A stretch of 64,000 bases of DNA from contig JAUCBJ010006750.1 in assembly GCA_032718475.1 (NCBI GenBank), positions 75,245 to 139,244 of the forward strand. The letters are read 5' to 3'. The number at the start of each line of letters is the position of its first letter. The stretch's first letter is position 1. The notes under the pieces are model-generated. The model saw nothing but the letters and a program-made list of their open reading frames with translations, made no database searches and had not been told where the DNA came from. The DNA is from Nemertoderma westbladi (taxonomy: Eukaryota > Animalia > Xenacoelomorpha). Positions 1 through 64,000 of the stretch are shown in pieces. A program made the translations under genes and the position numbers.

Positions 1-1221
1 TTACACAGTTTCTTTAGTATACAACGCAGCAGCTGTTATTGGTCAGGAGTTTCAGGTAAACTTAATTACAGTTTCTTCAGTATACAACCCAGTAGCTGTT
101 ATTGGTCAGGAGTTTCAGGTAAACTTATTTACACAGTTTCTTTAGTATACAACGCAGCAGCTGTTATTGGTCAGGAGTTTCACGTAAACTTATTTACAGT
201 TTCTTTTGTATACAATGCAGCAGCTGTTATTGGTCAGGAGTTTCAGGTAAACTTATTTACAGTTTCTTTAGTATACAACGCAGCAGCTGTTATTGATCAG
301 GAGTTTCAGGTAAACTTATTTACAGTTTCTTTAGTATACAACGCAGCAGCTGTTATTGGTCAGGAGTTTCAGGTAAACTTATTTACAGTTTCTTTTGTAT
401 ACAACGCAGCAGCAGTTATTGGTCAGGAGTTTGAGGTAAACTTATTTACAGTTTCTTCAGTATACAACGCCGCAGCTGTTATTGGTCAGGAGTTTCAGGT
501 AAACTTATTTACAGTTTCTTTAGTATACAATGCAGCAGCTGTTATTGGTCAGGAGTTTCAGGTAAACTTATTTACGGTTTCTTTAGTATACAACGCAGCA
601 GCTGTTATTGGTCAGGAGTTTCAGGTAAACTTATTTACAGTTTCTTTAGTATACAACGCAGCAGCTGTTATTGGTCAGGAGTTTCAGGTAAACTTATTTA
701 CAGTTTCTTTAGTATACAACGCAGCAGCCTTTATTGGTCATTAGTTTCAGGTAAACTTATTTACAGTTTCTTTAGTATACAACGCAGTTATTGGTCAGGA
801 GTTTCAGGTAAACTTACTTACAAAATTTCTTTAGTATACAACGCAGCATCTGTTATTGGTCAGGAGTTTCAGGTAAACTTATTTACAGTTTCTTTAGTAT
901 ACAACACAGCAGCTGCTATTGGTCAGGAGTTTCAGGTAAACTTATTTACAGTTTCTTTAGCATACAACGCAGCAGCGGTTATTGGTCAGGAGTTTCAGGT
1001 AAACTTATTTACACAGTTTCTTTAGTATACAATGCAGCAGCTGTTATTGGTCAGGAGTTTCAGGTAAACTTATTTACAGTTTCTTTAGTATACAACGCCG
1101 CAGCTGTTATTGGTAGAAGTTTCAGGTAAACTTATTTACAGTTTCTTCAGTATACAACGCAGCAGCTGTTAATGGTCAGGAGTTTCAGGTAAACTTATTT
1201 ACAGTTTCTTCAGTATACAAC

Positions 1222-2438
1222 AGTATACTTATTCAGTATATAACAATTCTTCTGTTTATGTATGCATGTTAGACGCATCTAAAGCGTTTGATCGTGTCAA
1301 CCATTTCAAATTGTTTCGCAAACTGATAGACCGTGGTGTACCATTATACATTGTTCGCATTATTATGTTTTGGTATCGTAACCAACTAGTGCGTGTCTGT
1401 TGGGATGGGTTTTTCTCACCATCCTTTTCTGTAACTAACGGAACTAGACAAGGTAGTATTATTTCACCATTGCTCTATAATATTTACATTGATGAGTTAA
1501 GTAAGGAATTAAATAGTAGCGGTATAGGTTGTTCTATATGTTCACTTAGGTTAAATCACTTAATTTATGCCGACGACTTATGTTTGATCTCAAACTCCAT
1601 TTTTGGTCTGCAGAAATTAATAGATATAGCCGTAGCCTATGCTACGTCTAACTCTATTATATTCAATACTAAGAAAACGAAGTATTTATACTTCATTCAT
1701 AAATCGTGTGCGTTAACCTCTGTCGCTAGAGTCAAATTGTATGGTTCCAACATAGAAACTGTTGATAAGTTTAACTATTTAGGGCACGTTATTAGCTCGT
1801 CCACTGACGATGACCTAGATATTACACGACAGATGCATCAACTGTACGCCAGAGGGAATACTCTGGCTAGAAAGTTTTGCCATGCGTCTGTCTATGTTAA
1901 AACTGCACTTTTTCGTGCTTACTGTACCCCAATATACTGCAACAGCCTATGGGCTAGTAAGAACTACTCACATCGTGCGTACGATAAGATTAGGGTAGCT
2001 TACAATAATTGTGCTAGGCTACTGTTTAATATCCCTAGGCTCACCGGTGAAGAACCTACAAGTATGTCACTTTCTTTTGGCGAACTACGTTTGCCAATGT
2101 TTTGTCACATTACTTATAGATCCTCACAAAGCCTATTAAATAGAATACTACATTCTGACAACACTATCTTAGGTGGTGTATACAATTTATGTAGACCTTA
2201 CTCTGTTATATTTAGTTTGCACCAGCACTAGCCTTTTTCGTTTAACTACGTAATTGCTATTAGAGTTTCGGTGTTTATTATTAATTACTAGTGTGCTATG
2301 TATGTATTTTGTAAAGTATTTGTTTGTAAAGTATTTGTTTGTTTATATCCTTTTTGTTTATGTCCTTTTTGTTTATGTATCTACTATTTTACTATGGGCC
2401 CCCGTGGCTTGGAATAAATACAATAATAAAAAATAATA
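1222..2438 (+). mobile_element. 5'-truncated non-LTR retrotransposon (LINE; RTE-X-like by my recognition) inserted in the satellite
   Basis: Contains an RT ORF, an AT-rich 3' UTR, AATAAA at 2413-2418 and an A/TAA-rich tail ending at 2438. Flanked by a 5-bp duplication ACAAC (1217-1221 and 2439-2443). The empty site is visible in a sister block at 7891-7910. Confidence 0.93.
1266..2231 (+). CDS. Non-LTR reverse transcriptase, C-terminal part of ORF2 (frame stays open upstream to the 5' junction)
   Basis: Motifs LDASKAFDRV, GTRQGSIISPLLYNIY, YADD and FNYLGH; no stop over 321 codons. The endonuclease and RT N-terminus are missing because of the truncation. Confidence 0.93.
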   Translation: MLDASKAFDRVNHFKLFRKLIDRGVPLYIVRIIMFWYRNQLVRVCWDGFFSPSFSVTNGTRQGSIISPLLYNIYIDELSKELNSSGIGCSICSLRLNHLIYADDLCLISNSIFGLQKLIDIAVAYATSNSIIFNTKKTKYLYFIHKSCALTSVARVKLYGSNIETVDKFNYLGHVISSSTDDDLDITRQMHQLYARGNTLARKFCHASVYVKTALFRAYCTPIYCNSLWASKNYSHRAYDKIRVAYNNCARLLFNIPRLTGEEPTSMSLSFGELRLPMFCHITYRSSQSLLNRILHSDNTILGGVYNLCRPYSVIFSLHQH

Positions 2439-5400
2439 ACAACGCCGCAGCTGTTATTGGTCAGGAGTTTTAGGTAAACTTATTTACAGTTTGTTTAGTA
2501 TACAATGCAGCAGCTGTTATTGGTCAGGAGTTTTAGGTTAACTTATTTACAGTTTCTTTAGTATGCAAAGCAGCAGCTGTTATTGGTCAGGAGTTTCAGG
2601 TAAACTTATTTACAGTTTCTTCAGTATACAACGCCGCAGCTGTTATTGGTCAGGAGTTTCAGGTAAACTTATTTACAGTTTCTTTAGTATACAACGCAGC
2701 AGCTGTTATTGGTCTGGAGTATCAGGTAAACTTATTTACAGTTTCTTTAGTATACAACGCAGCAGCTGTTATTGATCAGGAGTTTCAGGTAAACTTATTT
2801 ACACAGTTTCTTTAGTATACAACGCAGCAGCTGTTATTGGTCTGGAGTTTCAGGTAAACTTATTTACAGTTTCTTTAGTATACAACACAGCAGCTGCTAT
2901 TGGTCAGGAGTTTCAGGTAAACTTATTTACAGTTTCTTTAGCATACAACGCAGCAGCGATTATTGGTCAGGAGTTTCAGGTAAACTTATTTACACAGTTT
3001 CTTTAGTATACAATGCAGCAGCTGTTATTGGTCAGAAGTTTCAGGTAAACTTATTTACAGTTTCTTCAGTATACAACGCAGCAGCTGTTTTGGTCAGGAG
3101 TTTCAGGTAAACTTATTTACAGATTCTTTAGTATCAACGCCGCAGCTGTTATTGGTCAGGAGTTTCAGGTAAACTTATTTACACAGTTTCTTTAGTATAC
3201 AACGCAGCAGCTGTTATTGGTCAGGAGTTTCAGGTAGACTTATTTACAGTTTCTTTAGTATACAACGCCGCAGCTGTTATTGGTCAGGAGTTTCAGGTAA
3301 ACTTACTTACAAAATTTCTTTAGTATCAACGCAGCAGCTGTTATTGGTCAGGAGTTTCAGGTAAACTTATTTACAGTTTCTTTAGTATACAACGCAGCAG
3401 CTGTTATTGGTCAGGAGTTTCAGGTAAACTTATTTACACGGTTTCTTTAGTATACAACGCAGCAGCTGTTTTTGGTCAGGAGTTTCAGGTAAACTTATTT
3501 ACAGTTTCTTTAGTATACAACACAGCAGCTGTTTTGGTCAGGAGTTTCAGGTAAACTTATTTACAGATTCTTTAGTATCAACGCCGCAGCTGTTATTGGT
3601 CAGGAGTTTCAGGTAAACTTATTTACACAGTTTCTTTAGTATACAACGCAGCAGCTGTTATTGGTCAGGAGAGTTTCAGGTAAACTTATTTACAGTTTCT
3701 TTAGTATCAACGCCGCAGCTGTTATTGGTCAGGAGTTTCAGGTAAACTTATTTACAGTTTCTTTAGTATACAACGCAGCAGCTGTTATTGGTCAGGAGTT
3801 TCAGGTAAACTTATTTACAGTTTCTTTAGTATACAACGCAGCAGCTGTTATTGGTCAGGAGTTTCAGGTAAACTTATTTACACAGTTTCTTTAGTATACA
3901 ATGCAGCAGCTGTTCTTGGTCAGGAGTTTCAGGTAAACTTATTTATAGTTTCTTTAGTATACAACGCAGCAGCTGTTATTGGTCAGGAGTTTCAGGTAAA
4001 CTTATTTATAGTTTCTTTAGTATACAACGCAGCAGCTGTTATTGGTCAGGAGTTTCAGGTAAACTTATTTACAGTTTCTTTAGTATACAACGCAGCAGCT
4101 GTTATTGATCAGGAGTTTCAGGTAAACTTATTTACACAGTTTCTTTAGTATACAACGCTGCAGCTGTTCTTGGTCAGGAGTTTCAGGTAAACTTATTTAT
4201 AGTTTCTTTAGTATACAACGCAGCAGCTGTTATTGGTCAGGAGTTTCAGGTAAACTTATTTACAGTTTCTTTAGTATACAACGCAGCAGCTGTTATTGAT
4301 CAGGAGTTTCAGGTAAACTTATTTACACAGTTTCTTTAGTATACAATGCCGCAGTTGTTATTGCTCAGGAGTTTCAGGTAAACTTATTTACAGTTTCTTT
4401 AGTATACAACGCAGCAGCTGTTATTGGTCAGGAGAGTTTCAGGTAAACTTATTTACACAGTTTCTTTAGTATACAACGCAGCAGCTGTTATTGGTCAGGA
4501 GTTTCAGGTAAACTTATTTACATAGTTTCTTTAGTATACAACGCCGCAGTTGTTATTGGTCAGGGGTTTCAGGTAAACTTATTTACAGTTTCTTTAGTAT
4601 ACAACGCAGCAGATGTTATTGGTCAGGAGTTTCAGGTGAACTTATTTACACAGTTTCTTTAGTATCAACGCCGCAGCTGTTATTGGTCAGGAGTTTCAGG
4701 TAAACTTGTTTACAGTTTCTTTAGTATACAACGCAGCAGCTGTTATTGGTCAGGAGTTTCAGGTAAACTTGTTTACAGTTTCTTTAGTATACAATGCAGC
4801 AGCTGTTATTGGTCAGGAGTTTCAGGTAAACTTATTTACACGGTTTCTTTAGTATACAACGCAGCAGCTGTTATTGGTCAAGAGTTTCAGGTAAACTTAT
4901 TTACAGAGTTTCTTTAGTATACAATGCAGCAGCTGTTATTGGTCAGGAGTTTCAGGTAAACTTATTTACACAGTTTCTTTAGTATACAACGCCGCAGTTG
5001 TTATTGGTCAGGAGTTTCAGGTAAACTTATTTACAGTTTCTTTAGTATACTAAACAGCAGCTGTTATTGGTCAGGAGTTTCAGGTGAACTTATTTACACA
5101 GTTTCTTTAGTATCAACGCCGCAGCTGTTATTGGTCAGGAGTTTCAGGTAAACTTGTTTACAGTTTCTTTAGTATACAACGCAGTAGCTGTTATTGGTCA
5201 GGAGTTTCAGGTAAACTTGTTTACAGTTTCTTTAGTATACAACGCAGCAGCTGTTATTGTTCAGGAGTTTCAGGTAAACTTATTTACAGTTTCTTTAGTA
5301 TACAACGCAGCAGCTGATATTGGTCAGGAGTTTCAGGTAAACTTATTTACACGGTTACTTTAGTATTCAACCCAGCAGCTGTTATTGGTCAGGAGTTTCA

Positions 5401-8400
5401 GGTAAACTTATTTACAGTTTCTTTAGTATACAACGCCGCAGCTGCTATTGGTCAGGAGTTTCAGGTAAACTTATTTACAGTTTCTTTAGTATACAACGCA
5501 GCAGCTGATATTGGTCAGGAGTTTCAGGTAAATTTATTTACACGGTTACTTTAGTATACAACGCAGCAGCTGTTATTGGTCAGGAGTTTCAGGTAAACTT
5601 ATTTACAGTTTCTTTAGAATACAACGCCGCAGCTGCTATTGGTCAGGAGTTTCAGGTAAACTTATTTACACAGTTTCTTTAGTATACAACGCAGCAGCTG
5701 TTATTGGTCAGGAGTTTCAGGTAAACTTATTTACATGGTTTCTTTAGTATACAATGCAGCAGCTGTTATTGGTCAGGAGTTTCAGGTAAACTTATTTACA
5801 GTTTCTTTAGTATACAACGCTGCAGCTGTTATTGGTCAGGAGTTTCAGGTCGACTTATTTACAGTTTCTTTAGTATACAACGCAGCAGCTGTTATTGGTC
5901 AGGAGTTTCAGGTAGACTTATTTACAGTTTCTTTAGTATACAACGCAGCAGCTGTTATTGGTCAGGAGTTTCAGGTAGACTTATTTACAGTTTCTTTAGT
6001 ATACAACACAGCAGCTGTTTTGGTCAGGTGTTTCAGGTAAACTTATTTACAGATTCTTTAGTATCAACGCCGCAGCTGTTATTGGTCAGGAGTTTCAGGT
6101 AGACTTATTTACAGTTTCTTTAGTATACAACGCAGCAGCTGTTATTGGTCAGGAGTTTCAGGTAGACTTATTTACAGTTTCTTTAGTATACAACACAGCA
6201 GCTGTTTTGGTCAGGAGTTTCAGGTAAACTTATTTACAGATTCTTTAGTATACAACGCCGCAGCAGTTAATGGTCAGAAGTTTCAGGTAAACTTATTTAC
6301 ACAGTTTCTTTAGTATACAACGCAGCAGCTGTTATTGGTCAGGAGTTTCAGGTAAACTTATTTACAGTTTCTTTAGTATACAACGCCGCAGCAGTTAATG
6401 GTCAGAAGTTTCAGGTAAACTTATTTACACAGTTTCTTTAGTATACAACGCCGCAGCTGTTATTGGTCAGGAGTTTCAGGTAAACTTATTTACAGTTTCT
6501 TTAGTATACAACGCAGCAGCTGTTATTGGTCAGGAGTTTCAGGTAAACTTATTTACACAGTTTCTTTAGTATACAACGCAGCAGCTGTTATTGGTCAGGA
6601 GTTTCAGGTAAAAATACTTACAAAATTCTATTAGTATACAACGCAGCATCTGTTATTGGTCAGGTGTTTCAGGTAAACTTATTTACAGTTTCTTTAGTAT
6701 ACAACGCCGCAGCAGTTAATGGCCAGAAGTTTCAGGTAAACTTATTTACACAGTTTCTTTAGTATACAACGCAGCAGCTGTTATTGGTCAGGAGTTTCAG
6801 GTAAACTTAATTACAGTTTCTTCAGTATACAACCCAGTAGCTGTTATTGGTCAGGAGTTTCAGGTAAACTTATTTACACAGTTTCTTTAGTATACAACGC
6901 AGCAGCTGTTATTGGTCAGGAGTTTCACGTAAACTTATTTACAGTTTCTTTTGTATACAATGCAGCAGCTGTTATTGGTCAGGAGTTTCAGGTAAACTTA
7001 TTTACAGTTTCTTTAGTATACAACGCAGCAGCTGTTATTGATCAGGAGTTTCAGGTAAACTTATTTACAGTTTCTTTAGTATACAACGCAGCAGCTGTTA
7101 TTGGTCAGGAGTTTCAGGTAAACTTATTTACAGTTTCTTTTGTATACAACGCAGCAGCAGTTATTGGTCAGGAGTTTGAGGTAAACTTATTTACAGTTTC
7201 TTCAGTATACAACGCCGCAGCTGTTATTGGTCAGGAGTTTCAGGTAAACTTATTTACAGTTTCTTTAGTATACAATGCAGCAGCTGTTATTGGTCAGGAG
7301 TTTCAGGTAAACTTATTTACGGTTTCTTTAGTATACAACGCAGCAGCTGTTATTGGTCAGGAGTTTCAGGTAAACTTATTTACAGTTTCTTTAGTATACA
7401 ACGCAGCAGCTGTTATTGGTCAGGAGTTTCAGGTAAACTTATTTACAGTTTCTTTAGTATACAACGCAGCAGCCTTTATTGGTCATTAGTTTCAGGTAAA
7501 CTTATTTACAGTTTCTTTAGTATACAACGCAGTTATTGGTCAGGAGTTTCAGGTAAACTTACTTACAAAATTTCTTTAGTATACAACGCAGCATCTGTTA
7601 TTGGTCAGGAGTTTCAGGTAAACTTATTTACAGTTTCTTTAGTATACAACACAGCAGCTGCTATTGGTCAGGAGTTTCAGGTAAACTTATTTACAGTTTC
7701 TTTAGCATACAACGCAGCAGCGGTTATTGGTCAGGAGTTTCAGGTAAACTTATTTACACAGTTTCTTTAGTATACAATGCAGCAGCTGTTATTGGTCAGA
7801 AGTTTCAGGTAAACTTATTTACAGTTTCTTCAGTATACAACGCAGCAGCTGTTATTGGTCAGGAGTTTCAGGTAAACTTATTTACAGTTTCTTCAGTATA
7901 CAACGCCGCAGCTGTTATTGGTCAGGAGTTTTAGGTAAACTTATTTACAGTTTGTTTAGTATACAATGCAGCAGCTGTTATTGGTCAGGAGTTTTAGGTT
8001 AACTTATTTACAGTTTCTTTAGTATGCAAAGCAGCAGCTGTTATTGGTCAGGAGTTTCAGGTAAACTTATTTACAGTTTCTTCAGTATACAACGCCGCAG
8101 CTGTTATTGGTCAGGAGTTTCAGGTAAACTTATTTACAGTTTCTTTAGTATACAACGCAGCAGCTGTTATTGGTCTGGAGTATCAGGTAAACTTATTTAC
8201 AGTTTCTTTAGTATACAACGCAGCAGCTGTTATTGATCAGGAGTTTCAGGTAAACTTATTTACACAGTTTCTTTAGTATACAACGCAGCAGCTGTTATTG
8301 GTCTGGAGTTTCAGGTAAACTTATTTACAGTTTCTTTAGTATACAACACAGCAGCTGCTATTGGTCAGGAGTTTCAGGTAAACTTATTTACAGTTTCTTT

Positions 8401-11400
8401 AGCATACAACGCAGCAGCGATTATTGGTCAGGAGTTTCAGGTAAACTTATTTACACAGTTTCTTTAGTATACAATGCAGCAGCTGTTATTGGTCAGAAGT
8501 TTCAGGTAAACTTATTTACAGTTTCTTCAGAATACAACGCAGCAGCTGTTATTGGTCAGGAGTTTCAGGTAAACTTATTTACAGTTTCTTCAGTATACAA
8601 CGCCGCAGCTGTTATTGGTCAGGAGTTTTAGGTAAACTTATTTACAGTTTCTTTAGTATACAATGCAGCAGCTGTTATTGGTCAGGAGTTTCAGGTTAAC
8701 TTATTTACAGTTTCTTTAGTATGCAAAGCAGCAGCTGTTATTGGTCAGGAGTTTCAGGTAAACTTATTTACAGTTTCTTCAGTATACAACGCCGCAGCTG
8801 TTATTGGTCAGGAGTTTCAGGTAAACTTATTTACAGTTTCTTTAGTATACAACGCAGCAGCTGTTATTGGTCTGGAGTATCAGGTAAACTTATTTACAGT
8901 TTCTTTAGTATACAACGCAGCAGCTGTTATTGATCAGGAGTTTCAGGTAAACTTATTTACACAGTTTCTTTAGTATACAACGCAGCAGCTGTTATTAGTC
9001 AGGAGTTTCAGGTAAACTTAGTTACTTTAGTATACAACGCAGCAGCTGTTATTGGTCAGGAGTTTCAGGTAAACTTATTTACAGTTTCTTTAGTATACAA
9101 CGCCGCAGCTGCTATTGGTCAGGAGTTTCAGGTAAACTTATTTACAGTTTCTTTCGTATACAACGCAGCAGCTGATATTGGTCAGGAGTTTCAGGTAAAC
9201 TTATTTACACGGTTACTTTAGTATACAACGCAGCAGCTGTTATTGGTCAGGAGTTTCAGGTAAACTTATTTACAGTTTCTTTAGTATACAACGCCGCAGC
9301 TGCTATTGGTCAGGAGTCTCAGGTCGACTTATTTACAGTTTCTTTAGTATACAACGCAGCAGCTGTTATTGGTCAGGAGTTTCAGGTAGACTTATTTACA
9401 GTTTCTTTAGTATACAACGCAGCAGCTGTTATTGGTCACGAGTTTCAGGTAGACTTATTTACAGTTTCTTTAGTATACAACACAGCAGCTGTTTTGGTCA
9501 GGAGTTTCAGGTAAACTTATTTACAGATTCTTTAGTATCAACGCCGCAGCTGTTATTGGTCAGGAGTTTCAGGTAAACTTATTTACAGTTTCTTTAGTAT
9601 ACAACGCAGCAGCTGTTATTGGTCAGAAGTTTCAGGTAGACTTATTTACAGTTTCTTTAGTATACAACGCAGCAGCTGTTATTGGTCAGGAGTTTCAGGT
9701 AGATTTATTTACAGTTTCTTTAGTATACAACGCAGCAGCTGTTATTGGTCAGGAGTTTCAGGTAAACTTATTTACAGTTTCTTTAGTATACAACGCAGCA
9801 GCTGTTATTGGTCAGGAGTTTCAGGTAGACTTATTTACAGTTTCTTTAGTATACAACACAGCAGCTGTTTTGGTCAGGAGTTTCAGGTAAACTTATTTAC
9901 ACAGTTTCTTTAGTATACAACGCAGCAGCTGTTATTGGTCAGGAGTTTCAGGTAAACTTATTTACAGTTTCTTTAGTATACAACGCAGCAGCTGTTATTG
10001 GTCAGAAGTTTCAGGTAGACTTATTTACAGTTTCTTTAGTATACAACGCAGCAGCTGTTATTGGTCAGGAGTTTCAGGTAGATTTATTTACAGTTTCTTT
10101 AGTATACAACGCCGCAGCTGTTATTGGTCAGGAGTTTCAGGTAAACTTATTTACAGTTTCTTTAGTATACAACGCAGCAGCTGTTATTGGTCAGAAGTTT
10201 CAGGTAGACTTATTTACAGTTTCTTTAGTATACAACGCAGCAGCTGTTATTGGTCAGGAGTTTCAGGTAAACTTATTTACAGTTTCTTTAGTATACAACG
10301 CAGCAGCTGTTATTGGTCAGGAGTTTCAGGTAAACTTATTTACAGTTTCTTTAGTATACAACGCAGCAGCTGTTATTGGTCAGAAGTTTCAGGTAGACTT
10401 ATTTACAGTTTCTTTAGTATACAACGCAGCAGCTGTTATTGGTCAGGAGTTTCAGGTAGATTTATTTACAGTTTCTTTAGTATACAACGCCGCAGCTGTT
10501 ATTGGTCAGGAGTTTCAGGTAAACTTATTTACAGTTTCTTTAGTATACAACGCAGCAGCTGTTATTGGTCAGGAGTTTCAGGTAGACTTATTTACAGTTT
10601 CTTTAGTATACAACACAGCAGCTGTTTTGGTCAGGAGTTTCAGGTAAACTTATTTACACAGTTTCTTTAGTATACAACGCAGCAGCTGTTATTGGTCAGG
10701 AGTTTCAGGTAGACTTATTTACAGTTTCTTTAGTATACAACACAGCAGCTGTTTTGGTCAGGAGTTTCAGGTAAACTTATTTACAGATTCTTTAGTATCA
10801 ACGCCGCAGCTGTTATTGGTCAGGAGTTTCAGGTAAACTTATTTACACAGTTTCTTTAGTATACAACGCAGCAGCTGTTATTGGTCAGGAGTTTCAGGTA
10901 GACTTATTTACAGTTTCTTTAGTATACAACACAGCAGCTGTTTTGGTCAGGAGTTTCAGGTAAACTTATTTACAGATTCTTTAGTATCAACGCCGCAGCT
11001 GTTATTGGTCAGGAGTTTCAGGTAGACTTATTTACAGTTTCTTTAGTATACAACGCAGCAGCTGTTATTGGTCAGGAGTTTCAGGTAGACTTATTTACAG
11101 TTTCTTTAGTATACAACACAGCAGCTGTTTTGGTCAGGAGTTTCAGGTAAACTTATTTACAGATTCTTTAGTATCAACGCCGCAGCTGTTATTGGTCAGG
11201 AGTTTCAGGTAAACTTATTTACACAGTTTCTTTAGTATACAACGCAGCAGCTGTTATTGGTCAGGAGTTTCAGGTAAAAATACTTACAAAATTTCTTTAG
11301 TATACAACGCAGCATCTGTTATTGGTCAGGAGTTTCAGGTAAACTTATTTACAGTTTCTTTAGTATACAATGCAGCAGCTGTTATTGGTCAGGTGTTTCA

Positions 11401-14400
11401 GGTAAACTTATTTACAGTTTCTTTAGTATACAACGCCGCAGCAGTTAATGGTCAGGAGTTTCAGGTAAACTTATTTACACAGTTTCTTTAGTATACAACG
11501 CAGCAGCTGTTATTGGTCAGGAGTTTCAGGTAAACTTAATTACAGTTTCTTCAGTAGACAACGCAGCAGCGGTTATTGGTCAGGAGTTTCAGGTAAACTT
11601 ATTTACACAGTTTCTTTAGTATACAACGCAGCAGCTGTTATTGGTCAGGAGTTTCACGTAAACTTATTTACAGTTTCTTTAGTATATAATGCAGAAGCTG
11701 TTATTGGTCAGGAGTTTCAGGTAAACTTATTTACAGTTTCTTTAGTATACAACGCAGCAGCTGTTATTGATCAGGAGTTTCAGGTAAACCTATTTACAGT
11801 TTCTTTAGTATACAACGCAGCAGCTGTTATTGGTCAGGAGTTTCAGGTAAACTTATTTACAGTTTCTTTTGTATACAACGCAGCAGCAGTTATTGGTCAG
11901 GAGTTTCACGTAAACTTATTTACAGTTTCTTTAGTATACAACGCAGCAGCTGTTATTGATCAGGAGTTTCAGGTAAACTTATTTACAGTTTCTTTAGTAT
12001 ACAATGCAGCAGCTGTTATTGGTCAGGAGTTTCAGGTAAACTTATTTACAGTTTCTTTTGTATACAACGCAGCAGCAGTTATTGGTCAGGAGTTTCAGGT
12101 AAACTTATTTACAGTTTCTTCAGTATACAACGCCGCAGCTGTTATTGGTCAGGAGTTTCAGGTAAAAATTCTTACAAAATTTCTTTAGTATACAACGCAG
12201 CATCTGTTATTGGTCAGGAGTTTCAGGTAAACTTATTTACAGTTTCTTTAGTATACAATGCAGCAGCTGTTATTGGTCAGGTGTTTCAGGTAAACTTATT
12301 TACAGTTTCTTTAGTATACAACGCCGCAGCAGTTAATGGTCAGGAGTTTCAGGTAAACTTATTTACACAGTTTCTTTAGTATACAACGCAGCAGCTGTTA
12401 TTGGTCAGGAGTTTCAGGTAAACTTAATTACAGTTTCTTCAGTAGACAACGCAGCAGCGGTTATTGGTCAGGAGTTTCAGGTAAACTTATTTACACAGTT
12501 TCTTTAGTATACAACGCAGCAGCTGTTATTGGTCAGGAGTTTCACGTAAACTTATTTACAGTTTCTTTAGTATACAATGCAGAAGCTGTTATTGGTCAGG
12601 AGTTTCAGGTAAACTTATTTACAGTTTCTTTAGTATACAACGCAGCAGCTGTTATTGATCAGGAGTTTCAGGTAAACTTATTTACAGTTTCTTTAGTATA
12701 CAACGCAGCAGCTGTTATTGGTCAGGAGTTTCAGGTAAACTTATTTACAGTTTCTTTTGTATACAACGCAGCAGCAGTTATTGGTCAGGAGTTTCACGTA
12801 AACTTATTTACAGTTTCTTCAGTATACAACGCCGCAGCTGTTATTGGTCAGGAGTTTCAGGTAAACTTATTTACAGTTTCTTTAGTATACAATGCAGCAG
12901 CTGTTATTGGTCAGGAGTTTCAGGTAAACTTATTTACGGTTTCTTTAGTATACGACGCAGCAGCTGTTATTGGTCAGGAGTTTCAGGTAAACTTATTTAC
13001 AGTTTCTTTAGTATACAACGCAGCAGCTGTTATTGGTCAGGAGTTTCAGGTAAACTTATTTACAGTTTCTTTAGTATACAACGCAGCAGCTGTTATTGGT
13101 CAGGAGTTTCAGGTAAACTTATTTACAGTTTCTTTAGTATACAACGCAGCAGCAGTTATTGGTCATTAGTTTCAGGTAAACTTATTTACAGTTTCTTTAG
13201 TATACAACGCAGTTATTGGTCAGGAGTTTCAGGTAAACTTACTTACAAAATTTCTTTAGTATACAACGCAGCATCTGTTATTGGTCAGGAGTTTCAGGTA
13301 AACTTATTTACAGTTTCTTTAGTATACAACACAGCAGCTGCTATTGGTCAGGAGTTTCAGGTAAACTTATTTACAGTTTCGTTAGCATACAATGCAGCAG
13401 CGGTTATTGGTCAGGAGTTTCAGGTAAACTTATTTACACAGTTTCTTTAGTATACAATGCAGCAGCTGTTATTGGTCAGAAGTTTCAGGTAAACTTATTT
13501 ACAGTTTCTTCAGTATACAACGGAGCAGCTGTTATTGGTCAGGAGTTTCAGGTAAACTTATTTACACGGTTACTTTAGTATACAACGCAGCAGCTGTTAT
13601 TGGTCAGGAGTTTCAGGTAAACTTATTTACAGTTTCTTTAGTATACAACGCCGCAGCTGCTATTGGTCAGGAGTCTCAGGTCGACTTATTTACAGTTTCT
13701 TTAGTATACAACGCAGCAGCTGTTATTGGTCAGGAGTTTCAGGTAGACTTATTTACAGTTTCTTTAGTATACAACGCAGCAGCTGTTATTGGTCACGAGT
13801 TTCAGGTAGACTTATTTACAGTTTCTTTAGTATACAACACAGCAGCTGTTTTGGTCAGGAGTTTCAGGTAAACTTATTTACAGATTCTTTAGTATCAACG
13901 CCGCAGCTGTTATTGGTCAGGAGTTTCAGGTAAACTTATTTACACAGTTTCTTTAGTATACAACGCAGCAGCTGTTATTGGTCAGGAGTTTCAGGTAGAC
14001 TTATTTACAGTTTCTTTAGTATACAACACAGCAGCTGTTTTGGTCAGGAGTTTCAGGTAAACTTATTTACAGATTCTTTAGTATCAACGCCGCAGCTGTT
14101 ATTGGTCAGGAGTTTCAGGTAGACTTATTTACAGTTTCTTTAGTATACAACGCAGCAGCTGTTATTGGTCAGGAGTTTCAGGTAGACTTATTTACAGTTT
14201 CTTTAGTATACAACACAGCAGCTGTTTTGGTCAGGAGTTTCAGGTAAACTTATTTACAGATTCTTTAGTATCAACGCCGCAGCTGTTATTGGTCAGGAGT
14301 TTCAGGTAAACTTATTTACACAGTTTCTTTAGTATACAACGCAGCAGCTGTTATTGGTCAGGAGTTTCAGGTAAAAATACTTACAAAATTTCTTTAGTAT

Positions 14401-17400
14401 ACAACGCAGCATCTGTTATTGGTCAGGAGTTTCAGGTAAACTTATTTACAGTTTCTTTAGTATACAATGCAGCAGCTGTTATTGGTCAGGTGTTTCAGGT
14501 AAACTTATTTACAGTTTCTTTAGTATACAACGCCGCAGCAGTTAATGGTCAGGAGTTTCAGGTAAACTTATTTACACAGTTTCTTTAGTATACAACGCAG
14601 CAGCTGTTATTGGTCAGGAGTTTCAGGTAAACTTAATTACAGTTTCTTCAGTAGACAACGCAGCAGCGGTTATTGGTCAGGAGTTTCAGGTAAACTTATT
14701 TACACAGTTTCTTTAGTATACAACGCAGCAGCTGTTATTGGTCAGGAGTTTCACGTAAACTTATTTACAGTTTCTTTAGTATATAATGCAGAAGCTGTTA
14801 TTGGTCAGGAGTTTCAGGTAAACTTATTTACAGTTTCTTTAGTATACAACGCAGCAGCTGTTATTGATCAGGAGTTTCAGGTAAACCTATTTACAGTTTC
14901 TTTAGTATACAACGCAGCAGCTGTTATTGGTCAGGAGTTTCAGGTAAACTTATTTACAGTTTCTTTTGTATACAACGCAGCAGCAGTTATTGGTCAGGAG
15001 TTTCACGTAAACTTATTTACAGTTTCTTTAGTATACAACGCAGCAGCTGTTATTGATCAGGAGTTTCAGGTAAACTTATTTACAGTTTCTTTAGTATACA
15101 ACGCAGCAGCTGTTATTGGTCAGGAGTTTCAGGTAAACTTATTTACAGTTTCTTTTGTATACAACGCAGCAGCAGTTATTGGTCAGGAGTTTCAGGTAAA
15201 CTTATTTACAGTTTCTTCAGTATACAACGCCGCAGCTGTTATTGGTCAGGAGTTTCAGGTAAAAATACTTACAAAATTTCTTTAGTATACAACGCAGCAT
15301 CTGTTATTGGTCAGGAGTTTCAGGTAAACTTATTTACAGTTTCTTTAGTATACAATGCAGCAGCTGTTATTGGTCAGGTGTTTCAGGTAAACTTATTTAC
15401 AGTTTCTTTAGTATACAACGCCGCAGCAGTTAATGGTCAGGAGTTTCAGGTAAACTTATTTACACAGTTTCTTTAGTATACAACGCAGCAGCTGTTATTG
15501 GTCAGGAGTTTCAGGTAAACTTAATTACAGTTTCTTCAGTAGACAACGCAGCAGCGGTTATTGGTCAGGAGTTTCAGGTAAACTTATTTACACAGTTTCT
15601 TTAGTATACAACGCAGCAGCTGTTATTGGTCAGGAGTTTCACGTAAACTTATTTACAGTTTCTTTAGTATACAATGCAGAAGCTGTTATTGGTCAGGAGT
15701 TTCAGGTAAACTTATTTACAGTTTCTTTAGTATACAACGCAGCAGCTGTTATTGATCAGGAGTTTCAGGTAAACTTATTTACAGTTTCTTTAGTATACAA
15801 CGCAGCAGCTGTTATTGGTCAGGAGTTTCAGGTAAACTTATTTACAGTTTCTTTTGTATACAACGCAGCAGCAGTTATTGGTCAGGAGTTTCACGTAAAC
15901 TTATTTACAGTTTCTTCAGTATACAACGCCGCAGCTGTTATTGGTCAGGAGTTTCAGGTAAACTTATTTACAGTTTCTTTAGTATACAATGCAGCAGCTG
16001 TTATTGGTCAGGAGTTTCAGGTAAACTTATTTACGGTTTCTTTAGTATACGACGCAGCAGCTGTTATTGGTCAGGAGTTTCAGGTAAACTTATTTACAGT
16101 TTCTTTAGTATACAACGCAGCAGCTGTTATTGGTCAGGAGTTTCAGGTAAACTTATTTACAGTTTCTTTAGTATACAACGCAGCAGCTGTTATTGGTCAG
16201 GAGTTTCAGGTAAACTTATTTACAGTTTCTTTAGTATACAACGCAGCAGCAGTTATTGGTCATTAGTTTCAGGTAAACTTATTTACAGTTTCTTTAGTAT
16301 ACAACGCAGTTATTGGTCAGGAGTTTCAGGTAAACTTACTTACAAAATTTCTTTAGTATACAACGCAGCATCTGTTATTGGTCAGGAGTTTCAGGTAAAC
16401 TTATTTACAGTTTCTTTAGTATACAACACAGCAGCTGCTATTGGTCAGGAGTTTCAGGTAAACTTATTTACAGTTTCGTTAGCATACAATGCAGCAGCGG
16501 TTATTGGTCAGGAGTTTCAGGTAAACTTATTTACACAGTTTCTTTAGTATACAATGCAGCAGCTGTTATTGGTCAGAAGTTTCAGGTAAACTTATTTACA
16601 GTTTCTTCAGTATACAACGCAGCAGCTGTTATTGGTCAGGAGTTTCAGGTAAACTTATTTACACGGTTACTTTAGTATACAACGCAGCAGTTGTTATTGG
16701 TCAGGAGTTTCAGGTAAACTTATTTACAGTTTCTTTAGTATACAACGCCGCAGCTGCTATTGGTCAGGAGTCTCAGGTCGACTTATTTACAGTTTCTTTA
16801 GTATACAACGCAGCAGCTGTTATTGGTCAGGAGTTTCAGGTAGACTTATTTACAGTTTCTTTAGTATACAACGCAGCAGCTGTTATTGGTCACGAGTTTC
16901 AGGTAGACTTATTTACAGTTTCTTTAGTATACAACACAGCAGCTGTTTTGGTCAGGAGTTTCAGGTAAACTTATTTACAGATTCTTTAGTATCAACGCCG
17001 CAGCTGTTATTGGTCAGGAGTTTCAGGTAAACTTATTTACAGTTTCTTTAGTATACAACGCAGCAGCTGTTATTGGTCAGGAGTTTCAGGTAGACTTATT
17101 TACAGTTTCTTTAGTATACAACGCAGCAGCTGTTATTGGTCAGGAGTTTCAGGTAGATTTATTTACAGTTTCTTTAGTATACAACACAGCAGCTGTTTTG
17201 GTCAGGAGTTTCAGGTAAACTTATTTACACAGTTTCTTTAGTATACAACGCAGCAGCTGTTATTGGTCAGGAGTTTCAGGTAGACTTATTTACAGTTTCT
17301 TTAGTATACAACACAGCAGCTGTTTTGGTCAGGAGTTTCAGGTAAACTTATTTACAGATTCTTTAGTATCAACGCCGCAGCTGTTATTGGTCAGGAGTTT

Positions 17401-20400
17401 CAGGTAAACTTATTTACACAGTTTCTTTAGTATATAACGCAGCAGCTGTTATTGGTCAGGAGTTTCAGGTAGACTTATTTACAGTTTCTTTAGTATACAA
17501 CGCAGCAGCTGTTATTGGTCAGGAGTTTCAGGTAGACTTATTTACAGTTTCTTTAGTATACAACGCAGCAGCTGTTATTGGTCAGGAGTTTCAGGTAGAT
17601 TTATTTACAGTTTCTTTAGTATACAACACAGCAGCTGTTTTGGTCAGGAGTTTCAGGTAAACTTATTTACACAGTTTCTTTAGTATACAACGCAGCAGCT
17701 GTTATTGGTCAGGAGTTTCAGGTAGACTTATTTACAGTTTCTTTAGTATACAACACAGCAGCTGTTTTGGTCAGGAGTTTCAGGTAAACTTATTTACAGT
17801 TTCTTCAGTAGACAACGCAGCAGCGGTTATTGGTCAGGAGTTTCAGGTAAACTTATTTACACAGTTTCTTTAGTATACAATGCAGCAGCTGTTATTGGTC
17901 AGGAGTTTCAGGTTAACTTATTTACAGTTTCTTTAGTATGCAAAGCAGCAGCTGTTATTGGTCAGGAGTTTCAGGTAAACTTATTTACAGTTTCTTCAGT
18001 ATACAACGCAGCAGCTGTTATTGGTCAGGAGTTTCACGTAAACTTATTTACAGTTTCTTTAGTATACAATGCAGAAGCTGTTATTGGTCAGGAGTTTCAG
18101 GTAAACTTATTTACAGTTTCTTTAGTATACAACGCAGCAGCTGTTATTGATCAGGAGTTTCAGGTAAACCTATTTACAGTTTCTTTAGTATACAACGCAG
18201 CAGCTGTTATTGGTCAGGAGTTTCAGGTAAACTTATTTACAGTTTCTTTTGTATACAACGCAGCAGCAGTTATTGGTCAGGAGTTTCACGTAAACTTATT
18301 TACAGTTTCTTTAGTATACAACGCAGCAGCTGTTATTGATCAGGAGTTTCAGGTAAACTTATTTACAGTTTCTTTAGTATACAACGCAGCAGCTGTTATT
18401 GGTCAGGAGTTTCAGGTAAACTTATTTACAGTTTCTTTTGTATACAACGCAGCAGCTGTTATTGGTCAGGAGTTTCAGGTAAACTTATTTACAGTTTCTT
18501 CAGTATACAACGCCGCAGCTGTTATTGGTCAGGAGTTTCAGGTAAAAATACTTACAAAATTTCTTTAGTATACAACGCAGCATCTGTTATTGGTCAGGAG
18601 TTTCAGGTAAACTTATTTACAGTTTCTTTAGTATACAATGCAGCAGCTGTTATTGGTCAGGTGTTTCAGGTAAACTTATTTACAGTTTCTTTAGTATACA
18701 ACGCCGCAGCAGTTAATGGTCAGGAGTTTCAGGTAAACTTATTTACACAGTTTCTTTAGTATACAACGCAGCAGCTGTTATTGGTCAGGAGTTTCAGGTA
18801 AACTTAATTACAGTTTCTTCAGTAGACAACGCAGCAGCGGTTATTGGTCAGGAGTTTCAGGTAAACTTATTTACACAGTTTCTTTAGTATACAACGCAGC
18901 AGCTGTTATTGGTCAGGAGTTTCACGTAAACTTATTTACAGTTTCTTTAGTATACAATGCAGAAGCTGTTATTGGTCAGGAGTTTCAGGTAAACTTATTT
19001 ACAGTTTCTTTAGTATACAACGCAGCAGCTGTTATTGATCAGGAGTTTCAGGTAAACTTATTTACAGTTTCTTTAGTATACAACGCAGCAGCTGTTATTG
19101 GTCAGGAGTTTCAGGTAAACTTATTTACAGTTTCTTTTGTATACAACGCAGCAGCAGTTATTGGTCAGGAGTTTCACGTAAACTTATTTACAGTTTCTTC
19201 AGTATACAACGCCGCAGCTGTTATTGGTCAGGAGTTTCAGGTAAACTTATTTACAGTTTCTTTAGTATACAATGCAGCAGCTGTTATTGGTCAGGAGTTT
19301 CAGGTAAACTTATTTACGGTTTCTTTAGTATACGACGCAGCAGCTGTTATTGGTCAGGAGTTTCAGGTAAACTTATTTACAGTTTCTTTAGTATACAACG
19401 CAGCAGCTGTTATTGGTCAGGAGTTTCAGGTAAACTTATTTACAGTTTCTTTAGTATACAACGCAGCAGCTGTTATTGGTCAGGAGTTTCAGGTAAACTT
19501 ATTTACAGTTTCTTTAGTATACAACGCAGCAGCAGTTATTGGTCATTAGTTTCAGGTAAACTTATTTACAGTTTCTTTAGTATACAACGCAGTTATTGGT
19601 CAGGAGTTTCAGGTAAACTTACTTACAAAATTTCTTTAGTATACAACGCAGCATCTGTTATTGGTCAGGAGTTTCAGGTAAACTTATTTACAGTTTCTTT
19701 AGTATACAACACAGCAGCTGCTATTGGTCAGGAGTTTCAGGTAAACTTATTTACAGTTTCGTTAGCATACAATGCAGCAGCGGTTATTGGTCAGGAGTTT
19801 CAGGTAAACTTATTTACACAGTTTCTTTAGTATACAATGCAGCAGCTGTTATTGGTCAGAAGTTTCAGGTAAACTTATTTACAGTTTCTTCAGTATACAA
19901 CGCAGCAGCTGTTATTGGTCAGGAGTTTCAGGTTAACTTATTTACAGTTTCTTTAGTATACAAAGCAGCAGCTGTTATTGGTCAGGAGTTTCAGGTAAAC
20001 TTATTTACAGTTTCTTTAGTATACAACGCCGCAGCTGTTATTGGTCAGGAGTTTCAGGTAAACTTATTTACAGTTTCTTTAGTATACAACGCAGCAGCTG
20101 TTATTGGTCTGGAGTTTCAGGTAAACTTATTTACAGTTTCTTTAGTATACAACGCAGCAGCTGTTATTGATCAGGAGTTTCAGGTAAACTTATTTACACA
20201 GTTTCTTTAGTATACAACGCAGCAGCTGTTATTGGTCTGGAGTTTCAGGTAAACTTATTTACAGTTTCTTTAGTATACAACGCAGCAGCTGTTATTGGTC
20301 AGGAGTTTCAGGTAAACTTATTTACAGTTTCTTTAGTATACAACGCAGCAGCTGTTTTGGTCAGGAGTTTCAGGTAAGCTTATTTACAGTTTCTTTATTA

Positions 20401-21352
20401 TACAACGCAGCAGCTGTTATTGGTCAGGAGTTTCAGGTAAACTTATTTACACGGTTTCTTTAGTATACAACGCAGCAGCTGTTATTGGTCAGGAGTTTCA
20501 GGTAAACTTATTTACAATTTCTTTAGTATACAACGCAGCAGCTGTTATTGGTCAGGAGTTTCAGGTAAACTTATTTACATCCATTTTATTAGTCTAACCA
20601 AAACCAATAAACTAAAGTCAGGAGAACCGGCTACACTTGAATTTTTCCACGTATTCAGCTGTTTTTATGTTATGTAGAGGATTTAATTTTAATTGCAATT
20701 AATTATGCGGAGATTTCTTAACCTTCAAATATGTTTTGCTGATAAAGTAATTTTTTAAAGTTGTCTATTATGTACGGTAGTCGAAAACAATAGTTGTATA
20801 GTTTAAGATTTTGTTTGTAATATATCTATTTTTCAATTTAATTAAAAATAAAGTATTACGGACTGCTGGGACTCTGGCAAAACTGGGCGATTTTGATTTT
20901 AGAGACTTCCTTCGATAAAGTAACGCCAGTTGCGCCAGAGTGCAGCTATGCGTTGGCTCCAAATAAGAGGTTTCTTTAGGTAGAAATTATAAAGTTTGTT
21001 TCAAGCAAGCCACCACTGAGTTTATTAATAAAGTATAGCAGGGAAGGAAGTATAAATATATTTAACATAAGATAAGAAGGAAGCAATTAAATCGGCAAAA
21101 TATGCAGCAGGGGTTTCCACAAGGCACCAGGTTGTCGACTCGAGAGTGTGGAAAGAGTGCCAAGCAGCTCCTTAAATACGTTCTCAGGAAGCGATCTGAT
21201 TGGGTAGCTTTAAGTAGATTGCTTAGTGGACAGTTTGTAACTTTTTGATCCGAAATATAATGTAGGGAACATTCCCGCTAGAGGTGTGTTATTAGCGAGA
21301 GAGTTCTGTAAAGACAGCTGAGAACCTTCTGATTGATAAGGGTTGGAAGTTT

Positions 21353-21368
21353 CCCGCTAGGGGGCACT
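21353..21368 (+). promoter_or_regulatory. CTCF-like motif
   Basis: CCCGCTAGGGGGCACT fits the CTCF core consensus; a weaker copy CCCGCTAGAGGTG lies near 21274. Motif match only. Confidence 0.3.
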
Positions 21369-22013
21369 GAGAAATTGAAAGAAGAAATGAACTGGTTAAA
21401 TTTGCGACAACCTGGCGATTATTTACGCAGGCTTTTCCCTGTTAAGTTTCTCTGTTTCAATAAGAAAGAACAACATTTTGCTACGATTTCCAGTCTCGGG
21501 GTTTTCCTGGTCGCTGAATTTTTTTCCGATATTGTCTATCTTATCTGCCTATCGGTTATATTTTCATAGACAGATTGACAAGCACACACTCAGACACGAC
21601 GCTGTTAAATTAGAAAACTGAAATAAAATCTCCTAATGGAAATATTTAACCAGATAATATGCATTATGTTTTGCGGACAAACTGTCGGACAGACAGGCAG
21701 TCAGTCCTATTGTTGCCGTTATTCCCAACACCATGGGGGAAAATGCCGATGCTGGTGGCGGAATTTTCAGACCATGGGATTCCGGCCAGTCACCAGATAT
21801 TGGGAGTGGAGAAGGAGTCTTTATCTGAGATGCAAGATTGCAGTAGGAAAAAAGTCGCATTGTTTGGATATAATCTTTTAATGTAAATTTTGAACCTTGA
21901 TCAATACTGAACCTTGATTGAGAATAATTTGGGCTTCCCCACACCAATATACCAAATATTCACAATAATACACGAACATAGAAATTGCTACAGTACATTA
22001 TTTAATTACCCAC

Positions 22014-23046
22014 TGTTCGCTTTTATATTTTAACCTAACTAATGATCCCCATTTTCCCTCAGTCCTAGTCCCAGTGCCGTAGTGTCAGTGTAGGTCGACC
22101 CTGTTGCTTGTCCATCCCACCCTTCCCGAACCCCGAAGGGATCGGTCATCAGGAAAGCGGTACAGCTTGGCTAAGGGCCGGTCAGGTCGGTCGACCCTGT
22201 TGCGTGTCCGTCCCACCCTTCCCGAACGCCGAAGGGATTGGTCATCAGGAAAGCGGTACGGCTTGGCTAGGGGTCTGTCGGTTTATCGCAGGTTCCCAAC
22301 CACCTAAGCTTTCCGAATCCTTTTCAGGCTCGTAGTCGCTTCGGTAGCCGAGAAGCTGCTCCGAACAGTCGGTAGGCCAGTAGAGTCCGGTCCTTTGTCT
22401 TTTGACCCTGTTGCGTGTCCGTCCCACCCTTCCCGAACCCCGAAGGGATCTGTCATCAGGAAAGCGGTACGGCTTGGCTAGGGGTCTGTCAGCCCGTTGT
22501 GAGTCCCAACTGTCGGAGGTTTCCGAGTCCCTTTCAGGCTTGTAGTAACGCCGGTCGTGGAGCCCACTCCAGGAAGACAGTCCTTGTCGAGCCCTTCCTT
22601 CGTCTAATCGGTCGATCCGTCACAAGTCCCCGGTGCAGTCAGCAAGCTTTCTGAGGATCTGTCAGTTCCCGTCGCAAATCCCTGACGCAATCAGCAGGCT
22701 TTCCGAGTCCCTTTCAGACTCGTAATAACTGCTGTTGGCCAGGAACCACTAAGGGTAGTCCTTGTCCCTAGGCCTAGCGGGTTACCAAAACTACCTCTAC
22801 AGGCAGTAGGAAGTTGGCTAGGCCTAATTAGTATCAGGTAAACCTGAGTACTGCTTGATTTTACCTCCCACCCTTGGCCCTTAAATATCTGATATGAGTC
22901 CCGTGCCCCATAAGTCGCCCCAATATTTGCCCGTAAATCGCCCCCAGTTCATTGAATATACCCAGATGCCATGTTCCCGCACCCAGTACTGATATTGGAA
23001 TATTCATATTCAACTCGCGTTATGAAAAGTTGAAATACCGCGAACA
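22014..23046 (-). repeat. 3' LTR of element A (~1033 bp)
   Basis: Minus strand starts TGTTCGC 2 nt after a G23 tract and ends AAAAGCGAACA, giving a 7-bp terminal inverted repeat. The end resembles the B/C LTR end AAAAGCGCGAACA. No partner LTR in the window to confirm it. Confidence 0.78.
22094..22490. repeat. Three ~90-bp direct repeats inside LTR A
   Basis: GACCCTGTTGC..CCCACCCTTCCCGAAC..TCATCAGGAAAGCGGTAC.GCTTGGCTA at ~22097, ~22193 and ~22404. Confidence 0.9.
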
Positions 23047-23048
23047 GT

Positions 23049-23071
23049 CCCCCCCCCCCCCCCCCCCCCCC
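23049..23071 (-). promoter_or_regulatory. Polypurine tract (G23) of element A
   Basis: C23 run on the plus strand, 2 nt from the LTR start TGT on the minus strand. Confidence 0.8.
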
Positions 23072-23317
23072 AATGACCTTCGTGAGGTCTATCGGTAGAT
23101 CGAGTTTGCGTAGGTCATTTCCCCATATAAAAAACCCAAATTTTATTATTGCATAGTCCTGATTAATTTGTCCTAGAGTTAGTTTACGTAGATATAAAAA
23201 ATAAATGTTCGATGTAAATGTCCATAGGATATCCTGGTCTTCTATTTTCTACTCTGATACGCTTTCCTTTTCTTCGCCCGTCTTCTCTCATCGATCACCA
23301 GTGCAGGTAGGGGAGCA

Positions 23318-24687
23318 TTATTGTCCATCGCGAGCATCGCTGCAGCTTGTCTCCTGGCGGCCCTTCCTTTGGATGGTAGCGGGATCATGTCCGTACGTCT
23401 CTCCAATTTCGAAGGGACCGAATAATCCAGCGCTTAATAGTAGATCCACATAATGGAATGGTAGTGTCGCTGCCGTATGGAGGCGTTCTGGGAACGAGAA
23501 GTATCCGCACGCCATCTCTTGCGCGATATTTTGAGCGCTTCTCCGCACTTTGGTCTTTACGTGGTTATTGGCGTATGTTTTAAACATTACCATATTCCCC
23601 ATGGTCATTGCGTCCTTAGTAGGACACTTAATGTTACATAGGGGGCTCGCGGAATGTCCACGGAAACCGCTTTTTGTGCAGAGGTTGTAGAGGGTTGGAC
23701 AAACTGATATGTCGTGGCCCGATATAGCGCAATAGGGACAGTAAAGTATCCCAAGGATCTGGAGACACGACTCGGTAACCCGATGTCTCCTGCCACGTGG
23801 ACACTGTTCCAAACTGCAGTTTCCACAAACATCAAGCTGCATCTCCCGGCCGAAGAATATCGGGATCGGTACGCTGGCTTAATACTCCCGCCATCTATCA
23901 CTCTTGGGGATAATTGCGGTAACCGGTAGCCCGCGGAACGCTGGGCTTTTGCGGAGTATGTTCTCGCTACGATATCCTTCCTTATATCCCGCCGGTCGCA
24001 TTCCGGGCGCCCGTTTCTGACGGTGGATCCACTCTGTTTGTTCGGCGTACCACCGGGTGAGTCTCATAGGGTCTTGTGGGACAGAGGGTGCCGTTGCCAC
24101 AGCTGGTCGGCGAAGGGGTGCCGGGGCGTTCACCGAAGGAATTCCGAGAAGGTCTACAGGGGTTGGAGCTATGCTGGGACCTTATGCAACCTGTATAGCT
24201 GAGCGGGTCCGCTGGGTACTCTTCTCCTCCTGGGAATGGATATGGAGACAACCTCTGGCATGTGTCGCCGAAGTTGCTAAGCGTGAAGGTGGTTACTAAC
24301 TCTCTAGCAGGACTGCCAAAGCCAAGCGGGGTGGTTACGCCCGCCTCTGTTGCAGGTTCAGCCGCGGCAATCCGTTTGGCGGCTGGTCCATAAGCGACTT
24401 CCGGTTTGAGTTGTCGTTTTGGGGTGGATAGCAAGATACCTTCTTGTAACCATAATTCCTTCCCATCCGATGATATCAAGGGTTCCTCTGCGCCAAGGAG
24501 ATCAGCAATCGTAGGGATGTCAAACGGTCTGTTATCATCCCAGGATGCGATAACGTTGTGCGTTTTGGTATCTCCTGGTGGGATATTCTCTACCGCCTTG
24601 AATGCGTGGTCGATAACAGTAGTAGAGGAAGAATGGTCCCCGACATAGTCCTCCCTAGCTTGTTCTATGGGAGATATCTCGGAGGAC
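23318..24687 (-). pseudogene. Element A ORF3, C-terminal part: Pro-rich linker and Cys/His zinc-knuckle cluster
   Basis: The frame is open from ~24687 into ORF 24479-23982, shifts into 24133-23879, then passes one in-frame stop into 23842-23318. Contains CPYCAISGHDISVC (CX2CX4HX4C), a degenerate CTKSGFRGHSASPLC and CGNC..C..H..C. Confidence 0.7.
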
Positions 24688-25609
24688 TATTGAAAATGCT
24701 CAATTTTGACAGATTTTAATGACCATCTGTCACCATCAGTATTGATTCGAATCGTTGCGTCAACCAATCATCGATATTCAACTACGCGTAACCTAACCTC
24801 ATGATGCATGCCTAACCCGGTTACTCTCCCTTTTGCCTCGCTACCATGACGGCGACGACGACGAACTAATATACTGAATGCCAAGTAATAATTATTCAAG
24901 ATCGATTTATTCATCATAACTGGTCGCAGATGTTTACAAATAGCTTGTGGTAGTATCAATTATAAATTATTGCTCATTGAATTCTATACTATAGCATATG
25001 TCACCAACGAGATCCAATTATTCTAATGATTTCGATAGCATAAAATGCATATTTATTATTACGAAATAAATCTAACTAATAATAATAATCTACTTGTTCT
25101 ACATACAGTATCAGTACAATAATGACAGGTTAATTACGTTTGAATATAAGATGGAATGATAATTAATGTTTAGATGTAGGGTATTAATTGTTGTGAGTAT
25201 GTGTTAGATATAGCAGTAATAGTGTTATTCGGTATGTAACATTATGAAACAATGTCTCATGTATACACTGTTGTGTTGCAACTATGTGTAGGTAAGTCAA
25301 TGTGTCAGTGTTAATATTGTATATTACATTTTTTATAATATATTGGTTCTACAGAGTGATGCTGGGTTTCAGCACTATTAATTTGACATTTTTTTATTGC
25401 GAAATTAGATTTACTGAAAAATTCCATGAATAAACTTTGCAATTATCACCATTTGTTTCTTGGGTGGAACTGTTGGTGTTTTGCTGTCATGTTGCAGATC
25501 ATCCTTCATATGCTGCCTATGGCGACTGATTTCACTTCTCTGCAAAATATTACACATATTTCCAGCATCTTTGAAATTTAGGTCTCCAGTTGTGATACTC
25601 GGAGCCTGC
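24688..25609. other. AT-rich segment interrupting or replacing the middle of element A ORF3
   Basis: Sharp drop in GC and loss of long reading frames between two coding-like blocks. No TSD or terminal repeats seen; boundaries are approximate. Confidence 0.5.
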
Positions 25610-26537
25610 TTAAATCTCTAGTTCCGGGTATGCACCATATATCTTGTTATAGTCCAGAAATTTCTGAGGTTTAAAGTCTATGCCGCCATTTAGCACTGCG
25701 AGGTAGCCGATACCGGATTTCGTTGGTCTCACTTCCCGGAATCCACGCATGAATTCTGTGGATCGCAACCAGGCTAACAGGGTTTGGGTGTCGACGAAGT
25801 GACTAATGGCGTTAAGGTCTTCTCGACGGTTTCTTCTGAAGGGAGCATTAGCGTAGTCGTTCCGGATATCCGCCTTTATATCCGACCCAATCTTACTAAT
25901 ATCGAAATCAAATAGGATCTGTTGGATCTCCGGTGGTAATAGCCAGACCGCTCTGGCTGTCCGCACCTCTTGTTTGGGTGTCGGGAAGATTCGACATATC
26001 AACACTAAACCATCTAGTGTTCCAATGATCGACCGTATTCCTTCGTCCCATACTTCTCCTGGTAGTCGTCGCGGTTCTGGATGACTGATATACGCTCCTC
26101 TCATAGCGTCGCCCTACATTCCGCCAGGTTTCCCCAGTGGGCGAGGTATGTACTCTTGTCGTCGACGAAACTTTGACATCGCGCCAACGTAATCGCCTTT
26201 GAGGTAGGCGTCGCATTTCCCTCGTTGTCGTATTGTCGTATATCAAACACCGGGATTTGTAGACGCTTCGCCGGAACGCATCCCAGAATGATAACTCCTC
26301 TCCTCCGGTTGCCTTTGCGTTCCATGTCCTTTTCAGGCTCATATTAACATCGGATAACCGGAGCTCTCGTAGATTACGGGAATCCGGTTCCTCCTGCCCG
26401 GAAAATTTAACGACTTGCACATTCTCTTTTAACAGGGTGTTCCATTTCGTATCAAAGTTAGGAGATCCAGGCTGTGGATAATCCAATAAATCGAGCGTGT
26501 TACGTAATTCGCCGAGAATTCGGCGATTTGAGTCCAT
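25610..26537 (-). pseudogene. Element A ORF3, N-terminal part: DEDDy (WRN/RNase D/Mut-7-like) 3'-5' exonuclease domain, frameshifted
   Basis: Removing an 8-bp tandem duplication (26225-26240) restores LIYDNEG (ExoI DxE). Downstream are LPPEIQQILFDFDISKIGSDIKADI (ExoII-like), FVDTQTL and SGIGYLA...DFKP. ExoIII was not found. Confidence 0.7.
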
Positions 26538-27069
26538 ATTCTAAATTATGTCCATTGCAAATTCAAATCAGTTAATTATAACTCCAGAAAGTCTGATTCT
26601 ATAGCGACTGCAGAATAATTCAGTTATTTGTAATTCAGTTTATTATTATTGCTATATAGGCATCTACCATCTTATTGCTACTACATTCAGTATTTACAGT
26701 TACTATAGCTATACATTATTTTCCAACCAGTTTTTTTACTTTTTATGTCCGCTTCTTTTTCAAATTCTTTCCTTTCTACATTTTATATTTTTTTTTTGTC
26801 TTTTTTCATTTCTCATATCATAATTCATTGTACATTTCATTATTTCTTTCCACATTTCATCATTTATTTCACATTTAATCATTTATTTCCACCATTACAT
26901 TGGGGTTATAGCCCCCCGGCTATCATTATTTGTTATAAGCACAGCACCAGGGTGCGCATCATTACATTTTCATCATCATATGCGTCATCATTCAGTTTAT
27001 AGTAGGGTTGTCTGTTTCTTTTCATCATTTCCAAACTACATTCAACCATCTTCTTTGGGAAATTTTCGT

Positions 27070-27500
27070 TGTGGAAGGGGTGTTTCGCGGCAATCTGGGA
27101 TCTACAGCTGGGCTAGTTACACCGCCTACGACCCAAACTGCACACGTAACGGACAATGAAGACGCTGGAAGTGAAGTCACGTGGAATGCACCAGGGACCC
27201 ACCAGAATAACACTCCCAACAACATATATCTCAGCCGACGAAGTCATGTGGGATGGGGTTACGCAACATTCTGGGATCTACAGCTGGACTCGTTATACCG
27301 CCTACGCCCCAAAATCCACGCAACGGTCCCACCAGAATAACCCGACTGAAAAACATAAAACCTCTATCGACGAAGTCATGTGGATGCACCATGGACCCAC
27401 CAGAATAACGCGATAGAGGGGGTGTTGCGCGGTAATCCGGCATCTACAGCTGGACTTGTTACACCGCCCACGCCCCGAACTGCACACGCAATGGACAACA
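27070..27500. repeat. Imperfect direct repeats between pol and ORF3 of element A
   Basis: GGGGT..CGC..ATCTACAGCTGG.CT.GTTA.ACCGCC.ACG at ~27078, ~27256 and ~27419; GAAGTCA.GTGG..GCACCA.GGACCCACCAGAATAAC also recurs. Confidence 0.85.
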
Positions 27501-27775
27501 CAATACAACACAATACAATGGATACAATGAATTCCACTTCAAATCTTTACCATTTCCAATAATCCAATGTAGTTGGTCCTGATGACCAAAATCAGGGTGA
27601 ACAATACATAAACTACCCTGCATCAGTCGAAACATCTGCAGGGTGACGCTGGACTCCACATAACACACGAGGAAACACAAATATCATTGCGTGGTTACAG
27701 TTGGTTTAAGGGGGGTCCATATTCATTGTCGGTAAATCACATTTTAAAAGAGTTTGTCAACAGGATGAGAAGGGT

Positions 27776-30700
27776 TTAAACGGGTTTAGCATTGTCACCA
27801 ATGTCTGCAGCAGGATCCGGAGTAGGGAACTTATCACCTCTCGTGGAGTCACCACTGTCATTGCCTTCAAGAAGGCAAAGCCTCTGGATAGGGCGTTGGT
27901 AGTGGCCCTTTTCCGTCAGTATCGTCACTGTCCTCACAAGTCCATCCTTGCTTGGGGTTATTTCCATGACTCGCGCCATAGGCCAGTGGACGCGGTCTTT
28001 AAGGTCTTCCTTTACAAGTACCATGTCGCCGACAGCGACATTCCGGTATGTGTTATTCCACTTCCTCCTGGTCTGGAGGGTTATGAGGTACTTCTGGGCC
28101 CAGATTCTCCACCAATGTGCTGCCAGCGCTTGGGCCTTTTTCCAGTTGGTGTGTCTCGCAATATCGTTGGGATCTGGGAACATTGCCTCCAGAAGAATGT
28201 TGGTCTTGGGTCTTCCAAGTAGATGGTTGGGTGTAAGAGGCTCCAGATCTGTAGGGTCATCGTGGATGGGTACGATTGGCCGGTTATTCAGGGTGGCTGT
28301 GATCTCGCAGAATGTTGTGCGAAGGGTGTTGTGGGTGACCTGGGTATCCCCTAACGCGACACGCATGGATTGTTTCACCAAGTTGATGAGTTTCTCCCAT
28401 ACCCTGCTCGTATGGGGTGCCAAGGGCGTTTGGAAGTGCCATTGTATATGGTGTTCCTTCCAGACATGGGATGCGGTTTCATCGGTGAACCATCCCTCGA
28501 TAGCCTCTCTGAGTTCCCTTTCTCCTCCCACAAAGTTCGTTCCATTATCGGAGTACATATGCCGGCATGATCCGTTGTTCACCACAAACCGACGCAGAGC
28601 GTTGATAAAGGCGTGCTAAAGGCGTGAGGTTTACTACGAGGTCCAGGTAAATCGCCCTTGACCTAAGGCATGTGAAGATGGCTCCCCAGCATTTGATGTT
28701 GGCTCGTCACTCGATGACTGTAAATGGTCCGAAACAGTCTACGCCGGTTACGTAGAATGGTGGTGAATCGGATTGCAGCCATGTAGCCGGTACGTCGGCC
28801 ATTCTTTGGGTGAGCGGTGGCGATAGGTATCACCTGCAGGGGAAACATCGTTTCAAGACTTTCCAGATCAGTGGCTGGATGTGGGTGATCCAATATCGTT
28901 GCCGGATGTTGGCCATAATCCAGTTCTGGTCCGCGTGATGGTTTTCCTCGTGACACTGCTGGATTAATAGCTTAGCTAGTGTTGACGTTCCAAGCAGAAG
29001 TGCCGGGTATTTGACTTCATATTCAACCGGGGCGTTCGCCATCCGGGTATTTAGTCGGATCAGTCCATCTTCCCCCATCATGGGTCTCAACTGGTAGACT
29101 GGGCTGTCAGGTTTCAAAGTCTTGCCCGCGTTGAGCTGTTCCCATTCATTGGGGAAACTTTCTTTCTGGATGTATCTCACAATACATTTCTCTGCAATAA
29201 TGAGTTCTTGTATACTTCGCCGAACTATCGGCTTGTTATCCTTCCACCGCAGGAAGTTACGAAGAGTCATGACGTGATGGATAAGACGCCTCATCGAGGA
29301 GGTTTGCTCTATCAATAGTTGCAAGGACGTGGCTGGTTGCGCAGTGGTCGCAACATTATAGTGCCTGCCCGAGTCCTTTGCAGGCTCAGTCAGGCAACTA
29401 TAGATTTCCACGGTGGCGCTTCCATGGACTTTGCAAATCTCCTTGTCGTCTTCCAAATATTTCCCACTATCTAGTTCGGGATCGAATCGGGTGCTCCAGG
29501 TTAGTTGTGGTTGCTTTAAGAATCCCGGGCCTGTGATCCAAAGTTTACTCTTACCGAGCTGTCGTGTGGTGGCGCCTCTGCTCGATAAGTCCGCTGGGTT
29601 TTCTTTTCCGTTTACGTGGTGCCACTGTTCTCGGTTGGTATATTGTTTTATTTCTGTGGCTCGGTTCGCTATGAACGTGGTGTGTCGCCGTGATGGTGAA
29701 TGGAGGTAGTAAAGCACGATACTCGAATTAACCCAGAAATGCTGCTATTCAATGGGGATTCTTAGGTTCCGCCTGATCATACGGTTCTGCCTCACGGCCC
29801 AGACTGCGGCCTGCAGCTCGAGTCTCGGGATTGTTGCCACAAATTCTCCGGATACCGTCTTGGCTTTGGAGAATAAGAAACTCGTATCACCGTTTCCATC
29901 CTGATTTAATCTTCTTAGAAATGTAACCACGCTGATTCCGGTATTCGATGCATCCGAGAAAGTATGGAGCTGGAATATATCGGTGGGTATCTTATCGAGG
30001 AAGAACGGTCAAGGGATCCGCATGAGGTGTAGCTGTTCGAGTTACTCCGTCCACTTCTTCCTTTTGGCACTGAGGTGTGGGGGGAGTTCTTCGTCCCATC
30101 CCAGTCCTTTGATCCACATTTCTTTGATCAAGTTCATTCCGGCCAATGTTACTGGGGATATGAAGTTTAATGGATCGAATATGGCGCTCTTTACGGATAA
30201 ACATCCCCTCTTTGTCATTGGTTTGGGCAGGGGGTTATGTTTGAAGATGAACTGATCCAGTTCTATGTCCCATTCGATACCGAGTACGCGGTGATCTACA
30301 CCCTCGGAAAATTTTGTTGTCGTCTAACCTAATTTCTTCCGGGAACCTTTCCATAAGTTCCTTATCGTGGGATCTAAACTTCACAAGAGGGAAACCTCCT
30401 CTCTTTAAACATTCCACCATTCCCATAGCCAGCTGATATGCCTCGTTGACATTATTGGCACCAGCGCATCCGTCGTCTACGTAAAAACATCTTTTGATGG
30501 TCTCTATGACTGTCAGAGGGAACTCATCTTCACACATAGTCGCTGTTTTCTTCAACATGTCGCTACATGCAACCGGCGAGTCCTTAGCGCCGAAGATTCT
30601 GACAATCATGCGCATTACGTCCACATCCTCCAAGGTGAGTTGGTTTATTTCTTGTGGAGTCAATGTTTTATCTGTCCATAATATACGTAGGCAATCTGAG

Positions 30701-33700
30701 TCTCTTGATAGCGTTCGGACCTGGTGGAACATCGCTTTGATGTCACATGTGAAGGCTATTTTTTTTTTCGGAACCTGATCAATATGCCGATCAGTGTACT
30801 GTAGATGTTGGGCCCGGTGTAAAGTTGGCTGTTTAAGGATTTGCCCTGGTACATAGCCGCAGCATCATTTACTACCTGGATTTTGCCGCCCTTCCGGGCT
30901 TCCACCACATAGTGGGTCGGGAGATAATACGTCCATCTAGTCCCCTGCAGTTCGTTTGTGGGCACCTTTTCCACCAATCCATCTTCCAAATAACCTTTAA
31001 TCACATTATTATATTTCTCTTTTGTCTCAGGTAGCTCGTTTAACCGGCGTAAGATACCTTTGGGCCTCCTTAGGGCCATGCTGGCATTATTAGCCATTGG
31101 TCTATCTGGGTCCTTCCAAAGCATGGGCGAGCACTAATGTCCGTCTTTGAATGTTGCCTGGTCAAGAACGTCCATACAATATTGATCTTCTTCGGACGGA
31201 TTCTCGTCCTTTTCAGCGAATTCTTGAGTCTCCAAGTTGAAATATTTTGTTATTTCTCGTTGGGTTTTTTCGGTTTCCAAGAATAAATCCTCATCTAGGT
31301 CGGTTGCTGAGCAGTAACCCACAGATGTTGCGTTCTCTTTGATCTGGCATTTCAGAAGATATGTATATGTGTCGGTAGTCTCTTCTTTGATGCCACAGAG
31401 TGTCCATCCCATGATAGTGCGCTCTGCATAGAAACCGTCGTCCGGCTTTACAGATTGGGCGATGTCTCCAGTCGGTATATGTAGTTCCGGTGTATCGAGT
31501 CCGATTAATAGCGTAATTCTGTTCACGTCCAACGGTGGGCATCATAGGTCCATATCTTCCTGATCTAACTGTATGAGGGGTGCGTATTTGGATGATTGTC
31601 AGAATCGCACTCTGAGATCGGTATGCACCAGAGCATTTTTAATCGTTAGTTTGACCTTTTCGTAACCTTTCATAACTCCTTCCATCCTGAGTTATACCTC
31701 CCCGGACTCCACTACTTTATGGTCCGTTATAGTCTGTATGGGTCGCTTGCAAGGTTCATAGTCTAGGCCTAGTTGTTCGAGGAAGTCCCTGTCTATGATA
31801 GTTCCGTCCGACCCATTGTCCAGGAACGCGAGTGTAGTTAGAGATTTTCCGACCCCTTGGATTCTTACCAGGATCACTTTAGCGAAGACCATATAACAGC
31901 AATTTATTAAATTGACCGTGGCTGATATGCTGGTCATGTGTGATACGTCAGCGGTGGTCTTGAACGGATTGGTATCTCTCCACTGAATCGTCCGGGTACC
32001 CTTGGAGACGTGGTTCATTTCTCCTCTCTGTTTGGATTCGATACGGAATGGTAGGGTGGTGAAATCGAAGTTTGCAGGACTGTGGAGGAGTGTATGATGT
32101 TGTAGGTCGTTACAAACCACGCAGCATGTCCTTTGGTCGCAATCCCGTACGTAGTGACCTGTTCCAAGACACCGGAAGCATCCTCGGTGTTTCATTATTG
32201 CCTCGAAGCGTGGAACGAGTTCGGCGAACTGGAATTTTCTGCAGAATTCCATCTTGTGTTTCTCCCCGCAGAAGAGACATAGAAGGGAGGTTGTGGTGCC
32301 TTCCCTCTTGGGTGCCCAATTAGCTAGATAACACGCCCATTCCTCAGCTGATATCGGTTCCTCATAGTCCTCGTCGTCAGAATCCTCGGCATCGTACTCA
32401 CTGGAGGGGGGCAGAATCTCGGTTTTGGAGTGGGTGCTCTGCTCCTAGAGTTGTTCTCTATTCCGTCTAACTTGGAGAGACTTTGTTTGGAGAACATGGA
32501 GTCGTTGATGGCTTCGGAATATCATCTAGGAATGCAGACATTTCTAGGAAGCTAGGATCCCGATCCGGGTGTCTGCGTCTGAGATCAACACATTTATAAG
32601 CCCATTTGCTTTGCAACCATCCGGGGAAATTCCGGGCAATCTGTCAGAGGTTTAGGATGTTGCTTACTTGTTCCTCCTTGTTCAATGGTTTTAAAGTATA
32701 ATAAGCGTCTTTCATTGAGTCCGAAAACTCTAGGATATTCTGTGGATCCCCTAGGGATCCAGCGTCCTGTATCAGTTTTCAAGCGTCTTATTGATTATAG
32801 TTCCAATGTTACCATATCTCTTATCGAGAGTTTTCCACGCATCGTAGTACGCTGCGTGAGATCCTCCTTCGAAACATTTAACAATTCGGCGTGGTTTGTC
32901 ACCCAGATATTGAGATAAATATACCAGTTTTTCCGCGTCAGTTATATCCGTTGATCCGATCTGAGCAAAGAACCGTTTTTTAAATCCAAGATAATCAACG
33001 GGGTCGCCCTCGAAGGTACGGATCTCCATCTTGGGCATAGCTAGGCGGTTCTCCAATGCTCGAATGATGCCGACGTCGTCCGAACTGGGATGACTAGGAG
33101 GATTGTAGTTACTAACACTCTCTCCCATATATGATGGATCGATAAGAGGTGGAGTTTTAATAATGACGCAGTTATGGATTTTCGGCGTGGATGTGAATGG
33201 ATTATTGGATCGAGGGGTGGCATCCCGTTCCGAGTCCCTTTCAGGCTCGTACTGGGGAACGCTCGGAGCCGTAGGGTTGGAAGGGAGATAGGGTTCCTCG
33301 TTTTTAAGTGTAACCGGTGGGGGATGGAATGCCGGTGCTTGTGCCGATAGTGTGGACCGTATAACTGGCGGGAACTCGGGTTTCGAAGGTTTTGCAGCCG
33401 GTGGCGTAAATGACTTTTCTAATTCTGGGACCGGAATTGGTTCATAGTCTTGTTCTATACCCCTTTCCCAGTCATCGTACAGTTGAAGGTCCCATTCTAT
33501 GAGTGCGGCTTCGTAGTCTGCGAGTTTAGCAATATCCGCATTCTTTTTGTGAATAAGAATCGCTTGGGCCTCGGCATTTCGTTTATGCATTTCGGCCTCT
33601 TGTTTACGTATCTCGGCCTGTTGTTCGGCCTCTACTTTACGCATTTCGGCCTCTTGTTTTTGTCATTCGGCCTCTTGTTTACGTATCTCGGCCTGTTGTT

Positions 33701-34035
33701 CGGTCTCTACTTTACGCATTTTGGCCCCTTGTTTTTGTCGTTCGGCCTCTAGTTTACATATCTCGGCCTGTATTTCGGCCTCCTGTTGATGTCTTTCCTC
33801 TGCTAGTATGTCCTGTTCGATCTGTAATTGGACGTATTTGTCCTCCATACAGGCTTTAAGGGCCAATGCCCTCTGTTCTCGTAGCTGATCTCAGAGTGGC
33901 TGACCCCCTTGGGAGCTGCGCGCTGAACTGGATATCTCGCTCCTGGCGCTGGAGTGCTGGTGCCTCGAGGACCCGGTTCTCTTTCTTGGAACCAATGTCC
34001 TGGTACCGGAGGTCCGTACGGATTCCGCGTCCGCC
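27776..34035 (-). pseudogene. Element A gag-pol polyprotein (BEL/Pao), many stops and frameshifts
   Basis: Coiled-coil repeats AEIRKQEAE; gag core PKMEIRTFEGDP; zinc fingers CFRCLGTGH..C..C..HHTLLH; protease AFLDNGS; RT YVDD; RNase H TFSDAS and IPRLEL; NPADLSSRG; integrase SDNGTNF and PLTPNHLL. Confidence 0.96.
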
Positions 34036-35239
34036 TGTAAAAGCTTTTGTGGGATATAACTGGCCCTTTTCCTTCGTAATCCAGTTTTTCCCCAATGCGC
34101 TCAAATACTCTAAAACTGCCAGATTCGAATGGCACAATCTGCCCGCTGGTTGGCTGATTTGCTGTACGTATGGCCTCTTTGTTCTGTTCGATCAACCAAT
34201 CAGAGCGATGGTCAACCAATCAGAGCGATTCCGCCTTGTGTTAGCTACGGGCTTCAAAGGCTAGGGAGGTTTGGCATTTCGACATTCGTGGAACCTATGG
34301 AATCTGGAGCTCTGCCAATAAGAGCTTTTCCTCTTTGTGTTGAAAGCTACCTGCAACAGCTCACAGAATTCAGTGTGTGTTGGTTTTCCATGCCAGAACA
34401 TCGGCTGTGGAATGATTCTGTGTTTCAGACTTTAGCCAAACATTAGAACGGCTTTGATTACCGGAACATATAACTGTTATCAAACAAACCATACAAATCA
34501 TACCATACATACCTGGCACTTTATATCATACTGTGCATACCTTTCACCGCATTATTTTACTGTTATTTACTGTCGGTTATTAATTGTATCAGTTGATGGA
34601 ACATTGTTATATTTGGATAATATCGATAAAGAATCATAAAACCCCCATCTTCTTGATATACTGAAGGTAAGAGACCGGTTACATATAGCGATTGCAACTC
34701 ACATTATATTGGTTTTGGAGTGAATCTAATGCTATTTAATAGGCACTACATGAGTCAATTGCTGTTCTCTTTATATGTGATCAAATTCAGTGAAGGTCGG
34801 CAGATTGGTATGCAGTATTGTGCGGTAGTGTACATGAATGTTACCGATAACTAAGCATCTCCTAAAGAATGCGCCTTATACGTGAATCAATAGCCATCCC
34901 GTTGTGTTTAGTATAAGTCATAACTCTGTTTACATATTTAGAGCGCCACGTCCTAAAGGAACTGTTAATATTTCCCGAAAGTGAATAATATTTGTCAGAG
35001 ATTATATATTAACGATCAATCGAATAATACAGTAGGCTTACACTGCAATATAGGGTCAGAGCTTCCGAATCCAGTCTCCCGGGTATATCCAGCGGGTGAA
35101 TGGTCGCGCAATAGGCTGGCTTCGGCTAATGTAGTGTTTATTTGTATCAAATACTTGTCATAGGCTAAAGTCGATTTATAATCTAGAAGACATATAAATT
35201 TGGCAGGTTAAACTGCTAAAGGTCTTAAAAGCGCGAACA
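34036..35239 (+). repeat. 5' LTR of element B (1204 bp)
   Basis: Starts TGTAAAAGCTTTT and ends AAAAGCGCGAACA; has CCAAT boxes (ACCAATCAG twice); homologous to 44471-45684 and to the C LTRs. Confidence 0.93.
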
Positions 35240-35278
35240 ATAACAGTTATTGCTTCTTTATTGCAGTAAGCAATAAAG
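35240..35278 (+). promoter_or_regulatory. Non-canonical primer-binding site plus leader hairpin of element B
   Basis: ATAACAGTTAT directly after the LTR's CA is the exact reverse complement of 34470-34480. Hairpin CTTTATTGC-AGTAA-GCAATAAAG at 35256-35278. Function is inferred. Confidence 0.65.
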
Positions 35279-37151
35279 CTGAAGTACCGGTCGACCGGTA
35301 ACCTGTAGGCCTAACTACCTAACCGCCGGAACCGGTACTTACAATAGTATAGGTACTAGTATTATTTCGATTGTGATATATTGTATATTGTAGGCTGTTA
35401 GGGGATTAGGGATTGATCACCCCTTACTCCTTTGTATGGTTTACTTATTTCTGTCAGTTTTATTTACATGTAAGTTAATATTGAGCAGAAGACATGTAAG
35501 CCTGCTCAGATTGTACAGATAATTTGTAGGCTGGACTGTTGTCTGACTGTTATTAGGTCTGAAGACATTGCAGTGTGTGTAGAGTATCTGTCCGATAAAG
35601 TACTAGTTAGGAACGTGGGGGCAGCCAATGCTGTAAGGTAAACCCCCCCGAAAGAATAAGTCGTCCTACTCGGTTAGAACGCATACTAACTAACCATTTC
35701 GGAATCTGCATATACTGTAGTTTATTTAGGCTTGATAGTAGTCTGCCAGCGTTTGGTTTGTATTTTGTTTGAGTAGTCTGTACGGGTAGCGTAATATTTA
35801 TTATTCAGAGTTTATGCGATTACTCGCAACATTCATATCCCCAAGTTTATTCATACAGTAATTGTGCTTGTTATACATACCGTTATAGTTAAATTAACCC
35901 CGGTACTACATCAGGGCTGCTCGGCGTAGGTAAAGACTGGAGATTTTGTGCTTTGGTCACTCCGGCAGATACCGTGGTTCTTTTAGCTGTACAAGTATTT
36001 TAACTGCTGATTATTTGTTATACAAGTACTTGTACCTAATCTAGGGTTTAGTGTACAGTGCTTTCCGAAGGTAATTAGTGTGTGGGCAGTATATTTGTGT
36101 TGTAAAGTGGTTAATAGGCACGTTGGCTCTGGTAGGCCGCGGTAATTAACTTCTAGGTAGGAACACTCCGTGAAACATAACGTAGTACTTATAGCGATAC
36201 AGCTATAAGTCGTCAGACGGTGGTATTTTTCCTATCTGGACAACGCAGTATATTTACTACTGCTTATTATTTTCAAATACCGTAGTATCCTGTCTGCTGT
36301 AATAACCAGATTTTCTAACCCTTTGTTAGGCTGGTTTGTAGATTTCTTGTAAAATTACCCTAAAAATTTCGTACGTGTAATTTTTTGTTGTGTTTATTTA
36401 GAGATTGAATCTCACCCTTATTGTACGTAATTTGTAGATAAGTAACTTAGGAAAGTAGAATTATTTGTTTTAGTGTCAAATAAGTAGCACTTCACTGAGA
36501 GCGCACAGCTTTTGTGTCGTGATTACTTCCCAGAAATAATAACATCTATTTCAATGTTGTAACAAAACCCTCATACGGGTATATATATATATATTATAAA
36601 TCAACTCAAACCGATATATAAAAAATAGTAGGCCTGTCATACAACAATTAGGTCTTAATATCAGTTGGACTACTGCTTAAATAACGGTAATAAAGTAACG
36701 TAAAGTGACCAAGTAACCCCTAAAATTCAGAAATTCAATAATTCTAAAATAATTGACATACTGGTATTTACAATAGGCTTATTATATTTATTTCAATAAA
36801 TTTAGGCTGAACTTATATAACCGGTACCGGTATTCTATAATTGATTCTAGTTTATAATTATACTTATATACTATAAGTGTAAAGTTGTATACCGGTATTC
36901 ATGATAGGCTTATTATATATTTCTATATATTTGTGCTGAAATTATATACCGGTATTCTGTGACAAACCTATTTAACAATAATACTTATATATACTATAAG
37001 TGTATACCGGTATTCTGATACATTGTATATATATCACGTTGCTTAGAGTAACGATATTGGTAAATTAATTACTAGGCTAACATTTGACGCTGAATTACTA
37101 GACTTGCTTTAACTGTAATATAGCAGTAGGCATTCAACTGTACAAACAAAC

Positions 37152-39104
37152 ATGTCTGACACAACCCAATCACTGTCAGATAGTCTCTTAGAAAGTGTTA
37201 GAATGACTGTTAGACAGTGTCTTAAAAAGATAGAGACACCTGTACTCCCAGAACCTACCTCTAAATTCCCTTTACATAGCACTAAACTACCTGTGCCTAG
37301 TAGAACAACCCCTGAGACGGTTCCTGTCCTGGACTCCGAGCGAAATATCAATGATTTATTGCCCGTTGTCCCTCGTCTACCCGCTACTACGTTGATGGAT
37401 CCCGCTTCGGCGGTTGATTGGGTGGATGAGGGGCGGCGGGGGATGAATCTGCATCTGCTCGGGCAGATGCAGGAGACTGTCCACCAGCTCAAGGGAACAG
37501 TAAGGGAAAGTAGGTTAGAGTTGCAAGAAGTGCAGCAAAGCATCGCGTTAGAACGCGATAAATTAGTGAATATACAAAAGGGTATACCACCACCCTCTGT
37601 AACAATGTGTCAACCTGTTAGGTCTGAAGTATTTCATGCGCAAGGTGTGGAGCCTACACGCATCTATACTGCTAGTGAAGTAGAAACTCCTATAGTCAAC
37701 CCTATTAAGGGTAATTATAAACCTGTTGACAATTATATTCCATATAGACCTGATCATAATCCGAGAAATTTATATACTGATAACTCGATATTAAATAATA
37801 CGATGGCCCAAGAAAGTTTTACGCGTCAAATGGCTAGAACCGAAGCCCGTCAAGCGGTAAAGATGGGAGAGATAGTCAAGTTCAATGGAGATGAGATGAA
37901 ATGATTACCTTTTAATGAATATTACAAGGATAACATACAGAACTCTGTGCTATCTAACGGAGAAAAACTTAGATTCCTCATCGAGTGCTTGGAATGATCT
38001 CCCAAGTTAATGGCGTTAAAGTTTATTGGACATCCAGATGGATTAAGACAAGTTTGGGATACATTAAACATCAGGTATGGTAATAGGAATAACATAGCTA
38101 GGTATTTGTATGCGAAATTAATGGCGCCCCGAAAGTTTCTTAGCAGCAGGATTATAGAATTATCTGATGAGATCCAGGAAATCTGTAGACAGCTAGATTG
38201 GCTAGGTAAGTCTCATGAATATGAGAATTCTATGGTTGTAGGAGCCTTAGCATCAGCTTTGCCAAAGGGTGGAGTAGGTACTTGCTGGGACAAAAAGGTT
38301 CTCTATTTGATGGAACAACAACAAAGAGACCCTACCATGGCTGATCTCATCTCATTCTTAGATGGAGAGGTAAAATTACAGCTCCTAAAGCAGTCCCAAG
38401 AGAAGACCCTGGAGAACAAGGTTAGTGAGAAACCCGTTTCTAGGAGAAAGGTAACACCAGTGTGTTATACCGACGAGGGCGAAAGCCAGGCTTCTCAAGA
38501 AGAAGACAGCGGGAAAGGCACAGCAAGATCTTACTATGACAATAAAACACCAAAGGACGTAAGTAAATTTAAGTCTCGAACCAGTGACAGGAGAGAATAT
38601 ACAACAAAAACTCCTCCCACGTCTCCTAAAAGAATTCATGGAAGAAAGCCCGAGGAAAGAACGATCGTGCACCACAAAGCACAGGTTAAAGTAAGTAACA
38701 TCAAACCAAAATGTGTGTTGTGCGACGGGCCCCACCGTTTAAGTGCGTGTAATGAATTCCTGAGGAAATCATTAAAAGATAGATGTGAAGTCATATGGGA
38801 TAAGCGGTTGTGTTATAATTGCCTCAGACGAGGACACCAACGGCGAACCTGTTACTCCGACGCGAGGTGTGCTAAGTGCGGTGCAAAACATCATATCTTG
38901 TTGCACACTGAATTCGATCGAAACAGCCTGAGTCAGGTAAGTGAGTCCGAACTACATGTCCAATTCAGTGATGTGAACGACACTGACCAAAGTTCTCAAA
39001 TGGAAGGATTCTATACGGACGAATTCTCCGACCAAGACGAATCCTGTTACCTAATAAATACCGCAGTGTATCGAGCACTTACGTATGAAAAAGACACCGA
39101 CAGT
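37152..39104 (+). pseudogene. Element B gag (in-frame N-terminal deletion, two premature TGA stops)
   Basis: Near-identical to the C gag (MSDT start, IVKFNGDEMK, CVLCDGPH..C, CYNCLRRGH..C, CAKCGAKHHILLH). TGA at 37902 and ~37995 where C has W and G. Confidence 0.93.
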
Positions 39105-40366
39105 GCCTAAGGAGGTGAGGTCTCTATAGGGGTGCTGTCAACAGGCGGCGGCGGACTCGTGAGGGTCTGGGGGCACATTAAATTTGTGTCTATAGTGCAA
39201 GGGAGTTACTGAAGGCCCTCGTGTCTAGCGAACCATGAATCAACATGGTGCCATGGTACCATCTAGTCGGCCTGTTGCCGTACTGCTAGTCCTGTACACA
39301 GTAGGGGTGGTGGCTTAGTGTGATCTGTGGTTTATGTGGTCTATGTGGTAGGCCTATGTTTGGTATGTATGAGTTGACCAGACTCTTTACTGTCTCCGAT
39401 CGGTTGCCAAAACGTGTCTTTTCCCAGGGTAGCACTATTGGAATGGAGGTGTTGCATCGGAATGGACAGGTTTCTGATGATTCTGTTGGTACTACTATTG
39501 GAATGGAGGTGGCACCCGGAATATCGGCTGCAAGGAGGGGTTGGTGTTGTAGTGTGGTCCGAGTGAATGATACTCTGGAATCTGTGGTTTGTGTGTGTAC
39601 GTGGTATACGTGAGTGTATGTATGGCCACTGCGAGTGAGTATGGGAACCCTTACCGGTTGGTTCAGTCGCCGCTGGTTATTAGTAGGACCATATCTTTAC
39701 TGCGCCCCAGCATATTTTGTGCACACAAAGTTATTATGCCCTGACGGCAAAATAAGGTACTCTCGACTCTTTATCAGTCGATACAATTTTGTCCCCTCTG
39801 ATTTTGTCACTGATATGTCTTTCCCGATTATGTCCTCTGTGTGTGCATGGTATGCGTCAGATTTGTGTTTACCGTTGTATACTTGATTTCGTGAGCATCT
39901 ATTGAGTACACGTGTACAGTGACTGGTAAGTGGTGACTTGTTCCTAGCTTTCGAGCTAGTCAGTATTGTTTGCGGAACCGACTTCCCCTCAATACTGATG
40001 GCGAGGCGGGTGAAAATGTGTCAACATTCCAGGTTGGGTAGCGCAAGCCCACTTGGGACAAGACCGTCGGTTTGGCTCAAGGGCGACCTTGATGCTCGAT
40101 CGCTATCGACTGGTCCACCCGCCGGTTGACTCTCTGAGTTCGCTCAATGTACAGTCAGGCCACAGTAAGTTGACAGTAGCCGACCATCTGGCTACACCGA
40201 CGAGCTGTGCCGGTGTGATCGGGGGATTGAAAATTGAACCCGGGAAGCATCGGGCTACCCTCCGGCCCAGTCTGATATAAACATCAGTCGGACTGGCCCC
40301 AAGGGTGGTGGGAAAGCGTCCGCCTCGTGGGTGCGCCTCGGGGAGGAGCCCAGAAGGACGTAAGCG
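39105..40366. other. Unclassified ~1.26-kb insertion between gag and protease of element B
   Basis: Absent from C, which reads ...GAT AGT GAG CTC... continuously; B resumes at GAGCCCCCA (40367). No TSD, terminal repeat or recognisable ORF. Confidence 0.8.
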
Positions 40367-41407
40367 GAGCCCCCACTAAATACTCCCAAAGGACAACCAT
40401 CTTGGAAAGCACCAACTTCCAATGTAGGAATCCGAGAATTTCCTGTAGTGCAGTTGAGAGTCCATGGTCCTGACAAAAGTTATATAGTGAACGCCCTTCT
40501 CGACTCTGGCAGCACAGGAACATTCATTGACAAAGAACTAGCTGAAGACATCTTTGCTGGACAACCCAAGTTCCGAACCAAGTTAATCATATCAGGAATT
40601 ATGCAGGTTTGGAAATCTACAGTAACTACAGATTACTACGTAGGCGCGTTGTCCACCCCCCAGGATGAACTAGGAGAACACAGTATAAGGTCAGTAAAAA
40701 TGGTGGCGATAAAGAACTTCGCTACCAGTCAAGGGGAACCTTATAACTGGGATGAGGATGACTTCACCCATCATCATAAGATACCTAGATTCAACACAGA
40801 CTACCCTGGAGTGCAAATACTCATCGGCCAAAATGCGCATGAGGCGCTTGAGACATTGGAGAAACGGCCTGCTCAACCGCAACCACTACAAGTCTATGCG
40901 GGAAGAACTAGAGTGGGTTGGTACTTTACTGGCCCTTCCCGTAGAACACTCATGGAAAGGTTGCCCAAAGAACGGGTCTACCACGTAAGTAAATGGGAAG
41001 TGGAGAGCAGTGAGGTGGACGATCCAACTGAGGGAATACCATACTCCTCAGATAATGACGATATTAATTCTAATGAAGATCAATGGAGACATTGCCTTGG
41101 GACGATTAATCCAGCCGACATCGCTTCCAGAGGAGCAGCTCCTCAAGAACTGATAGATACTCCGGACTGGCTAAGTGGACCCGACTTCCTAAGTAAAGAA
41201 GAAGATGAATGGCCTTCTCAGCTTACCACGGCGGAGATTAGACAGGCCAAGGGAGCGGAGAAAGTAACACAACAACTCAATCGCCCAGCTGGTCGTTTAT
41301 GTTTACTGGAAAGAGATCGAAAACTGTCCGGACACTATGGAAGGCAAGATACTCTTCCCATGACCACCTCCCTAATCCAAGAAATATCTAGGGACTCCAT
41401 AACGTAA
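40367..41407 (+). pseudogene. Element B aspartic protease fused in frame to short post-RNase H and integrase C-terminal remnants
   Basis: ALLDSGSTGTFI protease motif. Junction ~41066 leads to DQWRHC..INPADIASRG; junction ~41266 leads to TQQLNRP..LCLLE and the natural stop. Confidence 0.9.
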
Positions 41408-43060
41408 CAACATACGGAGTGGGTGTGTGACTATATTATTTTGCATATTTTATTATTTTTATATTTATGTATGTATTATTATGTAATTTTATTATAATCG
41501 TTTTCTTTAATTTTATTTAGTCGAATATTATTTTAGCAATTATTTAGTAGATTAGTGCAATATATTAATGTTTATTACTTAATTACTTATATATTATATA
41601 TTTAGTGCGACGGCGAGAAATAATTATTTTTCTCTTTCCTTACTGTCCGTATCATATTATAAATACGTGACTACAGTAAGATGAAATATCCGTACTTATT
41701 AAAGTACAATAAAGCTCCTACTATATTCAAGTATTATTGGTAAGCAGAGTATTAGGAATGCAAAGTTCAGATCCTCGTGTCTCGGCTAAACCAAGCTCTG
41801 GGTAGACCTTGGAAACGACTTGCCTCTTCTCACTGACATTGCTTCGTGCGATATTGCTCTCATACCGTATATTAAATAATACATATAGTAGCGTGATGTC
41901 CCTTTAACAGTAGCGTAAAACGCAAAATAAATCTGTTAAACCCTTTGACCATCTGTAATTCTAGTCGATTAAGATATCGCGGCACCCACCGATATACTTG
42001 AAAGACAAATTCTAGAATCAGTGGTTAACGTCCCCAGACAAGTTCTGGAATAAATCGGTGCCCATCTCAAATATTAATTATTAATATTTCAAATCAATAA
42101 TCAAAATCTGTAAAATTCAGATCCTTCAACAATTTCTAGTCGATTAAGATATCGTAGCATTTACCGATATTCTTAAAAAGACAATTGTCATAGAATTAAG
42201 GATCTTGTGTCCCCAGACATGTTCTGGAATCAAAATATGTCAATTTAATTTCAAATAATAAAATTTCAGGGAATAAATTCTAAATTCATGCCTTTTAATG
42301 AATTTAATAAATTGCCATTTTTACGCAATTTATAACATTCCCAAAATTCCATTAATTAATAGATCAAGGGAGCGGAGATTTATCTTATTATGCGTATGAG
42401 TGTGCGAAAGTCTCCCAAACATAGTCAATAGCCGATAAAATTCATAAAGTCATGTATAAAACAGAACATTGACTATTAAAGAATTACTATTAAATAACAT
42501 CCCAGATCTGTATGCATTGGAATTACCCTAATTCTACCGCTAGCTTTGCATAATGTCACCATAGCAACAACCACGCTAGAATTAGAATTGAGTTAAAAGA
42601 ACAATAGAAAGCTTGTCCCATTGAATAGCATAGGGAATAAATAGTGCACTGATAGTATCCAAGGATACATAATAATAAGTGACATTCTGGAAGGCATTGA
42701 CTAACGGACAAGTGACCCGAGTGTGTGTAATTTGTGACAAGTTGTGTGTGTGGTACTTGTGAGTTTATAGGCGAATGTTACTACTAAGGTGTGTTTACAG
42801 TAGCTAGTCGCAATCGTAAAAGTAACCTAACTCTCCAAGGAAAACCTGAAGTACATCTAAGCCTTTGGGACGGACAGTCGAGTGACTTGTGCCGGTTGTC
42901 GTTGTCGTTGTGCGGCTACGTCGTTGGCGAAAGTACAGCGGCGACGACACATCGGCGCTGAGGATCTCGTACTGTCCGGGGGTTAATTGGAGTAGGCAGC
43001 GACGCTCGCTAGCCTGAATATAAACTCCTTATAATGTGGATAAACTCATATATAGCAGAC

Positions 43061-44440
43061 ATGATGGAGTTGATAGCAGATGTTCTTGGTATCGGGGAGC
43101 GATATACTCTACTTTTGCAAGCGTTTGTTGATAGCTTAATACGCGGCGACGTTAGTCCAACTGCTGCGGAGGACGATGGTCGTTATATCGAACCGCCAAT
43201 GTCCCAAGAGCAGCTCGCGCGCGAGTTGGACTATAGAAAATTCGCTGCTCGATATACGCAGCGTAATGGTACGTATGTGGTCTTCTTAACTACTGGTCAT
43301 CCTATCGATTTACACAATACGGACTATGTCGACTATATATCCTGCCCAGCGGAGTCGGAACCATAAACTGAAATTCGAATGCGAAAATTCTATTCGAAAT
43401 CGACTCGAAAGAAAAGACACTAAAGAAACAAATGGACGCGGTAACTCCAACGTATATTTGGAATTCTTGATAGAAGCATTGTAACAACAAATAAATATCA
43501 CCCGCGTTTCCCCTACCAGACGTGCGTCTTTGGTATTATTACGATAAATGTCCTAGACCCAGCCAATAAACGGAAAGACATAAACATCCACGGAAACGTC
43601 GTGTTAAACACAGTTGTGTTCGTTATATTTACTGGAGTTTCGAGCGAAACTTGTTTGACGTATCACCTATGCTCACTCGGCTCTAACGATCCTAGAGTAA
43701 ACCTACGATCAGAGTCCCGGAATACTCGGTCAAACCTCCTCATTCCTTAGTTGGACCTCAGACCTGCGATCCTGGTGGTGTCGCGGATCCTCGCGGACGG
43801 TATTCACTGTTCAAGATCTAGTGCTACCCTAACAATTAATCGGTAACACTCCGACAGTGATTTCTAGCTAGCCGCCCATCTTACCTAGCTGGATTATGAC
43901 GCAGACACCTAATATCATTATCCAACCGTATGGTCGTCCCGTTTAACGCGATACAACCCTTCATCAAAGTGAAGGAGAGCGTTGTACGAAACGAGTTAAA
44001 CGCTATTCTATAAAGATCAAAAAAGAAACCTGCGTTTGTTCAGATAAACGTAAGTTATAACAGTAAGTCCAATCGATAAACGAATTGTCTTTATCTCAGT
44101 TCGATTGTGAAATCCAGAATCTCTAAGAAGATATCGCACTTAGACAACCCCATTCTCTGCGAGAGTTTTTGGATGAACGTATCCAGCTACGAGCGGAGGA
44201 AAATCAGCTCGAGGAGAAGCATATCGAAACGGCGGATACCCCGACCACAATCCTACACCTTCTGATGCAATCATATTGCACCCTTCACCCAGGAGTTATG
44301 GCCCTCCTAGTAAAGTGGCTCCCCCCAAAGAGAAAAAGACTCTTGCTAGCCTCAAAAAACTGCGTAAACGCCGTCTGCGTAAGAAAGACTAACTGTTTAG
44401 AGTATCTTTATGTTTTAGAAACTGTGATTTTTATATTTTA
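43061..44440 (+). pseudogene. Element B ORF3 remnant, unknown product
   Basis: Homologous to C 46838-48441; many third-position synonymous differences in the first ~90 codons and in the HPRFPY..TCVFGII block. Confidence 0.6.
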
Positions 44441-44470
44441 TAGACTGAAAATCCCATTTTCTGGGAGCGG

Positions 44471-45684
44471 TGTAAAAGCTTTTACTGAATTGTCCGGTTA
44501 TTTTTCCTTATTTTTCCCGTAAAGTACTCTGTAGTTGGTTTACCAGGCATAAAAAGGCCGTGTCCTTGCTGTACTGGTGTTTTAGCGGACATAAGAGCTA
44601 TTTCTTCTGTATTTGTACTTTAGAGGACATAATCCGTAATTCCGTGACGTAAAAGCTCGATACTCTTGAAAACAGTGTCGCTACCATGACGACAGCTAGC
44701 AGCTGATATTGCCACGTCGACGTTTCTTTGTTTCTCTGTTCTCTCGTTGTTCAGGTTGACCAATCAGAGCGTTTGTTGTCTTTGTGTTGGAGGTATATAC
44801 AGAAACTCAGTAGTTCAGTGTTATGTTTTTGCCCAGAGCCTAAGAACCGGCTTTGGCACCTCCGTGTTTTAGTTTTTAGTCTTACACTAGTAGGTTTAAT
44901 TATAAAGGGCATATATCCTTTAACTACCTGACTCATGGAATCACTGCTAACTGATCATACATACTGACTGCTGAAACATTGCAAACTCATAACAATCAGT
45001 GTTTTCATTGTTGTTTTATACTGCTATTTACCGTCAGTTCTTCATAATATGGTTGATGAATTATTATATTTGGAATAACGATAAATAACCCCGAAACCCA
45101 ATATTCTTGATATACCGAAGGTAAGAGAGAAGGGTTACAGATAAACGATTGTGACTTATGTTAAAGTGGTTTGAAGTGAATCTAATGTTATTTGATAGAC
45201 CCTACATGAGTCAGTCTGTGTTCCTTTTATATGTGACTAAAATCAGTGAAGATTGGCAGATTAGTGTGCAGTATTGTGCAGCATTGTGTATGAGTGAGTC
45301 TGTTAAAGAAGCAATTCCTAAAGAATGCGCCATATATGTGAATTATAATTAAGCCATATCGTTGTGAGTAGTTTAAGTCATAACTCTGTTTATATAGATA
45401 AAGCGCCACGTCCTAAAGGAACTGTTAATATTCCCGAAGGTGAATAATATTGTCAGAGATTATATAATACTGTCAGTCGAATAATACATTAGGCTTACAT
45501 AGCAATAAAATTAAACCGTCGAACCCAATCTCCCGGGAATATCCAGCGGGTGAATGGTCGCGCACGGATTGGTTTCGACTAGTGTAGTGAATCAAATACT
45601 TGTCATAGACTAAAAACTGATTTAATATCTAGAAGACATCTTAATTTGGTGGGTTAAACTGCCAAAGGTCTGAAAGCGCGAACA
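44471..45684 (+). repeat. 3' LTR of element B (1214 bp), preceded by PPT-like CTGGGAGCGG (44461-44470)
   Basis: TGTAAAAGC...GCGCGAACA; the same PPT precedes the 3' LTR of C. Confidence 0.92.
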
Positions 45685-46811
45685 CTGCCAATTTTAGGTG
45701 TCTTTTTGTATATCAATTATTTAATGTACTGAAGGTACATCAGCCGAAGCCAGCCTGTGCGCGACCATTCACCCACAGTTAAGGGAGACTGGATTCGGAT
45801 GCTTTGATAGTGATTGCAGTGTATACCTACTGTATCATTCGATTGATCGTTAATATATAATCTCTGACAATATACTTACTTTCGGGGAAATATTAACAGT
45901 TCCTTTAGGACGTGGCGCTTTAAGTATAAAACAGAGTTATGACTTATACTAATCACAACTGGATGGCTACTGAGTTTCGTAAAAGGCGCATTCTTTAGGA
46001 GATGCTTTATTAACCTTCACACTACTTCACACGACTTCACACTACTTCACACTACTGCGCACTGATCTGCCGACCGTCACTGAATTTGATCATATATAAG
46101 GAGGATCGCAACTGACACATGTAGGGATTATGAAATAGCATTCAATTCACACAAAAACCACTATAATGTAAGTCGCAGTTGCTACCGGTAAACCTGTTCC
46201 TCTAACCTTTAGTAATCAAAGAGATTGAGGGTTTTATGATTATTCATCGATATTCTCCAAATATATCAGCAATATATACTAACATAACACCAATTAATAA
46301 CAGAACCAAATAATGCGGTGAACAGTCAGTATGTGTAGTTGAATCGCGTTGCATAGTGCAGCGGTGTGGCGGTGTGCTGCGTTAATAGTTTTACGTTCCT
46401 TTGATCAAAGCCATCTGATGTTTCTGAGGTTTAGGTCAAAGTCTGAAACTTCCACAGAAGTACAGAAGAATCCCAAGCTGGTGTTCTGGGCTTAGAAAGA
46501 TACACACACTGACTGAATTGCCTGAGTTTCTGTAGGTATGGTACAACACAAAGTGAAAATCGCTCTGATTGGTCGAGCGAGCCAAACAAAGAACAAAGAA
46601 AGCTCCACGCTGGCATTAAATCAGCTGACAGATTGCGTCATCTGAGTCATCTTTTAGAGTATTAAGCAAATTGCGGAGAAAATGGCTTGTTATGTCCGCT
46701 AAAGCACACATGCAGACATAGCGGGTAAAAATGGCTTGTTATGTCCGCTAAAACACCTACACAGTATATTGCGGAGTAAAATGGCTTGTTATATCCGCAA
46801 AAGCTTTTACA
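45685..46811 (-). repeat. 3' LTR of element C (terminal 32 bp missing); PPT at 46812-46821
   Basis: Matches 61697-62823 with no length difference and about 10 substitutions by eye. Three U3 repeats of GCGGA(T/C)ATAACAAGCCATTTT. Confidence 0.96.
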
Positions 46812-46837
46812 CCGCTCCCAGAAAATGGGATTTAATT

Positions 46838-48441
46838 CTATAAAATATAAAAAATCACAGTTTCTAAAATATAAAAATACTCTAAACAGTTAGTCCTTCT
46901 TACGCGAATGGCGTTTATGCAGTTTTTTGAGGCTAGCAAGAGTCCTTTTCTCTTTGGGGCGAGCCACTTTACTAGGAGGGCTATAACTCCTGGGTGAAGG
47001 GTGCAATACAATTGCATCGGAAGGTTTAGGATGACGGTCTGTGTATCTGCCGGTCGAGGTACTCGGTTGATCAGTATCAACCTCAGTGGAACGAGGTTGA
47101 ACAACCTTCAGAGCGCGTTTCAAGACAGCAGCTCTTACTGGCCCCTGACGATTTGTCTGCACAAGAGCGGTAGGTGGACTGTGTGTAGTGAGAAATTTCC
47201 TCGGTTTGATGGTTCTTTCCGACTCGAGTTCTCGGGCTCTGTCGAAATCGATATGCTTCTCCTCGAGCTGATTTTCCTCCGCTTATCGTTGGAAGCATTC
47301 ATCTAAAACTCGTTTAGAGAGTAGGGTCGTCCAAGTTCGATATCTTCTTAGAGATTCTGGATTTCCAGATCGAACTGATATAAAGCTAATTCGTTTACCG
47401 CTTGGACTTGTTGCTGCAATTTACGTTTTTCTAAGCAATCGTAGGTTCCTTTTCCGATCTTTTATCGAATAGTGTCCAACGCGTTTCGTACAACTCTCTC
47501 CTCCACCTCGGTGACAGGTTGTATCGGGTTAAACAGGGACGATTATACGGGTTGAACGGCGATATTAGGTGTCCGCATCCCAATCCGGTTAGGTATGATG
47601 GGCGAATATCTAGGGAGCCCACAACCGGAGTGCCACCGACTAATTGTTCGTGTAACACTAGATCTTTGAACAGTGAGTAAGCTTGGGAGGATCCGTGATA
47701 CTATTAGGATCAAGAGTCTGAGGTCTCACCAGGGAATGAGGAGGTCTGACCGAGTATTCCGGAACTCCGATCATGGGTTTATTTAAGGATCGTTTGAGTC
47801 GAGCGAGCGTAGATGATACATCGAACAAGTTTCGCTCAAAACTCCCGTAAATATAGCGAGTAAAACTGTGCTTAGCTCAACGTTTCCACTGATGTTTATG
47901 TCTTTCCGTTTGTTGGTTGGGTCTAGGACATTCATCGTAATAATACCAAAGACGCACGTCTTGTAAGGGAAACGCGGGTGATCTTTCTTCAATTTTACAA
48001 TGTTTCTCTCAAGAATTCCAAATATACGTGGGAGTCACTGCGTTTATCCGGTTCTTTAACGTCTTCTCTTTCGAGTCGATTTCGAATAGAATTTTCGCAG
48101 TCGATTCTCAGTTTATCGTTCCGACTCCGCTGGGTATGATATTTAAATAGGACCATTTCCCTTTTGGTGTCGACATCGTCCGTATCATGTAAATCGATAG
48201 GATGACCAATAGTTAAGAAGTCCATATATGTACCATTATGATGCGTATAGCGAGCGGTGAATTTTCTATAGTCCAATTCACGCGTGAGTTGTTCCTTTGA
48301 CATTGGCGGTTCGATATAACGGCCATCTTCCTCCGTAGTAGGTTGACTAACGTCGCCGCGTATTAAACTATCAACAAACGCTTGCAATGGTAGGGTATAT
48401 CGCTCCCTGATACCAAGATCATCTTCTATCAACTCAGTCAT
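46838..48441 (-). pseudogene. Element C ORF3 remnant, unknown product
   Basis: Chain of same-strand ORF fragments (48441-47995, 47992-47783, 47658-47431, 47104-46838) ending just before the PPT; homologous to B 43061-44440. Confidence 0.6.
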
Positions 48442-50135
48442 AGCTGCTATATGAGTTTATCGATATTATAATTAATCATAATTAGGCTAGCGGTTGTTGC
48501 TGCCTACCCCTCAATGCCCCCGGACAGCGCAAGATCCTCAGCGCTGATGTACTGTCGCCGCTGTGTCTATCGCCAACATAGTAGCTACACAACGACAATA
48601 ACAACCAGCGCGAGTCACTCCACTGTCCGTCCCAAGGGCTCAGATTTATTTCAGGTTCTTACTGCAGAGGTAGGGCTACTTTCACAACTGCGACTCGCTA
48701 CTGTAAACACACTTTAGTAGTAACATTCACCTATAAACGCACAAATTCCACATAACTGTCACAAACCGCACACATTCGGGCCATTTGTCCGTTAGTCAAG
48801 TGCCTTCTAGAATGCCACGTTATTATTATGTATCCCTGGATACCAGCGGTGTGCTATTTATTCCGTATGCTATTCAATGGGGCAAGCTTTTTATTGCTCT
48901 TTTAACTCGCTTCTAATTCTAGTGTGGTTGTTGCTATGGTGACATTATGGAAAGCTAGCGGTAGAATTAGGGTAATTCTCATGCATACAGATCTGGGATG
49001 CTATTTAATAGTAATTCTTTAATTGTCAATATTCCCCTTTATACATGATTTTCTGAATTTTATCGGCTATTGACTATATATTGGAGATTCTCGCACACTA
49101 ATACACTTAATAGGGTGAATCTCCGCTCCCATGATCTATTAATTAATGGAATTTTGGGAATGTTATAAATTGCATAAAATGACAATTTATCAAATTCATG
49201 AGAGGATATGAATTTAAATTTATTCCCGTAAATTTTATCATTTAATATTAAATAGACACAATTTTATTCCAGAGCATGTCTGGGGACTTAGGATCCTGAA
49301 TTCTGGGAAATTTGTCTTTTTAAGAGTATCGGTAAGTGCTACGATATCTTAATCGACTAGAATTTTAAAGGATCTGAATTTTAACAGATTTTAGATTTTC
49401 TAGAGTTAACTTGTAAGTATTTACTCTATTGTATTTGTTTGACAGATTTTATAAATGTTAATAGTTAATATTTAAGATGGGCACCGGTTTATTCCAGAAC
49501 TTGTCTGGGGACGTTAACCACTGATTCTAGAATTTTGTCTTTCAAGTATATCGGTGGGTGCCGCGATATCTTAATCGACTAGAATTACAGATGGTCAAAG
49601 GGTTTAACAGATTTATTTTGCGTTTTACGCTACTGTTAAAAGGACATCACGCTACTATATGTATTATTTAATATACGGTATGAGAGCAATATTGCAAGAA
49701 ACAATGTCAGTGAGAAGAGGCAAGTCGTTTCCAAGGTCTACCCAGAGCTTGGTTTAGCCAAGACACGAGGATCTGAGTTTTGCATTCCTAATACTCTACT
49801 TACCAATAATACTTGAATATAGTAGGAGCTTTATTGTACTTTAATAAGTACGGATATTTCATCTTACTGTAGACACGTATTTATAATATGATACGGGCAG
49901 TAAGGAAAGAGAAAAAGAATTATTTCTCGCCGTTGCGCTAAATATATATAATATAATTAAGTAAGTAATAAGACTAATATATATTGCACTAATCTACTAG
50001 ATAATCGCTAAAATAACATTCTACTAAATAAAATTAAAGAAAACGATTAGAATAAAAGTACATAATAATATATACATAAATATAAAATAATAAAACATAT
50101 AAAACAATATGGTCAAACACCCACTCCAGACGCTG

Positions 50136-53100
50136 TTACGTTGAGGAGTCCCTAGATGTTGGTTGGATTAGGGAAGTGGTCGTGGGAAGAGTATCTTGCC
50201 TTCCATAGTTTCCGGAGAGTTCTCTGTCTCTTTCCAGTAAACATAAACGACCGACTGGGCGATTGAGCTGCTGCGTCTCGAAGACAATTCCCGGTTTCTT
50301 AAAGTTACGTCGCATGACGACGAGTTCTACCGATCGCACTAAACCATCATCTGAGATATGAGTCTCGATGATACGACCTGTCTGCCACTGCGTACGTGGA
50401 AGATCTGAATCCACAATAAGGACCATGTCTCCGGCGCTGACGTTTTCTTGCTGCGCAAACCACTTGGTTCGAAGTTGTAGCGTCGGCAGATAATGTTTTT
50501 CGAAATGGTCAGCGAAACGACGGGATAACAACTGCATAAGTTACCAAGTTTGCCGGCAGTATTCGTCTCCGTCCGTGATTTCCGATTGTGGGAGCATGGC
50601 TGCAGGTTTCTTCAGTAGGAAGTGCGCGGGTGTTAGCGCTTCCAGGGAATCGGGACTCGATGAGACTGGCATAAGCGGTCTCTCTTTGAGATAGGCGGCG
50701 ATTTCCTCCATTAACGTCCGCAAAAGTTCGTCGGTGAGATACGCGCGGCATGGCACTATAAAGTGAAATGCGGTCTTCACGCTCCTGATTAATCTCTCCC
50801 AACTTCCTCCCCACTAAGGGGCGTCGGCGGCGTTGAAGGTCCAGCTAGATGCTGTTACCCTTAGCTGATCGTCCACCTGTCTTTGGTTCCAATCTTTGAC
50901 GTAAGCGTTGATTTCATTGTGGGCGCCAATGAAGTTCGTTCCCTTATCAGATCTCATTGTATTACTAGTTCCAAAGCGAGCGATCTGTCGGCGTAAGCTC
51001 AGTATGAAGCTGTTGGTAGACAGATCGTTCACCATATCGAGATGGATAGCTCTACAAGTCATACAGACGAAGATGACACACCATCTCTTGACTATAGTCC
51101 TAGCACGATATACTTCAATAGGGCCAAATAAATCCACACCGGTATTAGTAAAGGGTGGTTCATAGAAGCTTACTCGTTCCCTAGGTAATTCTGCCTCTCA
51201 CTGTGTTAAAGGCCTACTGAATGCTTTCCTACAGGGTATGCAGTTCCTAAGAACTTGGTTCAGAGCTCTACGGGGTTTATGAAAATAATAGCGAGTTCGA
51301 ATTTCGCTAAGAACTCGTTCTCTACCAGCATGGTAAAGCTTACTGTGAACATCTACAATCATCTTGATTTGTATTTCAAGATTTCTAATGAGTATGGGAA
51401 ACTTAGTGTCAAAGGATAATGGAGCATTAGTTAGTCTTCCTCCAACACGTATCAACCCATCTATCATTGTGCTAGAGAAACGATCCCTTAAGCGCATCTG
51501 TGGATTTCTCAACAACAGGAAATACTTATCGGAATCCTCATAGCATTGTAGGAGTCTCAATATCTGCTTATTGGTTTCTTCATGCTCCTGGTAACTGATC
51601 TTCTCCTTCAGAAACCTGTCTGATATCTTGTATTTGGGAAGATCTTTAACAACATGGACCTGCGCAGATGTCAGTTTAGCGGTATCACTAGTGGTCTTCG
51701 TCCTGGAGTATTGATGATGAAAACATCGCTTTAAATATGTAACGGCCTTACAGAGCCGATTCCAGGAACTATAGTGATGTATCACTCTCTGCAGGAGAGG
51801 TGGGAGTCCTTGCGAGACGTCTGGTGTTCCAGATTTCCAATCTCTCTCTCTGATTTCCACAACAGACTTATTTGTGGCTGGGGTTTTGGATCCAAAACGT
51901 CGTCTCCGGAAGTGTTTAGTACAGACAGATCTATCACGGGTTTAAATAACTTCGATTTACTCGCCCGGGTTTTAGGTTTGACTTTCTCCGCTCCCTTGGC
52001 TTGTCTAATCTCTGCCGAGGTAAGATGAGGAGGCCATTCATCCTCCTCCTTTCTTAGGAAGTCGGGTCCACCTAACCAGTCTGGAGTATCTATCAGTTCT
52101 TGTGGAGTTGCTCCCCTGGAGGCAATGTCGGCTGGATTAATCGTCCCGGGGCAATGTCTCCATTGATCTATCTTCGTGCGACTAAGTATAATGGCTACTC
52201 TGTTGGTAACGAAGACGCTGAACTGACAGACTTCATTGGTTATATACTCCAACACGAGTAAAGCATCGGTCCAATAGACAGTTTTCTCCAGTGGATAGTC
52301 TATCTGTTCTGTAACATTCCGGCCGATGGCTGTAGCGTATAGAGCCGCTTTTAACTCCGCTCTAGGAACCTTCAACTTGTTGTTAATCAAGGCCTTAGAG
52401 GTAACTAAGGCGACCTTAATTCAGTCCGGAGTTTCAACTCTCTAGTAGGCTACTATACCTATTCCCATATCGCTGGCGTCTCCAAACACGTGGAGTTGAT
52501 AGGAATACGTGGGGAGAACATGACCAAAATATGAACGGGAAATTATAAAGTTCTCGATGGATGGTAGAGAATCTTCCCATTTCATCCATTTCTTTAATAG
52601 TTCTCCCTTAAGTGGATCGTCCCACGAGTGGTTTTCAAGCCACATTTGTTGTACTAAACTCCGAGCAATCAATATAACTGGGCTAATAAATCCCAATGGA
52701 TCGAAATAAGTGCTCAGGATACTTAGACAAATCCGCTTAGTCCGAACTGGATTATCTCTCTGCTTTAGTTGGAAAAACAGAATATCTCTCTCTGTGTCCC
52801 ATTTCAAACCAAGCGTCTTGGTTTATGGAAGATTGTCCTTGATTAGGTCTAGATCTTTAACTCCTCGGTCTTCTACCGGGATTGATTCCAGAAACTCACG
52901 GGAGTTGATGGTGAATTTAGTTAATCAAAATCCACCTCTTTTCAAGCACTCTACCGTTCCTTTGGCGACATCAATGGCTTCTTCCACTGATGGGAGGGAC
53001 TTTAAATTGTCGTCCATGTATATATCCCGTTTGATGTTGTCGATAACCTCTTTGGAGAAGGCGTCCCGGTTGTCATCAGCAGTGGTACGCACTACTGAGC

Positions 53101-56100
53101 AGGCGTTTGAGGGGCTCGAGATGATCCCAAAGGCCTGGATGGTCATCCAGTACTCCACCGGTTTCTGGTTGAGGTCTCCTTCCAGCCACCACAGAAATCG
53201 TAGGCTGTCTTGATCCCTATCTAGCGCCTTAACTTGTAAGAACATGCCTTCTATATCGGAGGCGAAAGCGATCGAATATTGTCGTAATCTTAAGAGTATT
53301 CCCAACAAGGATTGGAGTAAGTTGGGTCCCGGCAACAACTCCAAGTTAAGTGATTGGCCCATGTAGTGGGCGGAGCCGTCAAATACTACCCGAACTTCGT
53401 TGGGTTTACCGGGTTTGGGAACGTAATGATGGACTGATAGTACGTTCTCTCAGTTATGGGTGTTTCTTCCGGTACTCGCTCCGCATATCTTTTATTTATG
53501 AATTTCTTCAGCTGTGTCTTGTACATCTCTTTAGCTGAAGCATTTGCCGTAAGGCGTCGATGTAATTGCGCGATTCTTTTCTCCGCCAAGGGTCGGTTGT
53601 TTATAAATTTAGGTTCTTGCTTTCGAAATGGCAGACCAATTTCATACCTCCCTTAATCTCTAAGGAAACGTGTAGTCATTGCCTGGATCTGCTTGGCTCT
53701 TTCTTCTTCTACCAATAGGGCCTTATCGTAGGAATTGGGCTCTGCAGCCTCTTGAGTAAAGAATCGTACGGCGTGTTCATCGCGAGTCTTCACGTTGTAA
53801 CGATCTATCACTTCATTCAGTTCGTCGTTGTAATTGACTTGTCCCGCTGGATGGATGAGGTGACATAGGTTCACTTGGTTTTGCCAAGTTTCATTTTCCG
53901 TAAGGAGGTCGATGGTATTCTCCTCGTCAAATAGTTGGTGGATATCGTCATTATCTGAGGAGTATGGTGTTCCCTCAGGTGTGTCGTTTCCCTCACTGAT
54001 CTCCTCTTCCCATTCACCCACCTGGTAGACCCGTTCTTTTGGTAGCCTTTCCATGAGAGTTCTACGGGAAGGTCCAGTAAAGTACCAACCCACTCTAGTT
54101 CTTCCCGCATAGGTTTGCAGTGGTTGCGGTTGAGCAGGCCGTTTCTCCAATGTCTCAAGCGCTTCATGCGCATTTTGGCCGATGAGTATTTGTACTCCAG
54201 GGTAGTCTGTGTTGAATCTAGGTATCTCATGCTGCTGGATGAAATCGTCCTCATCCCAGTTATAAGGTTCCACTTGGATGGTAGCGAAGTTCTTTATCGC
54301 CACCATCTTTACTGACCTTATACTGTGTTCTCCTAGTTCATCCTGGGGGGTGGACAACGCGCCTACATAGTAGTCGGTAGTTACTGTAGATTTCCAAACC
54401 TGCATAATTCCTGAAAGGTTCAACTTAGTTCGGAACTTGGGTTGTCCAGCAAAAATGTCTTCGGCTAGTTCTTTGTCGATGAATGTTCCTGTGCTGCCGG
54501 AGTCAAGGAGGGCGTTCACTATATAGCTCTTTTCTGACCCGTGGACTCTCAACTGCGCTACGGGAAATTCTCGGATTCCTACGTTTGAAGTTGGTGCTTT
54601 CCAAGATGGTTGTCAGTCAGGAATAGTTAGGGGGAGCTCACTATCAGTTTCAGTATCATATGTAAGTGCTCGATACACTGCGGTGTTTATTAGGTAACAG
54701 GATTCGTTTTTGTCGGAGAATTCATCCGTGTAGAATCCTTCCATCTCAGAACTTTGGTCAGTGTCGTTCACATGACTGAATTGGACATGTAGTTCGGGTT
54801 CACTTACCTGACTCGGGCTGTTTCTTTCGAATTCGGTGTGCAGCAAGATATGATGTTTCGCGCCGCACTTAGCACACCTAGCATCTGAGTAACAGGTTCG
54901 CCGTTGGTGTCCTCGTCTGAGACAATTATAACACAACCGCTTATCCCACATGACATCACGTCTATCCTTTAGGGATTTCTTTAAGAATTCATCACACCCA
55001 CTCAAGCGATGGGGCCCGTCACACAATACACATTTGGGCTTGATGTTACTTACTTTAACCTGTGCTGTGTGGTGCACACTTGTTCTTTCCTCGGGCTTTC
55101 TTCCATGAATTCTTTTAAGAGACGTAGGAGAAGTTGTTGTTACCTGTTCTCTCCTGTCACTGGTTCGAGACTTAAATTTACTTACGTCCTTTGGTGTTTT
55201 GTTGACATAATAAGATCTTTTGGTGTCTTTCCCGCTGTTCTCCTCGTGGGAGGTTTGGCTTTTGCCGTCGTCTGTATAACACACTGGTGTTACCTTTCTC
55301 CTAGAAACGGAATTTTCACTTACCTCACTTTCAGGAGTCTTCTCTCTAGACTGTTTTAGGAGTTGTAATCTTACCTCTCGGTTTAAGAATGACAGAAGGT
55401 CCGTCATGGTTGGATCTCTATGTTGTTGGTCCATCAAATAGAGAACCTTTTTGTCCCAGCGAGTACCTACTTCACTCTTTGGCAAAGCTGATGCTAAGGC
55501 TCCTACAACCATAGAATTCTGGTATTCATGAGACTTACCCAACCAGTCTAATTGTCTACAGATCTCCTGAATCTCATCGGAAAACTCTATAATCCGGCTG
55601 CTAAGGAACTTTCGGGGCGCTACTAATTTCGCATACAAATACCTAGCTATGTTTGTCCTATTACCATACCTGATGTTTAGTGTATCCCAAACTTGTCGCA
55701 ATCCATCTGGATGTCCAATAAACTTTAACGCCATTAACTTGGGATGTCCTTCCAAACACTCGATGAGGAATCTAAGTTTCTCTCCGTTAGATAATACAGA
55801 GTTCTGTATGTTATCTTTATAATATTCATTAAAAGGTAACCATTTCATCTCATCTCCATTGAACTTGACGATCTCTCCCACTTTTACCGCTTGACGGGCT
55901 TCGGTTCTAGCCATTTGACGCGTAAAACTTTCTTGGGCCATCGTGTTATTTAATATCGAGTTATCGGTATATAAATTTCTCGGATTATGATCAAGTCTAT
56001 ATGGAATATCATTGTCAACAGGTTTATCGTTACCCTTAATGGGGTTTACTATAGGAGGTTCTACTTTACTAGCAGTATAGATGCGTGTAGGCTCCACACC

Positions 56101-58361
56101 TTGCGCATGAAATACTTCAGACCTAACAGGTTGACACATTGTTACAGGGGGTGGTGGTATACCCTTTTGTATATTTACTAATGTATCACGTTCTAACGCG
56201 ATATTCTGCTGCACTTCTTGCAACTCTAACCTACTTTCCCTTACTGTTCCCTTGAACTGTTGAACAGTCTCCTGCATCTGCCCGAGCAGGAGATTCATCC
56301 CCCGCCGCCCCTCATCCACCCACTCGACCGCCGAAGAGGGAGCCGCCAACGCGGGTAGACGAGGGACAACGGGCGACAAATCGGTGATATCTCGCTTGGA
56401 GTCCAGGACAGGAACTGTCTCAGGGGCTGTTCTGCTGGGCACAGGTAGTTTAGTGCTGTGCAAAGGGAATTTAGAGTTGGGTTCTGGAAGTACAGGGGTC
56501 TCTATCACAGAGGGGGTGGCTTCGAGAACAGGCCTAATTATTTCAGGCTCATCTACTATAGTAGGGAGTCTTTTTACTCTAATAATTTGGTCTGTGGGTT
56601 CTGTACTACCTAAGTCCGTGCTAGCTAGCTGCCTTCTCACAGCTGGGGGCAAATCAGGCAATTTCTGACGGTGGGGCATTCTTCTAGGCCTGCTGGGACG
56701 AGATCTATTTCCTCCGCCTTCAAGATCTGTTATATCGCCTTCATCCGATGATGTAAAGCCCTGTCGCTTGGGAGTAGATTGACTTATCATCTGCATCTGA
56801 CCAGCTGTTATCTGTTTATCTATGTAGTCTTGCTTCTCTTGAAGATTTTCCAACTCTAGTTGGGTGATCTCTTCAGACGCCCTCCGTTCTGCTTCTGCCA
56901 CTGCTATCTTTCTTTCCGCTTCTGCCGCTTTTCTTTCCGCTTCTGCCGCTGCCATTGCCGCTTTTCTTTCCACTTCTGCCGCTTTTCTTTCCACTTCTGC
57001 CGCTTTTCTTTCTGCTTCTGCCGCTGCCTCTGCCACTTTTCTTTCCACTTCTGCCGCTTTTCTTTCCGCTTCTGCCGCTGCTACTGCCGCTGCTGCTGTC
57101 TTTCTGTCTTCTATACGTTTTTTCTTTACTTGTTCTTCTTGGACACTAGCGATGCAGCTGCTTTCATCAAATTTAGCTTGGTTCGCAGCTAACATTTCCG
57201 CATCTAATGCGTCCAACACAAACTTGGCTCCTTCCCTATTAGGGCGAAGTCCAGCCAGCCGTCTCCTCAACTCTTCGTCTCCTATAAATCGTTGATAGTC
57301 CGACAGATAGATGTCAATAGCATCCTTCTTCTGAGGTTTCTCTAATGTAACCTCGCTTTCCACTTGAGAAAAGGCAGCGTCTGTTGATTCTCCATGGGTT
57401 GAGCGCTCAGTTAGCTGAATTTTCCACTGGGTCGTTCCTTGAACCTTGAGACTCACCCGTTGGAACCAAGTCTTGACGGCAACTTGCAACGACGTGTCTT
57501 GGGTTCTCTTCGAAGCTTCCTCAAAGGCTGATAGGAGGAGTCTGATTCTTAGGATTCTTACTCGAACTTGATAAAGCAGCTCTCCCTGCTCTTGAGGTCC
57601 TTGGTGTTGTTGAAACAGTTGTTCCTCTAATCGCTCCAAAGAGCTGAAGAATCCCTGTACATATCCTGCTGCCGACCTCTTCCACACAGCTGGATCACTA
57701 GTGTCCTTTGTCACTCCATCCTGTATAAGTCCTCCCAGGCAGCTTCCGATAAGTTAAACGGGAGTCCGGGTCCGGGGAAGTTCCATTGCGTCTCGACAAT
57801 AGTCTTCAGTTCCTCCCTTGTGTATCCCGCATAACTGTCCTTGGTCGATCGCTTACTTCTCGCCCAATCGATTTGGTGTTCCTCCACCGCAATCAATACC
57901 CTAGTGAGTACAGCTGCAGGAAGAATGAGAAGTGGATCCGAATAAACCGCATCTGCCATCCTTGCTCCGCTACTACTACTACTAGGATCGGCATGCTGCA
58001 TTGCAGCTGCATTTTTAAGAATGCTGTGCCGGCTTGTCAACAAAATTGCTCCGCGCTCGGGTGTCAACTCTACAGTATCTGAACTACTGGAGCTATCGGG
58101 CCGCTGAGAAATAAGTTCTCGGCTCGGGTGTTGCTGTTGTTTAACAGCTGCCTCTTGGTCCCGCTTGACTTGAGCCCGAGTGCCTCTGATAGACCTACGG
58201 TGTTTGACTAGCCTAGGGTCTGATACTACTACTGGAGGGATGACCTTTCTTACAGTAGGAGGTGAGTTGAACTTCGGTCTCAAACGTTCCGCACTCCTAT
58301 CTGGATCACAGATGGTTGTATCTAGGAGACTGTCTGACAGGTTTTGCTTTGTGTCAGACAT
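50136..58361 (-). pseudogene. Element C gag-pol polyprotein (BEL/Pao), about a dozen stops and frameshifts
   Basis: ATG at 58361 (MSDT, as in B); frameshift ~57714; 1033-aa gag with AAEAERK coiled-coil and three Cys/His fingers; protease ALLDSGS; RT SDIEGMFLQV and YMDD; RNase H HVFGDAS; integrase DLFGP, SDKGTNF and ALTPAHFL. Confidence 0.97.
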
Positions 58362-58959
58362 GTTTGTTTGTACAGTCGAATGCCTACTGATGTAACTACA
58401 GTTAAAGCAAGTCTAGTAATTCAGTATCAACCGTTAGCCTAGTAATTAATTACCGATATCGTTACTCTATGTAACGTGATATATATACAATATATTAGAA
58501 TACCGGTATACACTTATAGTATATATATAAGTATTATTACAGACTAGGTTTGTCACAGAATACCGGTATATAATTTCAGCACAAATATATATATATAATA
58601 AGCCTATCGGGAATACCGGTATACAGCATACACTTATAGTATATATAAATATAAGTATAATTATAGACTAGAATTAATTACAGAATACCGGTATATAATT
58701 TCAGCTTAAATTTATAGAATAAATATATATATATAAATGAATGAATATATATATAAGTAAACCTACTATTTTATAAATCGGTTTGAGTTGATTTATAATA
58801 TATATATACCCGTTTAATGGGTTTTGTCAATATTTGAAATAAATGTTATTATTTCTAGGTAAGAAGTCACTTCACAAAAGCTGAACGCTCTCAGTGGAGT
58901 GCTACTTATTGGACACTAAAACAAATAATTCTAATTTACTAAGTTACTTATTACTACAA

Positions 58960-59980
58960 ATTATGTACAATTGCGGGGTGAGATTACAATCTCTAAATAA
59001 ACACAAAAATTACACGTACAAATTTTAGGGGTAATTTTACAGGAAATCTACAAACCAGCCTAACAAGGGGTTAGAATTTCTGGTTATTACAAACGGACAG
59101 GATACTACGGTATTTGAAAATAATTAAGCAGTAGTAAATATATTGCGTTGTCTAGATAAGAAAATACCACCGTCTGACGACTTATAGTCTCTAGCTTTAC
59201 AGCTCTATAAGTACTACGTTATGTACCCGGTGTGTTCCTACCTAGAAGTTAATTACCGCAGCCAACCATAGCTAACGTGCCTATTAACCACTTTACAACA
59301 CAAATATACTGCCTACACGCTAATTACCTTCGGAAAGCACTGTACACTAAACCCTAAATTAGGTACAAGTACTTATACAATAAATAACCAGCAGTTAAAA
59401 ATACTTGTACAGCTAAAAGAACCATGGTATCTGCCGGAGTGACCAAAGCATAAAATCTCCAGTCTTTACCTACAAATTACTTACGATACGGGTGAGATTA
59501 AATCTCTAATTAAACACAACAAAATATTACGTACGAAATTTTTTTAGGGTAATTTTACAGGAAGTCTACAAACCAGCCTAACAAAGGGTTAGAATTCTGG
59601 TTATTACAACGGACAGGGTACTACGGTATTTAAAAATAATAAGTAGTAGTAAATATATTGCACTGTCCAGATAGGAAAATACCACCGCCTGACGACCTAT
59701 AGCCGTATCGCTATAGGTACTACGTTATGTATCACGGAGTGTTCCTACCTAGAAGTTAATTACCGCGGACTACCAGATCCAACGTGCCTATTAACCACTT
59801 TACAACACAAATATACTGCCTACACGCTAATTACCTTCGGAAAGCACTGTACACTAAACCCTAAATTAGGTACAAGTACTTATACAATAAATAACCAGCA
59901 GTTAAAAATACTTGTACAGCTAAAAGAACCACGGTATCTGCCGGAGTGACCAAAGCATAAAATCTCCAGTGTTTACCTAC
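58960..59980. repeat. ~510-bp diverged tandem duplication in the 5' leader of element C
   Basis: GGGTGAGATTA...AAATCTCCAGT.TTTACCTAC at ~58977-59473 and ~59490-59980; single copy in B (~35925-36420). Confidence 0.9.
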
Positions 59981-60664
59981 GCCGAACAGCCCTGATGTAG
60001 TACCGGGGTTAATTTATCTATAACGGTATGTATAACAAGCACAATTACTGTAGGAATAAACTTGGGGGTATGTATGTTGCGAATAATCGCATAAACTCTG
60101 AATAATAAATATTACGCTACCCATACAGACTACACAAACAAAATACAAACCAAATGCTGGCAGACTACTATCAAGCCTAATTAAACTACAGTATATGCAG
60201 ACTCCGAAATGGTTAGTTAGTATGCGTTCTAACCGAGTAGTACGACTTATTCTTTCGGGGGGGATTCACCTTACAGCACTGGATGCCCCCACGTTCCTAA
60301 CTAGTACTTTATCGGACATACACTCTACACACACTGCAATCTCTTCAGACCTGACAACAGCCAGACAACAATACAGCCTACAAATTATCTGTACAATCTG
60401 AGCAGGCTTACACGCCTTCTGCTCAATATTAACTTCCAAATAAATAAAACTGCCAGAAATAAATAAGCTCCAAAAGAAACAAGGGGTGTACTGTACAGTC
60501 CCTAATCTCTTAAACAGCCTACCAATATACAATATCACAATCGAAATAATACTAGTACCTGTACTGCTGTAAGTACCGGTTCGGGTGGTTAGGCAGTCAG
60601 GCCTACAGGTTACCAGTCGACCGGTACTTTTGCCTTTATTGCCTACGTTGCAATAAAGAAGAAT

Positions 60665-61594
60665 AACTGTTAATGTTTCCCGAAAGTGAATAATATTTGT
60701 CAGAGATATTATAGTAACGAGCAATCGAATAATACAGTAGGTCTACACCGCAATAAGGTCAGAGCATACGAATCCAGTCTCCCTTAACCGTGGGTGAATG
60801 GTCGCGCATAGGCTGGCTTCGGCTAATGTAACTTTATGTGTATCAATATCAATGCACAATTCATACCACACACGGTACATACCATATCATACTATACATA
60901 CCTTTCACCGCATTATTTTACTGCTATTTACTGTCGGTTATTAATTGTTATCAGTTGATGAATCTGTTGTTATATTTGGAGAATATCGATAAATAATCAT
61001 AAAACCCCAATCTTCTTGATATACTGAAGGTAAGAGGGACCCGTTACATATAGCAATTGCGACTTACATTATAGTGGTTTTGGAGTGAATTGAATGCTAT
61101 TTCATAGACCCTACATGTGTCAGTTGCTGTTCTCCTTATATATGACTAAAATTAGCGAAGGTCGGCAGGTCAGTGTGCAGCAGTGTGCGGTAGTGTGCAT
61201 GAGTGTGACAGATAACAAAGCATTTCCTAAAGAATGCGCTTTATACGAAAATCAATAGCCATCCCGTTGTGTTTAGTGTAAGTCATAACTCTGTTTACAT
61301 ACTTAGAGCGCCGCGTCCTAAAGGAACTGTTAATATTTCCCGAAAGTGAATAATATTTGTCAGAGATATTATAGTAACGAACAATCGAATAATACAGTAG
61401 GTCTACACCGCAATAAGGTCAGAGCATACGAATCCAGTCTCCCTTAACCGTGGGTGAATGGTCGAGCATAGGCTGGCTTCGGCTAATGTAACTTTATGTG
61501 TATCAAATACTTGTTATAGGCTAAAGTCGATTTATAAACTAGAAGACACCTAAAATTGGCAGGTTAAACTGCTAAAGGTCTAAAAGCGCGAACA
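60665..61594 (+). repeat. Inverted LTR fragments of a sister element inside the leader of C
   Basis: 60665-60846 duplicates 61325-61506. 60847-61594 is the 3' ~750 bp of a family LTR ending GCGCGAACA. A perfect 52-bp inverted repeat links 61543-61594 and 61665-61716. Confidence 0.92.
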
Positions 61595-61626
61595 ATAACT
61601 ATTACAACTTACTATACGACTAATTC

Positions 61627-61664
61627 GCACATATTAGCTAAATATGTGCTATTAAAACTATTAA
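61627..61664 (-). promoter_or_regulatory. Non-canonical primer-binding site plus leader hairpin of element C
   Basis: Minus-strand TTAATAGTTTTA right after the LTR's CA is complementary to TAAAACTATTAA in the LTR (62405-62394). Hairpin GCACATATT-N5-AATATGTGC at 61627-61649. Function is inferred. Confidence 0.65.
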
Positions 61665-62823
61665 TGTTCGCGCTTTTAGACCTTTAGCAGTTTAACCTGC
61701 CAATTTTAGGTGTCTTTTTGTATATCAATTATTTAATGTACTGAAGGTACATCAGCCAGAGCCAGCCTGTGCGCGACCATTCACCCACAGTTAAGGGAGA
61801 CTGGATTCGGATGCTTTGATAGTGATTGCAGTGTAGACCTACTGTATCATTCGATTGATCATTAATATATAATCTCTGACAATATACTTACTTTCGGGGA
61901 AATATTAACAGTTCCTTTAGGACGTGGCGCTTTAAGTATAAAACAGAGTTATGACTTATACTAATCACAACTGGATGGCTACTGAGTTTCGTAAAAGGCG
62001 CATTCTTTAGGAGATGCTTTATTAACCTTCACACTACTTCACACGACTTCACACTACTTCACACTACTGCGCACTGATCTGCCGACCGTCACTGAATTTG
62101 ATTATATATAAGGAGGATCGCAACTGACACATGTAGGGATTATGAAATAGCATTCAATTCACACAAAAACCACTATAATGTAAGTCGCAGTTGCTACCGG
62201 TAAACCTGTTCCTCTAACCTTTAGTAATCAAAGAGATTGAGGGTTTTATGATTATTCATCGATATTCTCCAAATATATCAGCAATATATACTAACATAAC
62301 ACCAATTAATAACAGAACCAAATAATGCGGTGAACAGTCAGTATGTGTAGTTGAATCGCGTTGCATAGTGCAGCGGTGTGGCGGTGTGCTGCGTTAATAG
62401 TTTTACGTTCCTTTGATCAAAGCCATCTGATGTTTCTGAGGTTTAGGTCAAAGTCTGAAACTTCCACAGAAGTACAGAAGAATCCCAAGCCGGTGTTCTG
62501 GGCTTGGAAAGATACACACACTGACTGAATTGCGTGAGTTTCTGTAGGTATGGTACAACACAAAGTAAAAATCGCTCTGATTGGTCGAGCGAGCCAAACA
62601 AAGAACAAAGAAAGCTCCACGCTGGCATTAAATCAGCTGACAGATTGCGTCATCTGAGTCATCTTTTAGAGTATTAAGCGAATTGCGGAGAAAATGGCTT
62701 GTTATGTCCGCTAAAGCACACATGCAGACATAGCGGGTAAAAATGGCTTGTTATGTCCGCTAAAACACCTACACAGTATATTGCGGAGTAAAATGGCTTG
62801 TTATATCCGCAAAAGCTTTTACA
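61665..62823 (-). repeat. 5' LTR of element C (1159 bp)
   Basis: Minus strand TGTAAAAGC...GCGCGAACA; CCAAT box near 62578-62586 and a TCAGT initiator-like motif near 62520-62530. Confidence 0.96.
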
Positions 62824-63423
62824 GGCCTGCAGGTTGCAGCGGAAGCAAATACTTCCAATTCTTGAACGCCGATATCTCAGATATTTTTAAACGAAACTTA
62901 TAGTTATTTACATATTTAGAATCGTTGCAATGACAGCTTTACATTGACTCGACTATGGACATTACTGAAGAAGAATAACTGCGGTGCGACTGGTGCAATA
63001 TCGACAAAATTATTTTATTGAATAATTTATTTTAATACATTAATAATAATAATAATAATTATGACTTAACAATAAAACCCTACAGGGGGCCTATTGCACA
63101 ATAAATAAAATACTATATTTACCTTTTCGCGCCTCGATCTTACTTATTTATCTCCCTCGCTGCGTTCAGTCGTTTAATAACAGATATCGGGACGACCGGT
63201 AAATAAACCATTATATTTACCGCACAGTACAATAGATAGTTATTATAATTAACGATATAATGCGTTAACGTTCAAATATTGAAGCTAAGGCTCAGCTCAC
63301 AGACTTCGTGGCTCGCCCCATATTATTGAACTACTTGGACAACTTCGGTTGGTCACAGTCAGTATGGGATAATAATAACAATAACCCATAAAAACATTTT
63401 GAAATTAAATTTTTGAAAAACTT

Positions 63424-63820
63424 CCTTTAAATTTGTCTGTCTGCCTATTTGACAGTTCCAAATTCGCCCGGACGCCCGGACGTCCGGGCACTAGAATGCC
63501 CGGACATCCAAAAATACGGCCAAAATGTCCGGATTTCCGGGCAATATCTCCAAAATATTGTCCGGAATTCTGAAAATCTGGTTGTCCTTTAAACTGTCTG
63601 TCTGCCTATTTGACTGTTCCAAATTCGCCCGGACTTCCGGATGTCCGGACGCCCGGGCACTAGATTGCCCGGACATCAAAAAATACGGCCAAAATGTCCG
63701 GAATTCCGGGCAATTTCTCCAAAATATTGTCCGGAATTCTGAAAATCTGGGTGTCCATTAAACTTGTCCATCTGTCTATTTGACTGTTCCAAGGTCATCC
63801 CGGACGTCCGGATGTCCGGA
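63424..63820. repeat. ~165-bp tandem repeat (about 2.4 copies) rich in CCGG/TCCGGA
   Basis: Units start near 63424, 63586 and 63755 (CC(T/A)TTAAA..TGTCTG.CTATTTGAC.GTTCCAA...), with internal ~9-bp CCGGA periodicity. Confidence 0.88.
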
Positions 63821-64000
63821 TTCATCATCATTCATCATTCAGAGCTCATTCACAATTTCCAGAATTTCCCTTGGCATTATTTGTTTAAAATCAAACATTC
63901 TCTCATCACGGATTAGGGGAGTGAGGTAGTCCACAGGAGATCCATCTTTGTGAGATATAGCTAACATAACATATAACATCATATAATATAACATAACATA

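Follow-up and report, generated by a model that had tools for sequence, protein, structure and literature searches.

A broken, probably DEDDy-exonuclease-derived gene with zinc knuckles between the integrase and the 3' LTR of a BEL/Pao retrotransposon of Nemertoderma westbladi

The window analysed here is a stretch of 64,000 nucleotides from Nemertoderma westbladi (assembly GCA_032718475.1, contig JAUCBJ010006750.1, positions 75,245 to 139,244 of the forward strand), and it carries on its minus strand a decayed copy of a many-copy LTR retrotransposon, element A, with an extra gene in the env slot, between the integrase ORF (stop at 27776, minus strand) and the 3' LTR. The features, in window coordinates, are:

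21711..34116, minus: element A, BEL/Pao LTR retrotransposon, decayed (Pfam domains; contigs of other copies depart from the window at 34079/34116)
27776..33662, minus: gag-pol, in pieces, with DUF1759, zinc knuckles, protease, RT, Peptidase_A17/RNase H, integrase and DUF5641 (Pfam, motifs)
26538..27775, minus: non-coding spacer from pol to the extra gene, with three repeats spaced about 170 nt apart (27074-27498) and an AT-rich stretch
26232..26537, minus: N-terminal piece of the extra gene, starting at the ATG at 26537 and reaching CLIYDN, the strand of the likely ExoI (ExoI block rank; frame favoured by the coding model)
26225..26240, minus: 8-nt tandem duplication, a frame break within the likely ExoI (the match to a contig from another copy breaks off at 26232)
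26026..26238, minus: extra gene, second piece, YDNEG and a long loop, with a stop at 26103 and a second frame break at about 26022-26026 (third-position differences; length varies among copies)
25523..26020, minus: extra gene, putative exonuclease core with LPPEIQQILFD, ExoII KIGSDIKAD, DTQ and GIGY, then a stop at 25612 and a candidate ExoIII (alignment to the relative P0002)
24875..25440, no strand assigned: AT-rich piece (28% GC) of another and more uniform repeat, inside the gene in the window copy (loose ends at both borders)
23990..24872, minus: extra gene, linker piece, Pro/Arg/Thr-rich near its end, with stops at 24770 and 24689 (coding model favours the frame at 24900-24150)
23318..23983, minus: extra gene, zinc-knuckle cluster and conserved C-terminal tail, stop at 23320 (P0002 match)
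23049..23071, minus: polypurine tract (PPT), a G run
21711..23046, minus: 3' LTR, 1336 nt, TG...CA, with an imperfect terminal inverted repeat and internal 94-nt repeats

Membership of BEL/Pao (Belpaoviridae) was judged by a gag-PR-RT-RNase H-integrase order together with the Pao-specific DUF1759, Peptidase_A17 and DUF5641, and element A has both, a Pfam domain search placing DUF1759 (E 1.1e-8), Peptidase_A17 (E 8.5e-35) and DUF5641 (E 6e-29) in that order. Its RT active site (YVDD at 30483) and RNase H motif (DAS at 29954) are those given for Pao/BEL elements (PMC554778). The PPT lies directly before the 3' LTR, whose TG starts at 23046, and a single-copy flank contig terminates at 21739 in 3 runs. 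Within the 64-kb window there is no second copy of this LTR, no 5' LTR and no primer-binding site, and because the 5' LTR is missing the LTR cannot be paired with element A's pol. Two sister elements, B and C, share the layout of pol, AT-rich spacer, extra ORF and LTR. The initial annotation had likened the end of A's LTR to that of the putatively self-priming B/C family, but the last 200 nt score 29 against 30 for the best of 200 shuffles, which is not above chance, and the sole sequence in common is an 8-mer (TGTTCGCG), present at A's LTR start and in the B/C LTR ends when these are reverse-complemented. A link to self-priming was not borne out, and the window lacks A's 5' LTR and primer site.

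The extra gene exists, but in a broken state. It had been described as a same-strand ORF3 of roughly 750 codons between the integrase stop and the PPT/LTR, and this holds for location and strand, but it is not one ORF: it consists of five frame pieces of 99, 71, 166, 294 and 221 codons (about 850 in all), with six inner stops (26103, 25612, 25552, 25534, 24770 and 24689) and a further stop at 23881 where the last piece begins. It is also interrupted by a 566-nt segment of 28% GC (24875-25440) that belongs to another repeat, and with its frame breaks, stops and this inserted piece the window copy is dead. This interruption had gone unmentioned; a 367-nt contig represents it at a depth of 2332 and with 12 differences, and an X4 contig matches exactly the 24875-25440 span with unlike flanks. 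An AG at its downstream border would allow it to be read as an intron, which is less likely because the main form of the piece has other flanks. The highest 19-residue hydropathy in the extra gene is 1.33, and neither a signal peptide or transmembrane anchor (by hydropathy) nor fusogen homology (by Pfam) was found in it.

The motifs reported for both halves are present. The ExoI motif (a hydrophobic strand with D-x-E) is seen as LIYDN(E) across the frame break, with CLIYDN at 26249-26232 and YDNEG at 26232-26218 overlapping the 8-nt duplication at 26240-26225 (minus strand); LPPEIQQILFD follows at 25939-25907, ISKIGSDIKAD at 25900-25868, FVDTQTL at 25798-25778 and GIGYLA at 25714-25697, all on the minus strand. 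A perfect CX2CX4HX4C knuckle (CPYCAISGHDISVC) lies at 23740-23699; Cys and His also cluster at 23827-23801 and at 23680-23654, the latter a degenerate knuckle. The ExoI block ranked first of 581 local places and 11th of 127,882 in the window (57th without P0002, the relative described below, in the block). It lies atypically far from the next strand, some 55 codons more than in P0002, and is not located by pairwise alignment. The ExoII sequence KIGSDIKAD aligns with KVGSNIKAD of P0002, itself aligned with KVGQNLKYD of Klenow. On this sequence evidence ExoI and ExoII are supported, and ExoIII is a candidate only: it would run from a W at 25588 to stop-Y-F-A-E at 25552-25538, with a stop at the Tyr position and a final E rather than D, and it falls in register with YIYCE of P0002 in a global alignment; taken by itself this candidate is not significant, its score being reached by 136 of 1000 shuffles. 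Two other placements of ExoI were rejected. Against AYISHPE stand the varying lengths of copy contigs around 26022-26026 and the third-position counts, which speak for the alternative frame. ISVIQNRD would be better spaced, yet it lacks D-x-E and stands outside the four top-ranked places.

Contigs of four runs cover the extra-gene region in many variants, none of them shown intact, and all 30 bins of 20600-34400 were covered in three of the four runs. Many copies carry the region with continuous coverage, in support of a shared feature as opposed to a private insertion, and no joint skipping it occurs among the 15 of 90 joints listed; among the contigs listed, none bridges pol and the extra gene (27776-26537) in one piece. 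In a 1916-nt X4 contig the exonuclease half is joined to the knuckle half across 197 nt (997 in the window), and the junction is in phase, as would occur by chance once in three; this contig is not one open frame either, because it has 10 additional nt over the knuckle half. Differences between copies favour third codon positions, both in the exonuclease part (12/20, p 0.013) and overall (19/37, p 0.018) for the places listed, the 37 being the coding places outside the AT-rich piece among the 40 of 118 and 40 of 2276 rows listed. In the second piece, 5 of the 7 listed copy differences are at third positions of its frame.

A phmmer search of 1.84 billion proteins with the exonuclease piece returned two matches. 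One is P0002 (E 2.3e-4), an ENA protein of 648 aa in a singleton cluster, encoded as an intact single ORF on a 9449-nt contig, and it is the sole relative found for this piece; the other, P0001, was rejected as a repeat artefact (a bacterial-looking repeat protein in which one 46-residue match recurs 26 times). Residues 494-635 of P0002 also match 23821-23381, the knuckle piece, which was absent from the query (E 4.7e-8), and since P0002 matches both halves in the same order, they belong to one gene. The exonuclease piece is 28% identical to P0002 over 132 aa, and none of 1000 shuffles attained the local score of 133 (exonuclease) or that of 109 (knuckle); neither the N-terminal piece (531/1000) nor the linker (950/1000) is similar to it. 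P0002 resembles the extra gene in having an exonuclease-like domain, a low-complexity linker, a knuckle cluster and a conserved tail, with 28-29% identity in both halves, and differs from the window copy in its intact single ORF and shorter ExoI loop. Its four positions each hold an acidic residue (D-x-E, D, E, with ExoIII as YIYCE), of which the window copy, at about 30% identity, retains D-x-E and the ExoII D. The knuckles of P0002 match retroviral nucleocapsid in a PDB sequence search (E about 1e-4). Word-based protein searches found nothing for the exonuclease piece among 266 candidates and, with P0002, only itself among 7989; a knuckle alignment search found only P0002 among 1265 candidates, and scans of metagenome, viral and prokaryote genomes for related loci gave no matches. 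One bacterial contig (L001) was rejected, its match being broken by a stop and on no matching ORF.

Assignment to the DnaQ fold comes by way of P0002 rather than the window piece itself, and we infer it from the following. Residues 20-280 of P0002 gave Atlas values of 0.94-0.95, with 25 of 30 matches in the PF01612 set and all ten best named matches sharing its family or clan. Alignment by hhalign to E. coli RNase D and the Klenow exonuclease gave 52% (E 1.5e-4, 0/20 shuffles), rising to 91% once a phage PolA exonuclease was added to the templates, a figure that includes a template picked for matching P0002. The HMMER check against DNA_pol_A_exo1 that had been proposed matched none of the window pieces, and P0002 reached E 0.035 against PF01612 (14.4 bits, below the curated cut-off of 23.6). 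The window exonuclease piece alone had no Pfam, NCBIfam or PDB match, no usable Atlas match and an hhalign probability of 0.3-2.4%; PDB sequence searches matched the knuckles and not exonucleases, and NCBIfam and PHROGs gave nothing useful. Single-sequence AlphaFold models had pLDDT values of 31.4 and 33.2, too low to use, and Foldseek on one gave no matches. The WRN/RNase D/Mut-7-type motif order claimed initially stands in part, with ExoI, ExoII and DTQ present and P0002 DnaQ/DEDDy-like, but with ExoIII a candidate only and the window pieces unmatched by PF01612. Taken together, we consider it highly probable that the extra gene is a DEDDy-derived gene of this BEL/Pao family.

The Juno and Vesta clades of rotifers are Ty3/gypsy-like, and the host of the extra gene thus differs from them in superfamily, being BEL/Pao. 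The precedent named in the initial annotation was confirmed in these clades: DEDDy ORF3s occur in the bdelloid LTR retrotransposons Juno and Vesta and are common to Athena/Terminons (Rodriguez et al. 2017, PMC5408684). Like the extra gene, the Juno/Vesta ORF3 is a separate sense-strand third ORF after pol, DEDDy-like and without a transmembrane segment; by motif description, the rotifer catalytic motif is DEED, compared with D at ExoII and a likely E at ExoIII here, and the sections of that paper describing ORF3 mention only Cys-His-Cys in Vesta2/5, whereas a C-terminal CCHC cluster is present here (PMC5408684). Among the article texts searched, no DEDDy ORF3 in BEL/Pao came to light. BEL/Pao extra genes have so far been described as env-like, as in Tas, Cer7/Cer13, roo and Atlas virus (PMC8742986, PMC9094657, PMC13524379), which share with element A an added coding capacity from the integrase to the 3' LTR; env products are membrane fusogens, whereas the extra gene has nuclease and knuckle motifs and no hydrophobic segment. 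The order of an Exo domain followed by CCHC knuckles is seen in Trypanosoma brucei TbRND, an RNase D with four CCHC fingers which bind the RNA being trimmed, a combination termed very unusual (PMC7797062). TbRND differs in being a cellular enzyme with a 28-aa linker, compared with several hundred residues in the extra gene, and it was matched in the knuckle part only (E 0.86), which is no evidence of orthology. Mobile elements have captured DnaQ-fold nucleases repeatedly, as element A would have done: Dada carries a DEDDy and KolobokD a DEDDh exonuclease, but these two are DNA transposons, and their nucleases have been proposed to work on the ends of DNA (PMC3706591, PMC9587614). If our assignment is true, a nuclease-plus-knuckle gene in the env slot would add a second LTR superfamily to what has been seen in rotifers, and the Exo-CCHC design of TbRND would also be used by retroelements. 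Because P0002 is intact, the question of 2017, whether a retroelement DEDDy ORF3 is active and which RNA it acts on, could be tested with no need of the element itself.

For the protein's role we favour a 3'-5' exoribonuclease that is anchored by its knuckles and works on RNA of the element itself, a mechanism that as a whole we rate at about even chances. The family A gene would encode a DEDDy-type 3'-5' exoribonuclease in which a flexible linker tethers the zinc knuckles; these may grip the element's own RNA, to which the nucleocapsid-like knuckles of P0002 point, while the Exo domain would trim RNA 3' ends or replication leftovers of the element. Catalysis would be by a D-E-D-E centre, expression from the gene's own subgenomic RNA, and the substrate RNA rather than DNA; by analogy with TbRND and from the nucleocapsid-like knuckles, the site of action may be the element's own RNA-protein particle. 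A broader proposal, that BEL/Pao captured an active exo-knuckle protein family which moves between unrelated LTR lineages, attacks host small-RNA defence or finishes the element's own RNA primer, and is widespread beyond rotifers and undescribed, appears to us rather unlikely.

The same protein could be a counter-defence factor, binding and degrading host small RNAs, or their precursors, that target the element, which we think improbable. The 2'-O-methyl groups that protect the ends of mature piRNAs count against this, as does the likeness of the P0002 knuckles to nucleocapsid knuckles. In its favour, the family is many-copy and the host DEDDy relatives Mut-7, EXD1 and Maelstrom act in small-RNA silencing, but in rotifers small RNAs cover even the DEDDy ORF3s, which have no clear link to copy number (PMC5408684). 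It is quite improbable that the DnaQ domain has lost its catalysis and works as a scaffold for binding RNA, like EXD1 and Maelstrom, with the knuckles as a second nucleocapsid-like chaperone: E replaces D at ExoIII in both P0002 and the window candidate, the loop after ExoI is unusually long and the Pfam score is under the cut-off, but P0002 has its four acidic positions and the window copy keeps three of them despite its divergence.

Two further readings would detach the gene from the element or from the exonucleases. That the exo-knuckle gene and LTR come from a different or non-autonomous element abutting A's pol is very unlikely; A's 5' LTR is missing, no listed contig spans the interval from pol to the gene whole and P0002 is known here from its protein sequence, but there is no LTR-like repeat between A's pol and the extra gene, coverage is continuous with no skipping joint among those listed, and the layout recurs in B and C. 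We give slightly less credence still to the N-terminal half not being DnaQ, its motif likeness arising by chance or as a remote relic. Such a reading would fit the window piece having no direct family or fold match, but three partly independent methods group P0002 with DEDDy exonucleases and the motif order of ExoI, DP..KVG.N.K.D, DTQ and W...Y is retained.

The window contains a 63-nt satellite and three decayed BEL/Pao elements, a group placed in Belpaoviridae (PMC8742986), which are called A, B and C here.

1-20579: 63-nt satellite array, about 246 units
23046-21711, minus strand: 3' LTR of A, TG...CA, behind a G-run
24875-25440: AT-rich segment inside the extra gene of A, 566 nt
45685-62823, minus strand: element C, about 17 kb
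63423-63820: 169-nt tandem repeat, 2.4 copies

Element A encodes on the minus strand, in the usual order, DUF1759, knuckles, protease, RT (YVDD), Peptidase_A17 (E 8.5e-35), integrase and DUF5641 (frame breaks being written as X in the readings), and between its integrase stop (27776) and 3' LTR, on the same strand, lies an extra gene (23318-26537) with an N-terminal piece, an exonuclease-like piece, a linker and a C-terminal zinc-knuckle piece. A single-copy flank contig stops at 21739 in three sequencing runs, consistent with the LTR end, and neither a 5' LTR nor a primer site of A was found in the window. The LTR is 1.34 kb long (0.2-1.2 kb in the ICTV profile), with internal repeats of 94 nt (three) and 59 nt (three), and the spacer from pol to the extra gene contains three repeats of higher GC content, spaced by about 170 nt (27074-27498). 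The 8-mer TGTTCGCG (at 23046, 35239, 45684, 61594 and 61665) begins the LTR of A and is the reverse complement of the B and C LTR ends; it is possibly an integrase attachment end common to all three. The likeness of A's LTR end to those of B and C, proposed in the initial annotation, does not exceed chance (score 29, against shuffled scores as high as 30) and, as the primer site of A is also missing, primer trimming is not tied to self-priming in A.

The motifs first reported in the extra gene were all found at their positions and on their strand; instead of a single ORF of 750 codons, the region breaks into five frame pieces, about 850 codons in all, and stop codons fall at 26103, 25612, 25552, 25534, 24770, 24689 and 23881. 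A codon model trained on the gag-pol ORFs of the window weakly favoured the proposed frames at 26550-26250, 26100-25650, 24900-24150 and 23850-23400. By eye, a splice-acceptor-like stretch (26608-26640; two AACTGAAT then TTATTCTGCAG) lies about 70 nt upstream of the ATG. Both borders of the AT-rich segment show loose ends, and the segment matches a uniform contig of high depth; it is therefore a fragment of a different repeat within the window copy. This repeat is high-copy (one contig, depth 2332-4167 in runs X2 and X3 and 28 in X4), and neither terminal repeats nor a target duplication are clear in it.

When the exonuclease-like piece was run with phmmer against 1.84 billion proteins, two hits came back, one dismissed as a repeat artefact and the other P0002, an unnamed natural protein of 648 aa (E 2.3e-4, 28% over 132 aa), which is a singleton encoded on a 9449-nt contig. 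Searched back on the window, P0002 matched this piece at E 1e-9 and, independently of the original query, the knuckle piece and tail at E 4.7e-8 (0/1000 shuffles reached either score), with no similarity to the N-terminal piece and linker. Judged by these matches, the two halves are one gene, not two. Word-based protein searches (n=3) and locus scans (n=4) yielded no further relatives, and the putative nuclease assignment depends on this single relative.

P0002 is probably a DEDDy exonuclease. It scored 0.94-0.95 in Atlas, where 25 of its 30 hits belong to the PF01612 set and the best named hits (10/10) to one family/clan; Pfam gave PF01612 at E 0.035, below the cut-off. Its weak phage matches (E 5-10) were to one Bacillus-phage gene in seven of eight records, annotated as DNA polymerase in three of the seven. 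In hhalign it reached 52% (E 1.5e-4, 0/20 shuffles) against E. coli RNase D and Klenow exo, and 91% when the phage domain, a selected template, was added. An HRDC domain was not detected. The window piece alone drew no hit in Pfam, NCBIfam or PDB, no usable one in Atlas, and 0.3-2.4% in hhalign, and neither AlphaFold run produced a usable fold, so the DnaQ fold anticipated by the initial annotation is favoured for P0002 and carries over to the window piece only transitively. With a 19-residue ExoI block built from four known or related domains, LIYDN ranked first of 581 local places (11/127,882 in the window; 57th without P0002), making it the best ExoI candidate as first proposed, but it is followed by about 55 extra codons. 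The ExoII motif, KIGSDIKAD, is clear and belongs to the WRN/PolA rather than the RNase D type. Beyond the stop at 25612, a candidate ExoIII (W...stop-Y-F-A-E) aligns in register with W...YIYCE of P0002, although alone its score is reached by 136/1000 shuffles. The putative catalytic centre would be D-E-D-E.

Copies were drawn from short contigs of four DNA runs (X1-X4) that share one organism label and come from three studies, with a single sample behind X1 and X3; the best-covering run may be the source of the window itself. Coverage of 20600-34400 was complete in X1-X3 (30/30 bins) and 29/30 in X4, and the exonuclease-like part reached as many as 33 contigs per place; the region is thus multi-copy, contrary to the possibility that other copies of A lack it. 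At stop 26103 other copies depart from the window, and near 26232 and 26022-26026 their length is different; these breaks are therefore not shared across the family. In a tool-selected subset of copy differences, third positions accounted for 19/37 overall (p 0.018) and 12/20 in the exonuclease-like part (p 0.013), with no excess in the N-terminal piece (3/7) or linker (2/7). In X4, one contig of 1916 nt matches 25816-25614 and 24617-23409 across a gap of 197 nt (997 in the window), with the junction in phase (chance 1 in 3); its second part exceeds that of the window by 10 nt, so it is not one open frame, and no intact copy was demonstrated among the short contigs. The extra gene is a genuine accessory gene of a BEL/Pao family, though a decayed one, and likely encodes a DEDDy exonuclease joined to zinc knuckles.

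DEDDy ORF3s with a DEED motif are described in the rotifer elements Juno and Vesta, and were stated there, in the portions of that paper available, to be unreported before in retrotransposons (Rodriguez et al. 2017, PMC5408684); the available parts of later reviews cite only the rotifer case (PMC5718144, PMC6431247, PMC6338049). The only BEL/Pao extras mentioned are env-like (PMC8742986), as also in the accessible portions of PMC3118150, PMC554778, PMC2774666, PMC9094657, PMC13524379 and PMC11662393. A literature search, which misses most subscription papers, found no BEL/Pao exonuclease. Nematode Cer elements may, by an earlier report (Malik 2000 or Frame 2001), have an accessory or exonuclease-like domain. 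The kind, a DEDDy ORF3 in an LTR element, is already published, and the BEL/Pao host and zinc knuckles are a variant of it, with putative D-E-D-E in A differing from DEED in the rotifer ORF3s (PMC5408684, in part).

The extra gene lies in the env slot on the strand of A, has a two-domain build, is carried in multiple copies, encodes no transmembrane segment and is decayed in the window. Its product would be a two-metal exoribonuclease of DEDDy type, anchored to RNA through CCHC knuckles; those of P0002 have matches among retroviral nucleocapsid knuckles (E about 1e-4), and TbRND, whose CCHC fingers bind RNA trimmed by its Exo domain in the available text of PMC7797062, offers a model. The target would be the element's own RNA inside its particle, with 3'-end trimming or clearing of replication leftovers, the reading that we favour, by analogy, at even odds. 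Counter-defence against small RNAs, by the same putative nuclease, seems unlikely, and a catalytically dead RNA-binding scaffold somewhat more so.

That the gene belongs to a separate element abutting the pol of A is improbable: no joint skipping from pol to LTR occurred among the 15 of 90 joints listed and no LTR-like repeat separates pol from the gene, while no contig among those listed joins the two, so that linkage rests on the window assembly and the like layout of B and C. A non-DnaQ N-terminal domain, with the silent window piece on its side and the P0002 matches against it, is slightly more improbable still.

Elements C (46900-49000, minus strand) and B (42500-44400, plus strand) also have an extra ORF, likewise decayed, in the stretch from integrase to LTR, with no Pfam hit and, by tblastx and P0002 searches, unrelated to that of A; between B and C one piece has a third-position excess (18/36, p 0.03) and the others do not. 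The LTR copies of C (62823-61697 and 46811-45685) are 99.1% identical over 1127 nt, so C is young, and its leader contains inverted LTR-like copies at 60934-62316. C and B adjoin tail to tail, and the satellite array is broken by an RT-encoding ORF at 1173-2231 (RVT_1 E 7.7e-24).

Follow-up and report, generated by a model that had tools for sequence, protein, structure and literature searches.

Tf1 primes reverse transcription with a self-primer of 11 nt, for which a stem in U5 is required. Self-priming is reported, in the available portions of the respective papers, for Tf1/sushi, Tcn1 and TAR copia elements (PMC6317226), for Tj1 of Schizosaccharomyces japonicus (PMC4600332) and for Tf2 (PMC5341516). 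As far as the available text of the latter two papers goes, Tf1 and Tf2 of Schizosaccharomyces pombe, Tj1 and the Tf1/sushi group (Ty3/gypsy) have no tRNA site and carry a primer site whose complement lies within the 5' LTR, the arrangement also found in the family analysed here, and in the Tf1/Tf2/Tj1 group the reverse transcriptase (RT) cleaves off the self-primer. Plant Tcn1 (Ty3/gypsy) and TAR, Houba as well as Osr-1 (Ty1/copia) are predicted self-primers, on the criterion of at least 10 nt of complementarity starting 0–5 nt after the 5' LTR (PMC6317226, available portions). Elements B and C described below show complementarity of this length and position, although the plant elements belong to other superfamilies.

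Replication of BEL/Pao elements is little studied and is assumed to be primed by tRNA; the ICTV description of the Belpaoviridae gives a site of 18 nt that is complementary to tRNA-Arg or tRNA-Gly and calls replication poorly understood (PMC8742986). By term counts, PBS, tRNA and priming have no occurrence in PMC3118150 and PMC554778, PMC8220671 holds generic mentions of them only, and the list of self-primers in the available part of PMC6934838 is without BEL/Pao. Literature searches, judged from their listings and with subscription journals, Repbase notes and supplements outside their scope, returned no precedent for self-priming in BEL/Pao.

The window analysed here is a stretch of 64,000 nt from a contig of Nemertoderma westbladi. 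A 63-bp satellite occupies positions 5–20579 and is followed by nested BEL/Pao retrotransposons. The family under study is represented by four LTR types or fragments (B5, B3, C5/C3 and the inverted D), arranged as follows:

34036–35239, plus strand: B5, the 5' LTR of element B, TG...CA, 1204 nt, situated inside a second BEL/Pao element (A)
35240–44470, plus strand: interior of B, with gag and protease pieces
44463–44470, plus strand: polypurine tract before B3
44471–45684, plus strand: B3, an LTR of a third type, tail-to-tail with C3
45685–46811, minus strand: C3, the 3' LTR of the minus-strand element, its last 32 nt missing by alignment with C5
46812–60673, minus strand: interior of the minus-strand element, with gag (DUF1759, zinc knuckles), protease, RT, RNase H and integrase
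60678–60846, plus strand: U5 fragment in inverted orientation, with 98% identity to a part of D
about 60847–61594, plus strand: D, an inverted LTR fragment reaching from approximately the 3' end of the partner site to the LTR end
61665–62823, minus strand: C5, the 5' LTR of the minus-strand element, 1159 nt

The family shares with the ICTV Belpaoviridae (PMC8742986) LTRs of 1.2 kb, which run from TG to CA, an upstream polypurine tract, the order gag-PR-RT-RH-IN and the BEL-typical domains DUF1759 (E 7e-12), Peptidase_A17 (E 5e-4) and H2C2 (E 7e-8). It differs from that description in having no 18-nt site complementary to a tRNA 3' end. Among eight RT homologues, seven carry PF05380 or PF03564 and the remaining one is without annotation. 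Membership of the family in BEL/Pao rests on pol, the tRNA site being a descriptive and not a taxon-defining trait. With BEL/Pao superfamily domains in place of a Ty3/gypsy chromovirus pol, the family is not a member of Tf1/sushi and, by analogy, would only work like Tf1. In an RT tree without named clade references (Pao, BEL, Sinbad, Suzu, Tas), the window RT lies on a long, unplaced branch. A search with gag returned no homologues at E 1e-10, and an LTR pattern search of metagenome and genome contigs gave 0 matches. Six matches of a 16-mer in viral contigs, with no similarity beyond it, were taken as chance. No tRNA genes were found in the window, and Rfam gave no match over positions 34000–36000.

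The coding interior of the minus-strand element is split over several frames, with the gene order of BEL/Pao, and has a 3.3 kb extra 3' region. The acidic motifs of RNase H and RT are present in this copy, a point in favour of the proposed self-priming. The interior of B is without the RT–RNase H stretch, which is present in the minus-strand element. C5 and C3 are 99.1% identical in the LTR alignment. B5 and B3 can be aligned over their last ~690 nt only, at 79% identity, so B is probably a chimera or recombinant of two insertions with different LTR types. The flanks CCGCC/CTGCC of B5...B3 were not taken for a target duplication, the one on the right belonging to C3.

The candidate primer-binding sites and their partners within the LTRs of B and C are:

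35240–35250, plus strand: candidate primer-binding site of B, no TGG, complementary to 34470–34480
34470–34480, plus strand: partner site (predicted self-primer) in B5, the next base being C
61653–61664, minus strand: candidate primer-binding site of C, no TGG, complementary to 62405–62394
62394–62405, minus strand: partner site (predicted self-primer) in C5
46382–46393, minus strand: partner site in C3, with the same 12-nt match as in C5

The first-pass annotation of this DNA had claimed that B and C are without a TGG-initiated primer-binding site and that each site is complementary to the LTR of its own element, and both claims hold. All four post-LTR sites (B, C, D and E) begin with something other than TGG. 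The 11 nt that follow the 5' LTR of B are the exact reverse complement of their partner (11 of 11), as are the 12 nt that follow the 5' LTR of C (12 of 12, and again in C3). The partners occupy homologous positions, as had been stated, falling in the same alignment columns at LTR offsets of 435 (B) and 419 (C), and in both elements lie ~760 nt from the site. The compensatory changes are likewise confirmed: the two sites differ at positions 1, 5 and 10 and the partners at positions 11, 7 and 2, with 3 of 3 changes mirrored. In both phased pairs the pairing begins with the first base after the terminal CA of the LTR, which is the geometry of a primer. Complementarity, geometry, covariation and a site without TGG are established in B and C, which are the only two phased site–partner pairs. 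In B5, B3 and C5 the base following the partner is C, which would face the terminal A of the LTR unpaired. In the young LTR pair C5/C3 the partner present is the one for the adjacent C site and not the one for the internalised E site. A splice-built primer was rejected for the window family, the best match being contiguous.

A chance match in AT-rich sequence is close to excluded as an explanation. The site of B is quasi-palindromic, as the annotation had cautioned, but that of C is not; the observed match length was reached by 2 of 300 shifted 5'-UTR control windows for B and by 0 of 300 for C. In a looser control search, with offsets and splice junctions permitted, matches as long were obtained in 4 of 100 cases for B and in none of 100 for C. 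Composition predicts 1.0e-3 (B) and 3.9e-4 (C) chance matches per LTR. In a cross-test of specificity, the B site matched at most 7 nt in other LTRs and the C site at most 6 nt outside C5/C3. Chance is further opposed by the use of one aligned position in two LTR types, by the mirrored changes, and by the agreement of a third LTR type with prediction. This third type and the remaining site variants are located as follows:

44913–44923, plus strand: partner site of the B3 type, its complement absent from the window
61595–61605, plus strand: primer-site variant after D, its partner cut off
60663–60673, minus strand: primer-site variant E, internalised, at the head of the coding interior

No partner of the D site or of the E site was found in the window; 9 nt of the E site also match a conserved U5 block. 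The family is present as short contigs in four runs from three studies, and three runs were used for the comparison of site variation. The evidence from these contigs, which cannot phase partner and site, is unphased, and the summed depth is not a copy number. One of three predictions in the first-pass annotation was the site that should follow an LTR of the B3 type. In run X3, which belongs to another study, a contig whose alignment starts at 35248 has 8 loose letters at the expected position, identical to the first 8 of this prediction, a match in a single, unphased contig with a chance by composition of 3e-5, or about 2e-3 over 77 loose-end rows (18 of the 77 being listed). A second mirrored change, also unphased, consists of G at site position 1 in ten X2 contigs and C at the last position of the partner in an X2 contig. 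The primer site is polymorphic in the contigs, with depth dipping there and the flanks conserved. An A at 35247 accounts for 43–70% of the depth and an A at 35251 for 42–68%; both fit the B3-type site, position 35251 as a twelfth pair, in which the A would pair with the T preceding the 11-mer in B5, B3 and C5. Just past the B5 partner, the cover by B5-like contigs in X1 collapses from 20455 to 32, and four of five joints leave at 34479–34489.

This variation bears on the possibility that a host tRNA fragment or another host RNA is the primer and that the match to the LTR is secondary. Some lineages of Ty1/copia are primed by half-tRNAs without a TGG (PMC6317226, available portions), but a site that is polymorphic between conserved flanks is hard to reconcile with one tRNA. 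The four site variants in the window and those of the contigs differ at positions 1, 5, 6, 7, 8, 10 and 11, and every testable variant matches its own LTR type, which renders a host primer highly improbable.

We consider it likely, by analogy, that this BEL/Pao family primes its minus strand with its own RNA instead of a tRNA, through a Tf1-like release by RNase H, and very likely that the primer is derived from the element in some form. The annotation had proposed self-priming, and the proposal is supported by the self-complementarity, the compensatory change, the primer geometry, the match to the B3-type prediction and the distant relatives described below. The transcript would begin at the partner or upstream of it, and its partner stretch would anneal to the post-LTR site. 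The RNase H of the element would cut at the 3' end of the partner, before the conserved C, and the 3'-OH so created would be extended by RT into U5; after strand transfer, the 3' LTR would supply the 5' piece that had been lost. The primer would also be copied into the plus strand, by which the site would be rewritten from the partner, and the two would thus stay matched while drifting. Tf1 is said to provide a precedent for the copying of primer sequence with joint drift of site and partner. A single cut would suffice for either an internal or a capped-terminal primer.

The position of the start and the structural setting of the site concern the following features:

34370–34374, plus strand: TCAGT initiator-like motif, a candidate start site, 55 nt after a CCAAT box (34315)
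35104–35236, plus strand: predicted U5 terminal stems beside the primer site, 35104–35109 with 35231–35236, enclosing a hairpin
35256–35278, plus strand: 9-bp hairpin just after the B primer site, by sequence and fold
61627–61649, minus strand: 9-bp hairpin just after the C primer site, unrelated in sequence to the B hairpin

The TCAGT motif, which had been placed ~120 nt upstream of the partner, is found 98–123 nt upstream in B5, B3 and C5, and the LTR alignment shows CCAAT and TCAGT to be conserved 98–180 nt upstream of the partner. These motifs, together with the splice-built primers of the relatives, slightly favour an internal primer, and we lean marginally towards a start near TCAGT, ~100 nt upstream, over a capped-terminal primer. 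The U5 stems were obtained with RNAalifold from four copies and consist mostly of invariant pairs. With -10.1 and -8.8 kcal/mol, the site–partner duplex is a weak one, and it bridges ~760 nt. Its pairing probability in folds was ~1 only if 15 nt or less were kept upstream and the 3' end was cut ~60 nt past the LTR; it was 0.01–0.11 from the TCAGT start, and 0 with B extended to 35550. Folding was rejected as a locator of the start site, since the signal is lost with a longer 3' end; as modelled, it gives no robust support for the helix and no start-site position.

The pairing might alternatively be a structural long-range helix that serves packaging, dimerisation or a translation switch, with priming achieved otherwise, for example by the hairpin after the site. 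Such a hairpin, with 9 bp, stands behind the site in both B and C, the two differing in sequence, and a hairpin is proposed as the primer site of fungal GalEa Copia elements (PMC6934838, available part). We judge this reading distinctly unlikely, because in each of the two phased pairs the helix starts with the base immediately following the terminal CA, a position that is needed for priming and not for structure, and no alternative primer site is visible.

A comparison with distant relatives was based on an RT alignment that retrieved 79 loci with 45–52% identity to the window RT. A direct repeat at element distance is present in 33 of these loci, and the tests covered 17 in which an LTR end was apparent; one of the 17 was dropped for want of a terminal CA, and the rest represent 12 families. 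Another 11 loci without a defined LTR end, in which free scans gave chance matches of 11–12 nt, were excluded from the counts. Pairing with the own LTR was observed in 11 of the 12 families (L009, L011, L019, L024, L025, L044, L055, L080, L082, L051 and L061), which were found in metagenome contigs, over 10–15 nt and from sites without TGG, as in the window family. Nine of them pair only across a GT-AG junction, whereas the partner in the window is contiguous. In eight families the match across the junction covers 10–15 nt, with 0–2 of 100 controls as good, and the donor is GTAAGT in six; in L011, one LTR preserves an intact donor side and the second LTR an intact acceptor side. The matches of L051 and L061 are contiguous, at 10 and 12 nt (0 of 100 controls). 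The site starts 0–4 nt after the LTR in the distant families and directly after it (offset 0) in the window, and the primer end of the eight scored families lies 74–193 nt from the LTR end, as compared with ~760 nt in the window. The search began with an offset of 0 and was opened in steps up to 4, with the same offsets in the controls, and the LTR end of L061 was reset by hand. L054, the twelfth family, is not among the 11 that pair; its reading as TGG-type was rejected, because an open frame at an overlap of contigs has its start codon there. The distant families are not independent cases and possibly stem from a small number of hosts. Because their RT is ~50% identical to the window RT, which lies on a long and unplaced branch, they are an analogy for the window family and not proof of a common origin.

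An element-derived primer might also arise by other means than an RNase H cut of the 5' end, that is, as the RNA's own 3' end after termination at the partner in the 3' LTR, from a second genome copy, or as a small RNA of the LTR. All covariation fits such a primer equally well, and with a primer in trans the 760-nt span and the unstable fold would not matter. No AATAAA is conserved across the three LTR types, which leaves room for these alternatives. A primer formed by the 3' end is nevertheless opposed by the lack of a conserved polyadenylation hexamer just upstream of the partner, by the sequence downstream, which is A/C-rich and not GU-rich, and by the splice-type relatives, in seven of eight of which the primer end has an AATAAA or ATTAAA downstream of it. 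We assign a small chance to a primer of this kind.

The BEL/Pao signature is well beyond chance, and its best explanation is self-priming as a variant of the known mechanism. In comparison with Tf1, the proposed system of the window family has a primer–site distance of ~760 nt in a 1.2-kb LTR, a primer that is possibly internal instead of the capped 5' end, and a site that is polymorphic among coexisting subfamilies. By a somewhat better than even estimate, self-priming is normal for a broad part of BEL/Pao and exists in at least two architectures, splice-built and contiguous, and the window family uses an internal primer across ~760 nt, with primer and site rewriting each other every cycle and many primer sequences coexisting free of host tRNAs. 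If true, this would extend self-priming to a third LTR superfamily and explain missing primer sites in annotations, and such elements would neither depend on host tRNAs nor be exposed to tRNA-fragment silencing. It would also make a sharp prediction of the cut position and of the RNA attached to strong-stop DNA.

The region downstream of the C primer site is rearranged. It contains 47 nt that include the hairpin, then the inverted D and then the inverted U5 fragment, so ~1 kb of rearranged LTR pieces separates the site from the coding interior, which begins only at 60673. On the element sense strand, from 61605 to about 60850, 11 nt complementary to the D site are followed by antisense U5/R. 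This stretch resembles a self-primed strong-stop cDNA, a likeness that we weigh lightly because it came to light only afterwards and the junction contains a 6-nt repeat. The antisense U5/R ends ~3–14 nt from the predicted cut.

Across the LTR types of the family, the terminal ~690 nt (34555–35239) are 77–89% conserved, and the first part of the LTR is not conserved. The 3' portion contains a strongly conserved U5 block (34959–34967), which constitutes a 9-nt match to the E-type primer site, the variant at 60663–60673, and is also located at the inversion junction at 60677.

A donor-like GTAAGA (34667–34672) is retained in B5 and B3, the two plus-strand LTRs, and in the inverted LTR fragment D, and a pyrimidine tract with AG (35256–35278) lies directly 3' of the primer site of the plus-strand element B. 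Speculatively, splicing from this GTAAGA to the AG tract would yield a messenger form devoid of the primer site. In nine distant BEL/Pao relatives from metagenome contigs (L009, L011, L019, L024, L025, L044, L055, L080 and L082), the LTR is complementary to the primer site only when a GT-AG junction within it is bridged, so that splicing would assemble the primer; the predicted LTR introns measure 67–305 nt in the eight families scored. Repeats of 3.6–8 kb with a spacing of ~6.1 kb were found in three relatives (L063, L070 and L071), suggesting either whole elements arrayed in tandem or assembly circles.

The stretch 61605–60850 (minus strand), with a terminus close to the predicted cut at the 3' end of the partner, resembles a minus strong-stop cDNA inserted together with its 11-nt primer. 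An LTR end abuts an inverted U5 piece at 45684/45685 and in one contig of X3, a sequencing run of another study (joint 34907–35239); copies of the family thus insert into one another's LTRs in the opposite orientation.

Further features of the window are as follows.
5–20579: 63-bp satellite, about 306 copies
1173–2231: RT-bearing fragment interrupting the satellite (RVT_1, E 8e-24)
23300–34035, minus strand: second BEL/Pao family, element A (DUF1759, RT, H2C2, DUF5641)
41560–44470, plus strand, and 46812–50136, minus strand: ~3 kb of additional sequence 3' of the integrase, in which the ORFs are broken and short tandem duplications occur

A 1.26-kb segment of B (39106–40366) is missing from the minus-strand copy and has no match elsewhere in the window. 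Several additional 3' ORFs of element A have no Pfam match, and this element is interrupted by B5.
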